From NCBI GenBank assembly GCA_038059415.1, contig JBBTJN010000033.1, positions 9,330 through 73,329 of the forward strand: DNA of 64,000 nucleotides, written 5' to 3'. The position numbers were made by a program, and so were the translations under genes. Source of the stretch: Elusimicrobiota bacterium. Its GTDB lineage: Bacteria; Elusimicrobiota; Elusimicrobia; UBA1565; UBA9628. Position 1 is the stretch's first letter. Each line of letters opens with the position of its first letter. This document shows, one piece after another, positions 1 to 64,000 of this stretch. Under the pieces are notes generated by a model. The model did not search any database. It was not told where the DNA came from and saw nothing but the letters and a program-made list of their open reading frames with translations.

Positions 1-488
1 CGGGCCACGACGACGTTCAGCTTGACCGGGGCCAGTCCCTCTTCGAGAGCCGACTCAATTCCCTCGAGGACACCGCGCAGGCTGCCGAAGCGGGCGATCC
101 GAGCGAAGCGCGCGGCGTCCAGCGTGTCGAGGCTGATGTTGACGCGGCTCAGGCCCGCCGCCTTCAGTTCCCGAGCCTGGCCCGCCAGCAGGACGCCGTT
201 CGTGCTTAGAGAAAGGTCGCTAATGCCTGGTATCGAGGACAGCCGCCGCACCAAAGCCGGCAGGCCGGGGCGCACCAGCGGCTCGCCGCCGGTGATGCGG
301 ATATGCGACACGCCCAGGCGCGCGAAGGCGCCCGCCAGAACCACGATCTCGTCGTCGCGCAGCAGGTCGGCGCTAGGCGCGAAGCGCGGCGCCGATTCGG
401 GCAGACAATAGACGCAGCGCAGGTTGCACCGGTCCGTGACGGAGAGCCGCAGGTAATCGATCGCGCGGTTGAAGCCGTCGCGCATCAT
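1..488 (-). CDS. moaA: GTP 3',8-cyclase MoaA (radical SAM), N-terminal part. The gene continues beyond the window start.
   Basis: Minus-strand translation from the ATG at 488 reads MMRDGFNRAIDYLRLSVTDRCNLRCVYCLPE...ITGGEPLVRPGL, the canonical MoaA N-terminus with a CxxxCxxC motif. Its start overlaps the mobA stop. It is absent from the ORF track because it has no stop within the window. Confidence 0.8.
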   Translation of the reverse strand, partial: MMRDGFNRAIDYLRLSVTDRCNLRCVYCLPESAPRFAPSADLLRDDEIVVLAGAFARLGVSHIRITGGEPLVRPGLPALVRRLSSIPGISDLSLSTNGVLLAGQARELKAAGLSRVNISLDTLDAARFARIARFGSLRGVLEGIESALEEGLAPVKLNVVVA

Positions 489-1093
489 GGCCGCAGCCCC
501 TTGGCTCGCGCGTAATCCTCTCGGGTGTCGATGTCCATGAAGGAGAGGCCCTGCGGATCGACGCTTTCGATCTCCTTCTCCAGCATGAAGCGCGTGCGCA
601 GCGAATCGAACAGGCGGGAAATCCCGAACGCGTCCTCAGCTATCGAGGACCGGATCATGCCGACGCAGCCGCGCGCGTAGACGCCGCACAGCGGCTGCCG
701 CTTGCCGCGCCACACGGGGATGACGGCGTCGTAATCGGCGCGCGAGTGCCAGAGCGCCTCGATGAGCTCCGGCCGCACGAAGGGCATGTCGCAGGCGGCG
801 ACGAAGGCGTGCCCGGTTTCAAGGCCCTGAAGCGCGGTGAAGAGGCCGCCCATGGGATGGCCGTTGCGGCAGAGGTCCTCGACGACTTGAACGCGTTCGC
901 CGTTGAGAAACGAGAGCTCGGCCGTATTTTTCGTTGCGACGAGCACCGTGGGCAGGACTTCGAGCAGCGAGTTGACCACCGCCTGGACCAAGGGCGTTCC
1001 TTCCCAGTCGGCCAAGGCTTTATTGACGCCGAACCGGCTGCTGCGCCCGCCCGCCAAAACCACGCCGGTCATCGCGTCGATCATTTGAGCCAC
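485..1093 (-). CDS. mobA: Molybdenum cofactor guanylyltransferase MobA.
   Basis: 202 aa. The LAGGRSSRFG nucleotide-binding N-terminus and overall MobA-like sequence support the call. It is operonic with moeA and moaA. Confidence 0.8.
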   Translation of the reverse strand: MAQMIDAMTGVVLAGGRSSRFGVNKALADWEGTPLVQAVVNSLLEVLPTVLVATKNTAELSFLNGERVQVVEDLCRNGHPMGGLFTALQGLETGHAFVAACDMPFVRPELIEALWHSRADYDAVIPVWRGKRQPLCGVYARGCVGMIRSSIAEDAFGISRLFDSLRTRFMLEKEIESVDPQGLSFMDIDTREDYARAKGLRP

Positions 1094-2331
1094 CGGAACT
1101 TCAGCATGTCGCCTGGAACGATGCGCGAGACGCCCTCAGGCGCCACCGCCAAGGCGTTGGCTCGCGACGCCATGGCGAGCATGGCCGAACCTTGGGGCCG
1201 GATGATGGTCAGTTCGTAGCCGCCGGACGACGGCTTTGCCTGGCAGAACAGATACTGCCGGCGATCCGCGGGTTTGGGATAGTCGTTGAGGGCGATCCCG
1301 GTGAGATGGTAGCTGGGGTGCTTCGCAGCGTGGCCTTGGAGCGCTTCAAGGGCGGGTCGCACGAATTCCTCCAGGCAGACCAAAGCGGCGAGGGGATTGC
1401 CGGGAAGGCCGAAGGCGAGCTTGGGCGGCGAGTTCGGGGCTTCCTTCACCCCGAAGAGAAGGGGTTTGCCGGGCTTGATGGCGACCCGCCAGAAAACCTC
1501 GCGTAGGCCGAGCGCTGAGAAAACGGATTTGGTGCAGTCGAAATCGCCGACGGACACGCCGCCGCAGACCACGAGCACGTCGGCCCGGGCCAATGCGCGC
1601 TCGAGCGCGGCGCGCAGCGCCGCGGGCTCGTCCGGGGCGATGCCGAGGTTCAAGACGGGCACGCCCCACCGAGACAGCGCGGCGTGGAGCGCGGGTCCGT
1701 TGGAGTCGCGGATCTTGCCGGTGGCGAGCGCTTCGCGCGCGTCCACCAACTCGTCTCCGGTGGCGAGAACGGCGACCCGGGGCCGACGGATCACCGGGAC
1801 CTCCGTTATGCCTTGCGCGGCGAGCAAAGCGATGTCATAAGGGCGAAGCCGCGCCCCTAAGTCGAGGAGCAGGCTCCCCGCGAGGACATCCTCGCCCCGG
1901 GAGCGCACATGGCTGCCGGGCCTAGTCGCCTGAGTCAGCTTGACTTTACCGTCCGTTGCGGGCTGCGTTATTTCCCGCATCACGACGCTGTCCGCGCCGC
2001 GGGGCAAGGGCGCGCCGGTCATGATGCGCACCGCTTCTCCGGGCTTCACCTCAAGGCGCCCCGTCTCGCCCGCTCGGACGGTCTCGAGAACGGCTAATTC
2101 CACGGGACGCAGCGGCGAGGCATCCTTGATGTCCGAAGCCCTCAACGCGAAGCCGTCCATCGCCGAGTTGTCGAAGGGGGGGAGCGCTTCCCGGGCGAGA
2201 ATCTCCGAAGCGAGGACGCGATCGACGGCCTGTGCGAGGGAAACTTTTTCCTCGCCCAAAACGTTTGCGTGCTCGCAGATCAGACGCAGGGCTTCGTCGG
2301 GTGAAATCATGTGCGGCGTCGTGGTTTTCAT
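1081..2331 (-). CDS. moeA: Molybdopterin molybdenumtransferase MoeA.
   Basis: MoeA-like sequence (MKTTTPHMISPDEALRLI...) with MoeA/gephyrin E-domain features. The track ORF extends to 2409, but those first 26 codons translate a terminator hairpin. The internal ATG at 2331 gives a typical MoeA N-terminus. Confidence 0.8.
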   Translation of the reverse strand: MKTTTPHMISPDEALRLICEHANVLGEEKVSLAQAVDRVLASEILAREALPPFDNSAMDGFALRASDIKDASPLRPVELAVLETVRAGETGRLEVKPGEAVRIMTGAPLPRGADSVVMREITQPATDGKVKLTQATRPGSHVRSRGEDVLAGSLLLDLGARLRPYDIALLAAQGITEVPVIRRPRVAVLATGDELVDAREALATGKIRDSNGPALHAALSRWGVPVLNLGIAPDEPAALRAALERALARADVLVVCGGVSVGDFDCTKSVFSALGLREVFWRVAIKPGKPLLFGVKEAPNSPPKLAFGLPGNPLAALVCLEEFVRPALEALQGHAAKHPSYHLTGIALNDYPKPADRRQYLFCQAKPSSGGYELTIIRPQGSAMLAMASRANALAVAPEGVSRIVPGDMLKFRWLK

Positions 2332-2351
2332 TTGAGGGTGCGCCGATAAAT

Positions 2352-2394
2352 AAAAAAACGGGCTCCTCTCGATGAGCAAGGGAGGAGCCCGTCT
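2352..2394 (-). terminator. Rho-independent terminator downstream of the hemerythrin-like gene.
   Basis: On the minus strand the stem is GGGCUCCUC, then a 13-nt loop, then GAGGAGCCC, followed by UUUUUUUAUUU. Coordinates are approximate. Confidence 0.5.
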
Positions 2395-2585
2395 GGACGC
2401 AGACGGCAACTGGCCTCTCCTTTCCTAATTCAGCCCCGGTCCGGCGGGCTTCGAGCGGGCGGGACCTTTCGACCTTCGCCCTGCGGCAGGAGAGTCATGA
2501 CTCGGCTCGAGTTTTAGACCGTCCGGCTTCGGAGTGTCACTGTACCACGCAACAATGCTGCCATCGGGGATATGCCGTCGCGCCT

Positions 2586-3101
2586 TCAGGTCATGTAGCT
2601 TTCGACCTCGGCCCAATAGCGGTTGACGTCGCGTTCCATCGCCAGATATTGCTTGCGTGCCTGCTTGGAGAGGCGGTGCAGCGTCGAGCGTCCGGCGTAG
2701 GCGTTGAAGCTCGGCCAGAGCTTGCGCTCTTCATCCTCGATCAGGCCGCGCAGGAGCTGTGCTAGACGCACGGCCAGCGCTCGGAGAGACTCGCCGCCTT
2801 CGGGGGTGATGATGGTCAGCAGAGCGGAGGCTTCATCGCGCAGGGCGGACAAAGCCTTGTGCTGTCTCTCCACGCCGGCCAAGGCCTTGTACGCGGCCGC
2901 CGACGGCAATTCCAGGCTCTTGTCGTAGATCATGTGCTCGAGTTGCGCGTGCGCCTCAAGGGCCTTGAACATGACGAGAAGGATGTTGCGCGTCTCGCGG
3001 GCGGACGCGCGCGAATCCTTCTCCGCGGCGGCGCGCTCCAGACGCCCGACGAGCTTGAGCAGCAGCACGTGCTCCTGGCTTAGCGAGTCGAAGACGCTCA
3101 T
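2586..3101 (-). CDS. Hemerythrin-like (HHE cation-binding) domain protein.
   Basis: 171 aa with repeated H..E / H...E motifs (EAHAQLEHMIY, VERQHKAL, IEDEERKLW). Its start overlaps the stop of the upstream histidine kinase. Confidence 0.55.
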   Translation of the reverse strand: MSVFDSLSQEHVLLLKLVGRLERAAAEKDSRASARETRNILLVMFKALEAHAQLEHMIYDKSLELPSAAAYKALAGVERQHKALSALRDEASALLTIITPEGGESLRALAVRLAQLLRGLIEDEERKLWPSFNAYAGRSTLHRLSKQARKQYLAMERDVNRYWAEVESYMT

Positions 3102-4177
3102 GGCGAGACCTCCAGGGCGACCGTCGCGGGAAGTCTTATGGTGAAGACGCTTCCTTTGCCCTCTTGCGATTGGACCGTGATCTCTCCCCCCATCGCGAGC
3201 AATGCCGCCCGACAGAAGTTTAGCCCCAGGCCGAGCCCATGGTCCTTCCTGTCGCTCTCTCCCTGGTAGAAACGGTCGAAGATGTGCGGCAGGTCGCGCG
3301 CGGAGATGCCTTGGCCGTTGTCCGAGACGGTGATGAGAACCGCATGATCTTCCACGGAGGCCGCCGCTTGGATATGGATCCGGCCGCCCTGGGGCGTGAA
3401 TTTCAGGGCGTTGCCGATGAGGTTGGTCAGGGCGCGGTGCAGAAGCTTCGGATCGGCGAGCGCGCTCAGCATCGAGGCGGCGCCGATCGTCAGTTTCAAT
3501 CCGCGCGTCCTTGGGCCCGCCTCCTCCTCGCTGACGAGCTCCCGGATCATGCGGTCGACGTCCACGGGCACCGCGTGGACGAGCAGCGTTCCGTCCTCCA
3601 GCTGAGCCGTCTCCAGATACGATGCGATCAGATCATCGAGCCGGCGACCGTTGCGCGCACCTTTCTCGACGAGATCGATGTCGCTTTGATCGAGGGCGTG
3701 GCCGACGCCGAGATCCTGGACGGTGCGCAACACGCCGTACATGATGGTCAACGGAGCGCGGAAATCGTGCGCGAGCATCTGGCGCCACTCCTCCTTGTGC
3801 CGCCCCGCCTCGGCCTGGGGGGAGACGTCTTCTATGATGAGGAAAAGGTTTTCGACGCTGTGCCGGCGCACGCGCGAGCAGCGTACGCGGATATCCCGCC
3901 CGGTCGGGCCGTATCTCCCTTTGACGCTCAGAGCGTCCTTCGCGCCTCGGGGAACTCTCAGCGGACACGCGGACGCAACCTCGCCGCACGACCCGCCCAG
4001 ACCCTTGCACAGCAGCTCGCAGATCGAGGTTTCGCCGGCCGCTTGCGCGGCGGGACCGAGCAACTCCCCGACGGCGGCGTTGGCGTAAAGAAGCCGCCCC
4101 TGGGCGTCGGCGACGCAATAGCCGTCCGCCAGGCAGTCGAACAACGGCCGAATTGAGTCCAGGAAATCCGCGGTCAT
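3098..4177 (-). CDS. Sensor histidine kinase with a PAS-like N-terminus, HisKA and HATPase_c domains.
   Basis: The H-box is HDFRAPL. The N, G1, F and G2 boxes are LIGNALKFT, DNGQGI, FDRFYQ and GLGLGL. Confidence 0.75.
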   Translation of the reverse strand: MTADFLDSIRPLFDCLADGYCVADAQGRLLYANAAVGELLGPAAQAAGETSICELLCKGLGGSCGEVASACPLRVPRGAKDALSVKGRYGPTGRDIRVRCSRVRRHSVENLFLIIEDVSPQAEAGRHKEEWRQMLAHDFRAPLTIMYGVLRTVQDLGVGHALDQSDIDLVEKGARNGRRLDDLIASYLETAQLEDGTLLVHAVPVDVDRMIRELVSEEEAGPRTRGLKLTIGAASMLSALADPKLLHRALTNLIGNALKFTPQGGRIHIQAAASVEDHAVLITVSDNGQGISARDLPHIFDRFYQGESDRKDHGLGLGLNFCRAALLAMGGEITVQSQEGKGSVFTIRLPATVALEVSP

Positions 4178-4248
4178 AATGTGTAAGGTGCATCATTATT
4201 GCCACAAATAGGGTGACGCTGTCAATCGTGAGGAGGCCGGGCCGGAGA

Positions 4249-5247
4249 CTATGCCGCGACCGATTTGCCCGCGCGGCGGCGCGCCAGGCCGCGCGCGGCG
4301 ATGACTTCCTGCGTGCCGCACGAGCAGTAGTAAACGGAGAGGGTTTTGGTCCGTTCCAGCGCGAAGAGCAGGAGGTCGAGGGCGGCCACGCCGCTCTCGG
4401 CGGTCGGGCGCCAGAGCAGATGGGGGGAGTCGGACTTCAGCGGGACCTGGCCGCCGGCGACCACGCGCTCGCGGTTCTCCGCGCACAGGAATAGCTCGTG
4501 GATGTTGAGGAACGGCACGCCCAGGGCGTCAAGCTCGAGGACCATGCGCTCCAGCCGCTCCTTATGTTCGGGGACGACCGGTATCTCGACGGCGACTTCC
4601 GGGAATATATCGAGCGCGCGGCGTACGGGCTCGAGGTCGTAGTCGCGCGCGGCCAGGTCGAAGCGGATCGCGTCGAGTCCGGCGTCGCGCAGCCTGGCCA
4701 ACAGGTCGTCTGTCGCCAGATCGCCGTTGGTGTAAAGGTCCACGCGGGGAGGATCGGGCATGGCTTTCAGCGCGCCGAGCAAAGCCAGCACGCGCTCCGG
4801 GCGCAGCAGGGGCTCGCCTCCGGACAGGCCGACGCTGCGCAGGCCGTAGCGCGCGATGATCTCGACCGCCTCGCCGGGCTCGTCGATGGGGATGCCGTGA
4901 ACGACGGTTTCGTCTTTGCGCGGCTTCGCGTTGAAGCAGAAGAAGCAGTCGCGCGTGCACAGGCCGGTCACGTAAAGGTTGCTGCCCCTTCCTTTGAGGC
5001 AGGAGACGCAGCCCGGCGGCAGCCGCCGCGTGTAGAGCGTCAGGCTCTCGAGGTCGCCTTTGATCCCGGCGGCGCGCAGGCTCCCCAGCCGGGCGCGCAG
5101 GACCGACACGCGTTGCGGGTCGGGCTCCGCTCCCGGCAGGGGCGCGAAGGCCAGCGCCGCCTTGCGCGCGTACCAGGAGAGATCGTCGGCGTCGCTCAGA
5201 CTCACGCGTTTGCTCGCCTCGCAACATTCCGGCCTGGCGAACGCCAT
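4249..5247 (-). CDS. Radical SAM protein, subfamily unknown.
   Basis: 332 aa. The CTRDCFFC motif is CxxxCxxC, and a GGEPLL glycine-rich SAM motif is present. Confidence 0.65.
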   Translation of the reverse strand: MAFARPECCEASKRVSLSDADDLSWYARKAALAFAPLPGAEPDPQRVSVLRARLGSLRAAGIKGDLESLTLYTRRLPPGCVSCLKGRGSNLYVTGLCTRDCFFCFNAKPRKDETVVHGIPIDEPGEAVEIIARYGLRSVGLSGGEPLLRPERVLALLGALKAMPDPPRVDLYTNGDLATDDLLARLRDAGLDAIRFDLAARDYDLEPVRRALDIFPEVAVEIPVVPEHKERLERMVLELDALGVPFLNIHELFLCAENRERVVAGGQVPLKSDSPHLLWRPTAESGVAALDLLLFALERTKTLSVYYCSCGTQEVIAARGLARRRAGKSVAA

Positions 5248-5386
5248 CTATGATGGCGGGCATAGTCGGCCTCAGGCGCGTCCGCTACACTTACTGGTCA
5301 AGGGAGGGACAGTGGAGCAGCGGACGATCCGTCTGAATTTCGACTTGAGCTTCGTGTACGGCCCGCGCACCTGGCGCCTGCCGATC

Positions 5387-5980
5387 ATGGCGGCGATGCT
5401 GTTGGCGTCCGTCGGCGAACTCAACTCCGAGAGCGTGGTTCTGACCACCTATTACCCCGCGCCCTCCGGCGTGTACACAAGCATGATCACCACGGGATCT
5501 ACGATACTTGCTCGTAATTCGAACAGTGTTGTTATCAATTCGTTGGGCACGGCGCCTGTATCCAATGCTAACCTCAAGTTGGGTGTCAATGGGGGGGTGG
5601 CCGTGGGATCATACTGGAACCAGACTGCCCCCACCCCGGCCAATGGGCTCATCGTCAGCGGCCGCGTGGGCGTGGGGATTGCGACGCCGGCCACAGCTCT
5701 CCATGTCGTCGGCCACACCTATATCAACGCTTCAGGTTGCAGCAGTTGGCCTATCACGACAACATCAGCAGACGGCATTGTGTGCATGCCTGGTTCTTAC
5801 GCGACTTTCCAACCCGGCGTCTACATCGAGGGTACCACCTACAACTACTTGCCGCTCCCCCGTCTGACAGACAGCGGTGGTACTGTGCGAAAATTTGCCG
5901 GAATGACCGCGGCCAGTTTGCCTGTTGCTATGCCCATCAGCTATGACCCAGGTATCAAGGCCTTGTGTTGCCCTAAATGA
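5387..5980 (+). CDS. Hypothetical secreted protein, in a noticeably lower-GC segment.
   Basis: The track ORF 5060..5980 overlaps the rSAM gene at its 5' end. The internal start MAAMLLASVGE (an alternative GTG lies at 5312) gives a hydrophobic N-terminus. Motifs such as GRVGVGIATPATALHV recur in fibre-like hypothetical proteins. Confidence 0.3.
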   Translation: MAAMLLASVGELNSESVVLTTYYPAPSGVYTSMITTGSTILARNSNSVVINSLGTAPVSNANLKLGVNGGVAVGSYWNQTAPTPANGLIVSGRVGVGIATPATALHVVGHTYINASGCSSWPITTTSADGIVCMPGSYATFQPGVYIEGTTYNYLPLPRLTDSGGTVRKFAGMTAASLPVAMPISYDPGIKALCCPK

Positions 5981-6185
5981 CCTGCGTGAGAATGTGTCGG
6001 ATGATCCGGCGCCGGTCGGTTTCCCGGGCGACGAGTTCCGCCGGATCGTAGCTCCCTCCCAGAGCCCGGCGCAGATCGCGGTTAAGGAGCGTTCGGTCGG
6101 TGCGGTCGAAGAAGTTCATGGCCAGGAGCAGCGAGCGCTTGGCGCCGCGCAAAGTGGGGCTGGTTCCGCGCCGCATTATATACAA
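5973..6185 (-). CDS. Small hypothetical protein (70 aa), divergent from the 6197 gene. It is possibly a small regulator or possibly spurious.
   Basis: An ORF only, with no recognisable domain. Confidence 0.15.
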   Translation of the reverse strand: MYIMRRGTSPTLRGAKRSLLLAMNFFDRTDRTLLNRDLRRALGGSYDPAELVARETDRRRIIRHILTQVI

Positions 6186-6196
6186 TACGCGGCGCG

Positions 6197-9100
6197 ATGA
6201 TCACGACATCATGGCCGGTGACGGATTACTTCGGCACGCGGCTTAAGCCGCGCTCTCTCGTCGAAGGGCCGGCGCGACTGGGATTGCGGGACTTCACCTT
6301 GGTCCTCGGAGATGAAGGCGCGATCTTGAAGCTGAGCGGCGATCTCGGCTCGGACTCCGTCGCCCGCGCGATGACCTGGCTGCGCGGACGGCTGTCTCCC
6401 TTTCTGCCCTGCCGGGCCGAGATCGGGGCGGCAAAGCCGGGCGGCGATTTCGAGGACAGGCGTCGCCGACCGACATGGATCATCGCGCTTGGCGAGATTT
6501 TCGACGAGGCAAAGGACGCGGCGCGCGTGGAGGCCGAGGTCCTCCTCCGGCTCGGCGCGCAGGCGCGCGTGATCAGCTGGCGGCGCCCCGGCGGACCGCG
6601 GGGGGTGCGCCCCGCGCGCATCGTGGCGGCTTCGCTCGAACCGAGGGCGCTGGCCTGGCTTGAGTCGGCCATGGCCGAGGACGAGGAGGCCGCGCCCGCG
6701 GACGCTGACATGCTTCTCGACGGCCTGGAGTGGGGCGTGGCGCGGCGGCCGACCATAGCGCGGGCGTCCGCCGCCGGCGAGGCGGCGCCCATCCTCGTCG
6801 ATCCCGCGCGCTGCACCGGCTGCGGGACGTGCGCCGAGGTGTGCCCGACACGGAGCATGGCCTTGAGGGGAACCTTCGCGCCTGGCGGCGTGGAGAGATG
6901 CCTGGGCTGCTTCGACTGCGTCGAGGCCTGTCCGCAGGACGCGCTGCGCCCGCGCTACGGAGATTCGAGCGCCACCACGGCTCGGTCCCTTGCCGGCCGC
7001 CCGGGCTGGCTGTCCCGTCTGCGCGGGGCGCCGGGACCGGTTTTACCCGCGCTTTTTCCTCCGTCTTATCTTCTGCCCAAGCCGGAGCCGCAAGCGAAAC
7101 CGAAATGGATACTGGGCCTGGCCGTGACGACCAGGCAGGAGCACGCGGCCGCTTTGCTCGAGGACGGTTCGGTCGCGGGCGCGGTGGAAGAGGAGCGCCT
7201 TTCGCGCGTGCGCCATCACGGCTATGCGCCGAAGGGCCGCCCCGGCTCGACGCTCGCCTCCGATCCCACAGTGTGTCTCGAGGAGGTCCTGTGCCGCCGC
7301 GCCGTCGGCGCGCTGCTTCTGGAGCGGAGTCTGACGCTCGACGACATGGACGTCATCGCGGTCAACGGCATCCCCGCACGCTATCGCGGCGCCTATAGCG
7401 CGCACGAAGCCGGCAAGACCATCCCCGTCCTGCGCGTTGGGCGCGTCGTCTACGTGCCTCATCATCTCAGTCATGCCGCCTCCGCTTGGCGGGTCTCGGG
7501 ACAGAAGGACTCCTGGGTGCTGAGCGTAGACGGACGCGGCGACCGTGAAACCGCGGCGGTGTTCCGGGGCCGTCGCGGGCGCCTGCGCCAGATCGGCGAG
7601 ATACTGAGCCTCACCGACCGTTCCATCGGCGGCGTTTACGAGACGGTGACGCGCCTGCTGGGCTTCGGCTCTCATGGACAGGGAAGCGTCATGGCCCTGG
7701 CTTCCTTCGGGAAATCTCGCTTTGATCTTACGCGCTATTTATCGCGCCGCGCCCGCGGCGCGTATTCCATCCATGAATGGGGGATCGGCGAGCGCTTCAA
7801 GTCGCTGGCCCGCGCGTCCGGCGCGCCGCTTAAATCCGGCCACAAAAATATGGCCGCGTCCCTTCAGGCCGCCCTCGAGAAAATAGTCCTGGCGATCCTC
7901 AAGGACGCGGGCGTTCCCCGCGACGCGTCCGGATTGTGCCTGGCCGGAGGCGTGGCCCTCAACTGCCGCATGAACGAACTCATACGCCGGACCTTCAAGC
8001 CGAGGGCGATGTTCGTCCAGCCCGCAGCCAACGACGCGGGCACCGCGCTAGGCGCGGCGCTGGAGGCCGCCGCTATCGTAGGAATGCCCGCGGCGCGGGC
8101 GCTCGAGCATGCCGGTCTGGGGCCGGCGTTTACGGAGGATGAAGCGCGCACGGCTCTCGAGCACGCGGGGCTCGGATATACGCGTCCCGCTTCAGTGGCC
8201 CGCGAGACGGCGGCGTTGTTGGTGAAGGGGGATGTCGTATGCTGGTTCCAGGGCCGCTCGGAATTCGGGCCGCGCGCGCTGGGCGCGCGCAGCCTGCTCG
8301 CCGACCCGCGGCGCGCGGACATGCGCGCGCGCGTCAACCGCCTTAAGGAACGCGAGTCCTGGCGTCCTTTCGGGCCCTCCATTCTCGCGGGGCACGAAAA
8401 GGAGTGGTTTGAGGACGGCTTCGACTCCCGCTTCATGCTCTTTGCGCGCAAGCTTAAGAGGGGCCGGGCCGCGCGGGTGCCGGCCGTAGCCCACGTCGAC
8501 GCCACGAGCCGCCCGCAGTCGGTTCATGCCGCGGCGAGCCCTCTTTACCATGAACTCCTGACCGCGTTTCATGAAATGACAGGCGTGCCCATGGTGCTCA
8601 ACACATCCTTCAACCGCGGGGGGGAGCCCATCGTCTGCTCGCCCCATGACGCCGTGGACTGCTTCCTGGGCATGGCCGAGGCCGGAGCTTTGATTCTGGG
8701 CCCCTTCGTCGCGCGGCGCGAGCCTGCGCGCCGCGACATTGACGCCGTCGCGTTGCCCTCGCTTCCCGGCGGTCGGCGTCTCATGCTGCGACTGACCGCG
8801 CGCGACGACTGCGATCCCGCGCACGCGCCCATCGCGGACATCGCGCATCTGGGCGACCGGACGTTCGAGGACGCCGTGCGCGCCATGGACGCGGGGCGCA
8901 AGGCTTCCTGCTCCGAGCTCGTGATTATGCGCGGGGAGGCCACGCTGCGTCCGGACCTCGAAGAGTTGCTCAGGCGCGCGCGCGCGATGGGCTACGGCTT
9001 TATACAAATCCAAACGAGCGGCCGAAGCCTGGCGCGCGCCGGCATACGCGCGCGCCTCCTTCCGCTCGTTGACGCTTTCGAGATCACGCTGTTCGCGGCC

Positions 9101-9667
9101 GACGAGCATACGCACGACGCGTTGACCCGCCGCCCGGGCTCGCTGCGCGAGACGCTTGCGGGCGTCGGGGCCGCCGTTATGGCGGGACGAGAGGTCGTGC
9201 TCAATGTTCCGGTTCTTCGGCGCAACCTGCTGCGGCTAATTCCCATCGTGACCTTGGCCGCCAAACTGGGCGTGAGGCGCGTTCAATTCTGCTTTCCACG
9301 GCCGGTGGAGACGGCCGACGGCCTTCAAACGGAATTCCTCCCCCGGCTTTCCGACGCGGCCCCGCGCGTGCGCGAGGCGCTGCGCGCCGCCGCGGCGGCG
9401 GGGCTCTCGGCCTCGACGGAGGGCATCCCCTTCTGCCATCTCGACGCGCGGCAGCGGTCGGGCCCCGACTCTGATGAGCGGTGGGCGCGCTTTCGCGTCG
9501 ACGATCTCCATCGCCTCGAAGAGGCGCTGGGTCCCGCCCGGTCCGGAGCACGCCCCGAGGCGCCGGTCTGCCGCGGCTGCGGCGTCCGTGATTCGTGCCC
9601 GCGCACCTGGGCGCTTTACCTCGCGGTGTTCGGCAGTTCCGAGTTGTCGCCTCTCGCTATGACATAG
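6197..9667 (+). CDS. Giant fusion protein (1156 aa). It has an N-terminal domain of unknown function, a 2x[4Fe-4S] ferredoxin domain, a carbamoyltransferase (NodU/CmcH/TobZ/HypF-like) and a C-terminal rSAM-like TIM-barrel domain. The rSAM Cys triad of that last domain is degenerate.
   Basis: The ferredoxin domain contains CTGCGTCAEVCP and CLGCFDCVEACP. The carbamoyltransferase core (WILGLAV..., HHLSHAASAW, LAGGVALNCRMN, VVCWFQGRSEFGPRALGARSLL) matches the Kae1-like carbamoyltransferase fold. The C-terminal region is homologous to the rSAM domains in this locus but reads DCDPAHAP where they have CxxxCxxC. It ends with the CRGCGVRDSCPRTWALYLAVFGSSEL tail. Confidence 0.8.
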   Translation: MITTSWPVTDYFGTRLKPRSLVEGPARLGLRDFTLVLGDEGAILKLSGDLGSDSVARAMTWLRGRLSPFLPCRAEIGAAKPGGDFEDRRRRPTWIIALGEIFDEAKDAARVEAEVLLRLGAQARVISWRRPGGPRGVRPARIVAASLEPRALAWLESAMAEDEEAAPADADMLLDGLEWGVARRPTIARASAAGEAAPILVDPARCTGCGTCAEVCPTRSMALRGTFAPGGVERCLGCFDCVEACPQDALRPRYGDSSATTARSLAGRPGWLSRLRGAPGPVLPALFPPSYLLPKPEPQAKPKWILGLAVTTRQEHAAALLEDGSVAGAVEEERLSRVRHHGYAPKGRPGSTLASDPTVCLEEVLCRRAVGALLLERSLTLDDMDVIAVNGIPARYRGAYSAHEAGKTIPVLRVGRVVYVPHHLSHAASAWRVSGQKDSWVLSVDGRGDRETAAVFRGRRGRLRQIGEILSLTDRSIGGVYETVTRLLGFGSHGQGSVMALASFGKSRFDLTRYLSRRARGAYSIHEWGIGERFKSLARASGAPLKSGHKNMAASLQAALEKIVLAILKDAGVPRDASGLCLAGGVALNCRMNELIRRTFKPRAMFVQPAANDAGTALGAALEAAAIVGMPAARALEHAGLGPAFTEDEARTALEHAGLGYTRPASVARETAALLVKGDVVCWFQGRSEFGPRALGARSLLADPRRADMRARVNRLKERESWRPFGPSILAGHEKEWFEDGFDSRFMLFARKLKRGRAARVPAVAHVDATSRPQSVHAAASPLYHELLTAFHEMTGVPMVLNTSFNRGGEPIVCSPHDAVDCFLGMAEAGALILGPFVARREPARRDIDAVALPSLPGGRRLMLRLTARDDCDPAHAPIADIAHLGDRTFEDAVRAMDAGRKASCSELVIMRGEATLRPDLEELLRRARAMGYGFIQIQTSGRSLARAGIRARLLPLVDAFEITLFAADEHTHDALTRRPGSLRETLAGVGAAVMAGREVVLNVPVLRRNLLRLIPIVTLAAKLGVRRVQFCFPRPVETADGLQTEFLPRLSDAAPRVREALRAAAAAGLSASTEGIPFCHLDARQRSGPDSDERWARFRVDDLHRLEEALGPARSGARPEAPVCRGCGVRDSCPRTWALYLAVFGSSELSPLAMT

Positions 9668-9685
9668 ATCATAGACGAACGGGGT

Positions 9686-10789
9686 TTGAGGAGGTCTAAT
9701 TACGCTGTGATCATCAAACTCCTCCTGGCGTCTCTGTTCATAAGTCCCACCTCCGCTGTCGCGGTTGATTCCCCGCGGGGAGAAAGCCTCACCAGCACGG
9801 CTCGCGTGAGCGCCAATCAACGGATTTCCGAGCGCTGCCGGAGGCCGTTGTTCAGCGTCGATGAAATTCTAGCCGACGCGAATCTTCGCTCAGATATGGC
9901 GACCTGCGCCTGCACTGAGGGGGCAGACCCTAATGACTATGTCGCGTGCCGCGCTCTGCAGGGAGCGTCCGACGGATGCGAGTCGCTTGAGCATTTCGGC
10001 AAAAAACGCGCGAATGTGTGCCGGATTGCAGTGCTGACGGACCTCCTTTTGTATCAGATTTGGCGCGACGGCGACGCGCCCACCGCATGCCGGAAACTGA
10101 TGGAGGTCGAAGGCGTGCGAGGGCCTTCCCTGGAGAAAGGCTGCGCCGCTTTGATCCGGGGAGTTCGCGGCATAGACGTTGCGGCGTCCTGCGTGGTGCT
10201 CAAGAGGGAATTCCCATTCGACTCCCAGGAACAGTGCGAACCCTTACTGAAGGCATGGTCCGGAGAGATTAGCGCCTGCAAGGGGGGGAACAAGGATTAC
10301 CTGCGCTCCTGCCGCGCGCAAGCGGCTTTGGTGGCCGGTCTGCGCGATCCCGCCCGGTGCGCGGCTTCGCCCTCGTGCCAGGCGCTTATTGCGAAGTCGC
10401 CGGGAGCGTGCGATGGCTTGCGCGAGCAAGTCTCCCGCGCGCTCTGCGCAGGCGTCGCCAAGAATCTCGCCGCCGAGCAACAGCGTTTGGCTCAGGAAAT
10501 ACGCAAAGAGGACATACGCAAAGCGGAAATGCGCCAAGAGGAAATGCGCCAAGCGGAAATACGCAGTCGAAAGGAACTGCAGAAGAAAATTGCGGACGAG
10601 GCTGCGGCGCGGGCCGCAGCCGCAGCCAAGATTGCCAAGGAGAAGCCGCAGTTCCGCAAGGGTGAGCCGATGGAGACGACCGACCCTCATGTTTTGGAGA
10701 GAATAAAAGCGATCGAAGAAGGCCGTCCCATTCCCATTCCCAAACCTGAGCCCAAGATGGGAACCGAGAAGGCCCCGGACGAGGAGTAA
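9686..10789 (+). CDS. Secreted Cys-rich protein with a C-terminal coiled-coil repeat region.
   Basis: The signal peptide is MRRSNYAVIIKLLLASLFISPTSAVA. There are more than 20 Cys, and the EIRKEDIRKAEMRQEEMRQAEIR repeats are encoded by 15-nt tandem repeats. Confidence 0.45.
   Translation: MRRSNYAVIIKLLLASLFISPTSAVAVDSPRGESLTSTARVSANQRISERCRRPLFSVDEILADANLRSDMATCACTEGADPNDYVACRALQGASDGCESLEHFGKKRANVCRIAVLTDLLLYQIWRDGDAPTACRKLMEVEGVRGPSLEKGCAALIRGVRGIDVAASCVVLKREFPFDSQEQCEPLLKAWSGEISACKGGNKDYLRSCRAQAALVAGLRDPARCAASPSCQALIAKSPGACDGLREQVSRALCAGVAKNLAAEQQRLAQEIRKEDIRKAEMRQEEMRQAEIRSRKELQKKIADEAAARAAAAAKIAKEKPQFRKGEPMETTDPHVLERIKAIEEGRPIPIPKPEPKMGTEKAPDEE
10496..10570 (+). repeat. Five tandem 15-nt repeats (GAAATMCGCMAAGMG) encoding E-I/M-R-K/Q-E/A pentads.
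   Basis: Read directly from the sequence: gaaatacgcaaagag / gacatacgcaaagcg / gaaatgcgccaagag / gaaatgcgccaagcg / gaaatacgcagtcga. Confidence 0.6.
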
Positions 10790-10796
10790 ATAGGGT

Positions 10797-10813
10797 TTGG
10801 CTGCAGTGTTGCG
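10797..10813 (+). promoter_or_regulatory. Candidate sigma-54 promoter TGGCTGcagtgTTGCG (-24 GG / -12 GC) upstream of the regulator and hxs genes.
   Basis: It matches TGGCAC-N5-TTGC with correct GG/GC spacing, and the GC lies 12 nt before the ATG at 10825. Coordinates are +/-2. Confidence 0.45.
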
Positions 10814-10824
10814 AAGAGGGACTT

Positions 10825-11118
10825 GTGCCCAGAACTCGTTGCTCTTTCCAGCCCATCGACAGCGATGCGGCGCGCCTGCTCAAACTGCTGGGCGCCAGGC
10901 GTATGGCTGCAATTCAGGCCGCCTTGGGCGGCAGGCGGATTTGGATTCCCAAGAGCGGCATCAACCCGCGTTGCGCCGTCTGCGGCCTTCGCGATGAGTG
11001 CATACGCGCTTGGCGAAGACAGGGCATGAGCGTCGCGCGCATCGCCAAACGTGTTGGAATATCGGCGAAGACGGTCTACCGCGTCCTCAGCGGCAGTTTC
11101 GCGCCGAGACCGGGATGA
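10825..11118 (+). CDS. Small Mor/C-family-like transcriptional activator with a C-terminal HTH.
   Basis: 97 aa. GRRIWIPK is followed by the C-terminal MSVARIAKRVGISAKTVYRVLSG helix-turn-helix, which is the Mor-like architecture. It lies immediately upstream of hxsD. Confidence 0.4.
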   Translation: MPRTRCSFQPIDSDAARLLKLLGARRMAAIQAALGGRRIWIPKSGINPRCAVCGLRDECIRAWRRQGMSVARIAKRVGISAKTVYRVLSGSFAPRPG

Positions 11119-11217
11119 TTCTCATCTATGGCATAAAATAGAATGGCCGGGACGAGGTTAAGCCGCTACCATAAGCACAGTCTCCCTGCTTTTCGACTTT
11201 CACTCCAAGAGGAACCC

Positions 11218-11865
11218 ATGAGCGCATGCGACCAAGCCGAAATAGCCTTTGATCTCGACGAGAAGCTATACCCTCTCGAGGCCGTCCAGAACGCAATCTA
11301 CGTCTTCACCGACCGCGCTTATGTGCGTGTTGAGCGCTGCGCGCCGGAACGACTCCAGGTCGTCATGACGCTCAAGGCGGGGGCTGCGCCGTCCGCTCAG
11401 AGCGCGTTGAAGGGGGAGTTCGACAACGAGCTCATTCACCAGATTCTCCGTCAGCGCGTCTCAGATTCCAACCAGAAGATCCGCGAGTACATCGTGACCA
11501 AGGCGCTGGTCTCGGCCCTGCCGTCCTCACCAGCGGCCGGATCGTCGCCGGTCGCCGCGCCTGGCGAAGCGCCCTGTCCGGAATGCGTCGAGGCGGAGGG
11601 GGCGCCACCCGCGCCGCCGCAGATCGACGCGGCCCTGGAGAAGGAAATCGACCGGCTCCTGGCCGAGATCGAGAGCGGCGACGGCGCGGCCGATCCCTTG
11701 GGCGTGTCCGTTCCTTGGGAAGAGGCGTTCGGTGCCAAAAGCGGAAGTCCGAAGAAGACAATCTCCGTTCCAGACAAGACAAAGGCTCCCGCCAAGGCGA
11801 CGGTTTCCTCCAAGTCTCGGGCGTCCGCGAGGGTGAAGGCGCCCGCCAAAGAGAAGCGTTCATGA
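11218..11865 (+). CDS. hxsD: HxsD-like protein of the His-Xaa-Ser system, with an extended Pro/Ala/Lys-rich tail.
   Basis: The position is right: immediately upstream of, and overlapping, the HxsB rSAM. The conserved core FDNELIHQILRQ resembles the LLNDYxLRE signature of HxsD. An AAGAGGAA RBS precedes the internal ATG at 11218. Confidence 0.5.
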   Translation: MSACDQAEIAFDLDEKLYPLEAVQNAIYVFTDRAYVRVERCAPERLQVVMTLKAGAAPSAQSALKGEFDNELIHQILRQRVSDSNQKIREYIVTKALVSALPSSPAAGSSPVAAPGEAPCPECVEAEGAPPAPPQIDAALEKEIDRLLAEIESGDGAADPLGVSVPWEEAFGAKSGSPKKTISVPDKTKAPAKATVSSKSRASARVKAPAKEKRS

Positions 11866-13358
11866 GCATCGCCAGGGCCGTCGACATCCCCGTCCTCAAC
11901 CCCGTCAAGACGGGCCCTTTCCGTTTTCGCAAGGTGTCAGGAAAGATGCTGATCACCAACGACTTGGGCCGTCACCATCTTCTTGATGACGCGCAGTTCC
12001 GGCAATTCGTCACCGGGGAGCTCAGGCCGGGCGATGTCCTGTACGAGAGGCTCAAGGTCGACGGCTTCATCCGCGACCAGATAGATTTCGACGCCGTGGC
12101 CGGCGTGTGGGCGCGGCGCAATAAGTTCCTCTGGCACGGCCCGGGCCTCCATGTGATCGTGACGACGCTGCGCTGCAACCACCGCTGCCTCTATTGCCAC
12201 GCCAGCGCGCTCGGCATGGCCGACGCCTCCACGGACATGACCGAGGAGACCGCGCGCAAGGTCGTCGACCGCATTTTTGAAAGCCCCAGCTCCGCGATCA
12301 CCATCGAATTCCAGGGCGGCGAACCGCTGGCGAACTGGCCCGTGGTCAAGTTCGTCGTCGAGTACGCGACCGAGAAGAACAAAATCGCGGGAAAGAGCCT
12401 CTGGCTGAACCTCGTCACGAACTTGAGCCTCATGGACGACGAGAAGCTTGATTGGCTGCTCAAGCGCGGCGTGAACTTCTGCACGTCCATCGACGGGCCG
12501 GCCGCCCTTCATGACCGCAACCGCCCCTGGAGCAAGGGGGCCAGCCACGCCGAGACGGTCAAGTGGTTCAAGAAGATCAATGCAAAGACTCGGAACAAGA
12601 TGTTCCGCATCGACGCGCTGTTGACGGTGACGCGCCTGTCGCTGAGCCAGCCGCGAGAGATCGTGGACGAATATGTTGCGCTTGGCTCGCGCGGCGTGTT
12701 TCTCCGGCCTCTGAATCCCTACGGGATGGCTGTGGCCACTTGGAACAAGATCGGCTACGGTCCGGAAGAGTTCTTGGTCTTTTACGCGAAGGCCCTCGAC
12801 CGGGTACTTGAGGTCAACAAGAAGAGAGGTCTGCGACAGCCTTTTTTTGAGCAAACGGCGCGTCTCTATTTGGCCAAGATCCTGACCGACGACGACCCGA
12901 ACTACCTAGACCTGCGCTCTCCTTGCGGGGCGGGCATAGGTCAGATGGCCTACAACTGGGACGGCTCCGTCTTCACCTGCGACGAGGGCCGCATGCTCAA
13001 CCGGATGGGCGACGATACCTTCCTCATCGGCAAGGTCGGGGAAGGCACCTATGCTGAGTCGGTCGGGCATCCCGTCGTCCGGGCGCTGGCAATCGCCTCC
13101 AACCTCGACAATCAAGTCGAGTGCTCTAAATGCGTCTACAAGCCCTACTGCGGCATTTGCCCAGTCCAATGCTACAAGGACCAAGGCGATATTACTGGAC
13201 GCATGCCGACCAACTCCCGCTGCAAGATCAGCATGGGCATCCTCGACCTCCTGTTCGAGCGCCTTCAGGACAAGCGTAACGAGCGTATCTTCCGATCTTG
13301 GTTGAAAAAGAGGAAGGGCGAGAATGAAAAAGTCGCCGCGCTCTACCAGCGCGGTTAA
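11862..13358 (+). CDS. hxsB: His-Xaa-Ser system radical SAM/SPASM maturase, HxsB-like.
   Basis: The rSAM motif is CNHRCLYC. The C-terminal SPASM domain carries CGAGIG...FTCDEG and CSKCVYKPYCGICPVQC. It sits immediately upstream of the His-Gly/Ala-Ser repeat precursor. Its start ATG overlaps the hxsD stop (ATGA). Confidence 0.8.
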   Translation: MSIARAVDIPVLNPVKTGPFRFRKVSGKMLITNDLGRHHLLDDAQFRQFVTGELRPGDVLYERLKVDGFIRDQIDFDAVAGVWARRNKFLWHGPGLHVIVTTLRCNHRCLYCHASALGMADASTDMTEETARKVVDRIFESPSSAITIEFQGGEPLANWPVVKFVVEYATEKNKIAGKSLWLNLVTNLSLMDDEKLDWLLKRGVNFCTSIDGPAALHDRNRPWSKGASHAETVKWFKKINAKTRNKMFRIDALLTVTRLSLSQPREIVDEYVALGSRGVFLRPLNPYGMAVATWNKIGYGPEEFLVFYAKALDRVLEVNKKRGLRQPFFEQTARLYLAKILTDDDPNYLDLRSPCGAGIGQMAYNWDGSVFTCDEGRMLNRMGDDTFLIGKVGEGTYAESVGHPVVRALAIASNLDNQVECSKCVYKPYCGICPVQCYKDQGDITGRMPTNSRCKISMGILDLLFERLQDKRNERIFRSWLKKRKGENEKVAALYQRG

Positions 13359-13370
13359 GAGGATCGTGAA

Positions 13371-13823
13371 ATGGATGACATGGACAAGAAGAAGGACGCT
13401 TCCAAAGGGGAATTCGTTCCGCGAGTCGCCAAGGACCTCTCCCGTTTTTTGACCAGCGAGGAGGGTAAGATTCTTAAAAAAGACGTGCTCAAGGCGGCGG
13501 CGGTTCTGGGCATCATCGGGGCGGCCATCATGCGCGCGGAGGATCTGCTTGCGCAGTCTCACACCAACGCGATCCACAACTCCGGAAACGCCCCGGCCCG
13601 GCATAGCAGCCACAGCTCTCACGCCAGCCATGCGTCTCACGGCAGCCACGGCAGCCACGGCAGCCACGGCTCGCACGGGAGCCACGGCTCACATGGGAGC
13701 CACGGCTCGCACGGGAGCCACGGCTCGCACGGGAGCCACGGCTCCCACGCCTCGCACGGCTCCCACGGATCCCACGGATCCCACGGATCCCACGGTTCAC
13801 ATGGCAGTCACGGGCAATGGTGA
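13371..13823 (+). CDS. hxsA: His-Xaa-Ser repeat precursor protein, HxsA-like.
   Basis: 150 aa. It has an N-terminal region with a hydrophobic helix ([16 protein letters not shown]). The C-terminus is (H-S/G/A-S)n, about 25 tripeptide repeats, [20 protein letters not shown]...GSHGQW. Confidence 0.8.
13602..13811 (+). repeat. About 23-25 tandem 9-nt repeats (CAC GGN AGC and variants) encoding His-Gly/Ala-Ser.
   Basis: Directly visible as cacggcagccacggcagccacggctcgcacgggagc... Boundaries are approximate. Confidence 0.85.
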
Positions 13824-15720
13824 GGCCAGCCGCCAACGACGCGCCGGCCTGATACGTCTGGCGCGGACCGCAGCGAAGGCGGTCCGCGACGCGGGGGTGG
13901 TCCCGGCGCGAGCATGCATTCGTGTCGATCCCTCCGTTGACGCACCCGTCTGCGTGTGGAGGGCCCTGCCGAGGGCCGGACGAGCCGCAGAATTCCTGGT
14001 GCCGCCGCCTTTGCTCGATGCGGACGCCGGTCCGCGCCTCGCGGGTCTGCTTTCGGTCGCTCTGGCGCGGGCGGGAAACGGATCGTCATACCCCGCTTTA
14101 CCGACCGCTGCCGCCGTGCAGGTTCTCCTTTTTCGCAGCCTTCTCGAGGCGCCGGGCAAGGAAGGAGCGGATCGTCTCAACCAGGGGACATTGTATCTCG
14201 CCTCGGCGTTGCGCGCGGCCGGAGCGGAGGTCGTCCTTTCCGACGCCAAGGTCTCCCGCTTCGCTCGCGAGCCGCGAGAACGAGAGGACCTCGCCCGCCT
14301 GCTCAAAGCCAATCCGGACATCACCTTGGTCGCGCTGAGCCTGTACGATGCCTACTTCGAGGATGCCGCAGCCCTGGTGAGCTTCTTGCGCGAACGCACG
14401 AGAGCCCGGATCGCGATCGGGGCGCTCATGCCCACCCGCGACCCGGAGTCCGCCCTCCTTCATCTGCCGGGCGTCGACTTCGTCTGTCGGGGAGCCGGCG
14501 AGGAGATCCTTCCACGGTTGGCCGCGTTAGCCTCCGTTTGTCCGAGGAGCGCCTTCGACGAGGCCGCCCAAGGGGCGCTGCTCGCCATGGACGGCGTGCT
14601 GGCCGTCGACGACGGGCGTTCGTCCTATTGGGCAGGGGCCGAGGACATCCTGCGCGTCCCCGATCTCGATGCCTCGGCTCTCGACTTCTCGTTCGTGGAA
14701 CGCCGCGACGTTCAATCAGGGCCGACGTTCTGCCTCTCGAGGGGCTGCGGGAGCGCCTGCCACTTCTGCACCTCCCCGGATCAAGGACGCTTTCACGGCA
14801 AGAGCGCCGTCGAGGTCGGGCGGGTGCTGGCCGGGTATGGACGCCGGCTCAAGGAGCTTTATGGGTCCTGGAGCGCGGCTCCGGACGACGCCTTCGCAAT
14901 TGGATTTTATGACGACGACTTCCTGTCCGACGCGCCGCGGGCGTTGGCCGTTTTTGACGTCGTGCGCCGTTCGCCTTTCCATCTGCGCTTTCTACAGGCG
15001 AGCATTCGAGCTTTCTTCCGGCGCGGCAAGGGCGGCGCGATTGGGGGCCTCGACGAGAGCCTGCTTGATGCGCTGTCGCCGGAACTCTTCGTGCCGAAGC
15101 TCGGGCGAGGAAAAGCCTCCCGTGGTCCCCAGCTCTATCTGGGCACCGAGAGCTTCTGCGACGCGGAGCTAGCGCGCCTGGGCAAGGGTTATGGCGTGGC
15201 ACAGGTGGAGGACGTGGTCCGAGCCCTCTCGCGACGGGGATTGAGCCAAGCCCACCACTTTATCGCGACGAACGCCCGTACCCGCCCCGAGGATGTGCTC
15301 GATAGCCTCGGGCGCATCGTGCGCCTGCGCGATGAGTGCGGCATGGATTTCGGCGTGCTCGAGCCCGTAATCTCCCATCTCGTCTCCTTCCCCGGGACCG
15401 CAAGCCTGCGCGCGCTTCAGCGCGAGAGGCTGGATGCGTGCGTCGAGTCGCGCGGCGTCCTGGCCGTTGCGGGCTTCCCGGAATTCGATTATCCTCTCAC
15501 CGTCCGGGAGGTGCCCGCCGACGCAGACGTCGCGGCTTGGGTGGAGCGGCTGAAAATGAAGGGCGCCGGGTTGGATTGGGAGAACGAGTTCGAGGGATTG
15601 CTGTTTGAATGGCTCCTGCTCAGTGAGAGCCTCAGCGCGCGCGGCGCGCAACCCGAGCGCGCCGCGAATCTTCGCCGTGCCGTGGACGCGCAGGCGGGCC
15701 TCATGGGGACGGCACCATGA
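13801..15720 (+). CDS. B12-binding-domain radical SAM protein (class B-like) with an N-terminal extension. The start is uncertain.
   Basis: A Rossmann-like B12-binding region (VQVLLFRS...[13 protein letters not shown]...) is followed by CGSACHFC (CxxxCxxC) and a GTESFCD GxES-type motif. The track ORF starts at 13549 inside hxsA. An ATG at 13801 overlaps the hxsA end. Confidence 0.55.
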
Positions 15721-16721
15721 GCCGCCATCGAAGCCTGAAGGCTAATCTTCAGCTGTTCGTGACCAGACGCTGCCAGCTGCGCTGCCGCTACTGCCCTATC
15801 CTGAAGGGGGAGTCCATCATGCCGCTGTCGACCGCGCTCAGGGGCGCCGACCTGCTCCTGGGGCACGGCTCCTCGCGTTTGCGCCTTGACTTCGGCGGAG
15901 GGGAGCCGTTGCTGAACTTCGACGTGGTGCGAGAGGTCTCGGACTACGCCCTGCGCCGCGCCAAGAACCTGGGCAAGGACCTGCGCTTCTACATGGTCAC
16001 CAACGGCGTCCTGATCGACGATGCTTTCCTGGAGTGGGCGCGCGACCGGAAGGTTCTTTTGGAATTCAGCATGGACGGAACGCGCGAGGACCATAACCGC
16101 TACAAGTCCGCCTACGACCGCGGGCTCGATCCTTACGCTGCCACGCGCGCGGGGGTGGAGCGCGCACAGCGCTCCGGGATCGCGCATTTCGTCATCATGG
16201 TGGCCAGCCCGGCCAATGCGAGCCGCCTCGCGGAGAATTTCGAGCATCTCTTCGACATCGGCGTGCGGCGCGTGGACCTGAGCTACGCCGTCGGCGGCGT
16301 CTGGTCCGCGCAGGATGAGGCGGTCTACTTCGAGCAGGTGTCGCGCGTCCTGACCCGCCACGCCCGCGCGCTCGACTCCGGCGAGATCCATCTCGGCAAC
16401 GCGCGTCAGCGTCTCGAGCCGACCATCCTTAACAGCGAGCTGATGGTGGATCCCGACGGATCGCTGCATCAGATGAGTGAGTGGATGTTCGAAACGACTC
16501 CTGCGAAGACGACACCGCCGTTCCCCGTGGGTACGCTCGACACCGTCAAGAACATCAACGTCCTGCGCTGGAGCCGATTCCATTCCTACTACACCCTCGC
16601 GAAAATGCACGAGGGCAATTCGGAGGTTCAGGCGGCTCTGCTCAACAACATCTCCTTCGGACTGCGCGTCGGCAAGTTCTTCCGCGCGGCCGTGGGGCGC
16701 TTAGGGAAGGTGCCCGCGTGA
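15717..16721 (+). CDS. Radical SAM protein, a candidate HxsC-type partner maturase.
   Basis: The motif is CQLRCRYC and the glycine-rich motif is GGGEPLL. The C-terminal LNSELMVDPDG segment is shared with paralogs at 16718 and 20108. Confidence 0.7.
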   Translation: MSRHRSLKANLQLFVTRRCQLRCRYCPILKGESIMPLSTALRGADLLLGHGSSRLRLDFGGGEPLLNFDVVREVSDYALRRAKNLGKDLRFYMVTNGVLIDDAFLEWARDRKVLLEFSMDGTREDHNRYKSAYDRGLDPYAATRAGVERAQRSGIAHFVIMVASPANASRLAENFEHLFDIGVRRVDLSYAVGGVWSAQDEAVYFEQVSRVLTRHARALDSGEIHLGNARQRLEPTILNSELMVDPDGSLHQMSEWMFETTPAKTTPPFPVGTLDTVKNINVLRWSRFHSYYTLAKMHEGNSEVQAALLNNISFGLRVGKFFRAAVGRLGKVPA

Positions 16722-17935
16722 GGAGTCTCTACGAAGCCTCGATGGCTCGCGCCGAGCGCGCGCTCCTCAACGCGGACAAGGACGGCGGCGTTTGCGCGCG
16801 CCGGACCTTGGCGGCCCTCGACGCGGCTCTTTTCGAGGCCTTGCGCCGGGCCGAGTCCGCTCCGGATGGCTGCGCCCGCGCCGCGCGCCGCGCCGAGCTC
16901 AGGGGCTGGGCCTTCTACCGGCGTCGCCTGCTCAGCCGCCTCATTAAGACCGGATTGCGACCCAACGGCGACCACCTGCGGGCGCTTTTCTCGGGCTCGG
17001 GGAGCGACCGGCTGATCCTGCTCGTCACCCACGCCTGCCAGCTGCGCTGCGCGTATTGCCGCGTTCGCAAGTATGGCGCGACGATGGATGCCGAAACGGC
17101 GGATGCCGGGGTGCGCTGGCTGATGAGCTCGCTGCGTCGGGACGTGGAGCTTCAGTTCTTCGGGGGCGAGCCGCTCCTGGCCCTGCCCATCCTGCGTCGC
17201 GCGGTCGCCCTTGCAGAAACCTCGGCCCGAAACGCAGGGAAAAGCGTGCGCTTTCTGTTGACGACCAACGGCCTGGCGCTTGATGAAAAGGCGATTTCTT
17301 TCTTGCGGGAGCATCACTTCACCGTGGAGGTGAGCTGCGACGCAACGATGAGCGCCCAGGACGCCCAACGCCCGATGGCGAAGGGTACGAGTTCGTGGTC
17401 TGCGCTGCGTTCCGGTATGGAGCGCCTGCGGCGGGCCGAGATTCCCCATCAGGTCATCGCCGTGGTGCTCCCGGAAGACGCGGCTTGCGCGCACGAGCGC
17501 GTCGCGGCTCTGGCGGAGATGGGCCACCGGCGCATTCAGATCAACTATGCTCTCGGCCGCCACTGGACCGATGACCAGGCAGCTGCCTTGCGCGAGTCCA
17601 TGGACCGCGCCGCAGCCGCCTCCAAGCGCCTGGGAGTCGAACTGGTCAACCTAACCGTGAAGCGCCGCGAGCCGGTAGTGCTCAACAGCGAACTTACGGT
17701 GGACTGCGACGGGACGGTGTTCCGCGAAACCGGGGTGTGCCTGGAGGAGGATTTCCAGGAGATGAAGAAGCGCTTTCGGGTGGCCGACATTAGGAATGCC
17801 GGGCTCTTCGAAACCTACGGGGCCACGCCCTTCGACAACTTCGCCATCCTCGCCTCGGCGTACGGCCGCGGAGAGATGCGCAGCATCTTGCTCAGCAATC
17901 TCGAGCTTGGACGTTCGTTTGCGAGGGCGAAGTGA
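16718..17935 (+). CDS. Radical SAM protein, paralog of the 15717 gene.
   Basis: The motifs are CQLRCAYC and FGGEPLL, and LNSELTVDCDG is shared. The GTG at 16718 overlaps the upstream stop (GTGA). An alternative ATG lies at 16745. Confidence 0.65.
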   Translation: MRSLYEASMARAERALLNADKDGGVCARRTLAALDAALFEALRRAESAPDGCARAARRAELRGWAFYRRRLLSRLIKTGLRPNGDHLRALFSGSGSDRLILLVTHACQLRCAYCRVRKYGATMDAETADAGVRWLMSSLRRDVELQFFGGEPLLALPILRRAVALAETSARNAGKSVRFLLTTNGLALDEKAISFLREHHFTVEVSCDATMSAQDAQRPMAKGTSSWSALRSGMERLRRAEIPHQVIAVVLPEDAACAHERVAALAEMGHRRIQINYALGRHWTDDQAAALRESMDRAAAASKRLGVELVNLTVKRREPVVLNSELTVDCDGTVFRETGVCLEEDFQEMKKRFRVADIRNAGLFETYGATPFDNFAILASAYGRGEMRSILLSNLELGRSFARAK

Positions 17936-20118
17936 AGGTGCTCCTTCTCAACCCGCGCAACCCCGATCCGCCTCCGGTCTACTTCGGCGCGCCCTACGGC
18001 CTGTCCTTGCTCGGAGCCATCCTGAATTCCCGCGGCGTCGAGGTCGTCGGGCGCGACTATACCCATTTTCCCCAGGCGGCCATGCTCGGCGACGCGTCCG
18101 CCGTAGTCGAGAGGGAAGGTCCGGACCTCGTGGGCATTTCCTGCCAAAGCTCCAACCGCGGGGCGGCCGTCGCCTTAGTTCGGCGTCTCAAGGAAGAATC
18201 GCCCAAACTTCGCGTCGTGGTGGGTGGGCCCTTCGCCAGCACCGACCCCGAACTGGTCCTGCGCCGCACCGGAGCCGACTGGGTCGTTGTTGGAGACGGC
18301 GAGGAGACTTTGCCCGAGCTCGTCATCGCGCTCTCCCGCGGCGGCGACGCGCGCGAGGTCGCGGGCCTGCTTTGGTCCGAGCGCGGCAAGGTTCGTCGGT
18401 CGGCGCAACGGGAGCCCTTTTCGGATCTCGACTCATTGCCCGATCCCGACTTCGACCTGTTCGAGGCCGCGTCCAACCTGAGCCGATTTCAGAGGCCGCG
18501 CGCGGAGGCTCTGGCCGCGCCCGTCGGGGCGGCGGGCCGTCCGTGCCTGGTCATGCATAGCGCCATCATGCTCCTGAGTTCGCGAGGTTGCGTGTATCGC
18601 TGCGTGTTCTGCCCCATGAGCACCTTCAAGGGCAAGCCCCGCCTGCACTCTCCCGCCTATTTCGTCCGTCAGGTCTCCGTGATGGCCCGGCGCTACCGCT
18701 GGCGCGATTTCGTCTTCGGCGACAACTACTTCACCCGTGACCGAAAGCGCGTACTGGAGATCTGCGCGGGGCTGCGCCGTGAGGTGCCCGGCATCCGCTG
18801 GATATGCATGACGCGCTCAGACGCTATGGACCCGGTGTTGGCTCGCGAGATGGCCGCCGCGGGCTGCCGCGAAATCTCCTACGGCATCGAGAGCGGTTCG
18901 CCGCGGGTGCAGAAGGCCATCGGCAAGAGCCTGGACCTCGACCGCGTGCCCGCCGCTTTCGCCGCCACGCGCGAGGCGGGGATGCAGACGGTGCTCATGC
19001 TCATGGTGGGCAACCCCGGAGACAATCTTGAGACGACGCGCGAGACGGCCGACTTCCTGCGCCCAATCCAGGCGGATCGGATACAGGTGCACACGACCAA
19101 GGTCTATCCCGGCACCGCCATTCACGCGACGGCGGCGGCGGCCGGAGTGATCCCTCCCGACTTTTACGAAAGCGACGAGCATCAGCCTCCGCTGTACACG
19201 GTGGAGCGCAGCGCCGCCGAGCTTTCGCAGATGCGAGTTCTCCTGCCCTCCCGCACGCATTATATTGAGGCAAATTCCGGCTGTGTCAACGGCTGCTGTT
19301 TGTTGCGCCGTCCCGCCGCCCGCAAGAAGATCGCCTTATCCGCCGCGTTGGCGCAGACCGCGTTCCGGGCGGAACGGGGCGTACTGGGGGGGGGGGAGTC
19401 TCTCCTCATCGCGGACCTGGACAAGGCGCTTGACGACGCCGAGGCCCTGCAGGTGTTCGACCTGAGCTTGTACACCACGGCTAGGCCCCTGGCCGACGCG
19501 CGCAGGGTCTCGGGTCTGCGCGCGCGCAAGGAGATGCGCCGCCTGGTCGTACCTCTTCTGTCTCCCGAGGCAGCGCGTCACGATGCGCGCGCCCGCGTGC
19601 CCGGGGCCCTGGCCCAGACGAAACTTGGTCTGCGGCACTGGCTGCGAAGCGGCGGCGAAATTCTGGCCTGGCTCATACCCATGAGGGAAGACCTCGCCGA
19701 ACTCGGGACATGGACGCGTCGCCTGGCTGGCGAGGGCGTGCGAGAGGCGCTTCTCATTCATCGCGAGCCGCCTCCCGGCTGGGGCGGCCTGCCTTTGGAG
19801 GACACCCCGCGCCTGGAGCCCTTCGCCGCCGCCGCGGCCGAGGCCGCCTTCCGCGCCAAAGAGGCGGGCCTGACGTTGAGCGTGTTCGGTCTGCCTCCCT
19901 GCCTCTGGGATGGGAAGCTGGCTCCACGGCATGAGGACCGCGCTCTCTACGACGAGGTGGTCTCTGACGCGGCGGAGGCGGTGACTGCCCGTTCGCGGCG
20001 CCTCCTGCGGCAGGCCTTCAGCCCGTGTTGTTCCGGTTGCGCGCGGCGGCCTTCGTGCGACGGCGTCTGGGGCGATTATCTCGCCCGGCACGGGGAGGAG
20101 GAGCTTCATGCCCTCTAA
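17932..20118 (+). CDS. B12-binding-domain radical SAM protein with a roughly 300-aa C-terminal extension.
   Basis: The N-terminal B12-binding fold is MKVLLLNPRN...LVGISCQSS. The rSAM motifs are CVYRCVFC and SYGIESGS. The tail is CSGCARRPSCDGVWGDY...EEEL. The GTG start overlaps the upstream stop. Confidence 0.75.
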   Translation: MKVLLLNPRNPDPPPVYFGAPYGLSLLGAILNSRGVEVVGRDYTHFPQAAMLGDASAVVEREGPDLVGISCQSSNRGAAVALVRRLKEESPKLRVVVGGPFASTDPELVLRRTGADWVVVGDGEETLPELVIALSRGGDAREVAGLLWSERGKVRRSAQREPFSDLDSLPDPDFDLFEAASNLSRFQRPRAEALAAPVGAAGRPCLVMHSAIMLLSSRGCVYRCVFCPMSTFKGKPRLHSPAYFVRQVSVMARRYRWRDFVFGDNYFTRDRKRVLEICAGLRREVPGIRWICMTRSDAMDPVLAREMAAAGCREISYGIESGSPRVQKAIGKSLDLDRVPAAFAATREAGMQTVLMLMVGNPGDNLETTRETADFLRPIQADRIQVHTTKVYPGTAIHATAAAAGVIPPDFYESDEHQPPLYTVERSAAELSQMRVLLPSRTHYIEANSGCVNGCCLLRRPAARKKIALSAALAQTAFRAERGVLGGGESLLIADLDKALDDAEALQVFDLSLYTTARPLADARRVSGLRARKEMRRLVVPLLSPEAARHDARARVPGALAQTKLGLRHWLRSGGEILAWLIPMREDLAELGTWTRRLAGEGVREALLIHREPPPGWGGLPLEDTPRLEPFAAAAAEAAFRAKEAGLTLSVFGLPPCLWDGKLAPRHEDRALYDEVVSDAAEAVTARSRRLLRQAFSPCCSGCARRPSCDGVWGDYLARHGEEELHAL
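19386..19396 (+). repeat. Homopolymeric G tract of about 11 inside the 17932 gene.
   Basis: ctgggggggggggag encodes GGGE. The exact length is +/-1. Confidence 0.6.
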
Positions 20119-21976
20119 GAAAATACTAAACACGACGCGCTCGGTCATGCTCATGGCCACGTACGAGTGTCAGTTGCGCTGCGCCTACTGCCAGATCCGG
20201 CGTGGGCCCCGGCGCATGGACGAGCGCACGGCCTTGCGCGGCGCGGACCTTCTTCTGTCGTCGCATGCCGACCATCTCCTCCTCAACTTCTTCGGCGGCG
20301 AGCCCCTGTTGGTCTGGGACCTGGTGCGCAAGACGGCGGCCTATGCCCGCGAGCGCCGCGGGGGCCGCCCCTTGCGCATCAACCTCACCACCAACGGCCT
20401 TCTGCTCGATGACAAGAAGATCGAATTCCTTCAAAGTGTGGACGGCTATGTGCACCTGAGCCTCGACGGCCCCGCCGAGGCCAACGCTTCGCGCCTGCGC
20501 TCCGCCGGTCCCGGCGCGCAGAAGGCGATGCAAAGTGCGCTCCGCCGTCTCGCGGCCTCCGGCCTGCCATACCATGTCAACGCCGTCGTCGATCCCGTGC
20601 GCGCGGCCTCCTTCGACTGCGACTTGCTCGCCCTCGAGGATCTGGGCGCGCGCCGTATCCAGTTCGGCTATCAGGTCGGCGTGCTTTGGAGCAAGCGGGC
20701 CATCGGCGACCTTCTCGCGGCGCTCGACCGCTACGCGGCGCGCGGGAAAGCCGAGCTTAACAACCGCACCTCGGACAGCGAGCCGGTTATGCTCAGCCAG
20801 GAGGTCATCGTCGATACCGACGGCCGCATTTATTGGGACGGAGGGCTCTTTCTAGAGGCGACCTTGCCGAAGGTGCGTGAGGCGCTGCTCTTGGGATGCC
20901 TCGACGCGTCGCCCGACGTTGACGCCTTCGAGCGAGAGCCGCGCAAACCCTACGAACGGCTGACGACCGCCTACCCGGCGAACACGAAGGGCGGTCATAT
21001 CATCCTCAATAACGTCAAGGTGGGCCTGGCCCTCAAGCGCCATTGGGTGGGCCAGCGCGGCAACGAGGACCCCGCCATCCGGCGCGGCGTGGTCCAGGCG
21101 CGGTTCACCGAGCAGGTCCGCTTCCTGAAAGAGCGCATGCCGGGGCTCGACCGCGTATTCCTCTTCATGAAAGGCGGCTGCGACCTGGACTGCCTGTTCT
21201 GCCGCAACAAGCCGGAGAAGGATTATCAGACGCTTGAAGAAATAGACGCTTGTCTCGCCGAGAACGCCGTATTGCGTCGTGCGAAAATCGCTTTAGTCGG
21301 CAACGAACCCCTGGCTCATCTACAGATCGCCGACATCGTGAAGTTATGCCGCCACTGGGGCTTCACCGACATCGAGGCGATGACATCCGGTCTGCGCCTG
21401 GAGGCGCTGGCGCGTCCATTGGCCGATGCCGGCATGAGTTCCTACGCTTTAGCTCTTCACGGCTCGACGGCCAAAGTCCATGACGCCGTGGTCCGCCATG
21501 ATGGCGCGTTCGACGCCGCCTTGCGCGGCGCCGAGGGGGCGCAGGCGGCCGGTTCGCGAGTCTTTGTGCATGCCAGCGCCTGCCGGGCGAACCTATCCGA
21601 TCTCCCAGCCCTCGAAAAGCTGGTCCGCGAGCGCGCCTGGCCGTTCTCGATTCACCCGCTGCGTCCCAAGGACGCCGACGGCATGAACGAGCCCTACGAC
21701 AAGATCGCGCCGGACTATGCCGAGCTTCGCGCCGCTTTGACCGGCCGCGTTAGATCGCTGACCGGCTTTCCCTCCTGCGTGGCCCGCGCCGTGCAGGGCC
21801 GAGCTTCGTGCCCGGCCGCGCAGATCGCCGATTCCATGCGGCTTTACCTCCATCATCAGGCCTTCGTGAAGCCCGCGACATGCTCCGCGTGCCCGGAGCG
21901 CGAGGATTGCGTGGGCACATTCGAAGAGCATCTCCGCTCCCGTCCCGCGGAGAAAAAGGAGCTGACTTTCTCATGA
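20108..21976 (+). CDS. Tandem double radical SAM domain protein.
   Basis: Two CxxxCxxC motifs are present: CQLRCAYC near the N-terminus and CDLDCLFC at about residue 360. The N-terminal half is paralogous to the 15717 and 16718 genes. The tail is CSACPEREDCVGTFEEH. Confidence 0.75.
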   Translation: MPSKKILNTTRSVMLMATYECQLRCAYCQIRRGPRRMDERTALRGADLLLSSHADHLLLNFFGGEPLLVWDLVRKTAAYARERRGGRPLRINLTTNGLLLDDKKIEFLQSVDGYVHLSLDGPAEANASRLRSAGPGAQKAMQSALRRLAASGLPYHVNAVVDPVRAASFDCDLLALEDLGARRIQFGYQVGVLWSKRAIGDLLAALDRYAARGKAELNNRTSDSEPVMLSQEVIVDTDGRIYWDGGLFLEATLPKVREALLLGCLDASPDVDAFEREPRKPYERLTTAYPANTKGGHIILNNVKVGLALKRHWVGQRGNEDPAIRRGVVQARFTEQVRFLKERMPGLDRVFLFMKGGCDLDCLFCRNKPEKDYQTLEEIDACLAENAVLRRAKIALVGNEPLAHLQIADIVKLCRHWGFTDIEAMTSGLRLEALARPLADAGMSSYALALHGSTAKVHDAVVRHDGAFDAALRGAEGAQAAGSRVFVHASACRANLSDLPALEKLVRERAWPFSIHPLRPKDADGMNEPYDKIAPDYAELRAALTGRVRSLTGFPSCVARAVQGRASCPAAQIADSMRLYLHHQAFVKPATCSACPEREDCVGTFEEHLRSRPAEKKELTFS

Positions 21977-22923
21977 CCGCCCCCGGGATCCTTGCGGCCT
22001 CCCGGCGTTTGGAGTTGCATCTCTCCTACGTCTGCGGCCAGCGCTGCGCCTTCTGCTCGGAGAGCGTGCGCATGGACCGATGGCGACACGCGCCGCTCAA
22101 GGGCGAAGAGATATCCGCTGTCCTCATCAAACGCCGCAAGGCGGGCTTCAACCACGTGACCTTCACCGGAGGGGAGCCTACGGCGCAGGCGCTCCTGCCG
22201 GCCGCGCTCGCTGCGGCCCGTAAGCTCGGCTTCAACACATATCTGACCACCAACGGCGGGCTCTTCGCTCAGGAGAAATACGCCCGGGAGGTCCTGCCGC
22301 TCGTCGATGAAATCTGCCTGTCCGTTCACGGCCCCGACGCCGAGACCCACGATGCCGCGGCCGACACGCGGGGCTCCTTTGATCGGGCGATGAAGGCCCT
22401 GGCCAACATCGAGGCACACGGCGCGAGCACCTACCTTCTCACCAACACCGTCGTCACGCGACTCAACTGGGACCGTCTTGAGGACACCTTGGCCCTGCTG
22501 ACCTCTCATCCTAAGGTCCGGCATTGCCTCCTCTCCAACGTCGCTCCGGAAGGCCGCGCGTCCGGCGCTTACAAGTCCTTGGTCGTGCCGCTGTCGAAGT
22601 GGCGTCAGCGAGTGCCTGCGCTCGCCCGCCCCTTCGAGACAAACGGCGTGGTCCTGCGGCTGTTCGGCCTGCCTCTGTGCGTCCTAGGCGGGCGGCTGGA
22701 ACTGTCCAATGACGCCCATTATTCCCCGCGTGTGACCGTGGAGCGCCGCGGCGCGAAAGGCAGGCCCGGCCTGAGCGCAATCGCCAGCGTCGACGCCTCG
22801 CGCCGCCGCAGCAAGCCCGGAATCTGCCGCTCCTGCGACGGGCGTGGAGATTGCGCCGGCGTATTCGACCGCTACCTCGCCGCTTACGGAAGTTCGGAGC
22901 TCGCGCCCCAGAGGGCGAACTAA
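21973..22923 (+). CDS. Radical SAM protein.
   Basis: The motifs are CGQRCAFC and TGGEPT. The tail is CRSCDGRGDCAGVFDRYLAAYGSSEL. The ATG overlaps the upstream stop (ATGA). Confidence 0.75.
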   Translation: MTAPGILAASRRLELHLSYVCGQRCAFCSESVRMDRWRHAPLKGEEISAVLIKRRKAGFNHVTFTGGEPTAQALLPAALAAARKLGFNTYLTTNGGLFAQEKYAREVLPLVDEICLSVHGPDAETHDAAADTRGSFDRAMKALANIEAHGASTYLLTNTVVTRLNWDRLEDTLALLTSHPKVRHCLLSNVAPEGRASGAYKSLVVPLSKWRQRVPALARPFETNGVVLRLFGLPLCVLGGRLELSNDAHYSPRVTVERRGAKGRPGLSAIASVDASRRRSKPGICRSCDGRGDCAGVFDRYLAAYGSSELAPQRAN

Positions 22924-23864
22924 TGGCCACGCTCGCATATCTACAGGTTGCGCGCATCTGCAATCAAAAATGCCTGTTCTGTTCCAACCCGGAGAACGGG
23001 CGCGTGATCTCCTGGAAGGAAGCGACGGATCTGGTGGATTGCTTTGCCAAGGAGAAGGCCGCCGGAGTGATCATCACTGGGGGCGAACCGACCTTGTTCG
23101 ACCGTTTGCCGGAGTTGGTGGCCTACGCCCTCAAGAGGGGATTGCCGCCGCGTCTCATCACCAACGGTCAGCGAGTCTGCAGGCCTGATTACCTCAAGGC
23201 GCTCGTCGACGCCGGGCTCAGCCACATGCATATCTCCGTGCATTCGGCTAGGCCCGAGGTGCAGGGAGAGCTCACGGGCAATAACAACTCTCTTGCGAAC
23301 ATACTGCGCGCCCTGGAGAACGCCGGGAAGCTGGGGGTGCGCGTGGACATCAACAGCGTCATCAATAGTCGCAACGCCGGGCACCTGAGCTACACGCCGC
23401 GCTTTCTCGTTGAGCGCTTCCCGTTCCTTTGCCACTTCGTCTGGAACAATCTGGACCCGCAGATGAATGCCGCCTCGCTCAATGCCGAACTCGTGCCCAA
23501 GTTGAGAGCATTCGAGGTGGAACTCCATCGCGCGATGACCTGGCTGGCCAAGGCCGGGAAAAGCTTTCGCGTCGAGCGCGTGCCGCTCTGCTTCATGTCC
23601 GATTTCGGTCATTTCTCCACGGAGACGCGCAAGTTCGTCAAGAACGAGGGCCGAGACATCTATTTCTTGGACGAGAAGGGACGCAAGAAACAGGACAAAA
23701 GCTCCTGGAGTTACGACAAGGCGCCGCGCTGCAAGGCGTGTTCCGTCAATAAGATTTGCGCCGGGTTGTATCAGATGGACGTGTACTACTCTTCCTCGGA
23801 GCTCTGTCCCATACTGACTCCGGCAGACGAGGTGGTCGCGAAGGTCCGCGCGGAGGCGTCATGA
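22923..23864 (+). CDS. Radical SAM protein, paralog of the minus-strand gene at 25671..26609.
   Basis: The motifs are CNQKCLFC and TGGEPTL. The tail is CKACSVNKICAGLYQMDVYYSSSEL. Confidence 0.75.
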   Translation: MATLAYLQVARICNQKCLFCSNPENGRVISWKEATDLVDCFAKEKAAGVIITGGEPTLFDRLPELVAYALKRGLPPRLITNGQRVCRPDYLKALVDAGLSHMHISVHSARPEVQGELTGNNNSLANILRALENAGKLGVRVDINSVINSRNAGHLSYTPRFLVERFPFLCHFVWNNLDPQMNAASLNAELVPKLRAFEVELHRAMTWLAKAGKSFRVERVPLCFMSDFGHFSTETRKFVKNEGRDIYFLDEKGRKKQDKSSWSYDKAPRCKACSVNKICAGLYQMDVYYSSSELCPILTPADEVVAKVRAEAS

Positions 23865-24817
23865 GCGATCGGGTCGATCTTAAGGTCGGGTTTCGCTGCA
23901 ACAACTACTGCCAATTCTGCGTGCAGGGCGATAAGCGCGAGCGCCTGCCGGTCAAGCCCGAGGCGGAACTGATCAAGTCCCTGGAAGAAGGGAGAGCGGG
24001 GGGCGCAATCGGCGTCGTCATTACAGGCGGCGAGCCCACCCTCCACGAGGGAATCGTCAAGATCGCGCGCGCGGCGCGCGACCTCGGCTACACCCTCATC
24101 CAGGTGCAGAGCAACGGGCGCACCTTCTGCTACGAAGATTTCTGCAAGCGCCTCATCGACGCGGGCGTCAACGAGTTCGGGCCGTCCCTGCACGGCTCGA
24201 CGGCTAAAATACACGATTATCTTACGGGATCGCCCGGGGCCTTCATGCAGGTGGTCTCCGGCATACGCAACCTCAAACGCCTTAAGCAGCGCGTCATCAC
24301 CAACTCGGTGATCACCAAGGTCAACTACCGCGACCTGCCCTCCTTGGCGACCTTGCTCGTCGCCTTGGATGTGGAGCAGTTCCAGTTTGCCTTCATGCAT
24401 ATGAGCGGACGCGCGGGGGAGAACAAGGAGTGGCTGACCGCGCGCAAGAGCCTCATCGAGCCGTACGTGAAAAAAGCGCTCGATGTCGGCATCAGGGCGG
24501 GCAAGATCGTGATGACCGAGGCCATCCCATACTGTCTGATGAATGGCTACGAGGCCTATGTCGCCGAGCAGATCATACCGCGAACGCGCATCTACGACGC
24601 GGACTGCGTGATTGCCGACTACACGCGTACGCGCATCGACGAGGGCAAGAGCCGCGGGCCGCGGTGCGTCGAGTGCGACTGGCACTTCAAATGCGAGGGG
24701 CCGTGGAGGGAATATCCCGAGCTGTTCGGCTGGGACGAGTTCGTGCCGGTTAAGAAGGCCGCGCCCGCGCCGAAGAAGGCGGCGCCCGTCGCCAGAGCGG
24801 AGAGAAAGAAACGTTGA
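23861..24817 (+). CDS. Radical SAM protein with a Lys/Ala/Pro-rich C-terminus.
   Basis: The motifs are CNNYCQFC and TGGEPTL. The tail is CVECDWHFKCEGPWREYPELFGWDEF. Confidence 0.75.
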   Translation: MSDRVDLKVGFRCNNYCQFCVQGDKRERLPVKPEAELIKSLEEGRAGGAIGVVITGGEPTLHEGIVKIARAARDLGYTLIQVQSNGRTFCYEDFCKRLIDAGVNEFGPSLHGSTAKIHDYLTGSPGAFMQVVSGIRNLKRLKQRVITNSVITKVNYRDLPSLATLLVALDVEQFQFAFMHMSGRAGENKEWLTARKSLIEPYVKKALDVGIRAGKIVMTEAIPYCLMNGYEAYVAEQIIPRTRIYDADCVIADYTRTRIDEGKSRGPRCVECDWHFKCEGPWREYPELFGWDEFVPVKKAAPAPKKAAPVARAERKKR

Positions 24818-25674
24818 GGAGCGAGGATCTGTTGGTTCTGGTCCTCACGCGCCGCTGCGAGCGGCGGTGCGGTCATTGCCCGCAGTCCTTCGACGAGGCC
24901 GACATGTCCGAGGGCACTCTCGACGCGGCATTGGAGGGCCTGCTGCCGCAACTGCGCCCTCCCGCCCGCGTCAAGCTGTTCGGCGGCGAGCCCCTGCTGC
25001 GCCCGGACCTCGTGACGCGCGCCCTTGAGCGCCTGGCGGTCCTGGCTCCGGGCACGGCCGTGGAACTTCCCACTCACGGCACGGGACTGTCCGCGGTGGA
25101 GGCGCTTCTGGCTCGCCGTCCCGAGGTGGAGGTGTTTGTCAGCTTCGCCGATCCCGCGGCGGCCCGCCTGTCGGGCGTGGTGCACAACTTCTTGATCCCG
25201 CCCGGAGAGGCCCCGGCCTCAACGGCGCGCCGCATGGCTCTGGCGCGCAAGCGCGGCTACAACCGTTTCAACTTCCTGCCCGCTTACTTCGTGCCCTGGA
25301 CGCCCGCTCAACTCAAGGGCCTGGCCTCCTGCTTTGCCGCGGTGCGCAGGGTGCTCGACTGCTGGTCCGCCGCAGGCCGCTGCGCCGAGGTGGTCAATCT
25401 CTCTCGGCGCGGGACGACGCCGCTGTACAACGATGGCCTGGTCGTCGACACCGACGGCGAGGTGTACAACTCGAATCTGATTTTGGCCGCCGCCGTTAGG
25501 CCTCACAGGGGGAGGCTGCATCTGGGCCGGGTACACGAGCCCGGCAATCTGTCCGCGCGACCGATCGCCGAAGCCGCGCAAGTCATGCGGGACTCCTTTC
25601 CCGCGGATGTCTTGGCGGCAACGTCGGCGGTAGACGCGGAGCTGACCGCGTTCTGCCTCAGGCTCTCCCGCTAG
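24814..25674 (+). CDS. Radical SAM protein.
   Basis: The motifs are CERRCGHC and FGGEPLL. The TTG start overlaps the upstream stop. Confidence 0.65.
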   Translation: MRSEDLLVLVLTRRCERRCGHCPQSFDEADMSEGTLDAALEGLLPQLRPPARVKLFGGEPLLRPDLVTRALERLAVLAPGTAVELPTHGTGLSAVEALLARRPEVEVFVSFADPAAARLSGVVHNFLIPPGEAPASTARRMALARKRGYNRFNFLPAYFVPWTPAQLKGLASCFAAVRRVLDCWSAAGRCAEVVNLSRRGTTPLYNDGLVVDTDGEVYNSNLILAAAVRPHRGRLHLGRVHEPGNLSARPIAEAAQVMRDSFPADVLAATSAVDAELTAFCLRLSR

Positions 25675-26609
25675 GGGCTTGCCCTGATCCTGCGCCGCAC
25701 CTCTTGCGCGGGCAGGGCGGACGGACACAACTCCTGCGACGAGTAGTGCGTGTCCATCTGATACAGCCCCGCGCAGACCGAAGTCAGCGAGCAATCCTCG
25801 CATCGCGGGCTCTTTGCGTAGCTCCAATGAAGACCGTGCTGTTCCTGAAGGCCCTTCTCGTCGAGGAAGTAGATGCTGCGCGACTCTTTCTTGACGATCC
25901 GACGCGTCTCAGTCGAGCACTCCGGATAATCCGACATGAAGCACAGCGGCACGCGCGCGACGCGGAAAGTCCGTCCGGTGGAGTCGAGTTGGGCCATAGC
26001 CTTGTGCAGTTCTATCTCGAGGTCGCGTAGGCGCGCTACCAGGTCAGGGCCCAGGGACGCGCCGTTCATGAGCGGGTCGAGGTTGTTCCACACGAAATGG
26101 CGCAGATAGGGCCAGCGTTCGATGAGCCAGCGCACCAAAGCGGAGAGTTCGCTCGCGTTGACCTTGGTGATAGTGGTGTTGATGTCCACCGTGAGGCCGA
26201 GCGCGCCCGCGTTGTCCAAGGTCTTGATGATGTTGGCCAGGGAGCGAGGGTTGCGGGAGAGGGACGCCTGGGTCTTGCCGGATGGGGAATGGACCGAGAC
26301 GTGCATGAGGCGCAGGCCGGCGGCGTAAAGCGATTTCAGGTATTTCGGATCGGCGGTTTTCTGGCCGTTGGTGATGAGGCGTGGCGTCAGGCCCTTGTCG
26401 ATTGCGTAAGCCGTCAATTCGGCGAGCTCCTTGAAGAGGGTGGGCTCGCCGCCGGTGAGGATAAGTCCGTCGTAGTTCTTCGCGGCGAAGCCGTCGACGA
26501 GGTCGATGGCCTCCTTCCAGGAGAGGACCATGCCGTTGTCGGGGTTGGAGCAGAAGGTGCACTTCTGATTGCATAGGCGCGATACCTGCAGATAAGCCAT
26601 TTCGGCCAT
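25671..26609 (-). CDS. Radical SAM protein, convergent with the plus-strand array.
   Basis: The motifs are CNQKCTFC and TGGEPTL. The tail is CEDCSLTSVCAGLYQMDTHYSSQEL. The track ORF extends to 26834, but the internal ATG at 26609 (MAEMAYLQV...) matches the paralog N-terminus and abuts the upstream stop. Confidence 0.7.
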   Translation of the reverse strand: MAEMAYLQVSRLCNQKCTFCSNPDNGMVLSWKEAIDLVDGFAAKNYDGLILTGGEPTLFKELAELTAYAIDKGLTPRLITNGQKTADPKYLKSLYAAGLRLMHVSVHSPSGKTQASLSRNPRSLANIIKTLDNAGALGLTVDINTTITKVNASELSALVRWLIERWPYLRHFVWNNLDPLMNGASLGPDLVARLRDLEIELHKAMAQLDSTGRTFRVARVPLCFMSDYPECSTETRRIVKKESRSIYFLDEKGLQEQHGLHWSYAKSPRCEDCSLTSVCAGLYQMDTHYSSQELCPSALPAQEVRRRIRASP

Positions 26610-29600
26610 CAGGGCACCGTCCGCAGCTCGGAGGAGCCGAACATTTCGAGATACAGCGCCCAGGTGCGCGGGCAGGTCTCGCGCAAGACGCAGGTCCGGC
26701 ATGCGGGAGGCGTGGGGCGGGACTGTATCTGGGCGCCCATGCCGTCGTGGACGCCGTTGAGATCGTCGGCGCGGAAGCGGTCCCACTGTCCCGCACTTTC
26801 CGCGCCGCTGCGCAGACTTTCGTCGAGTAGGCACGCAGGCAGGCCCTCGGTGGTGACGTTCAGGCCTAAGGCCGAGGCGGCGCGCGCGGCGCGGCCCACG
26901 GCCTCGGCGGCGTCCGCGAGGCGGACCAAAGGTCCGACGACCACTTCGCGCGGCAATTGGACGGGACGTGGGAAATTGAATTGTATTCTCCTAACCCCTA
27001 ATTTAGCGAGCAAGGCCGGGATATGTTCAAGATGATCGATGTTCCCGCGCAGAACCGGAACGGTGACCAGGACATCCTTGCTCGCGTCGAGTAAGACCTT
27101 GGTTCCCATGAGGGCCTCGCGCAACGAGCCTGCGGTACCGCTCAGGCCGTCGTGGGTCGCTTCGTCGTGCCCGAGGATAAGGACTTCTGCCGCGTCGATT
27201 TGCGCCAGGAACTTCTGCGGCCGCGTAAAGGAACGAGCATTGGTCTGGAGCTGGATGTAGCGGTAGCCCATCTCGCGCGCGGCGGCGAGCATCTCCGGCA
27301 GGCGCGGCCATGACGCTGGCTCGCCGCGCATCACGATGAGCTCGTCGCAGTTTGCACGGCGCCCGTTCTCAAGAGAGGCGATCGCGGCTACATAAGTCCT
27401 CGGCGCGAGGCCGGCGATATCCGCGATCGTGCAGTGCGGACATTGCAAATCGCAGTCCACCGTCACCCGCAAAGACAGGCGCCGTCCGCCGGGCAAGGCG
27501 CGCAGGATCGCCGGGTCGGCGCTCGCCGTCGCACGAGGCTTCGCGACCGTGGCGATGAACGGCCCTATGACCAATGCGTCGGCACCCAGGGATACGAAGG
27601 CCTCCGCCGCCTGCGAGGGGGTGCAGACGATAGGCTCGTCCTTGCGGTTGAAGGAGGTGTTGAGGACCATGGGCACGGCGGTGAGCTTCTCGAACTCACA
27701 GATGAGGCGGTGGTAGAGAGGAGATTGGGCGGCATGGACGCTTTGCGGACGCGTAGTGCCGTCGTCGTGGAGCACCGCGGCGATGAGCGCCTTTTTCTCC
27801 GCGCGCACTGGGACGGTGAAAAGCATGAAGCGCGAGTCGAAGGCGTCCTCGAACCACTCGGTTTCGCGGCCGGCTAAAATGGACGGCCCGAACGGCCTCC
27901 AAGAATGGCGCGACTTGAGGGCGTTGAGCCGGTCCTTAGAACCCGGGTCGCGCGGGTCGGCCAGCAGGCTGCGGGCGCCGAGGGCGCGGGGGCCGAATTC
28001 TAGACGGCCCTGAAACCAGCCCAAAATCTTCCCTTCGGAGAGCATCTTCGCCGCATCCCGGCACAGATCGTCCGGACGGCGATAAGAAAGCCCCGCTGCG
28101 TCCAGCGCGGAGGAGATCTCGCTTTCGGTGAAATCGGGGCCTAGATAGGCGTCGCCCATGACGAAGTCCGGGCCGCCGGGCGAGGTCAGGGCGTGGGCTT
28201 CCAACGCCGCGCCCAAAGCCGTGCCCGCGTCGTTGGCCGCGGGCTGGACGAACATCTGTTTCGGCAGGAATTTCTCGCGGATGAGTTGGTTCATTCGGCA
28301 GTTGAGCGCGACGCCTCCAGCCACGCATAAACCGGCGGGGTTGGAAGGAACGAATTCATCGAGTATGCCGAGGATCGTCTCCTCCAGTGATTTTTGAAGC
28401 GAGGCCGCGAGGTCGCGGTGCTCGAGCTTGAGCGCCTCGTGGGGCGCGCGCCGATAGGTCTCGAGTTCGGCGGACAACTCCTCGTTGATCGATATCTTTT
28501 TCTTGCCTTGCCAAGATAAGAAGCGCTCGAAGGGAATGCCGGGCCGGCCGGTGCCTGACAAAGCCATCACGATCCCCTGGCCATGTGCGCCGAATCCCAG
28601 CAGTCTTGTCGCGGACTCGTACACGCCGCCGATCGAGCGGCGGACCAAAGACGGCAGCTCGTAAACCTGGTTCAGCGCGCCGCCGCGGGCGCGGAACAGC
28701 GCGGCCGTCTGCCGTTCGCCCCGCCCGTCCACGGTGAGCACCCAGGAGTCTTTTTGCCCCGAGGCTCGGAAGGCGGAGGCGGCGTGGCAGAGGTGATGGG
28801 GGATGAACATCAGGCGTCCGCAGCGAATGACGGGCAAGGGCTCGCCGGGCGGCGCCGAGGCATGGGCCATGCCGTAGCGGGGAGGCAGGCCGTTGATCGC
28901 GATCACATCCATGTCGTCGAGCGAGAGGCCCTCCTTTGACAGGAGGACGCGTATGGCCCTGCGGCAGAACGCCTCCTCCAGGGTGAAGCCGAAGCGGCGC
29001 GCGCCCGGCTCCGGCCAGCCGTAATGGCGGATGCGAGCCAGCTTTTCTTCTTCCACGGCGCCGACGAGCACTCCGTCCTTGAGCAAGGCGGCCGCATGCT
29101 CCTGCATCGTGTGGATGGCCAGACCCAGTATGTAGCGAGGCTTTTTCGGGGGATCGAGCTTGGGCAGGAGATAGGAGGGTGGAAACGGGGCAGGCGCGGC
29201 CGGGCCCGCTTTGCCGCGCAGGCGCGACAGCCAGCCGGGGCGGTCGGCGGCGGCCTCGGCGCGCATCGCGCTGGTGAAGCGGTAAGGCGGACGCAAGGCG
29301 TCCTTGGGGCAGGCCTCCACGCAGTCGAAGCAGCTGAGGCAGGCGGCGGCGTCAGGGAGCGCCGTGCCGCCGCGCTTTAGGCGCCCGGCCGGACAGACGC
29401 CGGCGCAGACGTCGCACGGCTCGCAGCGAAGGGGATCGACGACGATATCGTCGCCTTGCGCCGCAGCCGTCGGCCGGCGCAGTATGCCTCGTTCGAGACC
29501 ATCTATCAGTATCCGGAAATCCTTCGGCACAGGCGCGGGGGAGCTGCCGAGATGGGAGGCGAACCATGAAAGCGCCTTTCGTTCTTGGGCCGCGGCGATA

Positions 29601-30106
29601 AAGATCGCGGGGGCCAAACCTGTCGAGTTTTCACGTCGGCGCCAAGCCAGGAGAAACGGTCCCGTTCCGGCGGTGACCGGACCGGCTCCGATTGTGGAGG
29701 CATGCAGACGCGATAGGAGTTTCTTCAGCCCAGCCGGCGGCACTCCTTTTTTTGAGCCCAAGCGCCGCGTCAGGAAGCCGGCGCAGGACCGGGCATTCTC
29801 CGGGGAGACCTCGACCAAGGCCACGGTGAGTGTGGGAACTCGTCGTTTGTCTTCGATTCGAGGCGTCTTCCCGTCAGGGAGATCTTTGACCGTCGTGCGC
29901 ACGGAGAGTCCGGCGAAACGATCCTTCAGCCAAGCGTGCGCCTCCTCAAGGTCCGGATGCCTGGAATTCGAGGTCAGGATGGCGCCCTCGTCGTCGAGGG
30001 TCAGCAGGAAGCCGCCTTTGAGCTTTGCCGCGACGCCGCGCAGAAGTTCCGCCGTAGAGAGCTTCGTGCCGCAAGCGTCGGTCACGGGAGAGGCGGTCAT
30101 GGTCAA
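26609..30106 (-). CDS. Giant fusion protein (1165 aa): N-terminal domain, 2x[4Fe-4S] ferredoxin domain, carbamoyltransferase and an intact C-terminal radical SAM domain.
   Basis: It is a paralog of the 6197..9667 gene. The ferredoxin motifs are CEPCDVCAGVCP and CLSCFDCVEACP. The carbamoyltransferase core carries HHLCHAASAF. The C-terminal domain has CDLQCPHC (CxxxCxxC). The tail is CRTCVLRETCPRTWALYLEMFGSSEL. Confidence 0.8.
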   Translation of the reverse strand: MTMTASPVTDACGTKLSTAELLRGVAAKLKGGFLLTLDDEGAILTSNSRHPDLEEAHAWLKDRFAGLSVRTTVKDLPDGKTPRIEDKRRVPTLTVALVEVSPENARSCAGFLTRRLGSKKGVPPAGLKKLLSRLHASTIGAGPVTAGTGPFLLAWRRRENSTGLAPAIFIAAAQERKALSWFASHLGSSPAPVPKDFRILIDGLERGILRRPTAAAQGDDIVVDPLRCEPCDVCAGVCPAGRLKRGGTALPDAAACLSCFDCVEACPKDALRPPYRFTSAMRAEAAADRPGWLSRLRGKAGPAAPAPFPPSYLLPKLDPPKKPRYILGLAIHTMQEHAAALLKDGVLVGAVEEEKLARIRHYGWPEPGARRFGFTLEEAFCRRAIRVLLSKEGLSLDDMDVIAINGLPPRYGMAHASAPPGEPLPVIRCGRLMFIPHHLCHAASAFRASGQKDSWVLTVDGRGERQTAALFRARGGALNQVYELPSLVRRSIGGVYESATRLLGFGAHGQGIVMALSGTGRPGIPFERFLSWQGKKKISINEELSAELETYRRAPHEALKLEHRDLAASLQKSLEETILGILDEFVPSNPAGLCVAGGVALNCRMNQLIREKFLPKQMFVQPAANDAGTALGAALEAHALTSPGGPDFVMGDAYLGPDFTESEISSALDAAGLSYRRPDDLCRDAAKMLSEGKILGWFQGRLEFGPRALGARSLLADPRDPGSKDRLNALKSRHSWRPFGPSILAGRETEWFEDAFDSRFMLFTVPVRAEKKALIAAVLHDDGTTRPQSVHAAQSPLYHRLICEFEKLTAVPMVLNTSFNRKDEPIVCTPSQAAEAFVSLGADALVIGPFIATVAKPRATASADPAILRALPGGRRLSLRVTVDCDLQCPHCTIADIAGLAPRTYVAAIASLENGRRANCDELIVMRGEPASWPRLPEMLAAAREMGYRYIQLQTNARSFTRPQKFLAQIDAAEVLILGHDEATHDGLSGTAGSLREALMGTKVLLDASKDVLVTVPVLRGNIDHLEHIPALLAKLGVRRIQFNFPRPVQLPREVVVGPLVRLADAAEAVGRAARAASALGLNVTTEGLPACLLDESLRSGAESAGQWDRFRADDLNGVHDGMGAQIQSRPTPPACRTCVLRETCPRTWALYLEMFGSSELRTVP

Positions 30107-31245
30107 TTCGTGGCGCGGCTCCCTTTTTTCACTGGTTTCATCGCCGCGAAGCCCTTTTCGCGGATATCAACGATGCTCATCCCGTCGCAGCGGATTTCCA
30201 GGGCACAGCCGCGGCATTGCGAGGCCTTCTGGAAGTAGCGGGAGTCGATATAGAACTTGGCGAAGGCGAAGATGTCGGGCTTCTTGCCGAAGAGGAAAGG
30301 CTCGGGCTTGCCCGCCGGGCGCAGGCACAGGGGGCCGGTCTTGGCCGGCAGGCTGCCGTCCTTGGTGAGCAGGCGGAGGTCAGTGCAAAAATCGCGGAGG
30401 AAGCAATGTTGGCAGGCGTCGCCGGCGCAACTGGGATCTTTCCCGGCGTTGAGGTAGCGCGCGAAGATGCGGCGGCGACCGCGGACTTCGTCGAGTATTT
30501 TCGTCGGCGGCTGGATGAGGGACTCGAAGCCGGCGAGATGCTCCGGGCGCAGACGGTTGGTCCAGATGTGCAGATCGGGGCGGCGGCTGAGCTCGAGCGC
30601 GTGGTGGAGGTGTGCGAGATTCTCGGGCTGGGTGAAGTCGCAATGGAGCGCTGCGCGGTTCTTCCAGGCGTCGCCGAAGGGGACCAGGGCGAGCAGATCG
30701 AACTCCCCGACGCCCAGTCCGATGCAGAAATCGAGGTGCTCGCGCAGGACGGGCAGGTTCAGCTTGTTGATGACGACGTCCACGCTTACGATGAGCCCCG
30801 GAGTGGCCAGCGCGGCGCGCAGGCCCGAGAGCGCCTGGACGAATGACCCCGGAACCTGCGTGAGCTTGTCGTGAAGGGCGGGCGTGTTGCCGTGGAGAGA
30901 GAAGGTGATTTCCTTGAGTCCCGCCGCGACGGCCTTTTTCAAGAAATCGGGATAGCAGAACTTGCGGCCATTGGTAATCGTCTGGATGTGGGTGTATCCC
31001 AACTTGCGGGCCAGGCTAAGGATCTCGATGAACTCGGGATGGACGGTGGCTTCGCCGCCGCTGAGCACCGCGCGGCGCAGCCCCAGCTTGCGGCCGGTGA
31101 GCAAGGAGCGCTTGATGGAGGCCATTGGGACGTCGCCCCCGGTCTGAGCATAGCGGTCTAGGCAGAAGATGCAGCGCTGGTTGCAATAGCGGGTGAGCCG
31201 GACCCAGTGCCGCTTCTCGAAGGCGCCCTCGCCGTTCTCGCTCAC
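30103..31245 (-). CDS. Radical SAM protein with a Cys-rich C-terminal region.
   Basis: The motifs are CNQRCIFC and SGGEATV. The C-terminus is CAGDACQHCFLRDFC...CRGCALEIRCDG. The track ORF (724 aa) runs through the upstream gene. A GTG at 31245 with a GGAGG RBS overlaps the upstream stop (GTGA). Confidence 0.65.
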   Translation of the reverse strand: MSENGEGAFEKRHWVRLTRYCNQRCIFCLDRYAQTGGDVPMASIKRSLLTGRKLGLRRAVLSGGEATVHPEFIEILSLARKLGYTHIQTITNGRKFCYPDFLKKAVAAGLKEITFSLHGNTPALHDKLTQVPGSFVQALSGLRAALATPGLIVSVDVVINKLNLPVLREHLDFCIGLGVGEFDLLALVPFGDAWKNRAALHCDFTQPENLAHLHHALELSRRPDLHIWTNRLRPEHLAGFESLIQPPTKILDEVRGRRRIFARYLNAGKDPSCAGDACQHCFLRDFCTDLRLLTKDGSLPAKTGPLCLRPAGKPEPFLFGKKPDIFAFAKFYIDSRYFQKASQCRGCALEIRCDGMSIVDIREKGFAAMKPVKKGSRATN

Positions 31246-32555
31246 GCGACCTCCAGCTTTTCTAGATTCATGCCCTGCGAGACGCCGTTGGCCACGCGAG
31301 AGAGAAAGCCCAAAGCGCCCTGGAAGCCCAGGAACGGCTCGTCGCGCAGGAAGTGCGTGTCTTCCGAGGGATAGCCGAATTCCATGAACTTCGGGCCGCG
31401 GTGGATTTGGGCGAAGGCGAAATCGCTCCCGATGACAAGGTCGGCCCCGCCCTCGCGTCGGCAGAGCGCGCCCCACCGGTCGCGGACCTCGATGGGGAGG
31501 GGCTCGAACAAGGTGCCGGAGCGGCGCTCCAGGGCCCGTCTCTGCGCTTCGTTTAGATGGTAGGCGCCGCCGATCACGATCGTGCCCGCGATATTGCCGC
31601 CCAGGTCTTCGATCATCTCGGCGAATGCCAGGGCGTAATGCGGGTCGCCGGAGAAGGCGAAGGTCCGGTTCAGGAAGACATGAGGCACGCTCCAGGCCAG
31701 GCGCGGGGCGATCTCGTCGAGCTCGGCGGCGATGAAGGCTTTGGCCCGCTCCACTCTCCCGCACTCGTGGCCGAGCTGTTCGACGAAGCGGCGCGTCGCC
31801 TCGAGACCGAACGGCAGTTCCGCGTCGACGAGGGGCACTCTCAGGCGCTGAGCCAGGATCATCGCGGCCTTGCGGCCGTGGGGCATCGAGATGATCGCAC
31901 CGGCTCGGCGCACGTCGCGCAGGCGCTCGTAGGGCCGGCCGGACAGCCAGATCGAAACGGGCTCCAGCCCCAGGGCGCGGACGATGCGTTCGAGCTCCTT
32001 CAGGTTCCCCTGGTGATCGCCCTCGTTGCGGTCCATCAGGTAACCGACAAGGGCGACGTTCTTGTTCTTCGGCCTGGCTCCGTTGAGGTCCATGCCCGTC
32101 GCCATGGCCTCCATGACCGAGGCGTAGCCGTCGAGCCAGTCGCCCGACACGGCGGAGCGGCGCGGCATGGTGAAGGAGGGCTTGGCGTGGCCCGCCATGG
32201 CCTGGCGCAGTATGCGGTCGTAGTCGGTCCCGACGATGGAACACATCGGCATCGAGCCCAGAAAGACCACGCCGCACTTGGGCAGGGCCGCCATGCTGCG
32301 CAAAGAGGCGACGATGTCGCCCTCGCAGTCCCCGGCGATGTTGAAGACGTTGACGCCCGTGTGCTGTATGCGGTGGCGGCTATCGCAGGACAGCAAGGTC
32401 GAGAACAGGTCGTGGCGGCCGTGGATGTGGGAAGCTTTGTCGAAGATACAGCTGGGTCCGTCGCCGAGGAAGAAGGCGTCGGGGACGGCGTTCAAGGCCA
32501 GGTAGGCTCCCTGAAGGAAGGGGATGTTGATGCGGACACCGATTTTATTTGACAT
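31242..32555 (-). CDS. Nitrogenase component-1-like oxidoreductase subunit, A-type (NifD/NifE/BchN-like family), copy 1.
   Basis: 437 aa. VNIPFLQGAYLALNAVPDAFFLGDGPSC, GSMPMCSIVGTDY and GYLMDRNEGDH are conserved across five paralogs. It resembles PF00148-family proteins. Confidence 0.7.
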   Translation of the reverse strand: MSNKIGVRINIPFLQGAYLALNAVPDAFFLGDGPSCIFDKASHIHGRHDLFSTLLSCDSRHRIQHTGVNVFNIAGDCEGDIVASLRSMAALPKCGVVFLGSMPMCSIVGTDYDRILRQAMAGHAKPSFTMPRRSAVSGDWLDGYASVMEAMATGMDLNGARPKNKNVALVGYLMDRNEGDHQGNLKELERIVRALGLEPVSIWLSGRPYERLRDVRRAGAIISMPHGRKAAMILAQRLRVPLVDAELPFGLEATRRFVEQLGHECGRVERAKAFIAAELDEIAPRLAWSVPHVFLNRTFAFSGDPHYALAFAEMIEDLGGNIAGTIVIGGAYHLNEAQRRALERRSGTLFEPLPIEVRDRWGALCRREGGADLVIGSDFAFAQIHRGPKFMEFGYPSEDTHFLRDEPFLGFQGALGFLSRVANGVSQGMNLEKLEVA

Positions 32556-34275
32556 GATCGGCTCCCTGGGTTCCGGCGAGGTGGGCGGCGTAGCGGCGGT
32601 AGAACGGCAGGCGGCAGACGGAGAGGAGTTTTTTGAAGGTATTCATCGCACCGGCCAGGCCCATTTCGAAATCCTTGCCGCCGAAGCGGGCCTTGCCGGC
32701 CTGCATGATGCGCCAGTCGAAGACGACGTCGGAATAGACGGCGCGGAAGTCGTCGCCGGCCAGGGCCTTCTCCAGCTCCCAGGGCGTGCGGAACACCGTC
32801 ACGCGTGCGTCCTTGAGCCCGGAGGGGAGTGCGGGCGCGGCGCCATGCAGGTCGTAGTAGATGATGTCGATGGGAAATCCCATCTCGCGAACCATCTTCG
32901 CCAGCGGCGCGCCGCAGCCGTAGCGCAGGGTCATCAGCCGCGGCAAGGTCGCCTCGGAGGCGACGAAGGCGACGCGGTAGTTCGCGGCCTCCTTTTTCAT
33001 CTCGTTCCATGCGGCGAGGCAATCGACTGTCGTCTCGGCCCAGACCGTCTTGAACTCGGCTTCCTTGCCGACGGCGGCGGCGATGCCGCGCAGGCATTCG
33101 CGCGTGCTCTCGATGCCGTAGGGAGCGTTCACGACGATAACCGGACGCGAGGTCTTGGCCAGCATGTCTTGAAGCTTCGTCGGGTATGAGCTCCGGTCGC
33201 AGAAGATCTGCCATATCGCTTTGGGCAGGTCGTCGAGGACGGAGAGACGGATGTCGGGCATGACGGTGATGTTGGTCTTGAGCCCGATCTTCTGGAGGAA
33301 CGGCTTCAATTCGGCTTCGCGGTAATTCGGCGGGAAATGGAACAGGTTGACGGCCAAGGCGTCGGCGGGCGCCTCGAAGAATCCGGGACGGCCGAGCAAG
33401 GCGCGGAAGTGCTCGCCGAAGTTGTCGTTTGCGTCGCGGTCCTTCTGGCTCCAGCGCACGGAGGTGCCGTCGACCTCCTTTTCGCAGCGGCGCGCTAGGC
33501 CAGAGAAGTCCTCGCCCATGATGATGGGCGTGCACAGATGGGTGAAGAGAAGGTAGCTGCCGTTCTTGGCGCGCTTGCGGACCGCCTCGACCAGGGCGTC
33601 GGCGCGTTCGCCTGTCCCCATGATCATATCGCGCTCCTCGAGCTCGGTTACGATGGAGGAGTCCTCGCCGTCGTCGCGCACGCCGACCTCGCTTTCCTGG
33701 GGCCAGTCGAGAAAGGTCCACTTCTTGAAACTGCGATGCGGCCGCGCGTAGTAGCATTCAAGGTCGGCGTATTCGATGTTCACCGTGCGCTTGTCGGAGC
33801 ACGAAGGCACGCTCAGCAGAACCTCAAAATCCTGGTCCGCGTAGAAGTTCCGCCAGCCCGCCCCGAGCAGGCTGATAGGCTGGCCGATGCAGGGGACCTT
33901 GACTTGGTCTCCCTCCAGCTCGGGGACTATGTCCTCGGCGAAGGAGAGAGGGTCGACCTCGAGCAGGCGAGCGACGTTTTCGAAGCGGCGGGCTCCGAGA
34001 CGTGCGGCGGAGGCCTTGAGGAACTTCATGACGGAGGGGCCGGCCTCGCCTTCCGGCAGGAAGGACAGGCCGGGCGCCTTGATCGCGCTGCCGGGCGAGG
34101 TGCGGGGAAGAATATAGAAGACCAGACGATGCTCGCCGTGACGCAGACGCACGCAGATGTTCTTCTGATCTAGGCCGCACAGCCCTTCGAGACGCCAGCC
34201 CTTCGAGTCGGCCTTGAGGCCCAGCAGGGCCTCCATCACCGCCATCGCCCGGGGCCCCGCCGTGATGTGGCGCAT
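32545..34275 (-). CDS. Nitrogenase component-1-like oxidoreductase subunit, B-type (NifK/NifN/BchB-like family), copy 1.
   Basis: FTHLCTPIIMGEDF (Cys-x-x-x-x-IGDD-like) and the shared C-terminus AVYSDVVFDWR...KDFEMGL support the call. The internal ATG (MRHITAGPRAM...) matches paralog N-termini. Confidence 0.65.
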   Translation of the reverse strand: MRHITAGPRAMAVMEALLGLKADSKGWRLEGLCGLDQKNICVRLRHGEHRLVFYILPRTSPGSAIKAPGLSFLPEGEAGPSVMKFLKASAARLGARRFENVARLLEVDPLSFAEDIVPELEGDQVKVPCIGQPISLLGAGWRNFYADQDFEVLLSVPSCSDKRTVNIEYADLECYYARPHRSFKKWTFLDWPQESEVGVRDDGEDSSIVTELEERDMIMGTGERADALVEAVRKRAKNGSYLLFTHLCTPIIMGEDFSGLARRCEKEVDGTSVRWSQKDRDANDNFGEHFRALLGRPGFFEAPADALAVNLFHFPPNYREAELKPFLQKIGLKTNITVMPDIRLSVLDDLPKAIWQIFCDRSSYPTKLQDMLAKTSRPVIVVNAPYGIESTRECLRGIAAAVGKEAEFKTVWAETTVDCLAAWNEMKKEAANYRVAFVASEATLPRLMTLRYGCGAPLAKMVREMGFPIDIIYYDLHGAAPALPSGLKDARVTVFRTPWELEKALAGDDFRAVYSDVVFDWRIMQAGKARFGGKDFEMGLAGAMNTFKKLLSVCRLPFYRRYAAHLAGTQGADHVK

Positions 34276-34337
34276 CTTAGGCGGCGGCCTGCGCGCCGCG
34301 GCGCCCGCCGACGGACTTTTCATTTGGGTTGGAGGTA

Positions 34338-35150
34338 TCATCGGATGCTTCCTTCAAAGGATTTTATTTCGCGCGGAAGCGCGGGGAGGTCCGGGCGCAG
34401 TTCCGGCGCCGCCGACGCGAGCCGACGGCGCAGGTCCATGAAGAACTCGCCGTAGCGGCGGCCGAAGGCGATGTTATTGAGCAAAATCCGCCGCTGGCGC
34501 GCATTCCCGGCGTACATCGTGAAATGGGCGCTGGCGCAATGGAAACGATTGATGTAGAGGGAGTCGTAGGGGGGAGCATCGATCACGTTGCCCAAAGCGC
34601 GAGGCGTCGGGGCTCCCGGCGGCACGACCTCCATCAGCCATTCGGTGAGCAGGCGTATGGTGCCGTCCGTGTCCACGGTGAACTCGGGGTTGATGACCCC
34701 CGGCTCGACATCGCCGCGCAGATTGCCGATGCGGATATCGCCGGTCGCCAGTGCCCGGCGATGGCGCGCGAGCGATAACTCCTCGGCCTCGAGCAGGGCG
34801 TCGAGGAGGACGCGCTCGAACTCCTCGAGCCAGCCGATGGGAGCGGCCTTGGCCAGGCGCGCGAGGCAGGCGCGGACCAAGGGATCGTCCGCGTTCTTCG
34901 GCGAAGGCGCGGGCGTGACGGAAAAGCCCTCGCCGCATAGGGCGGTGAGCCTCACGATCCGGTATAGGTTCTCGAGAAGCTCCGACACGGGGGATTCCTG
35001 TCTCGCGATGAAGATGAGGTGCTCCTGATTGAGGCCGCAGCGCGCGAATTCGAGGGCGACCTCCTCGATGCGCGCGTAGCGGCTTGTTTTTCCCAGGCGC
35101 TTGAGCTGGGCGTCGCAGAAGCTGCCGGTCTCGATGCGAAGAGGCCTCAT
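34338..35150 (-). CDS. Radical-SAM C-terminal-half homolog lacking the CxxxCxxC motif. It is either a truncated remnant or an accessory subunit.
   Basis: It starts at the GxES-type motif (IETGSFCDAQLKRLGK), homologous to [16 protein letters not shown] of the 13801 gene. It also carries the LNSEL-like segment (INPEFTVDTDG) and the ILLNNIAFGRRYGEFF tail of the 15717 family. No Cys triad is present. Confidence 0.45.
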   Translation of the reverse strand: MRPLRIETGSFCDAQLKRLGKTSRYARIEEVALEFARCGLNQEHLIFIARQESPVSELLENLYRIVRLTALCGEGFSVTPAPSPKNADDPLVRACLARLAKAAPIGWLEEFERVLLDALLEAEELSLARHRRALATGDIRIGNLRGDVEPGVINPEFTVDTDGTIRLLTEWLMEVVPPGAPTPRALGNVIDAPPYDSLYINRFHCASAHFTMYAGNARQRRILLNNIAFGRRYGEFFMDLRRRLASAAPELRPDLPALPREIKSFEGSIR

Positions 35151-36445
35151 GCGAGGGTCCTCTCGGAGACCGCGCGCATCCGCGCGAGCATGAGATGCTC
35201 GGAGAGGCGGTCGGCGAAATTCAGAAAGCCTAGGAAGCCTAGAAAGGGCCGCGAGGCCAGCGCATGATGGAAGTAAGAGGGAAAGCCGAACTCCATGACC
35301 GGGCCCGCCTCTAGCCCCAACACCTGCCAGCCGACATTGTTGGCCACGCACAGATCGTAGGGCCCCCCGGCTTTGACGGCGGCGAGCAAGGCTGTCTCCT
35401 CGGGTTCCACGAGAGGGGGGGGGTCGAGAGCGAGCGCGCGCGGGCCGAGGCGTCCCTCTCGGGAGACGACCGCTGAGGCTTCGACGCGCGCGCCGAGCAG
35501 GGCGGCGATCTCGCAGAACCCTTCGAGCAGATGGGGGTCGCCAAGGTAGAGGAGGCGGCGGTTAAGGAAGACCTGCGGGGCCGCCCACTCCAGCGGGGGA
35601 ACGACGCGGCGCAGCTCCGCGTCGATGAAGCGCTCCGCCGCGGTATCGCGGCCGAGCGTGGCGGCCACCTTCCGGACCCAGCGGGTGCTCGCGTCCAGCC
35701 CGAAGGGCAACTCCGTCTCGATGAGCGGGACCTTCAGGCGCCTGGCGAGCGCGCTCGCCGCTTTGCGCGCATAGGGCAGACTGATCACGGCCGAGGCGCG
35801 GCGGGCTTCGGTCAGGTCGGCATAGGGCCCGCCGGAGGGCCAGGCGCTGGCAAGGTCGAGGCCGAGCGCCTTGAACATGCGTTTGAGTTCCGCTAGGTTG
35901 CCGTTCTGGTCGCCCTCGTTGCGGTCCATCAGATGGCCCACGACGGCCACGGCGTTGCGCTCACGCTTCGAGCGTCCGAGATCGATATTGCGCGCGATCT
36001 CCTCCCAGACGGAGGCGTAGCCGTCGAGCCAGTCCTGGTCCAGCGAGTCGCAGCGGATCTCCAGAAAGGGAGTGCGCGTCTTTCTGCTCAGAGGCTTGAT
36101 GAGGCGGTCATATTGGATGCCGGACAGGCCGCACATCGTTAGCGATGAGACCATCACCAGCCCCGCGTCGGGGCGCTTGAGCACGCGGTCGAGCAAGGTT
36201 TTGATCCGCTGTTCGCGGCTGAAGGTGACGGTGTCCCATGTGGTGCCCGTCATGACGATGCGGTGATAGCCGGAGGGGTCGAGCAAGGTCGAGCGCCAGT
36301 CGTGCTTGCCTGACAGATGCTCTGCCTTGAAGGAGATGCACTGAGGACCGTCGACGAGGAGATAGGCGTCGCGCACCGTGTTCACCGCGGCGTAGACGCC
36401 GAGGAGATAGGGGAGGTTTAGGCGAAGGGAGCGGCTGTCAGCCAT
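35147..36445 (-). CDS. Nitrogenase component-1-like subunit, A-type, copy 2.
   Basis: LNLPYLLGVYAAVNTVRDAYLLVDGPQC and the rest of the protein are paralogous to the 31242 gene. The internal ATG at 36445 was chosen to match paralogs. Confidence 0.65.
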   Translation of the reverse strand: MADSRSLRLNLPYLLGVYAAVNTVRDAYLLVDGPQCISFKAEHLSGKHDWRSTLLDPSGYHRIVMTGTTWDTVTFSREQRIKTLLDRVLKRPDAGLVMVSSLTMCGLSGIQYDRLIKPLSRKTRTPFLEIRCDSLDQDWLDGYASVWEEIARNIDLGRSKRERNAVAVVGHLMDRNEGDQNGNLAELKRMFKALGLDLASAWPSGGPYADLTEARRASAVISLPYARKAASALARRLKVPLIETELPFGLDASTRWVRKVAATLGRDTAAERFIDAELRRVVPPLEWAAPQVFLNRRLLYLGDPHLLEGFCEIAALLGARVEASAVVSREGRLGPRALALDPPPLVEPEETALLAAVKAGGPYDLCVANNVGWQVLGLEAGPVMEFGFPSYFHHALASRPFLGFLGFLNFADRLSEHLMLARMRAVSERTLA

Positions 36446-38789
36446 GGGGGGCCATCTCCGTGAGGTAGCGCGTGTAATCCTTGTACAGCGCAATTGCAGA
36501 GACGCCGAGCAGGCGCTCCAAGCTTCGGACGGCGCCCTCGACGCCCGGCTCGAAGAAGGGCAGAGAGAACTGGCTCTTGCCGGCGCGCGTGAGCCGGGTG
36601 TCGAAGAAGATGTCGGAGTAAACGGCGTCGATCGGTCGTTCGCGCAAAAGCGTCTCAAGCTCGGTCGGGGAGTGGAAGCGGCGGATCGTTTCCATCTCGC
36701 GCCTGTCGCCGGCCGACGGGTGCGGCTGTGCGCCGCTGCACCCGCACCACAGCAGCCAATGCAGGCCGAAGCCCATTTCCCGAAGAGTGGAGAGCAGCGG
36801 TATGCCCGCGCTCCAGCGGCAGTCGCGGAGCTGAGCCAGACGCGTGGCGTCGCAGACGAAGCCGAGGCAACGCCTGCCCGCCTGGAGCTTCAGAGCTTCC
36901 CAGCGCGGCCTGCGCGGCTCGTATTTCGCGGCCCAGAGCTCGTCAAATCTTTTTGTGAGGTCGAAGAATTGCGCGATTTCGCCCAGCCAGCGGCGGGTGC
37001 CCTGCATACCGTAGGGCGGCTCGAGGACGAGCGGCGGGATCGGGAGTTTCCCGAAGAGGTCGGTCGTGAGTCCCTCGTATGCGTGGTACGGCCGTATGAC
37101 CTGAAGATCCGCGTCTGCATAGCGCGCGATGCTGTCTTGATCGAACTCGGGCAGAAGGCAGGCGTTGACCTCGATGCCCAGAGCGCCGAGCCAGGCGGTG
37201 AGCTCTCCTAGGGCGCGGTCGCGCGGGAAGCCGACGAGGTTGAGACGAGGCCCCCTCCCGCGCCGGGCGGGCGGGGCTTTTTTCCCCGCGAGAGCGAAGA
37301 GATCGGACAATAGGTCGGTGTGTTGGTCCGCGTCGCGGTCGGGGAACAAGGTGGGGATTTTCGAGCGTAGACGGAAGCGCTCGATGATCGCCTCGTTGTC
37401 ATCGCCGATCACGACCGCCGGGCATGAAGTGAGGAACACCGCCAGCGCGGTCTTGCCCGGGTCCGCGGCAAGGCCGGTCATTGCAGCCTCCAGCTTCCGG
37501 CCGCCGCCCATGATGATCTCCCCGTCCTTGATGTCGGACACGATCTGGCGCGAGTTGAGCCGTCGCAGCTCGAAGGGCAGGGGAAGGACGTTCGAGCAGT
37601 GATTGGGCCAGGGATGGTTGATGAAGCCGGCCGTCCCGTCGTCGCTGCGCGCCTCGACGAAGAAGCACTCTAGCTCCTTCTGCACGACGAAGGCGGTGCC
37701 GCGCAGGAGCGGCTTGGCTGAGTTGAGCTCAATCTCCGGGTTGGCGAAGAATTGACGCCACTGATCCTCCACGCCCCAGGTCCACGTCATCCAACGGGTG
37801 TAGGGGGGCGCTGCGGCGGCACCTGCGGCTTTCGCCAACTCGTGCGGATGGCCTGGTGCCCGCGCGGGAAGCGGCGCAGACGCCGGGGTGTCCTTGACGC
37901 ACGTCTCCACGGGAGGCGCGGCGGCCGCGGCGCGAGCGCAGCGAGGACGCCTGCGCAAGAGGAAGCGGTTTCGGTTCGCATCGTAGAATTCCGCCTCGTC
38001 CATGGGCTCGGGCACCGTGAGCTTGCTGCGGTCCAGGGCGCGCAGGCGTTTGGCGATCCGCTCCAGGTTGGGTAGGGCCGTCGGCCGCGGCACGATCTCC
38101 GTCAGGCAGCGCTCTCGAGACTCAGCTTCTCGGAATGAGAGGTCGCGGTTTACGACGCCGACGACGCTGGTGCCGATGCGGCGGGCGAAGCGCTTGATGA
38201 GCCCCACGTCGGCGCCGGGATCCCGGAGATTGGCGACGAGCCCGCAGAGGCCGACGCCGTTGCCCGCGTAATTGCGGACCGCGTGTGCGATGTTGTTGGC
38301 GGCGTACAGCGACATCGCCTCCTCGCTGACGACGATCACGACTTTCTCCGCGAAGCCCAGGCGCAGGGGCGCGGCGAAGCCTCCGCAGACCACGTCTCCC
38401 AGCACGTCGAACGTCACGATGTCGTAGGCGCCGCGCTCGATGATCCGGTCGCGCTGGAGCACCTCGATCATTTTGCTGATGCCGCGGCCCGCGCAGCCCA
38501 CGCCCGGCTCCGGCCCGCCCGCCTCAATGCAGTCCAGGCCGAGCCGGCTGCGCATGAGGAATTCCGAGGATGGAGCGACGCCGAGATCCTCGCCTTGACG
38601 GCTCAGCACGCAGCGCGCCTCGGGCCGCTCCACGAGCAATGCGGTCGAGTCTCGCTTGGGGTCGCAGCCGACGTGGAGAACGCGCAGTCCCGATCTGGCG
38701 TAGATCGCGCTCAGGTTCGAGGAGATGGTCGACTTGCCGCTTCCGCCCTTGCCGAAGAATACGAGTTTTTCCGGCGTCCGTGAAATCAT
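36438..38789 (-). CDS. Fusion protein: N-terminal NifH-like (nitrogenase iron-protein family) ATPase joined to a C-terminal B-type nitrogenase component-1-like domain.
   Basis: The N-terminus is [13 protein letters not shown] (P-loop). It has the cluster Cys pair GCAGRG...VCGGFA, which matches the NifH/BchL/CfbC signature. The C-terminal 500 aa align with B-type paralogs ([51 protein letters not shown]). Confidence 0.75.
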
Positions 38790-38822
38790 TGCTCTCCGTT
38801 CATGGGGCCGACAAGACTGCTA

Positions 38823-38839
38823 TGCAACGCTACGGCCAA
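38823..38839 (-). promoter_or_regulatory. Candidate sigma-54 promoter for the minus-strand nitrogenase-like/rSAM operon.
   Basis: The reverse complement reads TTGGCCGTAGCGTTGCA, which is TGGC-N8-TTGCA with -24 GG / -12 GC spacing, about 20 nt upstream of the ATG at 38789. Coordinates are +/-2. Confidence 0.45.
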
Positions 38840-38893
38840 CCCGTGCTCGTCTTTGAGAGGTCTCAGTCGTGGAGATGCTTGTGTGGCCCCTAT

Positions 38894-38909
38894 TGGCCAG
38901 ATTGTTGCA
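38894..38909 (+). promoter_or_regulatory. Candidate sigma-54 promoter for the plus-strand nitrogenase-like/rSAM operon.
   Basis: TGGCCAGATTGTTGCA matches TGGCAC-N5-TTGCA. The GC lies about 22 nt upstream of the ATG at 38930. Coordinates are +/-2. Confidence 0.45.
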
Positions 38910-38929
38910 TAACTATGTAGTATTCATCC

Positions 38930-40135
38930 ATGAAGTCGACAACTCGATGTAACCAGAAGCCGAAATCTCTGCGCTTGTCCGAACGGGCGGGGGAAGCGAC
39001 GGATCGTCGCCAACTCGCGACGCGCCTCAGCCGTCTCGGTCTGAGGACTGAGGACCCCTTTCACAGCGCGACCATCGGCGAGGTCTACCTCATGCTCACG
39101 ATGGATTGCAATCTGCGCTGCCAGGCCTGCTCGCTGTGGGGCGAGGGCGGCGCATGCCATCGTAAGGCGTACTTCGAGGGCATCTCCGAGGCGGCGCCGT
39201 TGGAGCGTTTGCGCGCGTTCATCGACGAACTCGTCGCCTTCCGGCCCGAGTATGTGAACTTCGCGGGCGGCGAGCCACTGATGAGCCCGCACTGGAGAGA
39301 GCTGTCCCGGCGCGCCAAGGACCGAGGCCTGCGCACCATCCTCACGACGAACGGCGTGTTCCTAGACCGCTTCGCCCAGGAGGTGGCAGCAAACTTCGAC
39401 CAGGTCAACATCTCAATCGCGTGCCCGCCCGCCATGAGCAAGGAACTGCGCGGGGGACCTTCGGGGCATTACCAGGTCATGATGTGCGGCCTCAAGCGCC
39501 TGGCGGGCCTGCGCGACCGCGGCGCCGGGCGTAAGCCGATACTGAGGCTGATGTGCGAAGTCTTCGATTCCAACGGCGATCATCTCATTTCGCTCATCGA
39601 CCATCTCAAGGACGAGGGCGTGGCCTTCGATGAGATTTATTTCATGCACTTGATTTTCAACCGTCCAAGCGTGTTGTCGGCGCAGAAGCGGGTGTTCAAA
39701 GAGGAGTTCGGCATCCCTCTCGGTCTGTGGAACGGCTACGGCTATCGTCCGCACGCCATGGATTACGAGGCGCTGGACCGGGCGTTGGGCAAGCTGCGGG
39801 ACTCCTTGCCTCACGCGCGCTTCAATATCGCCCTGCGTGGCGCGAAGGCGCTGCGCGACTACTACGAGGGCCGCCGCAGGGGACTGGGCGCGGCATTCTG
39901 CGACGGGCCCTGGCGTCAGGTTAATGTATTTCCGAACGGGCAGGTCTGGGTGTGTCCCGATTACGTGCTGGGCGACCTTCGCGAGGGGAACTTCGCCGGA
40001 ATATGGGACGGTCCCAAGGCCCGCGCGCTTCGCCGCCGGACTTTCTCGAATATCTTTCCGGCGTGCCGCGGCTGCTTCTCGTTCTATGAGAAGGAGCAGC
40101 CGGTCGGCTCCGTTGACGCGGGAGCGCCCGAGTGA
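38930..40135 (+). CDS. Radical SAM/SPASM-domain protein.
   Basis: The motifs are CNLRCQAC and AGGEPLM. The C-terminal SPASM-like cysteines are CDGPWRQVNVFPNGQVWVCPDY...CRGC. The start may instead be the ATG at about 39092 (MLTMDC...), which is preceded by GAGG. Confidence 0.7.
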   Translation: MKSTTRCNQKPKSLRLSERAGEATDRRQLATRLSRLGLRTEDPFHSATIGEVYLMLTMDCNLRCQACSLWGEGGACHRKAYFEGISEAAPLERLRAFIDELVAFRPEYVNFAGGEPLMSPHWRELSRRAKDRGLRTILTTNGVFLDRFAQEVAANFDQVNISIACPPAMSKELRGGPSGHYQVMMCGLKRLAGLRDRGAGRKPILRLMCEVFDSNGDHLISLIDHLKDEGVAFDEIYFMHLIFNRPSVLSAQKRVFKEEFGIPLGLWNGYGYRPHAMDYEALDRALGKLRDSLPHARFNIALRGAKALRDYYEGRRRGLGAAFCDGPWRQVNVFPNGQVWVCPDYVLGDLREGNFAGIWDGPKARALRRRTFSNIFPACRGCFSFYEKEQPVGSVDAGAPE

Positions 40136-41820
40136 AGCACTCGACGGCCGGGCCCCGGGCCCTGGCGGCCGTGTCGACGCTTCTTGGCTTGGAGGCAAAG
40201 GGCTGGAGGCTGGACGGCCTGTGCGTCGAGGGCGGCGAACGCGCGCGCCTGTGCTTAGTGAGAGGCGAGCATCGCTTCGTCTTTCATCTTCTGGCGAGCG
40301 GGTTCGCGCTGAAGGCGGAGACCGAGGCGGGGCCGGCGCAGAAGCGCCTGCTGGAATTCCTGGCGGCGAGGCTGGGGCGCCGGCGGCTCGCGGACGTGGT
40401 GAAGCTCATCGATTCCGATCCCGACTCTTTCGTCGAGGAACTGACGCCCGGCGCGGACGGCGACCGCATAAAGGTCCCTTACGTCGCCGGGCCCATGGGC
40501 TTGTGGGAAGCGGGCTGGCGCAACTTCTTCGCGGATCAGGACTTCGAGATCCTGATGGAGGCGCCGGAGCCCACGTCGAACAACACTGTCACCGTCGAAT
40601 ACGCCGACCTCGAGTGCTTCTGCGCCCGCCCGGACATCAGTTTCAGCCAGTGGAGCTTCCTCGACTGGCCCGACGAGTCCGTGGACCTCGGCGAGGCCGG
40701 CGAGGACGCCTTTGTCGCCATTGAGCTCGAAGAGAAGGACATGGTCATGGGGACCGGCGAGAAGGCCGACGAGATGATCTCCGAGGTTCGCCGCCTCGCC
40801 GACGCCGGCAATTACATGGTCGTCACCCACCTGTGCACTCCGATCGTCATGGGCGAGGACTTCCAGGCGCTGGCGAAGCGTTGCGAGGAGGAGGTGGGCG
40901 GGACCTCGGTGAGCTGGAGCCAGAAGGATCGCGACCGCGGCGACAATTTCGGCGCGCATTTCCGTGAACTTCTCGGGAGACCCGGATTTTTCGAGGGCCC
41001 CGGCGACGCCGCCGCCGTCAACCTTTTTCACTTCCCGACGGAGTTCCGCGAGAAGCAGCTGCGCCCGTTCCTTGAGGAGATGGGACTCAAGGTCAACGTG
41101 TGCGTATTCCCCGTCGTGGATTTCCCGTCGCTTGAGCGCCTGCCCTTGGCACGCTGGCAGGTTTTTTGGGAGAAGCCGTCCTACGCCGACAAGACCCTTC
41201 AGTTCATGCGTGAGACCACTCGTCCGGTGGTGATGGCGCGCGCGCCTTATGGTGTGAAGGGGACGCGCCACTGCCTGCGCGCCATCGCAGCAGCGGTGGG
41301 TATGGAGCGGCAGTTTGAGGCGGTCTGGGCCAATCAATTTGCGTCCTTCCTCCCGTCCTGGGAGGAACGATGCAAGGAGGCCGCAACCTACCGGCTCGCC
41401 TTCGTAGTGTCGGAGTCGATCATGCCGCGCCTTCTGGATCTGCGCTACGGCCACGGCGCGCCCCTGGCGAGCATGCTGATGGAGATGGGTTTCGTCCTCG
41501 ATCTATTGTACTTCGACCGCCATGGAGGAGTTCCGCAACTGCCGCCGGGGTTGCACGGGGCGACGATCACGACATTCCGCAGCCCGTGCGAACTGGAGCG
41601 CCTGCTGCGCGAGGGGGAGTTTCGCGCCGTTTACTCGGATATCTTCTTCGACTGGCGCGTCAGCGCCGCAGGCAAGTCCCGGTTCTCCAGCCGCGATTTC
41701 GAGATGGGGCTCTCGGGCGCGAGTCGCAGTCTGGATCGGCTCTTGAATGCCTGTCGCCTTCCCTTCTACCGCCGCTACGGCGCGCGGCTGGCCCGCCGAT
41801 CCCGGAGGGTGAATGTCTAG
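40132..41820 (+). CDS. Nitrogenase component-1-like subunit, B-type, copy 2.
   Basis: It is a paralog of the 32545 gene, with THLCTPIVMGEDF and [29 protein letters not shown]. Confidence 0.7.
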   Translation: MKHSTAGPRALAAVSTLLGLEAKGWRLDGLCVEGGERARLCLVRGEHRFVFHLLASGFALKAETEAGPAQKRLLEFLAARLGRRRLADVVKLIDSDPDSFVEELTPGADGDRIKVPYVAGPMGLWEAGWRNFFADQDFEILMEAPEPTSNNTVTVEYADLECFCARPDISFSQWSFLDWPDESVDLGEAGEDAFVAIELEEKDMVMGTGEKADEMISEVRRLADAGNYMVVTHLCTPIVMGEDFQALAKRCEEEVGGTSVSWSQKDRDRGDNFGAHFRELLGRPGFFEGPGDAAAVNLFHFPTEFREKQLRPFLEEMGLKVNVCVFPVVDFPSLERLPLARWQVFWEKPSYADKTLQFMRETTRPVVMARAPYGVKGTRHCLRAIAAAVGMERQFEAVWANQFASFLPSWEERCKEAATYRLAFVVSESIMPRLLDLRYGHGAPLASMLMEMGFVLDLLYFDRHGGVPQLPPGLHGATITTFRSPCELERLLREGEFRAVYSDIFFDWRVSAAGKSRFSSRDFEMGLSGASRSLDRLLNACRLPFYRRYGARLARRSRRVNV

Positions 41821-43114
41821 CCCGGGCGTCCGGTTCAATCTTCCCTTTCTCCACGGACTCTATGTCGCCTTCAACGCCATCCCCGACGCCTACTTCTTGG
41901 GCGACGGACCGAGCTGCGTATTCGCCAAGGCCGAGCACATACACGGCCGCCACGACCAGTTCTCCACGCTTCTCTCCTGCGGCAGCGATCATCGCATCCA
42001 GTACACGGGAGTCAACGTCTTCAACATCGCCGGCAACTTCGAGGCGGAGATATCCTCGGCGCTCAAGCGCATCGCAGGCTGGCGGAGTTCCGGCGTGATC
42101 TTCACCGGGGCGATGCCCATGTGCGCCGTCGCCGGTACCGATTACGAGAGAATACTGCGCGACGCCTTGGCCGGATGCGGCAAGCCCGCGTTCCTCATCC
42201 CGAGGCGTTCGGCCGTCTCCGGCGACTGGCTTGATGGCTACGCGGGCGGCCTCGAGGTCATCGCCGCAGGCATCGATCTCGCAGGAGCCAAACCCAAAAA
42301 GGGAAGCGCCGCGATCGTGGGCTATTTGATGGACCGCAACGAGGGCGACCACCAGGGCAACATACGCGAGCTCGAGTGCATGCTGCGCGCTTTGGGCATC
42401 GAGCCGGTCTCGATCTGGCTCTCGGGCCGCCCGTACGAGCACCTGCGCGAGATCCGGCGGGCGGGGGCGATCATCTCCCTGCCCTACGGCCGTGCGGCGG
42501 CGAAGACGCTGGCTAAGCGCCTAGGCGTGAAGCTCGTCGAGGCTGAGCTTCCCTTTGGGCTGGAGGCGAGCCGGCGGTTCGTGGAACTGCTGGGACGCGA
42601 GTTCGGCAGCGAGGACAAGGCTCGCGCCTTCATCGAGGCGGAGCTCGATGCGGTGGTGCCGCGGCTGGAGTGGAGCGTTCCGCACGCCTTCGCCAACCGC
42701 CGCTTCGCGTTCGCGGGGGATCCGCATTACGCCGAGGGATTCGCTGAGGTTGTCGAGGAACTCGGCGGACGCATCGTGGCGACGATCGTTATGGGCCGCA
42801 CCGGACATCTCAACGAGGAACGGCGGCGTCTGCTCGAGGCCCGGTCCGGCACGGTGTTCGAGCCGGATCGGGCCAAGTTGCGGCGCCTGTTCGGGGCGAC
42901 GACGCGCTGGGAGGTGGACCTTCTTGTCTGCAACAGCCGCAGCCTCAAGTACATCAACCCCCGGATTCCGTGGCTCGAGTTCGGCTTTCCCTCGGAATAC
43001 ACCCATTTCCTCGACAACGCGCCTTTCCTGGGATTTCGGGGAGCGCTCACCTTCCTCTCGCGGATGGCCAACGAGGTTGTCAAGGGCCTGCGCATGAAGT
43101 CGGCGGCGCCGTGA
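41813..43114 (+). CDS. Nitrogenase component-1-like subunit, A-type, copy 3.
   Basis: The N-terminus is MSSPGVRFNLPFLHGLYVAFNAIPDAYFLGDGPSC. It is a paralog of the 31242 gene. Confidence 0.7.
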   Translation: MSSPGVRFNLPFLHGLYVAFNAIPDAYFLGDGPSCVFAKAEHIHGRHDQFSTLLSCGSDHRIQYTGVNVFNIAGNFEAEISSALKRIAGWRSSGVIFTGAMPMCAVAGTDYERILRDALAGCGKPAFLIPRRSAVSGDWLDGYAGGLEVIAAGIDLAGAKPKKGSAAIVGYLMDRNEGDHQGNIRELECMLRALGIEPVSIWLSGRPYEHLREIRRAGAIISLPYGRAAAKTLAKRLGVKLVEAELPFGLEASRRFVELLGREFGSEDKARAFIEAELDAVVPRLEWSVPHAFANRRFAFAGDPHYAEGFAEVVEELGGRIVATIVMGRTGHLNEERRRLLEARSGTVFEPDRAKLRRLFGATTRWEVDLLVCNSRSLKYINPRIPWLEFGFPSEYTHFLDNAPFLGFRGALTFLSRMANEVVKGLRMKSAAP

Positions 43115-44499
43115 GCGCTCTCAACGTGGCGCCGGCTCGCGCCTTGCTCGCGGAAGGCCGGCTCGAGGAGTGTGCGAGGGAGATCTCGCGGCTGATCGCC
43201 TCCAAGCCGGCATGGCCGAAGGGCTCCCTCATCGGCTCCGTCCAGGGCCTACTGGCCGCTCGCGGCTGGACCATTGCCGTCGCGTCGCCGCGGGGCAAGG
43301 TGGTTCTCGCGGTCAGGCGGATGGAAGACGAGAGTGTCCTCGGCGCGTACATACTCGAGTACCGGGCCGCGCTGGATTGCGCGCGGAGCGTGTCCGTTCC
43401 CGCGCTGTTCCATCTGCGCCGCCTGCCGGGCAGCGCCGGGACGCGCCTGAGCGCGGAGGAGAAGCCGGAGCTCGAAAATCTATCGACCGGGTTGTGCCTT
43501 CTTTTCGAATCTTTGCGCGGGCGGTCCGGCGGCGGCACCGGCTTGATCGTTCAGGCAGAGACGCACGAGGCGGGCCGCGAAGGCCTCGAGAGGATTCTTC
43601 GCATCACGTCGGCCTGCAATCATCGCTGCCCGTTCTGCTTCGTTCCCGTTAACGCGGGCGGTGCCGATCGCGCGGAGCTCGAGCGCGAGCTCGACGCGCT
43701 GGCTCCCGTCCTTGGGCCGCACGGGACCGTGGTGATCTCGGGCGGCGAGCCCACCGTGGACCCGCGCCTGGTGGACATCATCGCGTCTGCGCGTCGCCGC
43801 GGGCTGCGGCGCTTCGTGCTGCAGACCAACGGGGCGGCCCTCGTCCGTCCGGGCCTGATGGAAAGCCTGCTCGCGCTCGGCGTGGAGGGTTTCGACGTTT
43901 CCTTCCATGCGCACAAGCCCAGTTCCCATGCCCGAATCACCGGGAACCGCGACACCTTTCCCAAGGTCGTCGAAGGCCTGGGTCGGCTGCTGGATTCGGG
44001 ACGGTGCCGGGTGACGGCGTGCGTGCTGGTCAACGCTTGGAACTATCGGGAGTTGCCCCAATTGGTGGGGTTCTTGGGGAAGTTGTCCCGGGAGCGGCTC
44101 AAAAAGGGAACGGGCCGTCTCGAGGTCGCCTTCTCCTTCATGAACGGGGCCGGCATGAACACCGCTGCGCGCATGGCCGTCGATCTCAAGAAGGCCGCGC
44201 CCTATCTGCAACGGGCGCTCGCGCGCTGCCATCAAGAGGGCCTCGTGGCCCAACGCTTCACGGGTGAGACCGCCATGCCGCCCTGCCTCGTCGCCGACTC
44301 GGCGGCGTACGCGGGCGACATCGAGTTCTCTCAGGAGCGCGTGCGTTACGCGGAGGACTTCCGCGGAGAGACCGGCAACGTCGGGCGCGCCAAGAGCCCC
44401 TCATGTAGGAAGTGCGTGTACGACTTGCGATGCATGGGCGTGCCGGCGGAGTACGCCAGACGGTTCGGCCTGGGAGCGCTGTCATGCAGAACCAAGTAA
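43111..44499 (+). CDS. Radical SAM protein with an N-terminal domain of about 170 aa.
   Basis: The motifs are CNHRCPFC and SGGEPTV. The tail is CRKCVYDLRCMGVPAEYARRFGL. The GTG start overlaps the upstream stop. It is a paralog of the 56357 gene. Confidence 0.65.
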   Translation: MSALNVAPARALLAEGRLEECAREISRLIASKPAWPKGSLIGSVQGLLAARGWTIAVASPRGKVVLAVRRMEDESVLGAYILEYRAALDCARSVSVPALFHLRRLPGSAGTRLSAEEKPELENLSTGLCLLFESLRGRSGGGTGLIVQAETHEAGREGLERILRITSACNHRCPFCFVPVNAGGADRAELERELDALAPVLGPHGTVVISGGEPTVDPRLVDIIASARRRGLRRFVLQTNGAALVRPGLMESLLALGVEGFDVSFHAHKPSSHARITGNRDTFPKVVEGLGRLLDSGRCRVTACVLVNAWNYRELPQLVGFLGKLSRERLKKGTGRLEVAFSFMNGAGMNTAARMAVDLKKAAPYLQRALARCHQEGLVAQRFTGETAMPPCLVADSAAYAGDIEFSQERVRYAEDFRGETGNVGRAKSPSCRKCVYDLRCMGVPAEYARRFGLGALSCRTK

Positions 44500-45488
44500 G
44501 ACCGCTCCGGCTCGACCTCATCCTGACTCGGATCTGCCCCATGGCCTGCGTGTACTGCCATATGGATCACCGGCCGGGCGTGATGAGCCCGCGCGTGTGG
44601 CGCAAGGCCGTGGACCTCCTTCTCAGGGAGCAAGGGCCTCTGGAACTCCAGCTCATGGGGGGCGAGCCGCTCGTCGAGTATGATCTCGTGCGGGAGATTT
44701 TGACCTACGCGGCCGCGGCGGCCGCCAAAAAGAGGAAAGCCCTCGGCCTCGGGGTGACCACCAATGGGCTGCTCCTCACCGCGAAGCGCGCTGCCGAGCT
44801 CCGGCGCCTCGGAGCCCGCGTGATGCTGAGCTTCGACGGCGACAAGGACGTGCAGACCGCGCAGCGGACTCAGCGGGCGGGCGGGGAAAAGTTCTGGACG
44901 GTGCTGAAGCGCAATTTGGCGGCGTTGGGGGCCTCCGGAAATCCCTTCTTCGTCAACATCGTCGTCACCCCCGAGTCCGCCGGACGATTGTCCCAAGGCG
45001 TCACCTTCCTGCTTGGTCAAGGAGTGCGCGCCTTCCAGATCAGCTACGCCTTGGGTGTTTTTTGGGATGAGGAGCGCTTGAATATCTTGGAAGAGGAACT
45101 GCGCAAGAGCTACCGACAGGCCGACGCGGCTCTTCCACCTGCGGAGGTGTTCAACCGCCGCAACGACGCCGAGCCGGTGCTGCTGAGCCCGCAGCATGTC
45201 GTTGATACAGACGGGCGGCTGTATGTCGGAACCTCGATCGTGCTCGAGCATCTCTGGCCGGCTCTGCACCGGTCTTTCCTGGTCGGCGCCGTCGGCAAGC
45301 TGCGCAGCTTTCCTGGGCGAGGCGTGGGGCCGCAGGAGCAGCTTCGCCGCCTGCGCGCCGCGGATGTCGCCGGCGAGGCGCGCCGGACCATGCGCAACAA
45401 TCTGGCGGTCGGGAAACGGATGCGCGAGTTCTGGAAGAAGGAGATACTCCTCGCGCCGGGATCCGATTATCGCAAAGGAGGCCGCTGA
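44484..45488 (+). CDS. Radical SAM protein.
   Basis: The motifs are CPMACVYC and MGGEPLV. The internal ATG at 44484 (MQNQVRPLRLDL...) is placed just upstream of the Cys motif. Confidence 0.65.
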   Translation: MQNQVRPLRLDLILTRICPMACVYCHMDHRPGVMSPRVWRKAVDLLLREQGPLELQLMGGEPLVEYDLVREILTYAAAAAAKKRKALGLGVTTNGLLLTAKRAAELRRLGARVMLSFDGDKDVQTAQRTQRAGGEKFWTVLKRNLAALGASGNPFFVNIVVTPESAGRLSQGVTFLLGQGVRAFQISYALGVFWDEERLNILEEELRKSYRQADAALPPAEVFNRRNDAEPVLLSPQHVVDTDGRLYVGTSIVLEHLWPALHRSFLVGAVGKLRSFPGRGVGPQEQLRRLRAADVAGEARRTMRNNLAVGKRMREFWKKEILLAPGSDYRKGGR

Positions 45489-47242
45489 TGTCTTTCCAGG
45501 CTCAGGTGGCGCACCTGTTGGCGGGCGCGAAATCCACGGCGGCCCTTGCGAAGCTGCTGGGCGTGTCGGGGGCGAAGGATGGGTGGACCTTGCGGTCGTT
45601 GTGCGGAGTCGGCGCGACGAATGTCCGCGTCGGCCTAAGCAAAGGCAAGATGCGCCTCGCGTTCTATCTTCTGCCCAAGGGCGCGCCGAACGCCGTCGCC
45701 GAGACCGCCGGGCTGTCCTTGACTGCCGAGGGAGATCCGGGGCCGGCCATGAGAAGGCTCGTCGCAGCTGTGGCCGGACGGCTCGGCGCGCGCACCCTGG
45801 AGGACGTCCTCAAAATAATCGCGGACGATCCCGAGACCTTCGTCGAGATGGTGCCGGGCGGAGGCCCGGAGAGCGGCCTGCGCGTGCCCCTGGCCGCGGG
45901 CCCGATCAACCTTCTCGAGGCCGGCTGGCGCAACTTCTTCGCCGATCAGGACTATGAGGTCCTTCTCGGCTATCCTGAGCTGAAGATGAACAAGACGATC
46001 TACGCGCGCTACTCCGACCGCGAGTGCCTGTACTCGTGGTCCGGCAACGACCCTCGCAAATGGTCGTTCTTCGCCTATCCGGTGCGGGTTCCCTCCGACA
46101 GCTTCGGGGCGACGGTGTTTCGCACAGGGATCGTGATGGAACTTGAGGAGCGCGACATGGTCCTGGGCGCAGTCGAGAAGGCTGACGCCTTGGTCGAGTC
46201 GGTGGCCAAGGCCTCGGTCGGCTCCGGCGCGGATTACGTCGTCTTCAACCACTTCTGCACCTCAATTGTCATGGGCGAGGACTCCGGGTCGATTACGCGC
46301 CGCATCGAGGAAGCCAGCGGACTGAAAACCGTCTGCTGGAGCCACGGCGATCGCGATCAACTCAACAACTTCGGCGAGCACTTCAAGCAGTTGTTCGCCA
46401 AGCCCGGATTCTTTGACGCCCCCGTCGAGAAATCGTCCGTGAACCTTTTCCATTTCCCGACTGACTTCCGTGAGGCGGAGTTGGTGCCGCTGCTCGGGGA
46501 GATGGGAGTGAAGGCCAACACGCGACTGTTCCCCGATGTGGATTTCCCGTCCATGGAGAGGATTTCAAGCGCCGCCGCCCATGTCTTCTGCGCGGCGACC
46601 TCCTACCAGTCCAAGCTTCCGGAACTCCTGGCCGGCGGGCCCCGTCCGGTGCTGACGACGCGGGCGCCGTACGGGATCGAGGATACCGGAGAGTGCCTCA
46701 AGGCCATCGCGAAGGCCGCGGGACGAGAGAAGGCCTTCGCGGCGGCCTGGAAGAAGAAGCTCTCGGCGCTCAGACCCGCCTGGGAGGACATGACGAAGCT
46801 GGCCCGGGGGTTCCGGCTTGCTTTCGTCGTGTCGGAGACGACCTTGCCCATGCTCTGGGAATTGCGCCACGGGCAGGGCGCGCCCATGATGCGTATGATC
46901 GAGGAGATGGGATTTGGCGTCGATATCCTCTACTACGACCCGCACAACGAGAGGCCGGATATCAATGCGGACTCCCGCTGCGCGAAGCTCCAAACCTTCC
47001 GTACGCCGCGGGATCTGACGCGGGCCTTGCGCGAAGGTGATTTCCGTGCGGTCTATTCGGATATCTTCTTCGACTGGAGGATCAGCGCGTCGGGCAAAGC
47101 GCGCTTCTCCAGCAAGGACTTCGAGATGGGGCTGGACGGGGCGCTGCGGTCGCTGCGTCGGCTGCTCGCGGTTTGCCGTCTGCCTTTCTATGACCGCTAC
47201 GGCAGCCATTTGGCCGGGCTTGCAGGGAGGGAACTTGCCTAA
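45488..47242 (+). CDS. Nitrogenase component-1-like subunit, B-type, copy 3.
   Basis: It is a paralog of the 40132 gene, with NHFCTSIVMGEDS and [29 protein letters not shown]. Confidence 0.7.
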   Translation: MSFQAQVAHLLAGAKSTAALAKLLGVSGAKDGWTLRSLCGVGATNVRVGLSKGKMRLAFYLLPKGAPNAVAETAGLSLTAEGDPGPAMRRLVAAVAGRLGARTLEDVLKIIADDPETFVEMVPGGGPESGLRVPLAAGPINLLEAGWRNFFADQDYEVLLGYPELKMNKTIYARYSDRECLYSWSGNDPRKWSFFAYPVRVPSDSFGATVFRTGIVMELEERDMVLGAVEKADALVESVAKASVGSGADYVVFNHFCTSIVMGEDSGSITRRIEEASGLKTVCWSHGDRDQLNNFGEHFKQLFAKPGFFDAPVEKSSVNLFHFPTDFREAELVPLLGEMGVKANTRLFPDVDFPSMERISSAAAHVFCAATSYQSKLPELLAGGPRPVLTTRAPYGIEDTGECLKAIAKAAGREKAFAAAWKKKLSALRPAWEDMTKLARGFRLAFVVSETTLPMLWELRHGQGAPMMRMIEEMGFGVDILYYDPHNERPDINADSRCAKLQTFRTPRDLTRALREGDFRAVYSDIFFDWRISASGKARFSSKDFEMGLDGALRSLRRLLAVCRLPFYDRYGSHLAGLAGRELA

Positions 47243-48572
47243 GGCACCGGGAGTGCGCCTCAATCCTCCGTATCTTCATGGGGCATTTTTGGCCCTCAAC
47301 GCGATCTCAGACGCCTATTTCCTGGGCGACGGTCCTGACTGCATTCGGGCCAAGGGCGAGCAGATACACGGCAGGCATGATCTCTTCTCGACCTTGATGT
47401 CCTGCAAGGGCGAGCACCGCATCCATTACACGGGTCTGAGCGTGTTCAACATCGCAGCGAACCTCGAAGGCGAGATCGCCGCGGGCCTCGAGCGCATCGC
47501 GCAAAGGCCAGCCTGCGGCGCGGTCTTCATGGGCTCGGTGCCGATGTGCACAATCGCTGGCACCGATTACGAACGTATCGTGAGGCAGGTTTTCGACGGC
47601 GGCTTCAAGCCGGCCTTCGTCGTTCCTCCTCAGATCGGCCTGGCGGGGGACTGGCTCGACGGCTACGCAGCGGTTCTCGAAGTCATGGCCAAGGGCATGG
47701 ACCTGAGCGGCGCCGCGCCGCGGTCGGAGAACGTGGCGGTGGTCGGCTACATGATGGGGCGCAACGAGGGCGACCACAAGGGCAATATCCGTGAGATCGA
47801 GAGAATCCTACGCGCCCTGGATCTCGAACTGGTTTCGACCTGGCTTTCGGGCGGCGACTACGAGAGCCTGCGGGCGGTTCGCCGGGCCGGATCCATCATC
47901 GCCTTCGGACATGGGCGCAAGGCGGCGGGAATATTGGCGGAGAGGCTGGGCGTCAGGCTCATCGACGCCGAGCTTCCCTTCGGCCTGGCCGCGACGAAGC
48001 GCTTCGTCGAAGCTCTCGGTCGTGATTTCGGCAGGGAGGCGCAGGCCGAGGCCTTCATTCGTGCGGAGCTCGATGCCGTGGTTCCGGCGCTCGAATGGGC
48101 GGTGCCTCATGCCTTCCTGGGACGGCGCTTCGCCTATGTCGGCGACCCGCATTACGCAGCGGCCTTCGCCGAGATGATCGAGGAACTGGGCGGGGAGATC
48201 GCGGGGATGATTTTGCTCGGCGGGGAGCGGCATCTGAGGCAGGCCGCGAGAGCCTCTCTGACGGCGCGTTCGCGGACCGTATTCGAGCCAATGCAGAACG
48301 ATCTCGCGCGGGACTGGGTCGGCCTGAAGCGCAAGGACGCAGACGTGCTCGTGGCCACCACGATGGCCGTTGAATTCCTCAGGCCCGAGACGTCGTGGCT
48401 CGAATTTGGCTATCCCTCGGACTACACGCACTTCCTCAAGGACGAGCCTTTTCTCGGTTTCCGCGGAGCGCTGGGATTCTGCTCTCGGCTGGCCAACGAG
48501 GTGACCAAGGGGTTCTGCATGGATTGGATGACGCCGCGGGAAATGCAGTCAAAGGAAACTGTATCATCATGA
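47235..48572 (+). CDS. Nitrogenase component-1-like subunit, A-type, copy 4.
   Basis: The TTG start gives LPKAPGVRLNPPYLHGAFLALNAISDAYFLGDGPDC, paralogous to other A-type N-termini. It is preceded by GGAGGG. Confidence 0.65.
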   Translation: MPKAPGVRLNPPYLHGAFLALNAISDAYFLGDGPDCIRAKGEQIHGRHDLFSTLMSCKGEHRIHYTGLSVFNIAANLEGEIAAGLERIAQRPACGAVFMGSVPMCTIAGTDYERIVRQVFDGGFKPAFVVPPQIGLAGDWLDGYAAVLEVMAKGMDLSGAAPRSENVAVVGYMMGRNEGDHKGNIREIERILRALDLELVSTWLSGGDYESLRAVRRAGSIIAFGHGRKAAGILAERLGVRLIDAELPFGLAATKRFVEALGRDFGREAQAEAFIRAELDAVVPALEWAVPHAFLGRRFAYVGDPHYAAAFAEMIEELGGEIAGMILLGGERHLRQAARASLTARSRTVFEPMQNDLARDWVGLKRKDADVLVATTMAVEFLRPETSWLEFGYPSDYTHFLKDEPFLGFRGALGFCSRLANEVTKGFCMDWMTPREMQSKETVSS

Positions 48573-48618
48573 AGGTCCTAGATGAGAGAGGCGGTCAGAG
48601 GATTTACAGGAGCTGCCA

Positions 48619-49449
48619 ATGAGCATGGAGAACAACATCGTCGTCTTTGGGAAGGGCGGCATCGGAAAATCCACGATCTCGTCGAACTTAAGCTCGATCT
48701 ATGCCCTCCAGGGACTCAAGGTCCTGCACGTGGGCTGCGATCCCAAACACGACAGCACGTTGGGCCTCGTTGATGGCGAGCTGATCGAAACTTTCATGGA
48801 GAAGTACACGCGGATATTCGGGGTGCGCGATCATGCCGAGCTCAAGCCCTCCGACCTCATCGTCAAGGGCCGCCTCGGCATCGACTGCGTCGAGGCCGGC
48901 GGACCGGAGCCGGGCGTGGGATGCGCGGGACGGGGAATCTCCCTGATGCTCGAGGCGTTGCAGGACCTGGGCGTGTTGAAGGCGGGCGGCTATGACGCGC
49001 GAATATTTGATGTTCTTGGAGACGTCGTATGCGGCGGCTTCGCCGCGCCTCTGCGCAAGGGCTTCGCCGAGAAGATAGTCATCGTGGTTTCGGAGGAGCT
49101 CATGGCTCTGTACGCGGCCAACAACATCGCCAAGTCCGTTAAAACGTACTCCTCGAACGGCGTTTATCTCGCGGGCTTGGTGGCCAACCTGAAGGACGGC
49201 AAGGTGGAACGCAAGAAGCTCGAGACCTTTGCTAGAACACTGGGGACCCGAATACTGGAGTTTGTGCCGCGCGATCCGGCCGTGCGCAAGGCGGAATTCG
49301 CCCGCAAGAATACGGTCGTCGAGATGGCGCCCAAGAGCCCTTTCGCGAAGAGCATCACGTCCCTGGCGGCGAAGGTTCGTGCCATCCGCAGAGAGGACTG
49401 CCCTATTCCCACACCCATGGATGATCGCCAATTCTACAAGGGCTGGTGA
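48619..49449 (+). CDS. Stand-alone NifH-like ATPase (nitrogenase iron protein / BchL / CfbC family).
   Basis: 276 aa. The P-loop is VVFGKGGIGKST. The cluster Cys pair is GCAGRG and [12 protein letters not shown]. It has 60-70% identity to the N-terminal domains of the two fusion proteins. Confidence 0.85.
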   Translation: MSMENNIVVFGKGGIGKSTISSNLSSIYALQGLKVLHVGCDPKHDSTLGLVDGELIETFMEKYTRIFGVRDHAELKPSDLIVKGRLGIDCVEAGGPEPGVGCAGRGISLMLEALQDLGVLKAGGYDARIFDVLGDVVCGGFAAPLRKGFAEKIVIVVSEELMALYAANNIAKSVKTYSSNGVYLAGLVANLKDGKVERKKLETFARTLGTRILEFVPRDPAVRKAEFARKNTVVEMAPKSPFAKSITSLAAKVRAIRREDCPIPTPMDDRQFYKGW

Positions 49450-49497
49450 GCGTGCTATGAATCAGGTCGACCTCTGCCGCCGCGCGAAGGCGGCGCC

Positions 49498-50700
49498 GTG
49501 ACCGCGGTTTTCTACTACGGACTCTTCGTGATCCTAGCCTCGGTCATTTCGTTCCAGGACTGGAGGGAACGCAAGATTCGCAACAGCCTGATCGTCATGG
49601 GATTGCTCGCCTGCGGGGCGGGCTTCTGCCTGCTCCTGACGAACAGCCTCATAGGCGCGAGCCATGCGCGCCTCTGGCTGCTGGGAGAATACTATCTTCC
49701 TCTGGGCTACTATCCCAGAATGATCGTCCATGTCTTTCTAAGCCTCGTGGCCGGCGTGGGCTTGTGGCGCTATTCGATCTGGCCGGCCGGGGACGCGAAA
49801 TTCTTCACGCTGGCGGCGTTCTTCACCGCCCTGATCGATCCGAACATCCCCGGCTTCCCCTATTTACTTTTCCTGGTGCTTCTCATCAACATCTTCGTGC
49901 CGGCGGGCCTGGTTTTCGTAGTCGAGACTCTCGCAAATCTCGCGCTGAGCATCCCGCGCCTGCGCACGGTCAATTGGAGCGGGCGGCTTAAAGCCTGCGC
50001 AGAGGTGGTCGCCATTCGCGCCGGGGAGATGTGGCCCTATCGCGTCGAGTATCTGATCCTCGGCGTGAACCTCTTAGCCTTTTTTTTCGCGCTGCAGATG
50101 ACGGTGTTTCATTACAGCAAGCTCGTCAGGGAGCCTTGGGGGTCGCTGGCTATTTTCGTGCTCATGTTCGCCTGCTGGGGCAGCATGGTGAAAGTGCTGC
50201 GAAATAAGAAGGTCGGGGTCGTGGTGTTTACGGTCCTCTGTGTCGTGGTGCTGATGGGCGTGTTCCACCTGCACTGGGCCGTCAGGGAGGGCTTCTTCGC
50301 GGCCCTGCGCATGGTCTTTAATTTCGGGATGCTTCTCTCCGTGGGCAGACTGCTCTTTTCCTGGATCATCGAGCGCGACAGCCTCCGGGAGCTTTGCGCG
50401 TCGGACCTCAAATACGGCGACATCCTCTCTGATTTGACCTGGGCTAAAATCAGCGCGGAGAGCGACCTCTCCGGGAAAATGGGTGAGCGCTACGTCGACG
50501 GCCTGTCCCATAGCGACGTCGCGACGCTGAAAGCCTGGCTGGCGAGCCGAACGACGGCGGACTACAACATCTATCACACGATCCCGTTCGCGCTGTGGAT
50601 ATTTCTCGGAACGCTTTGGACCATTTCATATCGGGGCAGCGTCGTCACGGCCCTCGCTCCGTATTTCATCCGAGCTCAGGAGGTCCTTTGCAAAAGATAA
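49498..50700 (+). CDS. Polytopic membrane protein with an A24-type (prepilin-peptidase-like) aspartyl peptidase signature.
   Basis: It has multiple hydrophobic helices. A first Asp context (SFQDWRERKI) and the second-Asp GxGD-like motif WPAGDAKFF resemble the GGDVK/GxGDxK motif of A24 peptidases. GC content is lower than in surrounding genes. Confidence 0.45.
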   Translation: MTAVFYYGLFVILASVISFQDWRERKIRNSLIVMGLLACGAGFCLLLTNSLIGASHARLWLLGEYYLPLGYYPRMIVHVFLSLVAGVGLWRYSIWPAGDAKFFTLAAFFTALIDPNIPGFPYLLFLVLLINIFVPAGLVFVVETLANLALSIPRLRTVNWSGRLKACAEVVAIRAGEMWPYRVEYLILGVNLLAFFFALQMTVFHYSKLVREPWGSLAIFVLMFACWGSMVKVLRNKKVGVVVFTVLCVVVLMGVFHLHWAVREGFFAALRMVFNFGMLLSVGRLLFSWIIERDSLRELCASDLKYGDILSDLTWAKISAESDLSGKMGERYVDGLSHSDVATLKAWLASRTTADYNIYHTIPFALWIFLGTLWTISYRGSVVTALAPYFIRAQEVLCKR

Positions 50701-52991
50701 CGATTTTCGGTAAAGGCGGCATCGGCAAGTCCACGTTGTCGGCCAATCTGGCGGCCGTCTACGCCAAGCGCGGCCTGAAGGTCATCCTCGTGGGCTGCGA
50801 CCCCAAGCATGACACGACCATCTCTCTGACGGACGGCAAGCCCATCCGAACCGTAGTCGAGCATTCCGCCTTCATGGATTCCTCGGGCGGAGAGCTCTCC
50901 GGGATTCTGGTGCGCGGCCGGTTGGGCGTCGACTGCGTGGAGGCGGGCGGGCCCGAGCCCGGCATCGGCTGCGCGGGCCGGGGCATCGGCCGGACGATCA
51001 GCTTACTCGAGGACGCGGGAGTCCTTGATGCGGGCCGCTACGATGTCGCTCTCTTCGACGTGCTGGGGGACGTGGTCTGCGGAGGATTCGCCGCTCCCCT
51101 TCGGGAGGGCTTCGCGGACAAGGTCGTGATCGTGACCTCCGAGGAGTTGATGGCTCTCTACGCGGCCAACAATATCGCCCGCGCCATCCGCAACTACAGC
51201 GAGAACGGCGTCGCCCTGTGCGGCCTGGTTGCCAATCTCCGCGACCTGGACGCTGATCGCGCGAGCGTGTCGCGATTCGCCGAGCAGATCGGGACCGGTG
51301 TCCTCTCCTTCTTCTCCCGCGAGGCCGCCGTCCGCGAGGCGGAGTACAAACGCGTCACCTTGGTCGAGCACGCGCCCGAAAGCGAGCTGACCCGGAAGAT
51401 CGAGGCGTTGGCAGGGAGCCTCCTGAGCTTCGATCGCAGGACGGTGAGCGTGCCCAACCCTCTTACGGATGAACGCTTCAACGAGCTGTCCCGGCAGGCG
51501 TTCATCGTCAGTTCCCCCCAGTTCGGCGCGGCTCGTCCTCCTCGTCCCAGGGTTGCGCCGGTTGCTCCGCCGCCGCAGGCGCGCTCCGTCTCGCCGGTCC
51601 GGCCCGATATGGAAAAGGACATGGCTTGGCAGTCCAAGCTTTGGGAGGGGAACCCGGGCATGAACTCCCAGGTGTGGGGGGCGCAAGATCAGTGGCGGCG
51701 TTTCTACTGCGACTTTGAAACGCGCCGCAACGTCAGGATGTCCATGGAGGGAGGGACCCCCATGGTCAACGTCTGGCATCAGGACCTTGAGTGCACCTAC
51801 TCCACGCCGAACTTCGAGGACGGGAGCCTGCCGGCCTTCTACAAATTCCCCTGGCCCCGCGCGGAAAGGAACAACGATAACGGCGAGGACCGGCCTGATG
51901 ACATGTCCTTGAGCACCATCATGACGAACATCAAGGATCTCGACGTCATCCACGGCGGCGGCAAGAAGCTCGATGAGGCCATCGGCGAGGCAGTGAAGAA
52001 CGCGAAGGGACGCGCGCAAGCCATCATCGTCCACTCGACCTGCATTCCGACCGTCATCGGAGACGACGCCGAGGCCGTCGTCAAGCGCTGGCAGGCGCGC
52101 ACGAGGATCCCGATCGTCTACATGAATCCCGCCGAGAACAGCTGTCAGGAATTGGACGTATGCTTGATGCTCTTCAAGAAGATGCAACAGGCTCCTTCGT
52201 TCGCTAAGATCGCACGGCGCAAGAACACAGTGAATCTGGTGGGCTTTCCCCCCGGTCCGGCTCTCAAGGAGCTCGTAAGCCTGCTGCATGACATCGGCAT
52301 CCGGGTCAACTCCTGCGTGATGCCGACGCTGAGCCTGGAGGTCGCCCGGCGTTACCTCGCCGCCGAAGTCCAAGTCCTCTATCCGAACGCGGCCTATGCG
52401 GCGACTTATAAGGAATTTTTCGAGCCCATGCCCATCCGCACCCTCAAGCCCGGCGCGCCGTATGGATTTGAGGGGACGAAGAAGTGGCTGGAGACTTTGG
52501 CAGGCGAGTTCGGCTTGAAGAGAAAGGTCCGCTCCGCCTACGGGCAGGCGGCGAAAACTTTGACCGCCGATTGGGAGGCCGGTCGCCGCGAGGCGGCTGG
52601 CCAGGGCCTGGCCTTCGTCGTGGACGCCTATCACGTGGGGCGCCTGGCCGACCCGGCTCTGACCTGGGCGATTCCGGTGCTGAGGTTCCTGCGCGAGATG
52701 GGATTCGGCGTGGAGATATTGTGCTACGGCCGGGCCCTAAAGCAGGCGCCCCATTTTACCCCCTTCAGCGCTCCAGCGGAGCTCGAAGCGCTGCTGCTTG
52801 AGGGCCCGTTCCAGGCCGTCTACTCGGAATACGCCTATGACTCGAGGTTGGCCCGGGCCGGGAAGGCGCAGTTCTCTCTCGAGGATTTCGAGATGGGCCT
52901 GGGCGGGGCCGTGCGCACCTTGCGCAAACTGGGCGGGATTTGCCGCTGGCCGTTCCAGAGGAGATATGCGAAATACATGGGGATGTTGTAA
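50688..52991 (+). CDS. Fusion protein: NifH-like ATPase joined to a B-type nitrogenase component-1-like domain, second copy.
   Basis: A TTG start gives LQKITIFGKGGIGKST and GCAGRG...VCGGFA. The C-terminal domain carries WRRFYCDFE, DVIHGGGKK, VHSTCIPTVIGDD and AVYSEYAYDSRLARAGKAQFS. The track ORF starts 31 codons earlier inside the upstream gene. Confidence 0.75.
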   Translation: MQKITIFGKGGIGKSTLSANLAAVYAKRGLKVILVGCDPKHDTTISLTDGKPIRTVVEHSAFMDSSGGELSGILVRGRLGVDCVEAGGPEPGIGCAGRGIGRTISLLEDAGVLDAGRYDVALFDVLGDVVCGGFAAPLREGFADKVVIVTSEELMALYAANNIARAIRNYSENGVALCGLVANLRDLDADRASVSRFAEQIGTGVLSFFSREAAVREAEYKRVTLVEHAPESELTRKIEALAGSLLSFDRRTVSVPNPLTDERFNELSRQAFIVSSPQFGAARPPRPRVAPVAPPPQARSVSPVRPDMEKDMAWQSKLWEGNPGMNSQVWGAQDQWRRFYCDFETRRNVRMSMEGGTPMVNVWHQDLECTYSTPNFEDGSLPAFYKFPWPRAERNNDNGEDRPDDMSLSTIMTNIKDLDVIHGGGKKLDEAIGEAVKNAKGRAQAIIVHSTCIPTVIGDDAEAVVKRWQARTRIPIVYMNPAENSCQELDVCLMLFKKMQQAPSFAKIARRKNTVNLVGFPPGPALKELVSLLHDIGIRVNSCVMPTLSLEVARRYLAAEVQVLYPNAAYAATYKEFFEPMPIRTLKPGAPYGFEGTKKWLETLAGEFGLKRKVRSAYGQAAKTLTADWEAGRREAAGQGLAFVVDAYHVGRLADPALTWAIPVLRFLREMGFGVEILCYGRALKQAPHFTPFSAPAELEALLLEGPFQAVYSEYAYDSRLARAGKAQFSLEDFEMGLGGAVRTLRKLGGICRWPFQRRYAKYMGML

Positions 52992-54262
52992 TGGGACAGC
53001 AATTCAGCTCGCCGATGAATTATCCGACCCTTCTCGGCGTCTACCTGGCGGTCAACGCGCTGAAGGACGCGTACGTGCTAGTCGACGGGCCCGACTGCGC
53101 CTTTTACAAGGCCCACTTTATCCACGGCCGTCATGACCTGAACTCGACCTTGCTTCGCATCAGCGGCCGCCATCGTGTCGCCTTCACCAACATCTGCTCG
53201 CGCGGCGTCGTCAAGGAGCACGACGACATCCTCGGCCGTGAGATTCAGAGGATGGATGGCCTTGAGGAATCAGGGCTGGTCCTGGTGACGGCGCTGCCCA
53301 TGTGCTCGATTACGGGAGTCGATTACGGCCGCGTGATCCGACTGCGCGCCAAAAGCCTGAGCAAGCCGGCCATCGACATACCGCCCGAGTCTTTGGTCGG
53401 CGATTGGCTCGACGGCTATGACCAGACGCTCCACGCGTTGGCCAAGGGGATCGAGCTCGACGCCAGCCTGCGTCGTCCGAGGACCGTGGCCGTCGTCGGT
53501 CATCTCATGGACCGCAACGAGGGCGATCATCTCGCCAACATCGCCGAGATGCAGCGTATGCTTCAAAGCCTTTCTTTGGAGACGGTCTCCGTCTGGCTCA
53601 GCGGGCAGGATTGCTCAGACCTACGCCGCGTCGAGGAGGCCGACATCATCGTCTCCTTGCCCTACGGTCGCGCCGCGGCGCGGCGCCTGGCGAAGCGGAC
53701 GGGCGCGCGCCTCGTGGAGACCGAGCTCCCGTTCGGGCTTCCCAAGACCGTGCGCTTCATGCGCGACGTCGGCGCCGCCGCGGGCAAGGACCGGGAGGCC
53801 GAGGCCTTCATCGACGCGGAATTGTCGAGGGTGGTTCCGCGCCTGAAGTGGATCATACCGCAATATTTCCTCAATCGCCGCACGGGTTTCATGGGCGATC
53901 CGTATCTCCTGGGCGGCTTCCGGGACATCGCCGAGGACCTCGGCATGAAGGTGGAGGGGGCCATCGTCCGCGGTCGCAGCGCGCACGGCGTCGCATCGGC
54001 GGGCGCCGACGTGCTTTATGAACCGCCGTCCATGTCCGACGAGGTCCGCAAATTTATGCAGCTCCCTCTCGATGTTTTTGTCTCCTGCTGGTGCGAGCAT
54101 GAGTGGCCTCAACTTAAATTCCCGACGATGGAATTCGGCTTTCCCAGCTACCGTCACCATGCGCTCTCCGACCGTCCTTTCCTGGGTTTCAACGGGTTCT
54201 TGGCCTTTGTGGAGAGAATGGCCGATGAGTTGACCCGTCCGCCCCGGAAGGCCCATGGTTAA
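52991..54262 (+). CDS. Nitrogenase component-1-like subunit, A-type, copy 5.
   Basis: The N-terminus is MGQQFSSPMNYPTLLGVYLAVNALKDAYVLVDGPDC. The ATG overlaps the upstream TAA (TAATG). Confidence 0.7.
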   Translation: MGQQFSSPMNYPTLLGVYLAVNALKDAYVLVDGPDCAFYKAHFIHGRHDLNSTLLRISGRHRVAFTNICSRGVVKEHDDILGREIQRMDGLEESGLVLVTALPMCSITGVDYGRVIRLRAKSLSKPAIDIPPESLVGDWLDGYDQTLHALAKGIELDASLRRPRTVAVVGHLMDRNEGDHLANIAEMQRMLQSLSLETVSVWLSGQDCSDLRRVEEADIIVSLPYGRAAARRLAKRTGARLVETELPFGLPKTVRFMRDVGAAAGKDREAEAFIDAELSRVVPRLKWIIPQYFLNRRTGFMGDPYLLGGFRDIAEDLGMKVEGAIVRGRSAHGVASAGADVLYEPPSMSDEVRKFMQLPLDVFVSCWCEHEWPQLKFPTMEFGFPSYRHHALSDRPFLGFNGFLAFVERMADELTRPPRKAHG

Positions 54263-54452
54263 GGGCCGAGGCAAGGAGTCGGTTCAGGTTTGGGAGACTT
54301 TCATTGAGCAGGGGCGGCTCGATGAGAAAAAGGAGATGCGTGAAATCCTGGAGGCGGGGCTGAAGCGAGCCAAAGGCATCCGCCGTCCGGAACACTCTCT
54401 CAACTCGATCTGGCTGGGACGCCATGCTCGTCCTCCTCATGAAGAAGCTTAA
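54255..54452 (+). CDS. Small ORF (65 aa) after the last nitrogenase-like gene. It is possibly a small protein or peptide, and very uncertain.
   Basis: An ORF only. It reads MVKGRGKESVQVWETFIEQGRLDEKKEMREILEAGLKRAKG, is charged and helical, and has no domain match. Confidence 0.12.
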   Translation: MVKGRGKESVQVWETFIEQGRLDEKKEMREILEAGLKRAKGIRRPEHSLNSIWLGRHARPPHEEA

Positions 54453-54577
54453 CATCACCCGCAGTGCCGCCTGACCTGCGTGCAGATGCGCAAGATTTTG
54501 ACGTCCAGGCTCGATTGGGATGAAGGAGTCCGGCGCTGGAGGAAATACATGCAACCCCTACGGATGGAGAGACTTCC

Positions 54578-55336
54578 TTGACGACGGACACGACGCTTTC
54601 CAAGCACGTGCTTTTCCTCGTGCCTTGGCACATCGGCAACAGGCTTGATGTCACGGTCCACGCGGCCCGCCTCGCGCGAAATATTCGCGTTTTCCTGACG
54701 GAGGAGCCCGCGCTCACCCGGCGCCAGTTCGAGGGCGACTTGGGTGTCGACTGCAAGGGGAAGGAATTCCTGCTCATCCCCGAAAAGGAGAATCCGCGGT
54801 TCCTTAAGGAAGTCCTGGCCAGGCTGCGCACGGAGGACGTGGCCTTGATCTGCTCGGGCGGCATTCCCTGTTTTATCGATCCCGGCGCCTGGCTGGTCAA
54901 GAGCCTACGCGAGCGCGACATGCCGATGAGGGCATTGGCCGGCGCCTCGATCCTGTCTACGATGCTGTCGCTGAGCGCGATGGACTGGACGGGGACGCAT
55001 AATCGCGGGACCTTCGTCATCTATCTCGCCTCCGGTCCCGAGGGCGACGTGCACGCCTCCCTGCTTGAGGCCGTTCGCCGGGAGGACGAGCCGGTGTTCA
55101 TCTTCCTGGCCCTGACCCAGTTCCGGGAGTGCATCACGAACATCGAGCCCGTCATCGGCAAGCGCCTCGTCAGCACCTTCTTCGACCTCACCAAGAAGCC
55201 GCCTGGGAAGTACCCTTACGCGGACCGGGTGATGACCAAGGGCTGTCGCGAATGGCTGAAGGAGGCGGATCGCATCCCGTGGAAGGAGATTTCGGACGTG
55301 GCGCTGATGGTCCATCCTCGCGAGGCCGCGGCATGA
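54578..55336 (+). CDS. Tetrapyrrole-methylase-fold (TP_methylase, RsmI-like) SAM-dependent methyltransferase family protein.
   Basis: LFLVPWHIGNRLDVTVHAARLARNIRVFLTE and ICSGGIPCFIDPGAWLVKSLRE...ALAGASILSTMLSLSAMDW parallel RsmI/CobA-type motifs (LVSDAGTPLISDPG...). Confidence 0.55.
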   Translation: MTTDTTLSKHVLFLVPWHIGNRLDVTVHAARLARNIRVFLTEEPALTRRQFEGDLGVDCKGKEFLLIPEKENPRFLKEVLARLRTEDVALICSGGIPCFIDPGAWLVKSLRERDMPMRALAGASILSTMLSLSAMDWTGTHNRGTFVIYLASGPEGDVHASLLEAVRREDEPVFIFLALTQFRECITNIEPVIGKRLVSTFFDLTKKPPGKYPYADRVMTKGCREWLKEADRIPWKEISDVALMVHPREAAA

Positions 55337-55385
55337 CCGAGCTTAAGCGAGGAAATGGTCCCGTCGATCTCCGTAGGGGGGGACC

Positions 55386-56360
55386 ATGACCGAGCCGCGC
55401 CGGGTCGAAATCCATCTTGGCACCCTCTGCAACAATCTTTGCGTCTTCTGCATGAGCAGCATGAACCGCGACCACCATGAGTCCTGGGCTACGCTTGACC
55501 GGGTTCAGGAGGAGCTCCGGCACTTCCGGGAGAAGGGTTGCAGCTCCGCCGGCTTCCTCGGCGGAGAGCCGACCGTCTATCCCCACATCGTCGAATCGAT
55601 CGCCTATGCGAAGTCGCTCGGCTATGACCGGATCGCCCTCTGCACCAACGCAACCCGCATGTCCGACCCGGCCTTCTGCGCCGCCTTGGTGGAGGCGGGC
55701 CTCACGCGCGTGACCCTCTCCATCCACAGCCACCGTGCCGAGGTTGAGGACGAGCTCATCACCGGCGTACCCGGCAACCTCGTTCGCAAGATCGCCGCGA
55801 TCAAGAATCTGTTTGCGCTGAAGCTCAAGGGGAAGTTGCCGGGAAACATCGCGCTCAATCCGGTCCTCTGCCGTCCCACCTTGGACGAGATGGAGGAGTA
55901 CGTCGCCTTCTTCGGGGCGATGGGCTTGGAGGATATCCGCTTCAATTATATCTGGCCCCAAGGTGAGGTGGGCCGCGACCGCCGCTGGATACCTACCTTC
56001 AAGGAAGCCATGCCGAAGATCGTGCGCATCATGCTGCTCAACGAGAAGCGCTTGCGCAAGCACCTGACCTTCGGGGGAATTCCGAAGTGCGCGCTCCTCC
56101 TGGCCGGGGTGAAGGGCCCGACGCTCGAGTATCTTGCGGCCAAGTATCTCGACGAAGCGGGCTTCGATCCCGACAACGACGTGAGCATGGCCACCAAGAA
56201 TGGCCCGATGCCGGACCGGTTCGTCTGGCAGAAGGTCAAGAAGGATACCCTCAAGGCCAAGGGGCCGAGGTGCGCCCGCTGTGCACACCACGACCGCTGC
56301 GAGGGGGTTTGGGGCAGCTATGGCGAGCTCTACGGATTCTCGGAGTTGACGCCTCTATGA
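55386..56360 (+). CDS. Radical SAM protein.
   Basis: The motifs are CNNLCVFC and LGGEPTV. The tail is CARCAHHDRCEGVWGSYGELYGFSEL. Confidence 0.75.
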   Translation: MTEPRRVEIHLGTLCNNLCVFCMSSMNRDHHESWATLDRVQEELRHFREKGCSSAGFLGGEPTVYPHIVESIAYAKSLGYDRIALCTNATRMSDPAFCAALVEAGLTRVTLSIHSHRAEVEDELITGVPGNLVRKIAAIKNLFALKLKGKLPGNIALNPVLCRPTLDEMEEYVAFFGAMGLEDIRFNYIWPQGEVGRDRRWIPTFKEAMPKIVRIMLLNEKRLRKHLTFGGIPKCALLLAGVKGPTLEYLAAKYLDEAGFDPDNDVSMATKNGPMPDRFVWQKVKKDTLKAKGPRCARCAHHDRCEGVWGSYGELYGFSELTPL

Positions 56361-57589
56361 CGCCGCCAAGCGGGGTGAGCGTCGTGTTGGCCCGCCACGG
56401 CTGGGTTCTGCGCCGCCGCGTGCGTGCGGAGCTCATCCGCTTTACGGTGAGCCGGGCCGGCGAGGGCCGCGCCTTCTGCGAATTCTCCGGCGAGCTTTCC
56501 TCGGGCGCGCTGCGGTCCTTGACCCCGGGCGCCCGGCTTCAGACCGCTCTTGCTCCCGGCGTCCGCCTGAAGGCCTCGGAAACAAAGGGGATCGCGGAGC
56601 TGCAAGCCGAGCTCGGCCGACTCTTGGAATTCTTGCTGCGATCCTCGCCGGGTCCCGCGCGGGGCACGGCCCTGGCCGAGAGCCATGAGGGCCACCAGGG
56701 CCGTGATCTTCTCCTCCGGACGACCTTCGCCTGCAATCAGAAATGCCCGTTCTGCTTCGTGCCCATGACGGGGAAGGGCGCGGACTTCGACGAGATCGAG
56801 CGCGAGCTAGACGCCCAGGCCCGCAGGGCAGGCCCGCGCGGGGAGCTGACCCTCTCCGGAGGCGAGCCCGCCTCAGACCCGCGCCTGCCCGCGATCATCG
56901 CCTCGGCGCGCCGTCGGGGTTTTCGCCGGTTCGTGCTGCAGACCAACGGCGTGTACCTGACGCGCCCTGGGCTGCTGGAGAATCTGATCGCGCTTGGCGT
57001 GAAGTCCTATTTTTTCTCGCTCCACTCCCACAAGGCCGCCGTCTATGACAAGGTCACCGGCAGCCGCGGCCAATATCCCCGCGCCGTGGCGGGCCTTTCC
57101 CGACTCCTGCGCAGCCCCGGTTGTAGCGTCGCCGTGAACGTGGTGGTTAACGCGCATAATTATCGTGACCTGCCCGGGCTAGTCGATTTCGTCGCGAGGC
57201 TCGGCCGTCCGAGCCTGTACTTTTCCATGATCAACGAGCGCGGCCATCAGAAGGCCCCATCCTGGACGGTCGCGCTGGAGGAGGCCGCGCCTTATCTGCG
57301 ACAGGCGGTCGCGCGCTGCCGCAAGGAGGGACTCTCCATCTCCCGCTCCGGCGGCGAGAGTTCCTTCCCGGTCTGCCTGTTTGATGAGCCCGCCCGCCAC
57401 GCGTCGCAACGGCCCCTGCCTCAGGAGCGCGTGCGCTATGCGGAGGATTTCTCGGGGGAGGCCGGCTTCATCGGTCGGGCCAAGCCTCCGTCCTGCCGCG
57501 CATGCCCCTACGACGCCCGCTGCGTCGGAGTTCCCGCGCAATACGCCCGCCTTTACGGCTTGGCGGCGCTGCGCATGGAGGCGAAATAG
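56357..57589 (+). CDS. Radical SAM protein with an N-terminal domain. It is a paralog of the 43111 gene.
   Basis: The motifs are CNQKCPFC and SGGEPAS. The tail is CRACPYDARCVGVPAQYARLYGL. The ATG overlaps the upstream stop (ATGA). Confidence 0.65.
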   Translation: MTPPSGVSVVLARHGWVLRRRVRAELIRFTVSRAGEGRAFCEFSGELSSGALRSLTPGARLQTALAPGVRLKASETKGIAELQAELGRLLEFLLRSSPGPARGTALAESHEGHQGRDLLLRTTFACNQKCPFCFVPMTGKGADFDEIERELDAQARRAGPRGELTLSGGEPASDPRLPAIIASARRRGFRRFVLQTNGVYLTRPGLLENLIALGVKSYFFSLHSHKAAVYDKVTGSRGQYPRAVAGLSRLLRSPGCSVAVNVVVNAHNYRDLPGLVDFVARLGRPSLYFSMINERGHQKAPSWTVALEEAAPYLRQAVARCRKEGLSISRSGGESSFPVCLFDEPARHASQRPLPQERVRYAEDFSGEAGFIGRAKPPSCRACPYDARCVGVPAQYARLYGLAALRMEAK

Positions 57590-57637
57590 TTCCGATGGCG
57601 CCGTCGTGCCGAACTCCTATCCGTCACGGATACTGCT

Positions 57638-58279
57638 TCAAGGGACCACTTCCAGGATGACGGTGTTGGAGACGGCGCGCAATCCTCCCTTGGAAGCGTA
57701 GACGGCCTTGAGGCGGTAGATCCCCGGGATCTCGAAACGGAAAGTGGTCTGGAGGTCCCGGAAGCGGTCGGCGGATCCGGAGCCTCGGGTGAGCAGATAA
57801 TCGCCCGGTGCTAAAGTGATTTCGAACCCGGATTCCGGTTCCCGGGCGGGGGCCGTGCCCGCCTGAACCTTCGCCGTTTCCTTGGGAACGCAGGGCAAGA
57901 GAGCCTCCGTTCCTCCCGGTAGCGTCGCATAGAATTTATACCCGTTGGGGCCGCAGAGAGAGCCGTCCTTGGTGAAGGAGGGGGCTATTTCCCTGAACAG
58001 GAGGGGTTCGCGCCCCACGTTCTGCATCTCAAGGCGATAGTGGAAGGTCGCGCCCGCCCTGATCCTAGACCGATCCGACAGAAGCAGGATATTGAGCTTG
58101 CGCGGTGCGTTCTCGGGCTGCCACCCCGGCATCGGCTGGCGCAGGAGGTCTTTACGGTCTCGTTGTTCGGCGGTGAGGGGAAGGGCTGGCTCGGAGGCTT
58201 GCTCGTTTCGGCAGGCACTGAGGACCAGAAGCGGGAACAGGTAGAGCCAACGTCCTTTCCAAGTGAGGGGATAGTTCAT
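57638..58279 (-). CDS. Hypothetical lipoprotein.
   Basis: The signal sequence is MNYPLTWKGRWLYLFPLLVLSAC, with an L-S-A-C lipobox. The track start at 58300 (TTG) is also possible. Confidence 0.45.
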   Translation of the reverse strand: MNYPLTWKGRWLYLFPLLVLSACRNEQASEPALPLTAEQRDRKDLLRQPMPGWQPENAPRKLNILLLSDRSRIRAGATFHYRLEMQNVGREPLLFREIAPSFTKDGSLCGPNGYKFYATLPGGTEALLPCVPKETAKVQAGTAPAREPESGFEITLAPGDYLLTRGSGSADRFRDLQTTFRFEIPGIYRLKAVYASKGGLRAVSNTVILEVVP

Positions 58280-58346
58280 GAGTGCTCGTGATCGTAGCAA
58301 CGATCCTGCCGGAAGGGGTGGTCGTCTTGTTGCACTGCGGACCTAG

Positions 58347-59027
58347 TTGAGCACGGATCAAAATCAAATCGTCGCCCTTTTCGCCCGGACTCCTCCTTTC
58401 GCAGGAGCGTCCAGGGCTGATATCGCGGCCTTGGCCGCGGGGTGTTCGCTTTACCGATTCGCGCCCAAGGCGCAGGTGTTCGCCGAGGGCGATCGGGCCA
58501 CGGCGGGTTGGATGATCCTCTCTGGCCGCGTGCGCATATTGGTCTTCGTGGACGGCGCGCGCACGCTTCAAGCCGAGTTGCTCGGGCCCGGAGAAATGTT
58601 CGGTTTGTATTGCCGTCTCGCAAGCCGGATACCCTATCCCTGCACCGCCGTGGCGGACGGCCCGCTCACCGCGGTGCGCATACCGGACGGGGCCTTCGAG
58701 GCTTTGGCCCGACGATCGCAGGGTGTCGCGCGCTGCGCTTTGGAGCGCTGTGCCGGGCGCATGCGCTTGATTTTGGGACTTGTCCGCTTCGGCAGGGAGA
58801 GCGTGCGCGCGCGCATCATCGAGACTTTGCTCTCTTTGCGGGCCCGCTTCGGCGACGAGATTCCGGCCACGCGCCACGAATTGGCGGCCTGGGTGGGCGC
58901 CTCCCAGGAGACCGTGTTCCGCGGTCTGGCGGAGCTGCGCGCCCAGTCAATTTTGCGCACCGAGCGCGGGCGCGTCATCATACTGGACGCGAAGAAATTG
59001 CTCCGGGCGAGCGCGCGGAGGGAATGA
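58347..59027 (+). CDS. Crp/Fnr-family transcriptional regulator.
   Basis: A cNMP-binding beta-roll (GEMFGLY...) is followed by a C-terminal HTH (RHELAAWVGASQETVFRGLAEL). It has a TTG start. Confidence 0.7.
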   Translation: MSTDQNQIVALFARTPPFAGASRADIAALAAGCSLYRFAPKAQVFAEGDRATAGWMILSGRVRILVFVDGARTLQAELLGPGEMFGLYCRLASRIPYPCTAVADGPLTAVRIPDGAFEALARRSQGVARCALERCAGRMRLILGLVRFGRESVRARIIETLLSLRARFGDEIPATRHELAAWVGASQETVFRGLAELRAQSILRTERGRVIILDAKKLLRASARRE

Positions 59028-59899
59028 TGAGCCGGCTGCGCCCGGAATGGGAAGCCATCGTGGTCGGCGGCGGGCCCGCGGGGCTTGCGGCGGGCATTCA
59101 GCTTTCCCGCGCGGGCTTGCGCACCGCCTTGCTGGAACGTGATGCGCTGGGCGGCCAGGCGGGCCGCCTGGCGCTCATTGAGAACGCGCCGGGCTGGCCC
59201 GATGGAATCTCCGGGCGGCGCCTCATGTCGACGTACGTCCGGCAGGCGCGGGCCTGGGGCCTGCGGACTCTCAAAGGCGAACTCGTCGGGCTTTGCCCGG
59301 GACCCGCCGCCCAACGCCTGCTCTTGGCTGATGGACGCCGTCTCTCGGCGCGTTCGGTGGTCCTGGCGACCGGCGCATGTTTCAAGTCGTTGCGAGCGCC
59401 GGGCGCCGGACGTTTACGCGGCCGGGGAATATTTCATGCGGCTTTCGACGTACCCGCGAATTGGCGAGGCCGCCGCGTCGCCGTGGTCGGAGGCGGCGAG
59501 GCCGCCGTGCACCAGGCGGTTCATCTCGCGGGCCGTGCCCGGCGTGTGTTCCTCATCGCGCGCGGGCCGCTGAGCGCGCACCGGCTTCTGCTGTCGCGCC
59601 TCGCGGCCCTGCCGAACGTGGAAATCCTGCGCGGTCGCGTCATTCGCGTCGAGGGGCGCTCCCGGGTGTCGGCGCTCGTGCTGCGCGGCGCGCGCGGCGC
59701 GCGCGCGCGCCTGCCGGTGGCGGCCGTCTTCGTCTTGATCGGCGCCCGCGCCTCCGCCTGGTCGCGCCTGCGCGGGCGTCCGGGCGTGTTCGTGGCCGGA
59801 GACGCGCGCGGAGGCGTCGAGCGCCAGGTCGCGGTGGCCGCGGGAGACGGCATGGCCGCGGCCGTGCGGGCCCTGCGCTGGTTGCGCGAGCGGGCATGA
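59024..59899 (+). CDS. Thioredoxin-reductase-like FAD/NAD(P)-dependent oxidoreductase.
   Basis: It has IVVGGGPAGLAAG (FAD GxGxxG), VAVVGGGEAAV (NAD GxGxxA) and a C-terminal GDARGG motif. The ATG overlaps the crp stop. Confidence 0.6.
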   Translation: MMSRLRPEWEAIVVGGGPAGLAAGIQLSRAGLRTALLERDALGGQAGRLALIENAPGWPDGISGRRLMSTYVRQARAWGLRTLKGELVGLCPGPAAQRLLLADGRRLSARSVVLATGACFKSLRAPGAGRLRGRGIFHAAFDVPANWRGRRVAVVGGGEAAVHQAVHLAGRARRVFLIARGPLSAHRLLLSRLAALPNVEILRGRVIRVEGRSRVSALVLRGARGARARLPVAAVFVLIGARASAWSRLRGRPGVFVAGDARGGVERQVAVAAGDGMAAAVRALRWLRERA

Positions 59900-61500
59900 A
59901 GATACTGGAGACGCGTTCGGTCGGCCCGCTCGGACGCCTCTATCTGGCGCGCTTGCCTGGGGAAAGTCGGCGGCTCATCGAATTCGTCGACACGGTCGAA
60001 CCGGGCGTGGAGAAGGCGCGCAAGTGGGTGCTGATGCTCTCCACCCAGGTCGGCTGCGTGATCGGCTGCCGCATGTGCGACGGCGGCGCTATGGGCTGGC
60101 GAGGGAACCTCACCGCAGCTGAGATCGTGGCGCAGGTTCGACGCGTCGTCAAAGACAACCCCGGGCTTGAGGCGCGCCGACACCCGAAGTTCAAGGTTCA
60201 CTTCGCGCGCCTGGGCGAGCCGACCTTGAACCCGGCGACGCCTCGGGCTCTTGAGATGCTGGCGGCGCAGTGGGGCGGGCCGGGCCTGACCGCCTCGATC
60301 TCGACGGTGGCGCCCGACGCGCCGACGGCTGCGGCGTGCCTTGAGGAGATGCGCGCGGTCAAGGACCGGCTCTATCGAGGGGGACGCTTTCAGCTGCAGT
60401 TCTCCGCGCACTCAACCGACGAGTCCGTGCGCCGCCGGGTCATGCGCGCGCGGCCCTGGGCCCTCGAGCGCGTGGCGGACTTTGGCCGACGCTGGTGGCG
60501 CGCGGGCGACCGCAAGGTGACTTTGAACTTCGCGCTGGCACCCGACCAGCCTCTCGCTGCGCGGTCGGTCGCGCGGACTTTCGACCCGGAGCGCTTCCTC
60601 GTCAAAATCACGCCCGTCAACCCGACGCGCGCCGCTCACGCGAGCGGGTCGTCTCGCCTCTGGAGCGAACCGCCGCCCGATGTCGCGGCGGCGGCCGCGG
60701 GCCTGCGCGCGCACGGATTTACGGTGATCCTGTCGCCGAGCACTCCCGAAGAGGTGGCGGCCGAGACCTCCTGCGGCCAGCTCTGGTCGAGCGCCCTGCG
60801 CGACGAGGCCCGCGCCGGCCTGCGCGCCGACCGGCTCGAAAGCGACTGCTATGTCGTCGCCGGGACGATGCCGGAGAAGGCTAGGGGCTGGATGTCGGAC
60901 CTGTCCCGTTTCAAATCGCGCGGCGAGCCCCTGCGCCCGGAGAAGGCGGGCCTGCTCATCGTCGATCTGATCGATTTCTTCATCGACCGCAATTCCTCAG
61001 CCTATCTGCCTCAGTCCCGCGCCGCCGTCCTTGGCGCCGTGCGCTTGCTTGCCGCCTTCCGCGAGGCCGGGCGGCCGGTGTTTTTCGCGCGCCATGCCCA
61101 CCGCGACCCGGCGCGCGACGGGGGCCTGATGACGCGGTGGTGGGCGAAGGTCTGCCGTGACGGCCTTCCCGAGTCGCGCGTCACCGCGGCGCTGGCGCCG
61201 CGTCCCGGCGAGACGGTCCTGCGCAAGACCCGCTATAGCGCGTTCTCGAACCCGCGCCTGGCGGGCGCGTTGCGCGACGCCGGCGTCTCGGACCTCGTGG
61301 TCTGCGGCCTGGCGACGAACCTGTGCGTCGAATCGACCGCGCGCGCGGCCTTCGACCTGGGGTTGAGCACCTTCGTGCCTGCCGACGCGACCGTCGCCCA
61401 CGACGAGGAGCTCCATCTTGGAGCGCTGCGCAGCCTCGCGCAAGGCTTCTCGCGCGTCATGCTCGTCGATGACATCGCCGCGGCGCTGAGAATCCATTAA
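59896..61500 (+). CDS. Fusion of an RlmN/Cfr-like radical SAM domain with a C-terminal isochorismatase-like (cysteine hydrolase) domain.
   Basis: The N-terminal part has LSTQVGCVIGCRMC (CxxxCxxC) followed by GWRGNLTAAEIV, as in RlmN/Cfr. The C-terminal part has LLIVDLIDFF...VVCGLATNLCVESTARAAFDLGL, typical of the isochorismatase family. The track ORF has a 173-codon Arg-rich false extension. Confidence 0.6.
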   Translation: MKILETRSVGPLGRLYLARLPGESRRLIEFVDTVEPGVEKARKWVLMLSTQVGCVIGCRMCDGGAMGWRGNLTAAEIVAQVRRVVKDNPGLEARRHPKFKVHFARLGEPTLNPATPRALEMLAAQWGGPGLTASISTVAPDAPTAAACLEEMRAVKDRLYRGGRFQLQFSAHSTDESVRRRVMRARPWALERVADFGRRWWRAGDRKVTLNFALAPDQPLAARSVARTFDPERFLVKITPVNPTRAAHASGSSRLWSEPPPDVAAAAAGLRAHGFTVILSPSTPEEVAAETSCGQLWSSALRDEARAGLRADRLESDCYVVAGTMPEKARGWMSDLSRFKSRGEPLRPEKAGLLIVDLIDFFIDRNSSAYLPQSRAAVLGAVRLLAAFREAGRPVFFARHAHRDPARDGGLMTRWWAKVCRDGLPESRVTAALAPRPGETVLRKTRYSAFSNPRLAGALRDAGVSDLVVCGLATNLCVESTARAAFDLGLSTFVPADATVAHDEELHLGALRSLAQGFSRVMLVDDIAAALRIH

Positions 61501-61559
61501 GCGTTGTTTGGTATCAATGTGCGCCGTAAGGGAGCACTTTAGTGCGGAATTTTTGTTGC

Positions 61560-61577
61560 GTACAAGCCCGCTTGTGC
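61560..61577 (+). promoter_or_regulatory. Imperfect palindrome GTACAAGC-cc-GCTTGTGC in the nrdD upstream region, a candidate operator.
   Basis: Seen directly, about 40 nt upstream of the nrdD RBS AGGAGAAG. The regulator is unknown. Confidence 0.25.
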
Positions 61578-61609
61578 ATTTTCATCACTCTTAGGAGAAG
61601 AAAACCAGG

Positions 61610-63643
61610 ATGACGACCAAAATGGCGGAGACGAAGGCCCTGGTTTCGACTTTGCAGTCGGTCAACAAGAGAGACGGCTCATGCGTCGCGTTCGATCCCG
61701 CCAAGGTTCGCTCCGCCATCGCCCGCGCGGGCGCGGCCACGGGGGAGTTCGGCGACGAGGACGCCGGTCCGCTCACCGAGCAGGTGGTCAAGGTCCTCGT
61801 CCGCCGGACCGGCGCCGGCGTGCTGACCATCGAGAAAATACAGGACGTCGTCGAGCACGTCCTGATCTCGGCCGACCACTTCAAGACCGCCCGCGCCTAT
61901 ATCGTCTACCGCGAGCAGCACCGGAAGCTGCGGCGCGACTTTAAGACCGTCGTCGACGTCGAGTCCTCGATCAACGAGTACGTCAACCGCCTCGATTGGC
62001 GCATCAACGCCAACGCCAACCAGGGCTATTCTCTGGGCGGGCTGGTCCTCAACGTCGCGGGCAAGGTCGTCGCGAATTATTGGCTCAACCATGTCTACTC
62101 GCCCGAGATGGGGGAGGCGCATCGCAGCGGCGACATTCATATACACGATCTGGACATGCTGGCGGGCTACTGCGCGGGCTGGTCGCTGAGGACGCTTCTA
62201 CAGGAAGGGCTCAACGGCATTCCCGGAAAGGTCGAGGCGGGACCGCCCAAACACCTGTCGAGCGCCGTGGGGCAGATCGTCAATTTTCTGGGCACTTTGC
62301 AGAACGAGTGGGCCGGCGCCCAGGCGTTCAGCTCGTTTGACACCTACATGGCCGCGTTCATCCGCAAGGACAGGCTCGCATACGGGGAAGTGAGGCAATC
62401 CATTCAAGAGCTCATCTACAACCTCAACGTGCCCTCGCGCTGGGGCACGCAGACGCCCTTCACCAACCTGACCTTCGACTGGGTTTGCCCGGAGGATCTG
62501 CGCGATAAGCATCCTCTGATCGGAGGCGTGGAGATGCCCTTCGCCTACGGCGAGCTTCAGGTCGAGATGGATATGATCAACCGGGCCTACATCGAGGTCA
62601 TGACGGCCGGCGATTCGAAGGGACGCGTCTTCACGTTCCCTATCCCGACCTACAACATCACCGCGGATTTCCCCTGGGAAAGCGAGAACGCGGATCGTTT
62701 GTTCGAGATGACCGCGAAGTACGGCCTGCCGTATTTTCAGAACTTCCTCAACTCCGAGCTCAAGCCGAACATGATCAGGTCTATGTGTTGTCGCCTGCAG
62801 CTCGACCTTCGAGAGCTGCTCAAGCGCGGCAACGGCCTGTTCGGCTCGGCAGAGCAGACCGGGTCGCTGGGCGTGGTCACGATCAACTGCGCCCGCCTCG
62901 GCCATCTGCATAAGGGCGATGAGGCCGCGCTTCTTGGCCGGCTGGACGCGCTCATTGAAATCGCCCGCAACAGCCTCGAGATCAAGCGCAAGGTCATCCA
63001 ACGCCTGATGGACGACGGCCTGTTCCCGTACACGCGGCGCTACCTCGGCACCATGCGCAACCACTTCTCGACGATCGGGGTCAACGGGATCAATGAAATG
63101 ATCCGCAATTTCAGCGGCGACGCTTACGACATCACGGCCCCCGAAGGGCACGCGCTGGCCGTGCGCTTCCTCGATCATGTGCGCGCGCGCATGGTCGCCA
63201 TCCAGGAAGAGACGGGGCACATGTACAACCTCGAGGCGACGCCCGCGGAAGGAACGACCTACCGTTTCGCCAAGGAGGACCGCAAGCGCTTCCCCGGCAT
63301 ACTCCAGGCCGGCACGGCTGAGCGGCCCTACTACACCAATTCCTCGCAGCTTCCCGTCGGCTTCACCGACGATCCTTTCGAGGCCTTGGAGCGGCAGGAC
63401 GAACTTCAGCGCAAGTATACCGGCGGCACCGTTCTCCACCTCTACATGGGCGAGAGAGTTTCCAGCGGACAGGCCTGCAAGATGCTGGTCAAGCGCGCGT
63501 TGGAGCGCTTCCGGCTTCCGTACATCACGATCACGCCCACTTTCTCGATCTGCCCGAGCCACGGCTATCTGGACGGCGAGCATCAATTTTGTCCGAAGTG
63601 CGACGTGGAACGATTGGCGGAAAAACAAAGGAGCGCAAAATGA
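61610..63643 (+). CDS. nrdD: Anaerobic ribonucleoside-triphosphate reductase large chain (class III) with an ATP-cone.
   Basis: The N-terminal ATP-cone is VNKRDGSCVAFDPAKV. It has a long NrdD core and a C-terminal Cys/His cluster, ICPSHGYLDGEHQFCPKC. The glycyl-radical motif itself is not in this ORF. Confidence 0.85.
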   Translation: MTTKMAETKALVSTLQSVNKRDGSCVAFDPAKVRSAIARAGAATGEFGDEDAGPLTEQVVKVLVRRTGAGVLTIEKIQDVVEHVLISADHFKTARAYIVYREQHRKLRRDFKTVVDVESSINEYVNRLDWRINANANQGYSLGGLVLNVAGKVVANYWLNHVYSPEMGEAHRSGDIHIHDLDMLAGYCAGWSLRTLLQEGLNGIPGKVEAGPPKHLSSAVGQIVNFLGTLQNEWAGAQAFSSFDTYMAAFIRKDRLAYGEVRQSIQELIYNLNVPSRWGTQTPFTNLTFDWVCPEDLRDKHPLIGGVEMPFAYGELQVEMDMINRAYIEVMTAGDSKGRVFTFPIPTYNITADFPWESENADRLFEMTAKYGLPYFQNFLNSELKPNMIRSMCCRLQLDLRELLKRGNGLFGSAEQTGSLGVVTINCARLGHLHKGDEAALLGRLDALIEIARNSLEIKRKVIQRLMDDGLFPYTRRYLGTMRNHFSTIGVNGINEMIRNFSGDAYDITAPEGHALAVRFLDHVRARMVAIQEETGHMYNLEATPAEGTTYRFAKEDRKRFPGILQAGTAERPYYTNSSQLPVGFTDDPFEALERQDELQRKYTGGTVLHLYMGERVSSGQACKMLVKRALERFRLPYITITPTFSICPSHGYLDGEHQFCPKCDVERLAEKQRSAK

Positions 63644-63825
63644 ACGAGACCTCAGCCCCGCCGCGGACGCCCGCGTCGCCCATCAGACTCGAGGAGTCGG
63701 AGCGTCAGCCCTGCGAAGTCTGGACCCGGGTGATGGGCTACCACCGCCCGGTGGCTTCATTCAATATCGGCAAGAAGGGGGAGCACTACGATCGCCGATT
63801 CTTCAAGGAATGCCCCGCCGCGTAA
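63640..63825 (+). CDS. Small ORF encoding the NrdD C-terminal glycyl-radical segment, either as a separate subunit or as a frameshifted continuation.
   Basis: 61 aa containing ...QPCEVWTRVMGYHRPVASFNIGKKGEHYDRRFF. The RV.GY glycyl-radical motif and the NrdD C-terminal consensus are present. An AAAGGAG RBS lies 6 nt upstream. It is in a different frame from nrdD. Confidence 0.5.
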   Translation: MNETSAPPRTPASPIRLEESERQPCEVWTRVMGYHRPVASFNIGKKGEHYDRRFFKECPAA

Positions 63826-63835
63826 CGCCGCGGGA

Positions 63836-64000
63836 CTGCGCCTCGGCGGCCTGACGCCGCTGAGCACGGCGGACTATCCCGGCGCGCTGTCGGCGGTGCT
63901 GTTTTGCTGGGGCTGTCCCTGGCGCTGCGGCTATTGCCACAACTCGCACCTGGTCATGCCGGGCGCCGCGCCGCAGTGGACGTGGGAGGAGGCCCTCGAT
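63836..64000 (+). CDS. nrdG: Anaerobic RNR activating enzyme (radical SAM), N-terminal part. The start codon is unresolved.
   Basis: GLTPLSTADYPGALSAVLFCWGCPWRCGYCHNSHL is the canonical NrdG N-terminus with CxxxCxxC. No ATG is found in frame after the upstream stop, so the start may be non-canonical or at the GTG near 63895. Confidence 0.5.
   Translation, partial: MRLGGLTPLSTADYPGALSAVLFCWGCPWRCGYCHNSHLVMPGAAPQWTWEEALD

Follow-up and report, generated by a model that had tools for sequence, protein, structure and literature searches.

Why would one of two paralogous fusion proteins keep a radical SAM domain that has lost the cysteines for its cluster? The question arises in a window (the whole stretch of DNA analysed, 64 000 nucleotides from an Elusimicrobiota bacterium, JBBTJN010000033.1:9330-73329) that is a Group VI nitrogenase-like (NFL) cluster: like others of that group, it has NifH-like and NifD/K-like genes (Fer4_NifH and Oxidored_nitro matches across 31242-54262) and ∼20 radical SAM open reading frames (ORFs). 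Group VI NFL, with its ∼20 radical SAM genes but without a known product, is among the least understood of the nitrogenase-like systems. The close relatives of the affected paralog, here called A, are all in Elusimicrobia MAGs, including GWA2_66_18. Group VI NFL gene clusters of groundwater Elusimicrobia have been described (Meheust et al. 2020, bioRxiv 10.1101/765248; Chem Rev 2026, PMC13474568, section 7). The term “carbamoyl” is absent from both papers, so the Cys-less paralog is not described there, and our literature searches for carbamoyltransferase-radical SAM fusions and for pseudo-radical-SAM proteins returned nothing usable.

Both ORFs were found where the first-pass annotation had placed them, and its range for the C-terminal domain of A, 8700-9667, does cover that domain. 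The two proteins are 50% identical over their full length in pairwise alignment, and each is fused from four parts: an N-terminal domain, a ferredoxin of the 2x[4Fe-4S] type, a carbamoyltransferase with Kae1-like and YrdC-like subdomains, and a radical SAM domain. The features are as follows.

6197..9667, + strand: paralog A, a 1156-aa fusion of N-terminal domain, 2x[4Fe-4S] ferredoxin, TobZ/NodU-type carbamoyltransferase and Cys-less radical SAM-like domain
6197..6781, + strand: N-terminal domain of A (aa 1-195), of a fold family without assignment
6812..6934, + strand: two CxxCxxCxxxCP ferredoxin motifs of A, CTGCGTCAEVCP and CLGCFDCVEACP, forming the 2x[4Fe-4S] ferredoxin domain
7097..8731, + strand: carbamoyltransferase core of A (Kae1-like, aa 301-625; YrdC-like, aa 626-845)
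8768..9421, + strand: Cys-less radical SAM-like barrel of A (aa 858-1075)
8801..8830, + strand: degenerate cluster loop RDDCDPAHAP of A (aa 869-878), with D870, P874 and A877 in place of the triad Cys
8927..8944, + strand: MRGEAT, the family version of the GGE SAM-binding motif, retained in A and aligning with “tGGEp” of BlsE
9422..9664, + strand: C-terminal module of A with four invariant Cys (C1080; C1125-x2-C1128-x5-C1134) and an FGSSEL tail
26609..30106, − strand: paralog B (1165 aa), built like A but with its radical SAM motif intact
27431..27454, − strand: intact CDLQCPHC of B (C885, C889, C892)

Pfam scores for A are 206 bits for Carbam_trans_C, 105 for Carbam_trans_N, 38.6 for Fer4_10 and 33.3 for Radical_SAM, and both ferredoxin motifs are intact in B as well. 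The N-terminal domain gives a confident AF2 model (pLDDT 85.4), has no match in a Pfam search and no PDB relative at E ≤ 0.001 in a fold search with that model, and is the fastest-evolving part of the protein (dN/dS 0.42). The carbamoyltransferase core of A appears intact. It exceeds the Pfam cut-offs for PF02543 (105 bits against 24) and PF16861 (206.5 bits against 27) and matches TobZ (3ven) at E 5.5e-80 and GdmN at E 3.8e-73; its HHLSHAASA and VDGRGD, nearly invariant among 60 homologs, align with HHLAHAASA and VDGQGE of TobZ, the metal-binding HxxxH and Asp motifs. This core also has the lowest dN/dS in the protein (0.17-0.24). Against the NodU equivalog NF041651, A scores 143.7 bits, below the cut-off of 1000.

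The radical SAM loop is where the paralogs part. The segment LMLRLTARDDCDPAHAPIADI of A (aa 862-882, nt 8780-8842) corresponds to LSLRVTVDCDLQCPHCTIADI of B (aa 877-897, nt 27478-27416), and in pairwise and multiple alignments C885, C889 and C892 of the canonical B motif fall on D870, P874 and A877 of RDDCDPAHAP, i.e. Cys to Asp, Cys to Pro and Cys to Ala. The loss of the triad from the 6197 copy is thus as the first-pass annotation had read it. It had also counted one Cys in the A segment, and the count stands (C872), although that residue aligns with a Leu of B and is an extra cysteine of the A lineage: in relatives (P0004, P0013, P0183) it stands beside an intact triad, as CDCxCxHC, so that Cys872 is, on the alignment, no remnant of the triad. 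A carries no three-Cys motif, CxxxCxxC or variant, of the kind a functional radical SAM enzyme has, and the AF2 model loses confidence precisely at the degenerate loop (model residues 25-32). An alternative triad of C872, C905 and C1032 was considered and rejected, each being absent from some ortholog; no nearby substitute is conserved. CxxxCxxC persists in the more remote A-type relatives and in every B-type protein, with the form C[DE]LxCPHC in all B-type orthologs, and the triad is present in 223 of 223 motif-covering domains among the best 150 family representatives. The Cys-less state of A is therefore exceptional and derived.

What matters for this loss is heritability, not chance, and the loss is heritable, since >20 orthologs that were assembled independently have it too. 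These are 72-84% identical to A, come from independent Elusimicrobia MAGs and metagenomes, and all have the loss, which is found in 18 cluster representatives, in MAG loci L001, L002 and L004, and in metagenome loci L028, L029 and L032. The Cys-less clade is monophyletic with 100/100 bootstrap support (94/100 on a tree of the carbamoyltransferase domain); the loss is inherited and has a single origin. The loop reads DDC[D/E]xAH[A/G]P or is still more eroded: P0170 has DDGD, and P0175/L002 has EGRAQSHA, without Cys or the Asp pair, together with a 6-aa deletion and a GGE motif whose Glu has become Val. H876 is invariant. There are no frameshifts or stops in the >20 orthologs, which have diverged to 72% identity. 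Public records name Cys-less members “radical SAM protein” (e.g. P0185), an annotation pitfall.

The barrel around the loop has been kept. PF04055 scores 33.3 bits on A (cut-off 29.5) over aa 886-1007, as for a partial TIM barrel; the AF2 model (pTM 0.79) has Foldseek matches to BlsE, SkfB, MoaA and GDGT-MAS at probability 1.00, and a profile search of the PDB finds BlsE at 1.5e-10. MRGE of A aligns with GGE of BlsE, and its Glu (E914) is retained in 17 of the 18 Cys-less representatives, the exception being P0175/L002. Of 60 columns that are ≥90% conserved in 73 intact fusions, 53 are still ≥90% conserved in the Cys-less clade, and full change is limited to the three Cys and the Thr that comes next, with the same outcome on a smaller set. 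Residue changes specific to the clade are confined to the loop, which is itself conserved like the rest of the domain (majority fraction 0.861 versus 0.863, 18 representatives). W918 to Arg, after the GGE motif, was dropped as a candidate second lesion of the SAM pocket: Trp is typical of intact fusions at this position, and Arg is the consensus of the wider family. Barrel dN/dS is 0.265 in Cys-less A-type proteins (range 0.18-0.40, 15 pairs) and 0.249 in intact B-type proteins, with bootstrap upper bounds ≤0.43; dS is moderately saturated (0.35-0.9), which makes the absolute values rough. Distances from Cys-less A to B-type proteins reveal no acceleration relative to intact A-type relatives.

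The C-terminal module is kept as well, and here too the earlier statement that the CxxCx5C...FGSSEL tail is conserved was borne out: the tail motifs are FCHLD, CRGCGVRDSC and FGSSEL in A, and ACLLD, CRTCVLRETC and FGSSEL in B. The four cysteines (C-x44-CxxCx5C) are invariant in all alignments, intact homologs included, and survive even in homologs without the N-terminal half of the barrel. A has no Pfam match to the SPASM domain (PF13186), and AF2 confidence is low in part of the C-terminal region. This module is probably a site for an auxiliary Fe-S cluster, or another metal, for which it is a candidate by its cysteine pattern.

Across the fusion family, at least six independent events have degraded, truncated or removed the radical SAM domain. 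A sister clade (L007, L008, L009, L011; P0245, P0247, P0248) has deleted it wholly, and its genomes still have an intact B-type copy; other lineages have it truncated; and a CxCxxxxC variant recurs in L005, P0189, P0192 and P0204. With so many losses, the domain seems accessory to a carbamoyltransferase function that has stayed constant; the parts that selection has kept are the carbamoyltransferase core, the ferredoxin and the four-Cys module. Some family members are located in polysaccharide loci. Degraded fusion copies have intact paralogs nearby, or else standalone radical SAM genes of the partner kind, and three standalone genes of the window bear on this.

25671..26609, − strand: standalone radical SAM gene of partner type (CNQKCTFCSNP...), immediately downstream of B
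22923..23864, + strand: another standalone gene of partner type, within the operon of radical SAM genes that lies downstream of A on the + strand
4249..5247, − strand: small radical SAM gene upstream of A, unrelated to the partner type

The likely ATG of the first overlaps the B stop codon by one base; its counterpart follows B-type genes in L014, L010 and L018, and it shares 46% identity with the partner gene that adjoins the fusion in L037. The second has 45-47% identity to the divergent radical SAM gene next to A-type genes in L001 and L037. The third has only 31% identity to the partner type, over 112 aa, and, unlike partner genes elsewhere, which abut A directly, it lies one gene further upstream, behind orf5300, itself ∼217 nt from A. 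The partner gene adjoins A-type genes in nine other loci and a fusion in an unrelated 5.98-Mb genome. B is thus not the sole option for a compensating partner, a standalone radical SAM gene being a conserved neighbour of A-type genes elsewhere. In a genome scan, the L001, L002 and L004 MAGs gave the A-type locus only, which counts against an intact B in every genome with a Cys-less A. Among loci examined with 10-kb flanks, no further carbamoyltransferase-radical SAM fusion lies within 10 kb of the degenerate single copies found outside Elusimicrobia, so supply in trans by a paralog is not general; one such copy, P0266, is flanked by standalone radical SAM genes. Two further candidates were set aside: standalone 303-310-aa homologs (P0005-P0009) are not split fusions beside a carbamoyltransferase, the upstream gene in L026 being unrelated to A, and a B12-binding ORF (13549-15720), which has no Pfam radical SAM match, is not a second pseudo-domain, as it has CGSACHFC.

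We consider it probable, from these sequence comparisons, that A combines an active TobZ/NodU-type carbamoyltransferase with a catalytically dead, functionally retained radical SAM-like module. The fused domain descends from a genuine radical SAM enzyme and should be unable to initiate radical chemistry, because it would no longer hold the SAM-cleaving [4Fe-4S] cluster. It does not appear to have decayed: barrel fold, GGE-type motif, nearly all family-conserved residues and the four-Cys site are kept, which suggests retention as a non-catalytic module. Such a module would most likely bind a substrate or intermediate, or dock a partner, with an auxiliary Fe-S cluster probably at the four-Cys site, and the radical chemistry of the pathway may come from the intact domain of B or from the ∼310-aa partner radical SAM enzymes of the locus. 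The earlier suggestions that the rest of the domain is conserved and that it is a possible pseudo-enzyme domain both gain support: purifying selection like that on the intact paralog and the 53 of 60 retained positions fit a pseudo-enzyme domain better than a decaying relic. The scaffold or substrate-binding role proposed there is a candidate only.

Other readings were weighed against this one. Most readily dismissed is an error of sequencing or assembly, or a pseudogene, behind which the true gene has CxxxCxxC; this has next to no chance of being right, as the same loop occurs in contigs independently assembled from NCBI, ENA, JGI and Logan, the ORF is uninterrupted with a GC3 of 0.82, typical of coding sequence, and purifying selection is evident. 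We found no evidence in its support, and the census of orthologs refutes it. It is also quite unlikely that the domain is a functionless relic bound for deletion, kept through too little time or for a destabilising effect of its removal. The sister clade without the domain, the truncations in other lineages and the further erosion in L002/P0175 are what such a relic would lead one to expect, yet a dN/dS of 0.27, equal to that of the intact paralog, and the retained conserved columns led us to reject neutral decay, and the uninterrupted reading frames and a rate no faster than that of intact A-type relatives likewise speak against it. That the domain is still a metalloenzyme, continuing catalysis with a cluster or metal bound non-canonically by the acidic loop (D870, D871, C872, D873, H876) or by three of the four C-terminal Cys, strikes us as improbable. 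ThiC, a non-canonical SAM radical enzyme whose cluster is bound by a C-terminal motif, offers a precedent; the loop is conserved at the domain average in the 18 representatives, 17 of which have the GGE-type motif; H876 and the four C-terminal Cys are invariant, and the CxCxxxxC variant reveals that rearrangement of the motif is tolerated in the family. Against this, P0175/L002 lacks Cys, Asp pair and GGE Glu alike and P0170 has DDGD; the four C-terminal Cys are no replacement for the triad because intact homologs have them equally, and four Cys ligands leave no open Fe for SAM. We know of no radical SAM enzyme with Asp, Pro and Ala at the three Cys positions.

Unlikely, though the least so of these alternatives, is a new function, in which the barrel binds SAM, a nucleotide or a sugar-nucleotide free of any cluster and acts as a sensor, an allosteric module or a non-radical ligand-delivery module for the carbamoyltransferase. 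With its GGE-type motif retained, the domain might still take up SAM or a similar ligand to some other end, and the replaced loop, rich in Asp, Cys and His, may be a new ligand site; both points count against the explanation that we prefer. The conservation of the GGE-type motif and of other barrel residues, the closest solved structures, which include sugar-nucleotide-modifying radical SAM enzymes (BlsE, DesII), and the occurrence of some family members in polysaccharide loci all favour a new function. In radical SAM structures, however, the cluster is the main anchor of the SAM amino-acid moiety, and its absence removes that anchor; moreover, only the loop has changed, and none of the residue changes peculiar to the Cys-less clade points to a new pocket.

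If A does carry a dead, retained module, nature has already knocked out its SAM-cleaving cluster, and experimenters, who would expect B to cleave SAM and A not to, have in it a ready-made negative control. As a long shot by analogy, for which HypF and HydG in hydrogenase maturation are the model, the fusions and partner radical SAM enzymes might form an unrecognised maturation machine that builds a carbamoyl-derived group or ligand for the Group VI product or cofactor; in a complex with B or with a partner enzyme, Cys-less A would serve as dedicated scaffold or carrier, holding the intermediate at the four-Cys site while the active radical SAM units work on it.

Known systems match A in part. 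The core of A and B, with its HxxxH and Asp motifs, is shared with the TobZ, NodU, CmcH and GdmN O-carbamoyltransferases (Kae1-like plus YrdC-like), whereas the characterised enzymes have no ferredoxin, no such N-terminal domain and no radical SAM domain. For the barrel, the best sequence and structure matches are BlsE, MoaA, SkfB and HxsC-type radical SAM enzymes, from which A differs in lacking the triad and a Pfam SPASM match; it is also far below every family cut-off, those of HxsC4 (60.3 bits versus 500) and HxsC (32.6 versus 267.9) included. Its C-terminal Cys may be a counterpart of the C-terminal Cys cluster that MoaA and Twitch/SPASM enzymes have besides the N-terminal triad. TsaD-TsaB is an active/inactive paralog pair in which the duplicate without catalytic residues is nonetheless retained, and the core of A and B belongs to the same Kae1/TsaD fold family (Pfam TsaD match); in A, however, a single domain of a multidomain protein would be dead, and a complex of A and B is hypothetical. 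Closest in kind are pseudo-radical-SAM proteins, such as the NCBIfam TIGR04347 family pseudo-SAM/SPASM protein, which are, like A, radical SAM homologs without cluster Cys that genomes have kept next to genes for genuine radical SAM enzymes; the GG-Bacteroidales system pairs a pseudo-rSAM protein with a genuine radical SAM maturase. TIGR04347 itself is not among the 25 best families for the A domain, and B scores 24 bits against its cut-off of 525. The putatively dead domain of A differs from those proteins in being fused to a ferredoxin and a carbamoyltransferase and in having lost its triad recently, inside an otherwise active family. A is thus a further pseudo-radical-SAM case, in an uncharacterised protein family within a Group VI locus.

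The two carbamoyltransferase paralogs of the window, A and B, share 50% identity over their full length and have a common architecture.

6197-9667, + strand: paralog A, 1156 aa
26609-30106, - strand: paralog B, 1165 aa

Each opens with an N-terminal domain of ∼195 aa that matches no family. Two CxxCxxCxxxCP motifs mark the ferredoxin domain that follows, and after it come a carbamoyltransferase of TobZ/NodU type (Carbam_trans_N, 105/118 bits in A/B; Carbam_trans_C, 206 bits) and, at the C-terminus, a radical SAM-like domain (PF04055; 33.3 and 22.4 bits in A and B, respectively). The first-pass annotation, from strings located at A aa 862-882 (nt 8780-8842) and B aa 877-897 (nt 27478-27416), had claimed that A lacks the CxxxCxxC triad intact in B and that the C-terminal tail is conserved, and both claims are borne out. 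In every alignment C885, C889, and C892 of B lie opposite D870, P874, and A877 of A, while the single Cys of A in this segment, C872, faces a Leu of B; CxxCx5C and FGSSEL are common to both tails. Outside the radical SAM-like domain, A looks functional: the two ferredoxin motifs are unbroken, and the carbamoyltransferase part matches TobZ (E 5.5e-80), carries the HHLxHAASA and VDGxG[DE] motifs, and has the lowest dN/dS within the protein. The N-terminal 195 aa of A (6197-6781, + strand) yield a confident AlphaFold model (pLDDT 85) of alpha/beta units; since neither the PDB, searched by structure at E ≤ 0.001, nor Pfam offers a match, this domain is uncharacterised.

The Cys loss in A is real and inherited. 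In the first protein search, a fragment 84% identical to A (P0001) had the same RDDCDPAH loop, a 62% identical relative (P0004) had an intact CDCACAHC, and standalone homologs of 303-310 aa had CNSGCAHC. Loci from MAGs at 74-83% identity read DDCDPAHA (L001), EGRAQSHA (L002), and DDCEQAHA (L004); at 68% identity the motif is intact (L003, from GWA2_66_18), at 69% it reads CDCDGAYC (L005), and every B-type locus carries C[DE]LxCPHC. A metagenome scan added three further Cys-less loci (L028, L029, and L032), and a protein search at full length yielded 120 fusion proteins, with 18 Cys-less cluster representatives at 72-84% identity. Orthologs of A thus share the loss, a point on which the first-pass annotation had sought evidence, and they go back to a single origin, forming one clade in 100/100 bootstraps for the YrdC plus radical SAM region and 94/100 for the carbamoyltransferase domain, with L005 as its sister in 60/100 replicates. 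Because deeper A-type relatives carry the C872-equivalent as an extra Cys beside an intact triad (CDCxCxHC), a stepwise path from CxxxCxxC through CxCxCxxC and CxCxxxxC to the Cys-less state is plausible, though not proven. The CxCxxxxC variant, with the second Cys gone and an extra Cys at +2, occurs on separate branches of the family (L005; P0189, P0192, and P0204) and may represent another form of cluster-binding motif that still works.

The Cys-less domain is not decaying. Sixty columns are at least 90% conserved among 73 intact fusion domains, and 53 of them remain so in the 18 Cys-less sequences, with three more falling just to 16/18; full change is confined to the columns of the three Cys and of the Thr following the third, a result repeated with a smaller set and with a whole-protein scan. 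The barrel is under purifying selection, with pairwise dN/dS of 0.265 in the Cys-less clade (0.18-0.40, 15 pairs) and 0.249 in B-type proteins (0.20-0.30), codon-bootstrap upper limits no higher than 0.43, and a similar ratio to the carbamoyltransferase subdomains in both. Cys-less proteins are no less identical to B than are intact A-type relatives. AlphaFold returns a radical SAM partial barrel for the C-terminal domain of A (pLDDT 76.9, pTM 0.79), whose nearest solved structures are BlsE, SkfB, MoaA, GDGT-MAS, SuiB, and viperin; model confidence is low exactly at the former cluster loop. The replaced loop scores 0.861 in conservation against a domain average of 0.863. MRGE, the family's equivalent of GGE, is retained except in L002/P0175, which is also the protein without a loop Cys. 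These observations speak against the view of the domain as a functionless relic, which is a less likely reading.

A second reading would give the DDCDxxH loop a new metal site of a non-canonical kind. The annotation had also allowed for an alternative Cys triad nearby; no conserved one is present, C872, C905, and C1032 each being missing in some ortholog. There is some evidence against a metal site at the loop, as there is against the further proposal that the domain serves as a cluster-free ligand sensor, and both are less likely readings.

Radical SAM genes also occur in the immediate surroundings of the paralogs.

25671-26609, - strand: standalone radical SAM partner, ∼310 aa, after B, its likely ATG overlapping the B stop codon
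4249-5247: a different radical SAM gene, at the partner's position near A
22923-23864, + strand: partner-type copy, 13 kb downstream of A

The same ∼310-aa gene lies next downstream of B-type genes elsewhere, and a closely related one, in divergent orientation, adjoins A-type or domain-less genes at nine loci (L001, L002, L004, L028, L032, L005, L003, L009, and L011). In an unrelated 5.98-Mb genome (L037) the partner adjoins an intact fusion, beside an OTCase-like gene, and shares 62.5% identity with its L001 counterpart. With these standalone genes and B in the same window, A has active radical SAM enzymes at its disposal in trans. Partner genes carry the motifs CNQxCxFCSNP ... CxxCSLxxICAGLW (L001 9033-9956, - strand; L037 8891-9823, - strand), and the gene is a conserved neighbour of the fusion across phyla; in the window it is absent beside A and translationally coupled to B. 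Two hypothetical genes flank A (5300-5980 and 9686-10789, both + strand) and are syntenic in all the Cys-less loci (L001, L002, L004, L028, and L032); one is Gly/Thr/Val-rich and ends in CCPK, the other is Cys-rich with a Lys/Glu-rich repeat tail, and neither has a Pfam hit.

In the wider radical SAM subfamily, a profile search run exhaustively over 1.84 billion representatives retrieved 523 proteins at E ≤ 1e-30; among the 150 best, the triad is present in 223/223 motif-covering domains (one requires a one-residue shift), including all 16 carbamoyltransferase fusions. Finer sampling of the fusion family uncovered further independent degenerations in P0200 and P0208 (A..E..N), P0225 and P0229 (T..P..C/D), and P0210 (S..A..C), nine proteins in which the N-terminal half of the barrel is gone, and four with no C-terminal domain whatever. 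Such degenerate, truncated, or domain-less copies occupy at least six separate positions on the carbamoyltransferase tree, and the sister of the A-type clade is a domain-less Elusimicrobia clade. Members of this domain-less clade occur in MAGs that have an intact B-type copy as well (pairs L006 and L011, L009 and L010, and L007 and L018). Four Cys (C1080, C1125, C1128, and C1134 in A) are all kept wherever any C-terminus remains. Tandem repeats of the subfamily are common, since many of its best representatives have 2-4 matched stretches; proteins at 20108-21976 (+ strand) and L025 1980-3854 have a tandem pair, and P0012, a 1580-aa protein related to the fusion, has an extra N-terminal radical SAM domain (aa 3-315) before the usual architecture. 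Public records name P0185 and other Cys-less representatives ‘radical SAM protein’, with PF04055 precomputed for several, which is an annotation pitfall.

On the reading with the most support, and judging from its sequence, A would no longer bind the SAM-cleaving cluster at this loop and would therefore be unable to start radical chemistry. We infer that its C-terminal domain is instead kept as a working part of a carbamoyltransferase predicted to be active, most likely as a binding or docking module in which the four invariant Cys would hold a metal or Fe-S site, perhaps an auxiliary cluster. Either B or the partner radical SAM enzymes would then carry out the radical steps.

Nearly the whole window (11583-57589, both strands) is a single ‘Group VI’ nitrogenase-like locus. 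Meheust et al. (bioRxiv 10.1101/765248) described this locus, and Chem Rev 2026 (PMC13474568, section 7) reviews it; the term ‘carbamoyl’ appears in neither. The window holds ∼20 radical SAM genes, several B12-dependent, three NifH-like genes, and no fewer than five NifD/K-like pairs. Genes for a tetrapyrrole methylase and an anaerobic ribonucleotide reductase are also present, as are Moco genes.

36438-38789, 48619-49449, and 50595-52991: NifH-like genes
54578-55336: tetrapyrrole methylase
485-2409: MobA/MoeA, flanking the locus
58347-59027: Crp-type regulator, flanking the locus
61610-63643: NrdD, flanking the locus

Two of the NifH-like genes (36438-38789, - strand; 50595-52991, + strand) are each a single uninterrupted ORF with NifH-like and NifD/K-like (Oxidored_nitro) domains and may encode NflH-NflD fusion proteins; the former is matched over its full length by L014 and in its NifH part only by L008 and L009. 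When one genome per species was scanned, full-length relatives of the carbamoyltransferase fusion came only from Elusimicrobia MAGs of groundwater and similar sites, including GWA2_66_18. Fusions outside Elusimicrobia (L034, L035, L036, and L037) have no nitrogenase-like genes around them: a truncated copy lies within a polysaccharide locus with glycosyltransferase and sugar-nucleotide genes (L036), and the copy in the 5.98-Mb genome (L037) neighbours the OTCase-like gene, an amidohydrolase, and a xanthine-dehydrogenase-like gene. The polysaccharide and OTCase-like contexts hint at a more general role of the family in small-molecule or glycan carbamoylation.

The Cys loss in A belongs to a broader pattern in which radical SAM domains are lost repeatedly, and it introduces no new principle; Cys-less A is a solid case, useful in dissecting an enigmatic locus. 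Radical SAM homologs lacking the Cys are a recognised category, for which NCBIfam has a ‘pseudo-SAM/SPASM protein’ family. Because every score is far below cut-off, the domain of A falls outside that family and all curated radical SAM families. It resembles the pseudo-SAM/SPASM pseudo-enzymes in manner but differs in its separate, recent origin within an uncharacterised fusion family.

Follow-up and report, generated by a model that had tools for sequence, protein, structure and literature searches.

Ten radical SAM genes beside a His-Gly-Ser repeat protein gene in a nitrogenase-like gene island of groundwater Elusimicrobia

What would a bacterium do with ten radical SAM (rSAM) genes adjoining a single gene for a His-Gly-Ser repeat protein? 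We analysed a 64-kb stretch of a groundwater Elusimicrobia genome (64,000 nucleotides, the window) in which HxsB and nine further rSAM genes, R1–R9, are so arranged. This Hxs operon is one arm of an island of ~55 kb. The island contains ~20 rSAM genes, group VI nitrogenase-like (NFL) genes in four sets, and two genes whose products fuse ferredoxin, carbamoyltransferase and rSAM domains. A preliminary description had proposed an HxsD-HxsB-HxsA core running without a break into the nine rSAM genes. All of these genes were found on the plus strand where it had placed them, the number and types of the nine were correct, and the tight coupling is real, with start/stop overlaps of 1–23 nt (seven overlaps are of 4 nt, that of R4/R5 is 11 nt, that of R6/R7 1 nt and that of HxsA/R1 23 nt). 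The locus is indeed far larger than the canonical four-gene Hxs system. An independent assembly (ENA ERZ1292622, locus L001) carries the same gene set in the same order and with the same overlaps, and its independent gene calls agree.

The Hxs core and its radical SAM genes

Hxs assignments were decided by NCBIfam curated cut-offs, with TIGR03976-03979 as the canonical models (Haft & Basu 2011), and domain calls by Pfam gathering scores. Each core protein exceeds its trusted cut-off, including the two whose models the preliminary description had put forward as the check on its assignment: HxsD (11143..11865) scores 59.9 bits on TIGR03976 (cut-off 50) and HxsB (11862..13358) 510.5 bits on TIGR03978 (cut-off 370), while HxsA (13371..13823) scores 112.1 bits on the HxsA4 model NF038313 (cut-off 55). 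In the 240-aa HxsD ORF, whose likely start is ATG 11218, the HxsD domain spans residues 38–125 and is followed by a tail rich in Pro, Ala and Lys. HxsB is a radical SAM/SPASM peptide maturase with a CX3CX2C motif and a SPASM-type array, C421-x2-C-x5-C-x2-C-x3-C; it is 39% identical to HxsB of an Aeromonas plasmid, and its closest solved structure is CteB (5wgg).

The precursor HxsA has 150 residues and 24 H-x-S units, of which 23 make up an unbroken run at residues 78–146. Over all 24 units x is Gly (18), Ala (3), Ser (2) or Asn (1); at the DNA level the repeats form a 9/18-bp tandem array. A basic N-terminal region precedes a hydrophobic segment, the leader elements running FLTSEEGKI, hydrophobic segment and HTNAIHNSG before the contiguous repeats, and the protein ends in HGQW. 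Leader and C-terminal aromatic residue are conserved in an alignment of 51 homologs. No other H-x-S run occurs in the 64-kb window.

Every rSAM protein of the operon carries a CX3CX2C motif. R1 (13801..15720) is a B12-binding protein (50.6 bits) with a divergent rSAM core; it reaches only 14.4 bits on Pfam Radical_SAM but nonetheless has the motif CGSACHFC, and L001 contains a concordant 639-aa gene call. R4 (17932..20118) is a class B, cobalamin-type rSAM (B12-binding 74.3 bits, Radical_SAM 83.4 bits) with an HxsC-like C-terminal domain ending in CX2CX5C. Its sub-cut-off matches include ApyD (160 bits) and the RiPP C-methyltransferase model TIGR03975 (104 bits), and its structure matches are AprD4 (6fd2) and TsrM (6wte). 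R5 (20108..21976) is a double rSAM with two Radical_SAM stretches and two CX3CX2C motifs.

The remaining paralogs sort with the halves of R5 into two families. Family A comprises R2 (15717..16721), with an HxsB/PapB-like N-terminal half, three Cys only and no SPASM domain; R3 (16718..17935), with an N-terminal extension of ~95 aa; the N-terminal half of R5; and the divergent R9 (24814..25674), the final gene of the operon, whose motif is CERRCGHC and whose Radical_SAM score of 28.7 bits lies just under the gathering score of 29.5. Family B is HxsC-like and includes the C-terminal half of R5, R6 (21973..22923; HxsC4 94 and HxsC 83.4 bits, both sub-cut-off) and R7 (22923..23864; HxsC 87.5 bits). 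Because the paralogs share only 25–35% identity with each other, their chemistry cannot be read from homology.

Where, then, is HxsC? In the NCBIfam scan of the locus no gene reached the HxsC or HxsC4 cut-off. Among NCBIfam models, R6, R7, R8 and the second half of R5 nevertheless match HxsC and HxsC4 best, and all four share the C-terminal CX2CX5C of canonical HxsC. R8 (23861..24817) comes nearest, at 147.8 bits for HxsC4 and 106.2 bits for HxsC (cut-offs 500 and 267.9). It is the top match in the window to Aeromonas HxsC (27% identity, 65 bits), and its orthologs adjoin HxsB in other phyla at 43–65% identity. R8 is thus the probable HxsC equivalent of this clade, as judged from sequence comparison, and the earlier view that HxsC was missing and the nine rSAMs were add-ons gives way to one in which several of them are HxsC-family paralogs.

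Flanking operons and promoter motifs

The boundaries first drawn around the locus were too narrow: three conserved genes lie upstream on the plus strand, and a convergent operon abuts the downstream end. U306 (5312..5977, within an ORF extending over 5060-5977; likely start GTG 5312, with the ribosome-binding site GGGAGGG ahead of it) is a conserved secreted protein. It has no Pfam match, and its alignment reveals a Sec-like signal, a conserved ELxSESVTLTTYYPAPSGVY and a C-terminal CCxK. By BLAST, 12 of 80 GTDB loci have an ortholog upstream of HxsD, as do L003 and L005. P367 (9686..10789), which has 16 Cys in addition to a signal peptide and a coiled tail rich in Lys and Glu, matched no NCBIfam or Pfam family; its orthologs sit between U306 and HxsD in L003 and L007-L010.

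Between these two lies CT1 (6197..9667), a fusion protein of 1156 aa that joins a 2x[4Fe-4S] ferredoxin to a TobZ/NodU-type O-carbamoyltransferase and to an HxsC-like rSAM domain (Fer4_10 38.6, Carbam_trans_N 105, Carbam_trans_C 206.5 and Radical_SAM 33.3 bits). It matches TobZ (3ven) at 267 bits, and its rSAM domain has lost CX3CX2C and retained the C-terminal CX2CX5C. CT2, the second such fusion (26609..30106, minus strand; 50% identity to CT1), keeps CX3CX2C intact.

A sigma-54-type -24/-12 motif, TGGCTGCAGTGTTGC (10798..10812, plus strand), occupies the 35-bp gap ahead of a small helix-turn-helix gene (10825..11118, plus strand; 97 aa). The sigma-54 promoter proposed earlier is less firm than the gene assignments: the string alone is not significant, but four of the six TGGC-N7-TTGC matches in the window are intergenic and correctly oriented (P = 6.6e-4). 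Two of these motifs (38824-38838, minus; 38894-38908, plus) share the 140-bp divergent gap between two nitrogenase-like operons. The "Mor-like" label of the helix-turn-helix protein did not survive: HTH_7 (32.1 bits) and HTH_38 (31.7 bits) pass, whereas Mor (19.2 against 24.9 bits) and BcepMu gp16 (TIGR04111; 25.5 against 34) fall below threshold. The gene is retained only in the closest relative, L007, and does not belong to the system's conserved gene set.

At its 3′ end the Hxs operon meets, stop to stop, a convergent operon whose genes are of rSAM, carbamoyltransferase and nitrogenase-like types, the stop codons of R9 and R10m overlapping inside a CTAG. R10m (25671..26609, minus; start ATG 26609), the final gene of that operon, is an HxsC-like paralog of R7 (60% identity). 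Beyond CT2 the minus strand continues (30103..38789) with R11m, an HxsC-like rSAM (HxsC4 90.7 and HxsC 75.2 bits as best matches), an NflD-like protein, U337, a paralog with degenerate R1/R2-type domains, an NflK-like protein and a NifH-NifD-like fusion. Across the divergent gap a plus-strand operon (38930..54262) encodes R12sp (an rSAM/SPASM protein), two NflD/K pairs, R13 (best matches HxsC4 and HxsC), R14, NflH, U400, a NifH-NifD-like fusion and NflK. U400 (49498..50700) is a polytopic membrane protein in which both Asp motifs of A24 prepilin-type peptidases are present; it scores 17.5 bits on Peptidase_A24 (gathering score 26.5), and D21 and WxAGDAK are identical in 16 of 16 aligned homologs.

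Recurrence and the link to nitrogenase-like genes

We compared neighbourhoods, as the preliminary description had suggested, for loci with more than two rSAM genes. HxsD-HxsB-HxsA with rSAM genes recurs among 80 species-level HxsB loci from Elusimicrobiota, Myxococcota, CPR and other groups, so that the locus is not unique; its architecture recurs in the three phyla named. Within ±10 kb, 34 of the 80 loci have at least three extra rSAM genes, 15 have at least five and 14 have none; a simple ORF scan detected no HxS run in 32 of the 80. L003 also keeps the overlap pattern of the gene string.

In three other genomes (loci L010, L018 and L090/L091) the Hxs precursor and maturase genes share one operon with NFL genes, the Hxs, rSAM and Nfl genes of each forming a single same-strand string. 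The two sets also lie on one contig in L008+L134, L135 and L131. The rSAMs within Nfl operons match the HxsC4/HxsC families best, and the set of R11m, R7, U400 and R8 accompanies Hxs genes alone in some loci and Nfl genes alone in others, U400 co-occurring with Hxs and Nfl loci alike. Conversely, an Hxs gene lay within 10 kb of only 2 of 41 metagenome loci centred on Nfl genes, and of none of L087-L089. Since most Nfl loci are without nearby Hxs genes, the NFL enzymes may have a different substrate, or Hxs may be dispensable to them.

In 2020 Meheust et al. (bioRxiv 10.1101/765248; ISME J) described the suite of rSAM genes that these Elusimicrobia carry next to nitrogenase paralogs. The rSAM/NFL association was thus already in print without mention of a peptide: neither that work nor a later review (PMC13474568) names a peptide or Hxs, and a count of the word "peptide" in the preprint gives 0. 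The published clusters resemble ours in phylum and habitat, in their several NifH/D/K-like sets with many adjacent rSAMs, some with B12-binding domains, and in their spread over Elusimicrobia, Myxococcales and CPR, which matches that of the HxsB clade. They differ in that a ribosomal repeat precursor and an HxsB/HxsD maturase are described here within the island.

A proposed peptide pathway and its alternatives

We lean, with moderate confidence, towards reading the region as the central operon in a pathway like those of RiPPs (ribosomally synthesised, post-translationally modified peptides), one in which the repeat peptide undergoes many modifications. The substrate gene of such a pathway is hxsA, with its conserved leader, 23 His-Gly/Ala/Ser-Ser units and C-terminal aromatic residue. 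By homology to characterised HXS, HxsB, the small partner protein HxsD and the HxsC-like R8 would install an Hxs-type covalent change on each His-Xaa-Ser unit. R2, R3, R5, R6, R7 and R9, with the cobalamin enzyme R4 and possibly R1, would add further radical cross-links or alkylations to the same array. Gene neighbourhoods suggest that the ferredoxin-carbamoyltransferase-rSAM fusions, more HxsC-like rSAMs and the A24-type membrane peptidase U400 would also take part, that in this lineage the pathway would use ATP-dependent group VI nitrogenase-like reductases, and that all arms are probably under sigma-54 control. In favour of this reading are the family assignments, the overlaps running through the gene string, the single H-x-S run, the recurrence of the pattern and the conserved precursor leader. 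Against it stand the strong divergence of the precursor from the characterised HxsA, the sub-cut-off HxsC scores, the 14 HxsB loci with no extra rSAM gene, the 32 with no HxS run in the ORF scan and the many Nfl loci with no Hxs gene within 10 kb.

For canonical HXS, whose product and function the preliminary description had called unknown, an antiphage role was demonstrated in 2026: HxsB, HxsC and HxsD are all required to mature HxsA, HxsC binding HxsD, and the reported change is +8 Da (+C, -4H) on an S-H-x-S-S motif (Li et al. 2026, PMC13128918). The present locus could be an elaborated antiphage or envelope effector of this type, its matured repeat protein exported to block phage DNA entry as in E. 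coli and diversified by the extra rSAMs, a possibility that we consider unlikely. HxsB, HxsD and HxsA are true homologs that pass the curated cut-offs, cytoplasmic rSAM maturation of a repeat protein is expected in both, the precursor's basic region and hydrophobic segment fit export or membrane anchoring, and the patchy spread over phyla resembles that of mobile accessory systems. The gene order, however, is D-B-A followed by nine rSAMs rather than D-B-C-A, and HxsA has 23 mostly His-Gly-Ser repeats instead of five basic ones, a different leader and no peptidoglycan-binding domain. Li et al. (PMC13128918) count four genes in more than 99.8% of HXS systems and assign 99.7% of the systems to Pseudomonadota, whereas the hosts here are Elusimicrobiota, Myxococcota and CPR. 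Embedded among nitrogenase-like and carbamoyltransferase genes, the ~55-kb island is very unlike a compact defence system; it is flanked by MoeA/MobA, a histidine kinase and NrdD rather than by defence genes, and PADLOC gave only generic viperin-like rSAM similarity.

Other modified peptides offer partial parallels for the RiPP-like reading. The triceptide enzymes HaaB and HtkB form His-C2 to C-beta links (PMC11499958), and the repeated three-residue register, an aromatic residue or His with its cross-link partner two positions on, is alike, as is an rSAM/SPASM maturase gene adjoining that of the precursor; the sole reported Hxs chemistry, in contrast, is the +8 Da change and not a -2 Da cyclophane (PMC13128918). 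HxsB scores only 40-53 bits on the XyeB, GrrM and YhhB cyclophane models (cut-offs 310-450). We know of no triceptide cluster with ten rSAMs or NFL enzymes. PqqA/PqqE and mycofactocin MftA/MftC likewise pair a small ribosomal peptide with rSAM/SPASM enzymes and a small peptide-binding partner, and family B proteins match PqqE and MftC weakly, every score falling far short of the family cut-offs. Those pathways use one rSAM on a precursor with a single core site, against 23 repeats and many rSAMs here.

That the rSAMs and nitrogenase-like enzymes instead build a tetrapyrrole-type or other small-molecule cofactor, HxsD-B-A being a separate adjacent module, strikes us as quite improbable. Tetrapyrrole reduction is the published hypothesis, repeated in a 2026 review (PMC13474568), with NifH placed near groups IV and V and neighbouring rSAMs carrying B12-binding and HemN_C domains (bioRxiv 10.1101/765248); the many Nfl loci without Hxs within 10 kb also favour it. 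Yet the nine rSAM genes are translationally coupled straight to hxsA, family B rSAMs, those of Nfl operons included, are HxsC relatives, the co-directional strings described above join the two gene sets, and the window ORFs scanned included no gene for tetrapyrrole biosynthesis. A B12-binding domain, moreover, marks class B rSAMs generally and not tetrapyrrole substrates.

Poly-His sequences bind metals, and the carbamoyltransferase fusions presumably recall HypF-type ligand synthesis, in an island dense in Fe-S proteins and near MoeA/MobA. Even so, and despite the absence of NifB from group VI genomes (PMC13474568), it is very unlikely that the peptide binds metal as a scaffold or chaperone and that the rSAMs build a metallocluster on it for delivery to the nitrogenase-like proteins, as with NifB and NifEN: HxsB is a SPASM enzyme of the peptide-maturase type, and its homolog alters HxsA covalently, group VI NflD/K are without ligands for complex clusters (PMC13474568), and small CPR genomes have Hxs loci with rSAMs and no Nfl gene nearby.

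Under the preferred reading, a RiPP-like pathway acting repeatedly on HxsA, the end product might, at a guess, be a heavily cross-linked His-derived polymer, exported or membrane-anchored, and the peptide pathway probably feeds the NFL reductases. Because the HxsA repeat gene and ten rSAM genes share the ~55-kb island with them, group VI nitrogenase-like enzymes may work on a peptide.

The Hxs core and its repeat precursor

The + strand between 10.8 and 25.7 kb carries an unbroken gene string encoding a helix-turn-helix (HTH) protein, HxsD, HxsB, HxsA and nine radical SAM (rSAM) proteins, R1–R9. The preliminary description had assigned the core to the His-Xaa-Ser system, and NCBIfam profile scores above the curated cut-offs bear this out for all three proteins. 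HxsB reached 510.5 bits against TIGR03978 (cut-off 370), HxsD 59.9 bits against TIGR03976 over residues 38–125 (cut-off 50), and the 150-aa HxsA precursor 112.1 bits against the HxsA4 model NF038313 (cut-off 55). HxsB also aligns with the annotated hxsB of Aeromonas plasmid NC_009349 at 39% identity across 94% of length, and homologs of the window HxsD contain PF27806 (HxsD). The closest HxsB homologs (48–88% identity) come almost all from Elusimicrobia/Elusimicrobiota MAGs and already bear the PGAP label HxsB.

We counted 24 His-Xaa-Ser units in HxsA, 23 of them contiguous, in good agreement with the roughly 25 read at first sight. Xaa is mostly Gly, the C-terminal end is HGQW, and a 9/18-bp DNA repeat lies beneath the array. 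The precursor combines a conserved leader with a repeated core and is encoded beside its maturase, the arrangement that defines an rSAM-matured RiPP. Among 51 HxsA homologs, two leader types are found: Elusimicrobia, CPR and related homologs have FLTSEEGK[IM] and, after it, a hydrophobic segment, and most Myxococcota-type homologs have another leader that lacks this segment. The homologs carry 4 to 41 repeats, mostly His-Gly-Ser, and nearly all end in Trp or Tyr.

The sole Pfam match of HxsA is of the Collagen type, on its Gly-X-Y-like repeats. Read as (Gly-Ser-His)n, the array at 13602–13808 (+) follows the Gly-X-Y pattern and scores 37.3 against a gathering score of 27.2, which may be a compositional match or may reflect real triple-helix propensity. 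We set a collagen-like triple helix aside because the Hxs family accounts for the register and canonical HxsA has no Gly at the X position.

The locus departs from the canonical HXS system, which is antiphage in E. coli. Canonical genes occur in the order D-B-C-A in 99.6% of systems (Li et al. 2026, PMC13128918), an order that we confirmed in comparison locus L133, whereas the window reads D-B-A-R1...R9. Characterised HxsA has a signal peptide, about 5 basic HxS repeats and a peptidoglycan-binding domain; the window HxsA, in contrast, has 23 repeats, mostly HGS, and a leader of another kind. In the characterised system, HxsC binds HxsD, and HxsB, HxsC and HxsD are all required for HxsA maturation, seen as a gain of 8 Da on an S-H-x-S-S motif (PMC13128918).

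Radical SAM genes downstream of hxsA

R1 joins a B12-binding domain to a divergent rSAM core that retains CGSACHFC, R4 combines a B12-binding domain, an rSAM domain and an HxsC-like C-terminal domain, and R5 has two rSAM domains. The remaining rSAM genes downstream of hxsA are R2, R3, R6, R7 and R8, together with R9, which falls slightly below the Pfam gathering score and contains CERRCGHC. Seven junctions have start/stop overlaps of 4 nt, and the others have overlaps of 11, 1 and 23 nt. A second, independent assembly of the same aquifer (L001, ENA ERZ1292622) has an identical gene set with matching gene calls, and the window genes occur on contigs from well H52 at Hainich. Domains, motifs, overlaps and this second assembly thus agree on the nine coupled rSAM genes proposed from initial inspection.

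An all-against-all comparison of the window proteins sorted the rSAMs into two families. Family A comprises R2, R3, the N-terminal half of R5, R14 and, distantly, R9; it resembles HxsB/PapB-type peptide maturases in their N-terminal half, lacks SPASM, and has a C-terminal domain of its own in common. Family B comprises R6, R7, R8, R10m, the C-terminal half of R5, R11m, R13, R15, the C-termini of the ferredoxin-carbamoyltransferase-rSAM fusions CT1 and CT2, and the tail of R4, all with a common CX2CX5C C-terminal motif. For family B members with an rSAM core, HxsC or HxsC4 was the best or second-best NCBIfam match, always below cut-off (R15 lay outside the scan). Paralogs are 25–35% identical except for R7/R10m (60%), R13/R15 (51%) and CT1/CT2 (50%), and this low identity points to old divergence and distinct roles. 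Across the window, 16 genes pass the Pfam Radical_SAM gathering score and four more are sub-threshold. A protein that lacks the rSAM motif, U337 (34338–35351, −), contains a segment like the R1 C-terminus (41% over 75 aa) and the family A C-terminal domain (30% identical to R2); it has the appearance of a remnant, degenerate or accessory, of two rSAM paralogs.

None of R6, R7, R8, R10m, R11m or R13 reached the cut-off for HxsC (TIGR03977) or HxsC4 (NF038332). R8 is the best candidate, with 106.2 against 267.9 for HxsC and 147.8 against 500 for HxsC4, and the other five scored lower. The canonical HxsC of the Aeromonas plasmid has the same CX2CX5C motif and finds its best window match in R8, and R8 orthologs (43–65% identity) are the commonest HxsB neighbour in other phyla. 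Given these two results and the HxsC-like character of family B, the locus probably has a diverged HxsC equivalent in R8, alongside many paralogs, so that HxsC would not be missing. HxsB itself reached no cut-off for the triceptide (three-residue cyclophane) maturase families XyeB, GrrM, FxsB and YhhB, scoring 53.4 against 445 for YhhB, 47.3 against 310 for GrrM and 40.2 against 450 for XyeB. A PADLOC-DB 2023 search with HxsD, HxsB, HxsA, R6–R8 and the proteins without firm family returned no Hxs/HXS family and generic viperin-like rSAM matches, a result neutral on defence.

To place the locus among other genomes, we surveyed one genome per GTDB species and annotated the loci by BLAST with the window proteins. 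The survey yielded 80 HxsB loci (44–86% identity) in Elusimicrobiota, Myxococcota, CPR/Patescibacteria, Omnitrophota, Bdellovibrio and Spirochaetes, with HxsD in 59 and an ORF containing an HxS run in 48. At least three further rSAM genes lie within ±10 kb in 34 of the 80 loci, and at least five in 15. By this neighbourhood comparison the window locus is not unique: it is real and a good lead, and it is not a lone oddity. One relative (L003) keeps the R1-R2-R3-R4 order and overlaps of the window, and another (L005) has six rSAMs, none of the B12 type. Two copies of HxsB, HxsD or both occur per locus in some relatives (L011, from Elusimicrobia GWA2_69_24, and L035, L060, L063 and L070), and one locus (L131) has two HxS-repeat precursors beside NflH/NflK.

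Island architecture and regulation

The Hxs/rSAM string is one arm of an island of about 4.2 to 61.5 kb. On one side of it lie the molybdenum cofactor genes encoding MobA and MoeA (485–2409, −), and on the other the gene for the anaerobic ribonucleotide reductase NrdD (61610–63643, +). A PAS histidine kinase is encoded at 3098–4177 and a further rSAM, R0m, at 4249–5247. Three genes upstream of the Hxs genes on the + strand encode U306 (5312–5977, +), a conserved secreted protein; CT1 (6197–9667, +), a 1156-aa protein with ferredoxin, TobZ-type O-carbamoyltransferase and HxsC-like rSAM domains; and the Cys-rich secreted protein P367. Members of the U306 family combine a Sec-like signal with a strongly conserved mature N-terminus (ELxSESVTLTTYYPAPSGVY..LARD), a middle region rich in Gly and CCxK at the C-terminus; wherever the family occurs in Elusimicrobia, it lies upstream of hxsD.

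The Hxs/rSAM operon meets a convergent operon on the − strand with no intergenic space or terminator, as the two stop codons overlap in CTAG at 25671–25674. The convergent operon contains R10m, CT2 (26609–30106, −; a paralogous fusion of ~1160 aa), R11m and NifD/K-like genes, and its first gene encodes a NifH-NifD-like fusion. CT1 and CT2 both have a 2x[4Fe-4S] ferredoxin and a TobZ/GdmN-type carbamoyltransferase; the CX3CX2C motif is lost in CT1 and kept in CT2. A stand-alone carbamoyltransferase adjoins nitrogenase-like (Nfl) genes in L089, and the convergent layout of the two operons is kept in L135, where HxsB is 63% identical.

A divergent + operon at 38.9–54.3 kb encodes three rSAMs, NifD/K-like pairs, NifH, a second NifH-NifD-like fusion and U400. 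The two fusions join a complete NifH-like ATPase to a NifD/K-like (Oxidored_nitro) domain and span 783 aa (36438–38789, −) and 798 aa (50595–52991, +), with a separate NifH at 48619–49449; similar fusions occur in L091, L134 and L135. U400 (49498–50700, +) is a 400-aa polytopic membrane protein encoded in the Nfl operon rather than the Hxs operon. Its motifs D21...N29 and W-x-A-G-D-A-K match the catalytic motif pair of A24 prepilin-type aspartyl peptidases; both are unchanged in 16 of 16 aligned homologs, and the Pfam match itself stays below threshold (17.5 bits against a gathering score of 26.5). U400 co-occurs with Hxs loci and with Nfl loci. At the island edge (58442–61500, +), an FAD/pyridine-nucleotide oxidoreductase is followed by an RlmN-like rSAM–isochorismatase fusion, a pair that in L005 (GCA_016218575.1, 5307–7816) immediately precedes the Hxs genes.

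Six exact copies of the sigma-54-type pattern TGGC-N7-TTGC lie in the window, four of them intergenic and correctly oriented: upstream of moeA (2549–2563, −), before the HTH and Hxs genes (10798–10812, +), and twice in the divergent Nfl gap, once for each direction (38824–38838, −, and 38894–38908, +). Intergenic sequence makes up 8.45% of the window, giving P of about 7e-4 for the placement of four of six motifs. This pattern suggests one sigma-54 regulon for moeA, the Hxs genes and both Nfl operons. Motif and placement lend support to the candidate sigma-54 promoter originally proposed before the Hxs core; no rpoN or enhancer-binding protein gene was seen within the window. A looser pattern (TGGCAC-N5-TTGCW, at most two mismatches) was uninformative, with 15 matches against 22 expected. 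A sigma-70 promoter and terminator scan of 9600–14000 gave nothing above chance, and an Rfam gathering scan of the whole window returned no riboswitch or RNA family. The 97-aa HTH protein at the head of the string is kept only in the closest relative; its earlier reading as a Mor-like regulator fails at 19.2 bits against 24.9 for PF08765, and HTH_7 and HTH_38 pass instead.

The Hxs genes and nitrogenase-like enzymes

Two window operons have Pfam Fer4_NifH and Oxidored_nitro matches together with many rSAMs, some of the B12 type, the content by which Meheust et al. 2020 defined their clusters. On gene content and context, the window Nfl genes putatively belong to group VI. The NflK homologs listed with a source name are all from Elusimicrobia MAGs (including GWA2_66_18) except P0230, from Deltaproteobacteria. 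An Hxs locus (L011) is present in GWA2_69_24, a genome named in Meheust 2020 (bioRxiv 10.1101/765248).

Hxs, rSAM and Nfl genes form a single co-directional string in three loci (L010, L018 and L090/L091), which in L010 (JAJXVH010000012.1) is a compact 13-gene operon reading P367-HxsD-HxsB-HxsA-R13-NflH-NflD-NflK-R11-R7-U400-R8-R8'. Hxs and Nfl genes share one contig in L008+L134, L135 and L131, and Nfl genes adjoin HxsB in L050, L051 and L063. The set R11m, R7, U400 and R8 accompanies Hxs without Nfl in some loci and Nfl without Hxs in other loci. In the reverse test, centred on NflK, Hxs genes appeared in 2 of 41 metagenome loci (fetched flanks of ~10 kb) and in none of the three loci L087–L089; this test is weak, as HxsB in the window itself lies ~20 kb from the nearest Nfl gene. 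The scarcity of Hxs genes in NflK-centred loci lowers our confidence in the link, which cannot be called general.

In L087 (JGI 3300038945, Deltaproteobacteria), two SNF2-family helicase genes enclose an NflD/K pair with neither NifH nor rSAM, and genes for a PIN/RHH toxin-antitoxin pair lie a few kb further upstream. Such surroundings resemble a defence island more than a biosynthetic cluster. A diphthine-synthase-like identity, which would have pointed to His modification, was considered for a TP_methylase of the L091 operon and rejected because the protein gave nothing beyond weak RsmI-type matches (70 bits against 168).

Meheust et al. 2020 read the rSAM/NFL islands as tetrapyrrole reduction and made no mention of a peptide (bioRxiv 10.1101/765248), and group VI function is still given as unknown in a 2026 review, with gene context judged unhelpful (PMC13474568). 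We tentatively advance another reading, possible rather than probable, in which the group VI NFL of groundwater Elusimicrobia and Myxococcota act on a ribosomal (His-Gly-Ser)n peptide and not on a tetrapyrrole. HxsB/HxsC-type rSAMs would first cross-link and alkylate the peptide, and the NFL step might be, for example, ATP-driven reduction of imidazole-derived rings.

Gene identities, motifs, coupling and conservation were observed directly, and homology and context allow a probable route for the repeat peptide to be sketched. By analogy with characterised HXS, HxsB, HxsD and R8 would modify each His-Xaa-Ser unit. Genomic context suggests that family A, family B and the cobalamin-dependent R4 could add further radical cross-links or methylations, that Ser hydroxyls may be the target of the carbamoyltransferase fusions, and that the NFL enzymes would perform ATP-driven reductions. 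U400, with its two A24-type Asp motifs, may process the precursor. The product may serve in an HXS-like envelope or defence role, as a metal-binding polymer, or as a peptide-derived cofactor.

The PGAP naming of HxsB in MAGs, the NCBIfam HxsA4 model and the 2020 rSAM/NFL island are already on record. What appears to be new is the recognition that this island includes a ribosomal His-Gly-Ser repeat peptide together with its maturases. Within the searchable library, we found no literature joining the Hxs repeat peptide to the rSAM/NFL island, and none on nitrogenase-like enzymes with RiPP/radical SAM or on Elusimicrobia precursor peptides with radical SAM. HXS chemistry is undefined beyond +8 Da in the E. 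coli antiphage version, and the 23 near-identical sites with graded HxsC-like paralogs make the locus a favourable case for mass spectrometry. By encoding both a ribosomal repeat peptide and the maturase for it, the island offers a concrete, testable substrate candidate for the group VI NFL. If the peptide reading is true, this would be the first case of nitrogenase-family enzymes in the biosynthesis of peptides, whether RiPPs or peptide-derived cofactors, and the orphan group VI would gain a substrate. Should the Hxs–NFL link hold, it would extend nitrogenase-family reductases to peptides and carry Hxs-type chemistry well outside phage defence.

Follow-up and report, generated by a model that had tools for sequence, protein, structure and literature searches.

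A 23-unit His-x-Ser array in an HxsA4-family precursor of Elusimicrobiota as a probable substrate of neighbouring radical SAM enzymes

The protein families that make up canonical HXS systems (TIGR03976-79) go back to Haft & Basu (2011), and the system itself, HxsD-HxsB-HxsC-HxsA, is an antiphage system with an effector modified by radical SAM (rSAM) chemistry (Li et al., Nat Commun 2026, PMC13128918); the D-B-C-A order is kept in 99.6% of canonical HXS, 99.7% of systems belong to Pseudomonadota, and the only measured Hxs modification is a shift of +8 Da at a single SHRSS site of canonical HxsA (PMC13128918). This HxsABCD system is the closest characterised relative of the locus described here, which belongs to a catalogued but uncharacterised branch, HxsA4, defined by the repeat itself; even the canonical branch was shown to be antiphage only in 2026. 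Two further kinds of ribosomally made, modified peptide invite comparison. Triceptides are RiPPs with three-residue cyclophanes that rSAM/SPASM enzymes install at aromatic-X-X motifs, with related enzymes crosslinking HAA (HaaB), HNR (YhhB) and HTK (HtkB) motifs (PMC11499958), and TvgA is a (TVGG)n repeat-core precursor modified repeatedly by one rSAM enzyme, TvgB (PMC9062424).

The window, by which we mean the whole 64-kb stretch of Elusimicrobiota DNA under analysis, carries at 13371-13823 (plus strand) a coding sequence of 150 aa that matches NCBIfam NF038313 ('His-Xaa-Ser repeat protein HxsA4') with 112.1 bits against a cutoff of 55 (E=1.7e-32) and for which a search returned 473 homologues. 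Judged by these matches, the gene is a member of the already catalogued HxsA4 family, which is so far without an experimentally known function or modification. A Shine-Dalgarno-like AAGAGGA (13357-13363, plus strand) lies 7 nt before its ATG, and the predicted protein runs from a basic N-terminus through the leader motif FLTSEEGKI (residues 26-34; 13446-13472), whose consensus FL.SEEGKI is present in 106 of the 120 homologues listed, to a 13-residue, signal-peptide-like hydrophobic segment (residues 42-54; 13494-13532), a putative export element conserved as a hydrophobic block at the same position in the family alignment of 107 sequences. An H-x-N motif, HTNAIHNSG (13560-13586; family consensus H.N.f.nsg), separates this segment from the repeats, and the protein closes with the Trp-ending tail HGQW and its stop codon (13809-13823), the commonest C-terminal tail in the family (24 of the 106 members listed, with most tails ending in W or WC). 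Other reading frames across the array were rejected, namely a 723-aa ORF at 13549-15720 and two minus-strand ORFs (12906-13685 and 13528-13836), given that family homology is found only in the 13371 frame and that homologues of the downstream gene start at the ATG at 13801. Rfam matches were absent throughout the window, and a promoter and terminator search around hxsA4 yielded nothing above shuffled expectation and no terminator after the gene.

The array, as read from the sequence and analysed by Tandem Repeats Finder and by codon and 9-mer statistics, comprises 23 consecutive in-frame His-x-Ser units at 13602-13808 (plus strand; residues 78-146), the middle residue being Gly in 18 units, Ala in three and Ser in two (18 HGS, 3 HAS, 2 HSS). 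The first-pass annotation had located it correctly at 13602-13811, an interval that holds the 23 units plus one CAC (13809-13811), although this CAC is the first codon of the terminal HGQW and not another unit. Its description of the array as near-perfect holds for the peptide and fails for the DNA, in which Tandem Repeats Finder puts matches at 72% for a period of 9 and at 80% for a period of 18 and the 23 units fall into 14 distinct 9-mers; likewise, of the roughly 23-25 units of CAC-GGN-AGC type that it had proposed, 23 units are present and just 18 are CAC-GGN-AGY/TCN, the others being HSS or HAS. The better DNA period is 18 nt, corresponding to two peptide units with serine codons that alternate between AGC and TCN. 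With amino acids used as in the window overall (His 2.0%, Ser 5.7%), the chance of 23 successive H-x-S triplets is about 1e-68 per start position, so that the array, the sole one of its kind within the window, is beyond what chance produces. It is no assembly artefact either, since the identical 150-aa gene, with identical DNA, occurs on contigs of at least three independent metagenome assemblies and the longest perfectly periodic stretch in the array is only 50 nt.

The genes on either side of hxsA4, all on the plus strand, place this precursor in an Hxs setting. The gene hxsD (11143-11865) encodes an HxsD domain at residues 38-125 (TIGR03976, 59.9 bits against a cutoff of 50) followed by an Ala/Pro/Lys-rich C-terminal extension, and its orthologues are syntenic in loci L001-L009; hxsB (11865-13358) encodes a radical SAM/SPASM-type maturase (TIGR03978, 511.3 bits against a cutoff of 370; Pfam Radical_SAM and Fer4_12) that shares 37-39% identity with plasmid proteins annotated as HxsB. 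With both genes immediately upstream and both above their family cutoffs, the proposal that the tail is the C-terminus of an Hxs-type precursor adjoining HxsB is well founded. Directly upstream of hxsD, here (9686-10789) and in 7 related loci of Elusimicrobiota (26-48% identity), stands a gene for a Cys-rich protein with a hydrophobic, signal-like N-terminal start and no Pfam or NCBIfam match.

Downstream of the array follows a gene for a B12-binding-domain protein with a CxxxCxxC motif (13801-15720; Pfam B12-binding, 50.6 bits), the ATG of which (13801) lies inside the last repeat units and thereby creates a 23-nt overlap with hxsA4. Gene callers place its 639-aa product at this same ATG on independent contigs, and five relatives retain the last unit, CATGGCAGC. 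Next come two radical SAM genes (15717-16721 and about 16481-17935; Pfam PF04055), and in an Omnitrophota locus (L012) orthologues of the B12 protein and of both these enzymes follow HxsA4 in the same order, the two enzymes at 33-37% identity. Profile matches identify a B12-radical SAM gene at 17932-20118, a type of enzyme that also adjoins NflHDK in the Hxs-free locus L021, and a gene with two radical-SAM domains at 20108-21976. The interval 21808-25674 holds three HxsC-like radical SAM genes (starts 21808, 22851 and 23756), whose best NCBIfam matches, HxsC4 or HxsC, all fall below the cutoffs, together with a further radical SAM gene (start 24814). The gene at 23756-24817, 10 kb downstream of hxsB, has the best HxsC score in the window: it reaches 147.8 bits on HxsC4 (NF038332) against a cutoff of 500 and 106 on HxsC (TIGR03977) against 267.9, and is 27% identical to canonical HxsC; its orthologues, at 46-56% identity, stand beside HxsA4 in three other phyla-level loci, and on HxsC4 those from other phyla with HxsA4 alongside reach 168-181 bits. 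None of the window's genes reaches the curated cutoff for HxsC. The locus thus reads as an operon-like string, hxsD-hxsB-hxsA4-B12 protein-rSAM-rSAM and onward to the HxsC-like rSAM genes, with about ten extra rSAM genes; the overlap of the hxsD stop codon with the hxsB start codon, and of hxsA4 with the next gene by 23 nt, argues for translational coupling.

This arrangement is not a peculiarity of a single genome. Synteny is kept in nine Elusimicrobiota relatives, and in 5 of the 6 homologue contexts examined HxsD, HxsB and HxsA4 occur together with 3-8 further rSAM genes, an arrangement encountered in Omnitrophota, DPANN archaea and further phyla; those contexts also contain orthologues of the HxsC-like, B12 and two rSAM genes of the window. 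A Polyangiales locus (L010), with an HxsB 49% identical, proved uninformative, as it has an HxsC-like gene and no HxS array or Nfl genes within reach.

Taken as a whole, these observations make it likely that the array forms the core of a ribosomally synthesised precursor of the HxsA4 family and is modified by the neighbouring rSAM enzymes. In such a pathway HxsB, HxsD and an HxsC-like partner would bind the leader and modify His and/or Ser of successive units, a three-residue crosslink from His-C2 to Ser-C-beta in each unit being a chemically plausible first step, and the additional radical-SAM and B12-radical-SAM enzymes might introduce further modifications. The hydrophobic segment would then direct export and the leader would be removed, so that a modified poly(His-x-Ser) chain, long and multivalent, would lie outside the cytoplasm; its candidate roles are metal binding, a link to neighbouring nitrogenase-like genes, and a phage defence like that of canonical HXS.

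Individual steps of this scheme meet with observations that point the other way. As regards iterative crosslinking, the measured shift of +8 Da at one site does not correspond to -2 Da per unit and is not clearly iterative. As regards the substrate model, a canonical HxsC is missing and the HxsC-like genes score far below the curated cutoffs, and one homologue, L011, is a solitary gene with neither HxsB nor HxsD within 10 kb. As regards export and leader removal, the window yielded no gene for a peptidase or transporter. Export of HxsA4 is in any case uncertain from its sequence, since the hydrophobic segment starts only about 40 residues in and is followed by charged residues, and since the -3/-1 positions are not uniformly signal peptidase I-like across the family.

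A first alternative, to which we assign a small probability, is that HxsA4 is an antiphage effector like canonical HxsA, that is, a matured and exported HxS array that blocks phage DNA entry. HxsB and HxsD are true family members, the hydrophobic segment of HxsA4 resembles a signal sequence, copy number changes rapidly, as might be expected of a gene in an arms race, and in canonical HXS the protein is periplasmic and each HxS unit is essential (PMC13128918). However, HxsA4 is devoid of the peptidoglycan-binding domain that HxsA requires, and its Gly, Ala or Ser at the middle position, as opposed to Arg-rich canonical units, weakens an electrostatic model of DNA binding; the gene order and the HxsC partner differ as well, no recognised defence or mobile-element genes were seen around the locus, and the conserved, very large, biosynthetic-looking cluster contrasts with a compact four-gene island. 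The PADLOC (2023) defence models gave only weak viperin-like matches to generic rSAM cores, a result that says nothing on defence because the set is without Hxs models.

Rather unlikely, in our estimation, is the possibility that the unmodified tail serves as a multivalent metal-binding tract for storage or delivery of Ni, Zn, Cu, Fe or Co, perhaps on behalf of nearby metalloenzymes. The His-rich tracts of HypB, UreE and Hpn bind Ni, the last 73 residues of HxsA4 hold 24 His, and the window is dense in genes for Fe-S, B12 and Mo-cofactor proteins (about 20 of radical-SAM type, four nitrogenase-like sets, MoeA/MobA and a tetrapyrrole methylase). Known storage tracts are irregular, however, whereas the strict three-residue register and the Ser that is invariant across phyla suggest a recognised motif; moreover, HxsA4 travels with HxsB, HxsD and a dedicated rSAM suite even away from nitrogenase-like genes. 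Given this gene context and the covalent modification published for an HxS unit of canonical HxsA (PMC13128918), the first-pass suggestion of a repetitive rSAM substrate appears, by analogy, better supported than that of a metal scaffold. The two are not mutually exclusive, as a modified product could still bind metal.

The repeat units also bear on what selection maintains. Across 240 units from ten related arrays, which comprise 50 different 9-mers and 5 tripeptides, every unit keeps its His and its Ser, with serine drawn from both codon families (AGY 93, TCN 147). Constancy of His and Ser in the face of 50 encoding 9-mers indicates that selection acts on the peptide and not on the DNA, being strictly purifying on these two residues, and that the middle residue apparently need only be small; the claim of selection on the peptide is hence borne out. 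The accompanying claim, that the DNA avoids perfect identity under pressure against slippage, did not survive the comparison with codon usage. Gly and Ser codon diversity in the window array equals the prediction from window codon usage (P=0.27 and 0.19), His codons show less diversity than predicted (19 of 23 are CAC, P=0.004), and identical units are clustered, both adjacently (4 versus 0.9 expected) and at i/i+2 (5 versus 0.8 expected), with an exact self-match of 32 nt versus 18.6 expected. Synonymous variation is accordingly no higher than chance, an outcome that the annotation had itself named as undermining the slippage argument.

It is therefore very unlikely that selection against replication slippage keeps this synonymous variation. 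The AGC and TCN serine codons do alternate, and adjacent identical 9-mers are rarer than permutation predicts in several relatives (0 versus 4.0 in L002, P=0.011, and in L008, P=0.006); yet this low adjacent identity is accounted for by a duplication unit of 18 nt (or 27 nt), identity at i/i+2 being strongly enriched, and perfectly periodic stretches in relatives attain 131 nt, as in L002, where the period is 18 nt. Copy number varies too: array length ranges from 18 to 36 units, a difference of up to 18 units, in this comparison, which took in species-level relatives only; the predicted variability of repeat number is thus confirmed among related genomes. Three tandem paralogues within one locus have 17, 20 and 23 units. 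Copy-number differences as large as those among the relatives show that the array does slip or recombine, and the conserved array edges and the differing interior (AB)n block (23 units in the window versus 34 in L002 and L004) that its length changes by gain and loss of interior 18-nt, two-unit blocks. The exact HxsA4 protein, looked up in a protein-cluster collection for strain variants, was not present there.

That (Gly-Ser-His)n forms a collagen-like triple helix in a structural or adhesin protein is scarcely credible and was rejected, as the match to Pfam PF01391 (37.3 bits against a gathering score of 27.2) is explained by three-residue periodicity alone, the weak Scl/Lcl collagen-like adhesin matches score 29-39 bits against cutoffs of 325-500, Gly occupies the middle position in only 50% of units family-wide (9-81% per protein among the homologues listed), 5 of the 23 window units lack it (HAS and HSS interruptions), and there is no Pro and no trimerisation or anchor domain.

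The wider setting of the peptide module is a Group VI NflHDK/radical-SAM locus, in which many rSAM and B12-rSAM genes and a gene for a tetrapyrrole methylase accompany several paralogues of NifH-like and NifD/K-like type; its relatives come from MAGs of Elusimicrobiota. In Meheust et al. 2020 (10.1101/765248) and in a review (PMC13474568), such loci are described from groundwater Elusimicrobia and have been proposed since 2020 to make a tetrapyrrole cofactor of unknown kind; the searched text of these two sources makes no mention of peptide or Hxs genes. It is tentatively conceivable, though on balance improbable, that the poly(His-x-Ser) peptide, its maturases and the Group VI NflHDK enzymes share one pathway in this Elusimicrobiota clade. 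What suggests it is that genes of Nfl-only type (the 17932-type B12-rSAM, the 44412- and 38930-type rSAMs and a ferredoxin-carbamoyltransferase) are interleaved and co-directional with hxs in the window and in L007, and that the window carbamoyltransferase is fused to an HxsC-like rSAM domain; counting against it, other lineages have the Hxs and Nfl modules apart from one another. An obligate partnership of HxsA4 with nitrogenase-like genes was rejected as a general rule, HxsA4 contexts without them being found elsewhere. Were the pathway shared, the Nfl locus would work on or with a ribosomal peptide, be it a peptide-derived metallocofactor, a metallophore or a His-rich scaffold or carrier, and much of the radical-SAM suite of the locus would be peptide-maturation machinery. 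Part of the rSAM suite ascribed to the Group VI locus is a putative Hxs peptide-maturation module, which changes how the locus should be dissected.

Set beside the described systems, the window locus shares features with each. With respect to the published Group VI loci, it differs in that an HxsA4 module sits inside it. As in TvgA, a leader precedes a short motif present in many copies, every one of them a presumed modification site for a neighbouring rSAM enzyme, but motif and enzyme family differ, and the enzyme suite is far larger, with no peptidase or transporter genes seen. The resemblance to triceptides is formal, in that H-x-S, here in 23 units, fits the pattern with His at position 1 and a C-beta side chain at position 3, and in that HxsB is an rSAM/SPASM-type peptide maturase weakly similar to cyclophane synthases (YhhB 53, GrrM/OscB 47.8, AmcB 44.2 and XyeB 40.9 bits on the respective models, with cutoffs of 310-450); the one measured Hxs modification is nonetheless +8 Da and not -2 Da.

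With canonical HXS the locus shares an HxsB and an HxsD of the same curated families, a tandem HxS effector with an N-terminal hydrophobic, export-like signal, and an expected radical-SAM-dependent maturation. The window effector, however, gives no match to canonical HxsA (TIGR03979) at E<=0.01 and no peptidoglycan-binding domain in Pfam, the sequence set beside it being the Aeromonas HxsA, and it carries its repeats at the C-terminus, with 23 small-x units as compared with the 5-7 Arg-rich units of canonical HxsA. The gene order is D-B-A followed by rSAM genes instead of D-B-C-A, HxsC above cutoff is lacking, about ten extra rSAM genes stand in the locus, and the host is a member of Elusimicrobiota and not of Pseudomonadota. 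Finally, the window precursor shares with the HxsA4 family the leader motif, hydrophobic segment, HxS array, Trp-ending tail and HxsB and HxsD neighbours, and stands out by the unusual length of its array, 23 units versus a family median of 9, with about 2% of the homologues listed having at least 23 and the closest relatives reaching 34-36. These arrays of the window and its close relatives (23-36 units), the longest in this analysis and accompanied by about ten rSAM enzymes, hence make a good test case for rSAM chemistry on His-x-Ser and are suited to asking whether that chemistry reaches every unit.

The His-x-Ser (HxS) array near the end of hxsA4 adds an unusually long member to the already catalogued HxsA4 family. 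An uncharacterised chemistry and an unexpected gene neighbourhood make it interesting; the repeat alone would not. The ORF (13371-13823, + strand) encodes 150 residues that score 112 bits against NCBIfam NF038313, "His-Xaa-Ser repeat protein HxsA4" (cutoff 55), the final 73 reading (HSS)2(HAS)2(HGS)12(HAS)(HGS)6-HGQW. The 23 complete units span 13602-13808; the first-pass annotation had run the array on to 13811, taking in the His codon with which the terminal HGQW begins. Given the codon frequencies of the window's genes (His 2.0%, Ser 5.7%), the chance of such a run is about 1e-68, and no other HxS array occurs in the whole window. The array as an observation is confirmed and its original interpretation is right in part; the description of its DNA as near-perfect, for one, does not hold. 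Tandem Repeats Finder matches rise from 72% at period 9 to 80% at period 18, and the 23 units include 14 distinct 9-mers. An assembly artefact is ruled out, since the same gene, identical in DNA, lies on contigs of at least three independent metagenome assemblies (whose record names suggest a groundwater site) and the longest perfectly periodic stretch is only 50 nt.

A homologue search over some 5.8 billion proteins returned 473 sequences, and the family features that follow are those of the listed homologues, which derive from metagenomes and MAGs, the latter labelled Omnitrophota, Elusimicrobia and Diapherotrites archaea. Common to them are a basic N-terminus with an FLxSEEGKI motif, a hydrophobic segment and an H-(T/S)-N motif, while the tails usually end in Trp (HGQW, GSW or RGGWC) or are Cys-rich. 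They carry 4 to 29 HxS units (median 9), the window's 23 falling within roughly the top 2%; neither His nor Ser varies, and the residue at x is most often Gly (50% of units), followed by Ala (20%) and Ser (19%). The Pfam Collagen match is a periodicity artefact, because Gly at every third residue is not conserved across the family.

That selection acts on the peptide, as originally proposed, is borne out by ten arrays whose 240 units comprise 50 distinct 9-mers and only five tripeptides. Since no single synonymous change links the AGY and TCN families of serine codons, both of which are used (93 and 147 times, respectively), the invariance of His and Ser despite this diversity shows strong purifying selection on the peptide. 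The accompanying proposal of a pressure on the DNA against slippage must be abandoned, as codon diversity is not above expectation and identical units are clustered. In the window's array, Gly and Ser codons show the diversity expected from codon usage in the window (P=0.27 and 0.19) and His codons show less than expected (CAC in 19 of 23, P=0.004); adjacent units are identical four times against 0.9 expected, units at i and i+2 five times against 0.8, and the longest exact self-match is 32 nt against 18.6. The relatives' arrays consist of 18-nt, sometimes 27-nt, blocks in which serine codons alternate between AGC and TCN, with perfect periodicity of up to 131 nt. Adjacent identical 9-mers are missing from several of them because the duplication unit is 18 nt, and selection against slippage is not needed to explain their absence. 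CAC accounts for 89% of the His codons in the 240 units, compared with 53% in the window's genes; this excess and the AGC/TCN alternation could reflect duplication history, translation or constraint from overlapping features.

At the 3' end of the array, a neighbouring gene does constrain some of the "synonymous" choices. The start chosen by independent gene calls for a gene with a B12-binding domain is an ATG at 13801, within the last hxsA4 units, from which it overlaps hxsA4 by 23 nt (13801-13823) in another frame; the ATG-bearing unit (CATGGCAGC/T) is kept at the array end in five relatives, and the final units owe their rare codons to this conserved ATG.

The same gene string is found in nine Elusimicrobiota MAG loci (HxsB identity 69-90%), seven of whose arrays comprise 18, 21, 21, 24, 34, 34 and 36 units, the counts of 34-36 being less certain than the window's as they come from short-read assemblies, one of them (L002) perfectly periodic over 131 nt. 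In the other two MAGs the contig ends within the array (L001, 6759-6947; L003, 11735-11806). Such arrays break short-read assemblies, and MAG copy numbers call for care. Compared with those of L002 and L004 (34 units each, HxsB 88-90% identical), the window's array has conserved edges and a different interior (AB)n block. An unrelated metagenomic locus (L018, 9304-10426) holds three tandem hxsA4 paralogues of 17, 20 and 23 units, adjoining HxsD, HxsB and three radical SAM genes. The expectation that copy number varies is therefore upheld at the species level, with 18-36 units among relatives and 17, 20 and 23 among paralogues.

Immediately upstream of hxsA4, whose ATG follows a Shine-Dalgarno-like AAGAGGA, lie hxsD (11143-11865; TIGR03976, 59.9 bits, cutoff 50) and the radical SAM maturase gene hxsB (11865-13358; TIGR03978, 511 bits, cutoff 370), the start of the latter overlapping the stop of the former. 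Directly upstream of hxsD, seven related loci conserve the window's 9686-10789 (+) gene, encoding a Cys-rich protein of 367 residues whose N-terminus is signal-like and which matches no family. Three loci of other phyla have an unannotated 250-360-residue protein just upstream of hxsA4 (L011, 9208-10026; L012, 9271-10023; L017, 8902-9981), overlapping the hxsA4 start in the first two; it has no NCBIfam match, and no counterpart occupies that position in the window.

Downstream of hxsA4 the window has about ten further radical SAM genes, among them two with B12-binding domains and one with two radical SAM domains; several match HxsC4 or HxsC best, far under cutoffs. Such a multi-enzyme suite is a general property of HxsA4 systems, since in five of six contexts from other phyla the neighbours of HxsA4 are HxsD, an HxsB of roughly 480 residues and three to eight more radical SAM genes, orthologues included: in three of these loci, HxsA4 adjoins 46-56% identical orthologues of the window's HxsC-like gene at 23756-24817, orthologues that themselves score no more than 168-181 bits with the HxsC4 model, and an Omnitrophota locus keeps orthologues of the B12 gene and two radical SAM genes after hxsA4 in unchanged order. 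The HxsC-like paralogues (21808-24817, 6197-9667, 26609-30106) have a Cys-rich C-terminus ending in a G-S-S-E-L-x-P-like motif (such as AYGSSELAP, VFGSSELSP and MFGSSELRT). The window yielded neither a peptidase nor a transporter. Shown directly are membership of the family and its architecture, selection acting on His and Ser, a length that changes by blocks, and conserved linkage of HxsA4 to HxsB, HxsD and HxsC-like enzymes.

The window as a whole is a Group VI nitrogenase-like (Nfl) and radical SAM locus of groundwater Elusimicrobia, a type described in 2020 (10.1101/765248) and still listed as of unknown function in section 7 of a 2026 review (PMC13474568); the searched text of these two sources makes no mention of a peptide or of Hxs genes. 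Four sets of Group VI genes occupy 31242-54262, including a NifH-like gene (48619-49449), two NifH-like genes fused to NifD/K-like domains (36438-38789, - strand; 50595-52991) and eight further NifD/K-like genes, and the window has about 20 radical-SAM-type genes. The hxs region is bracketed by two paralogous fusions of about 1,150 residues (6197-9667, +; 26609-30106, -) that join a 4Fe-4S ferredoxin, a NodU-type carbamoyltransferase and an HxsC-like radical SAM domain. Around the cluster (485-2409, -; 54578-55336, 59377-61500 and 61610-63643, all +) lie other cofactor and anaerobic genes, namely MobA and MoeA (molybdenum cofactor), a tetrapyrrole methylase, a radical-SAM-like/isochorismatase fusion and the anaerobic ribonucleotide reductase NrdD.

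The two modules are separable, because Myxococcota and other Elusimicrobiota have NflHDK with no Hxs genes and HxsA4 modules occur without Nfl genes outside this clade; within it they are interleaved. The radical SAM trio accompanying NflHDK in a Hxs-free locus (L021) sits within the hxs operon in L007, and one of its members (the 17932 type) does so in the window; the carbamoyltransferase, unfused in L021 (888 residues, without a radical SAM domain), has the HxsC-like domain attached in the window. Part, at minimum, of the "Nfl-associated" radical SAM suite is Hxs machinery. That both modules share one pathway seems to us improbable.

We infer the modification and export of HxsA4 by analogy with published systems. 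Radical SAM/SPASM "triceptide" synthases join His-C2 to the C-beta of residue 3 in HAA, HNR and HTK motifs (PMC11499958), and in TvgA/TvgB a repeated core motif is modified several times by one radical SAM enzyme (PMC9062424); on such precedents, the leader would recruit HxsB and HxsD, the HxS units would be modified repeatedly and the hydrophobic segment would direct export, after which the leader would be removed.

A defence role is a possibility for the window's system; PADLOC has no model relevant to it. A canonical plasmid HxsA of Aeromonas consists of a signal peptide, then HRSHRSHSSHRSHSSHRSHYS, then a peptidoglycan-binding C-terminus, whereas the window's HxsA4 lacks the peptidoglycan-binding domain, has small, uncharged x residues and bears its repeats C-terminally, in three to four times the number; the gene order, moreover, is D-B-A and no HxsC reaches cutoff in the window. 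Because of these differences from canonical HXS, the gene should be placed under HxsA4 and not under the canonical HXS defence system.
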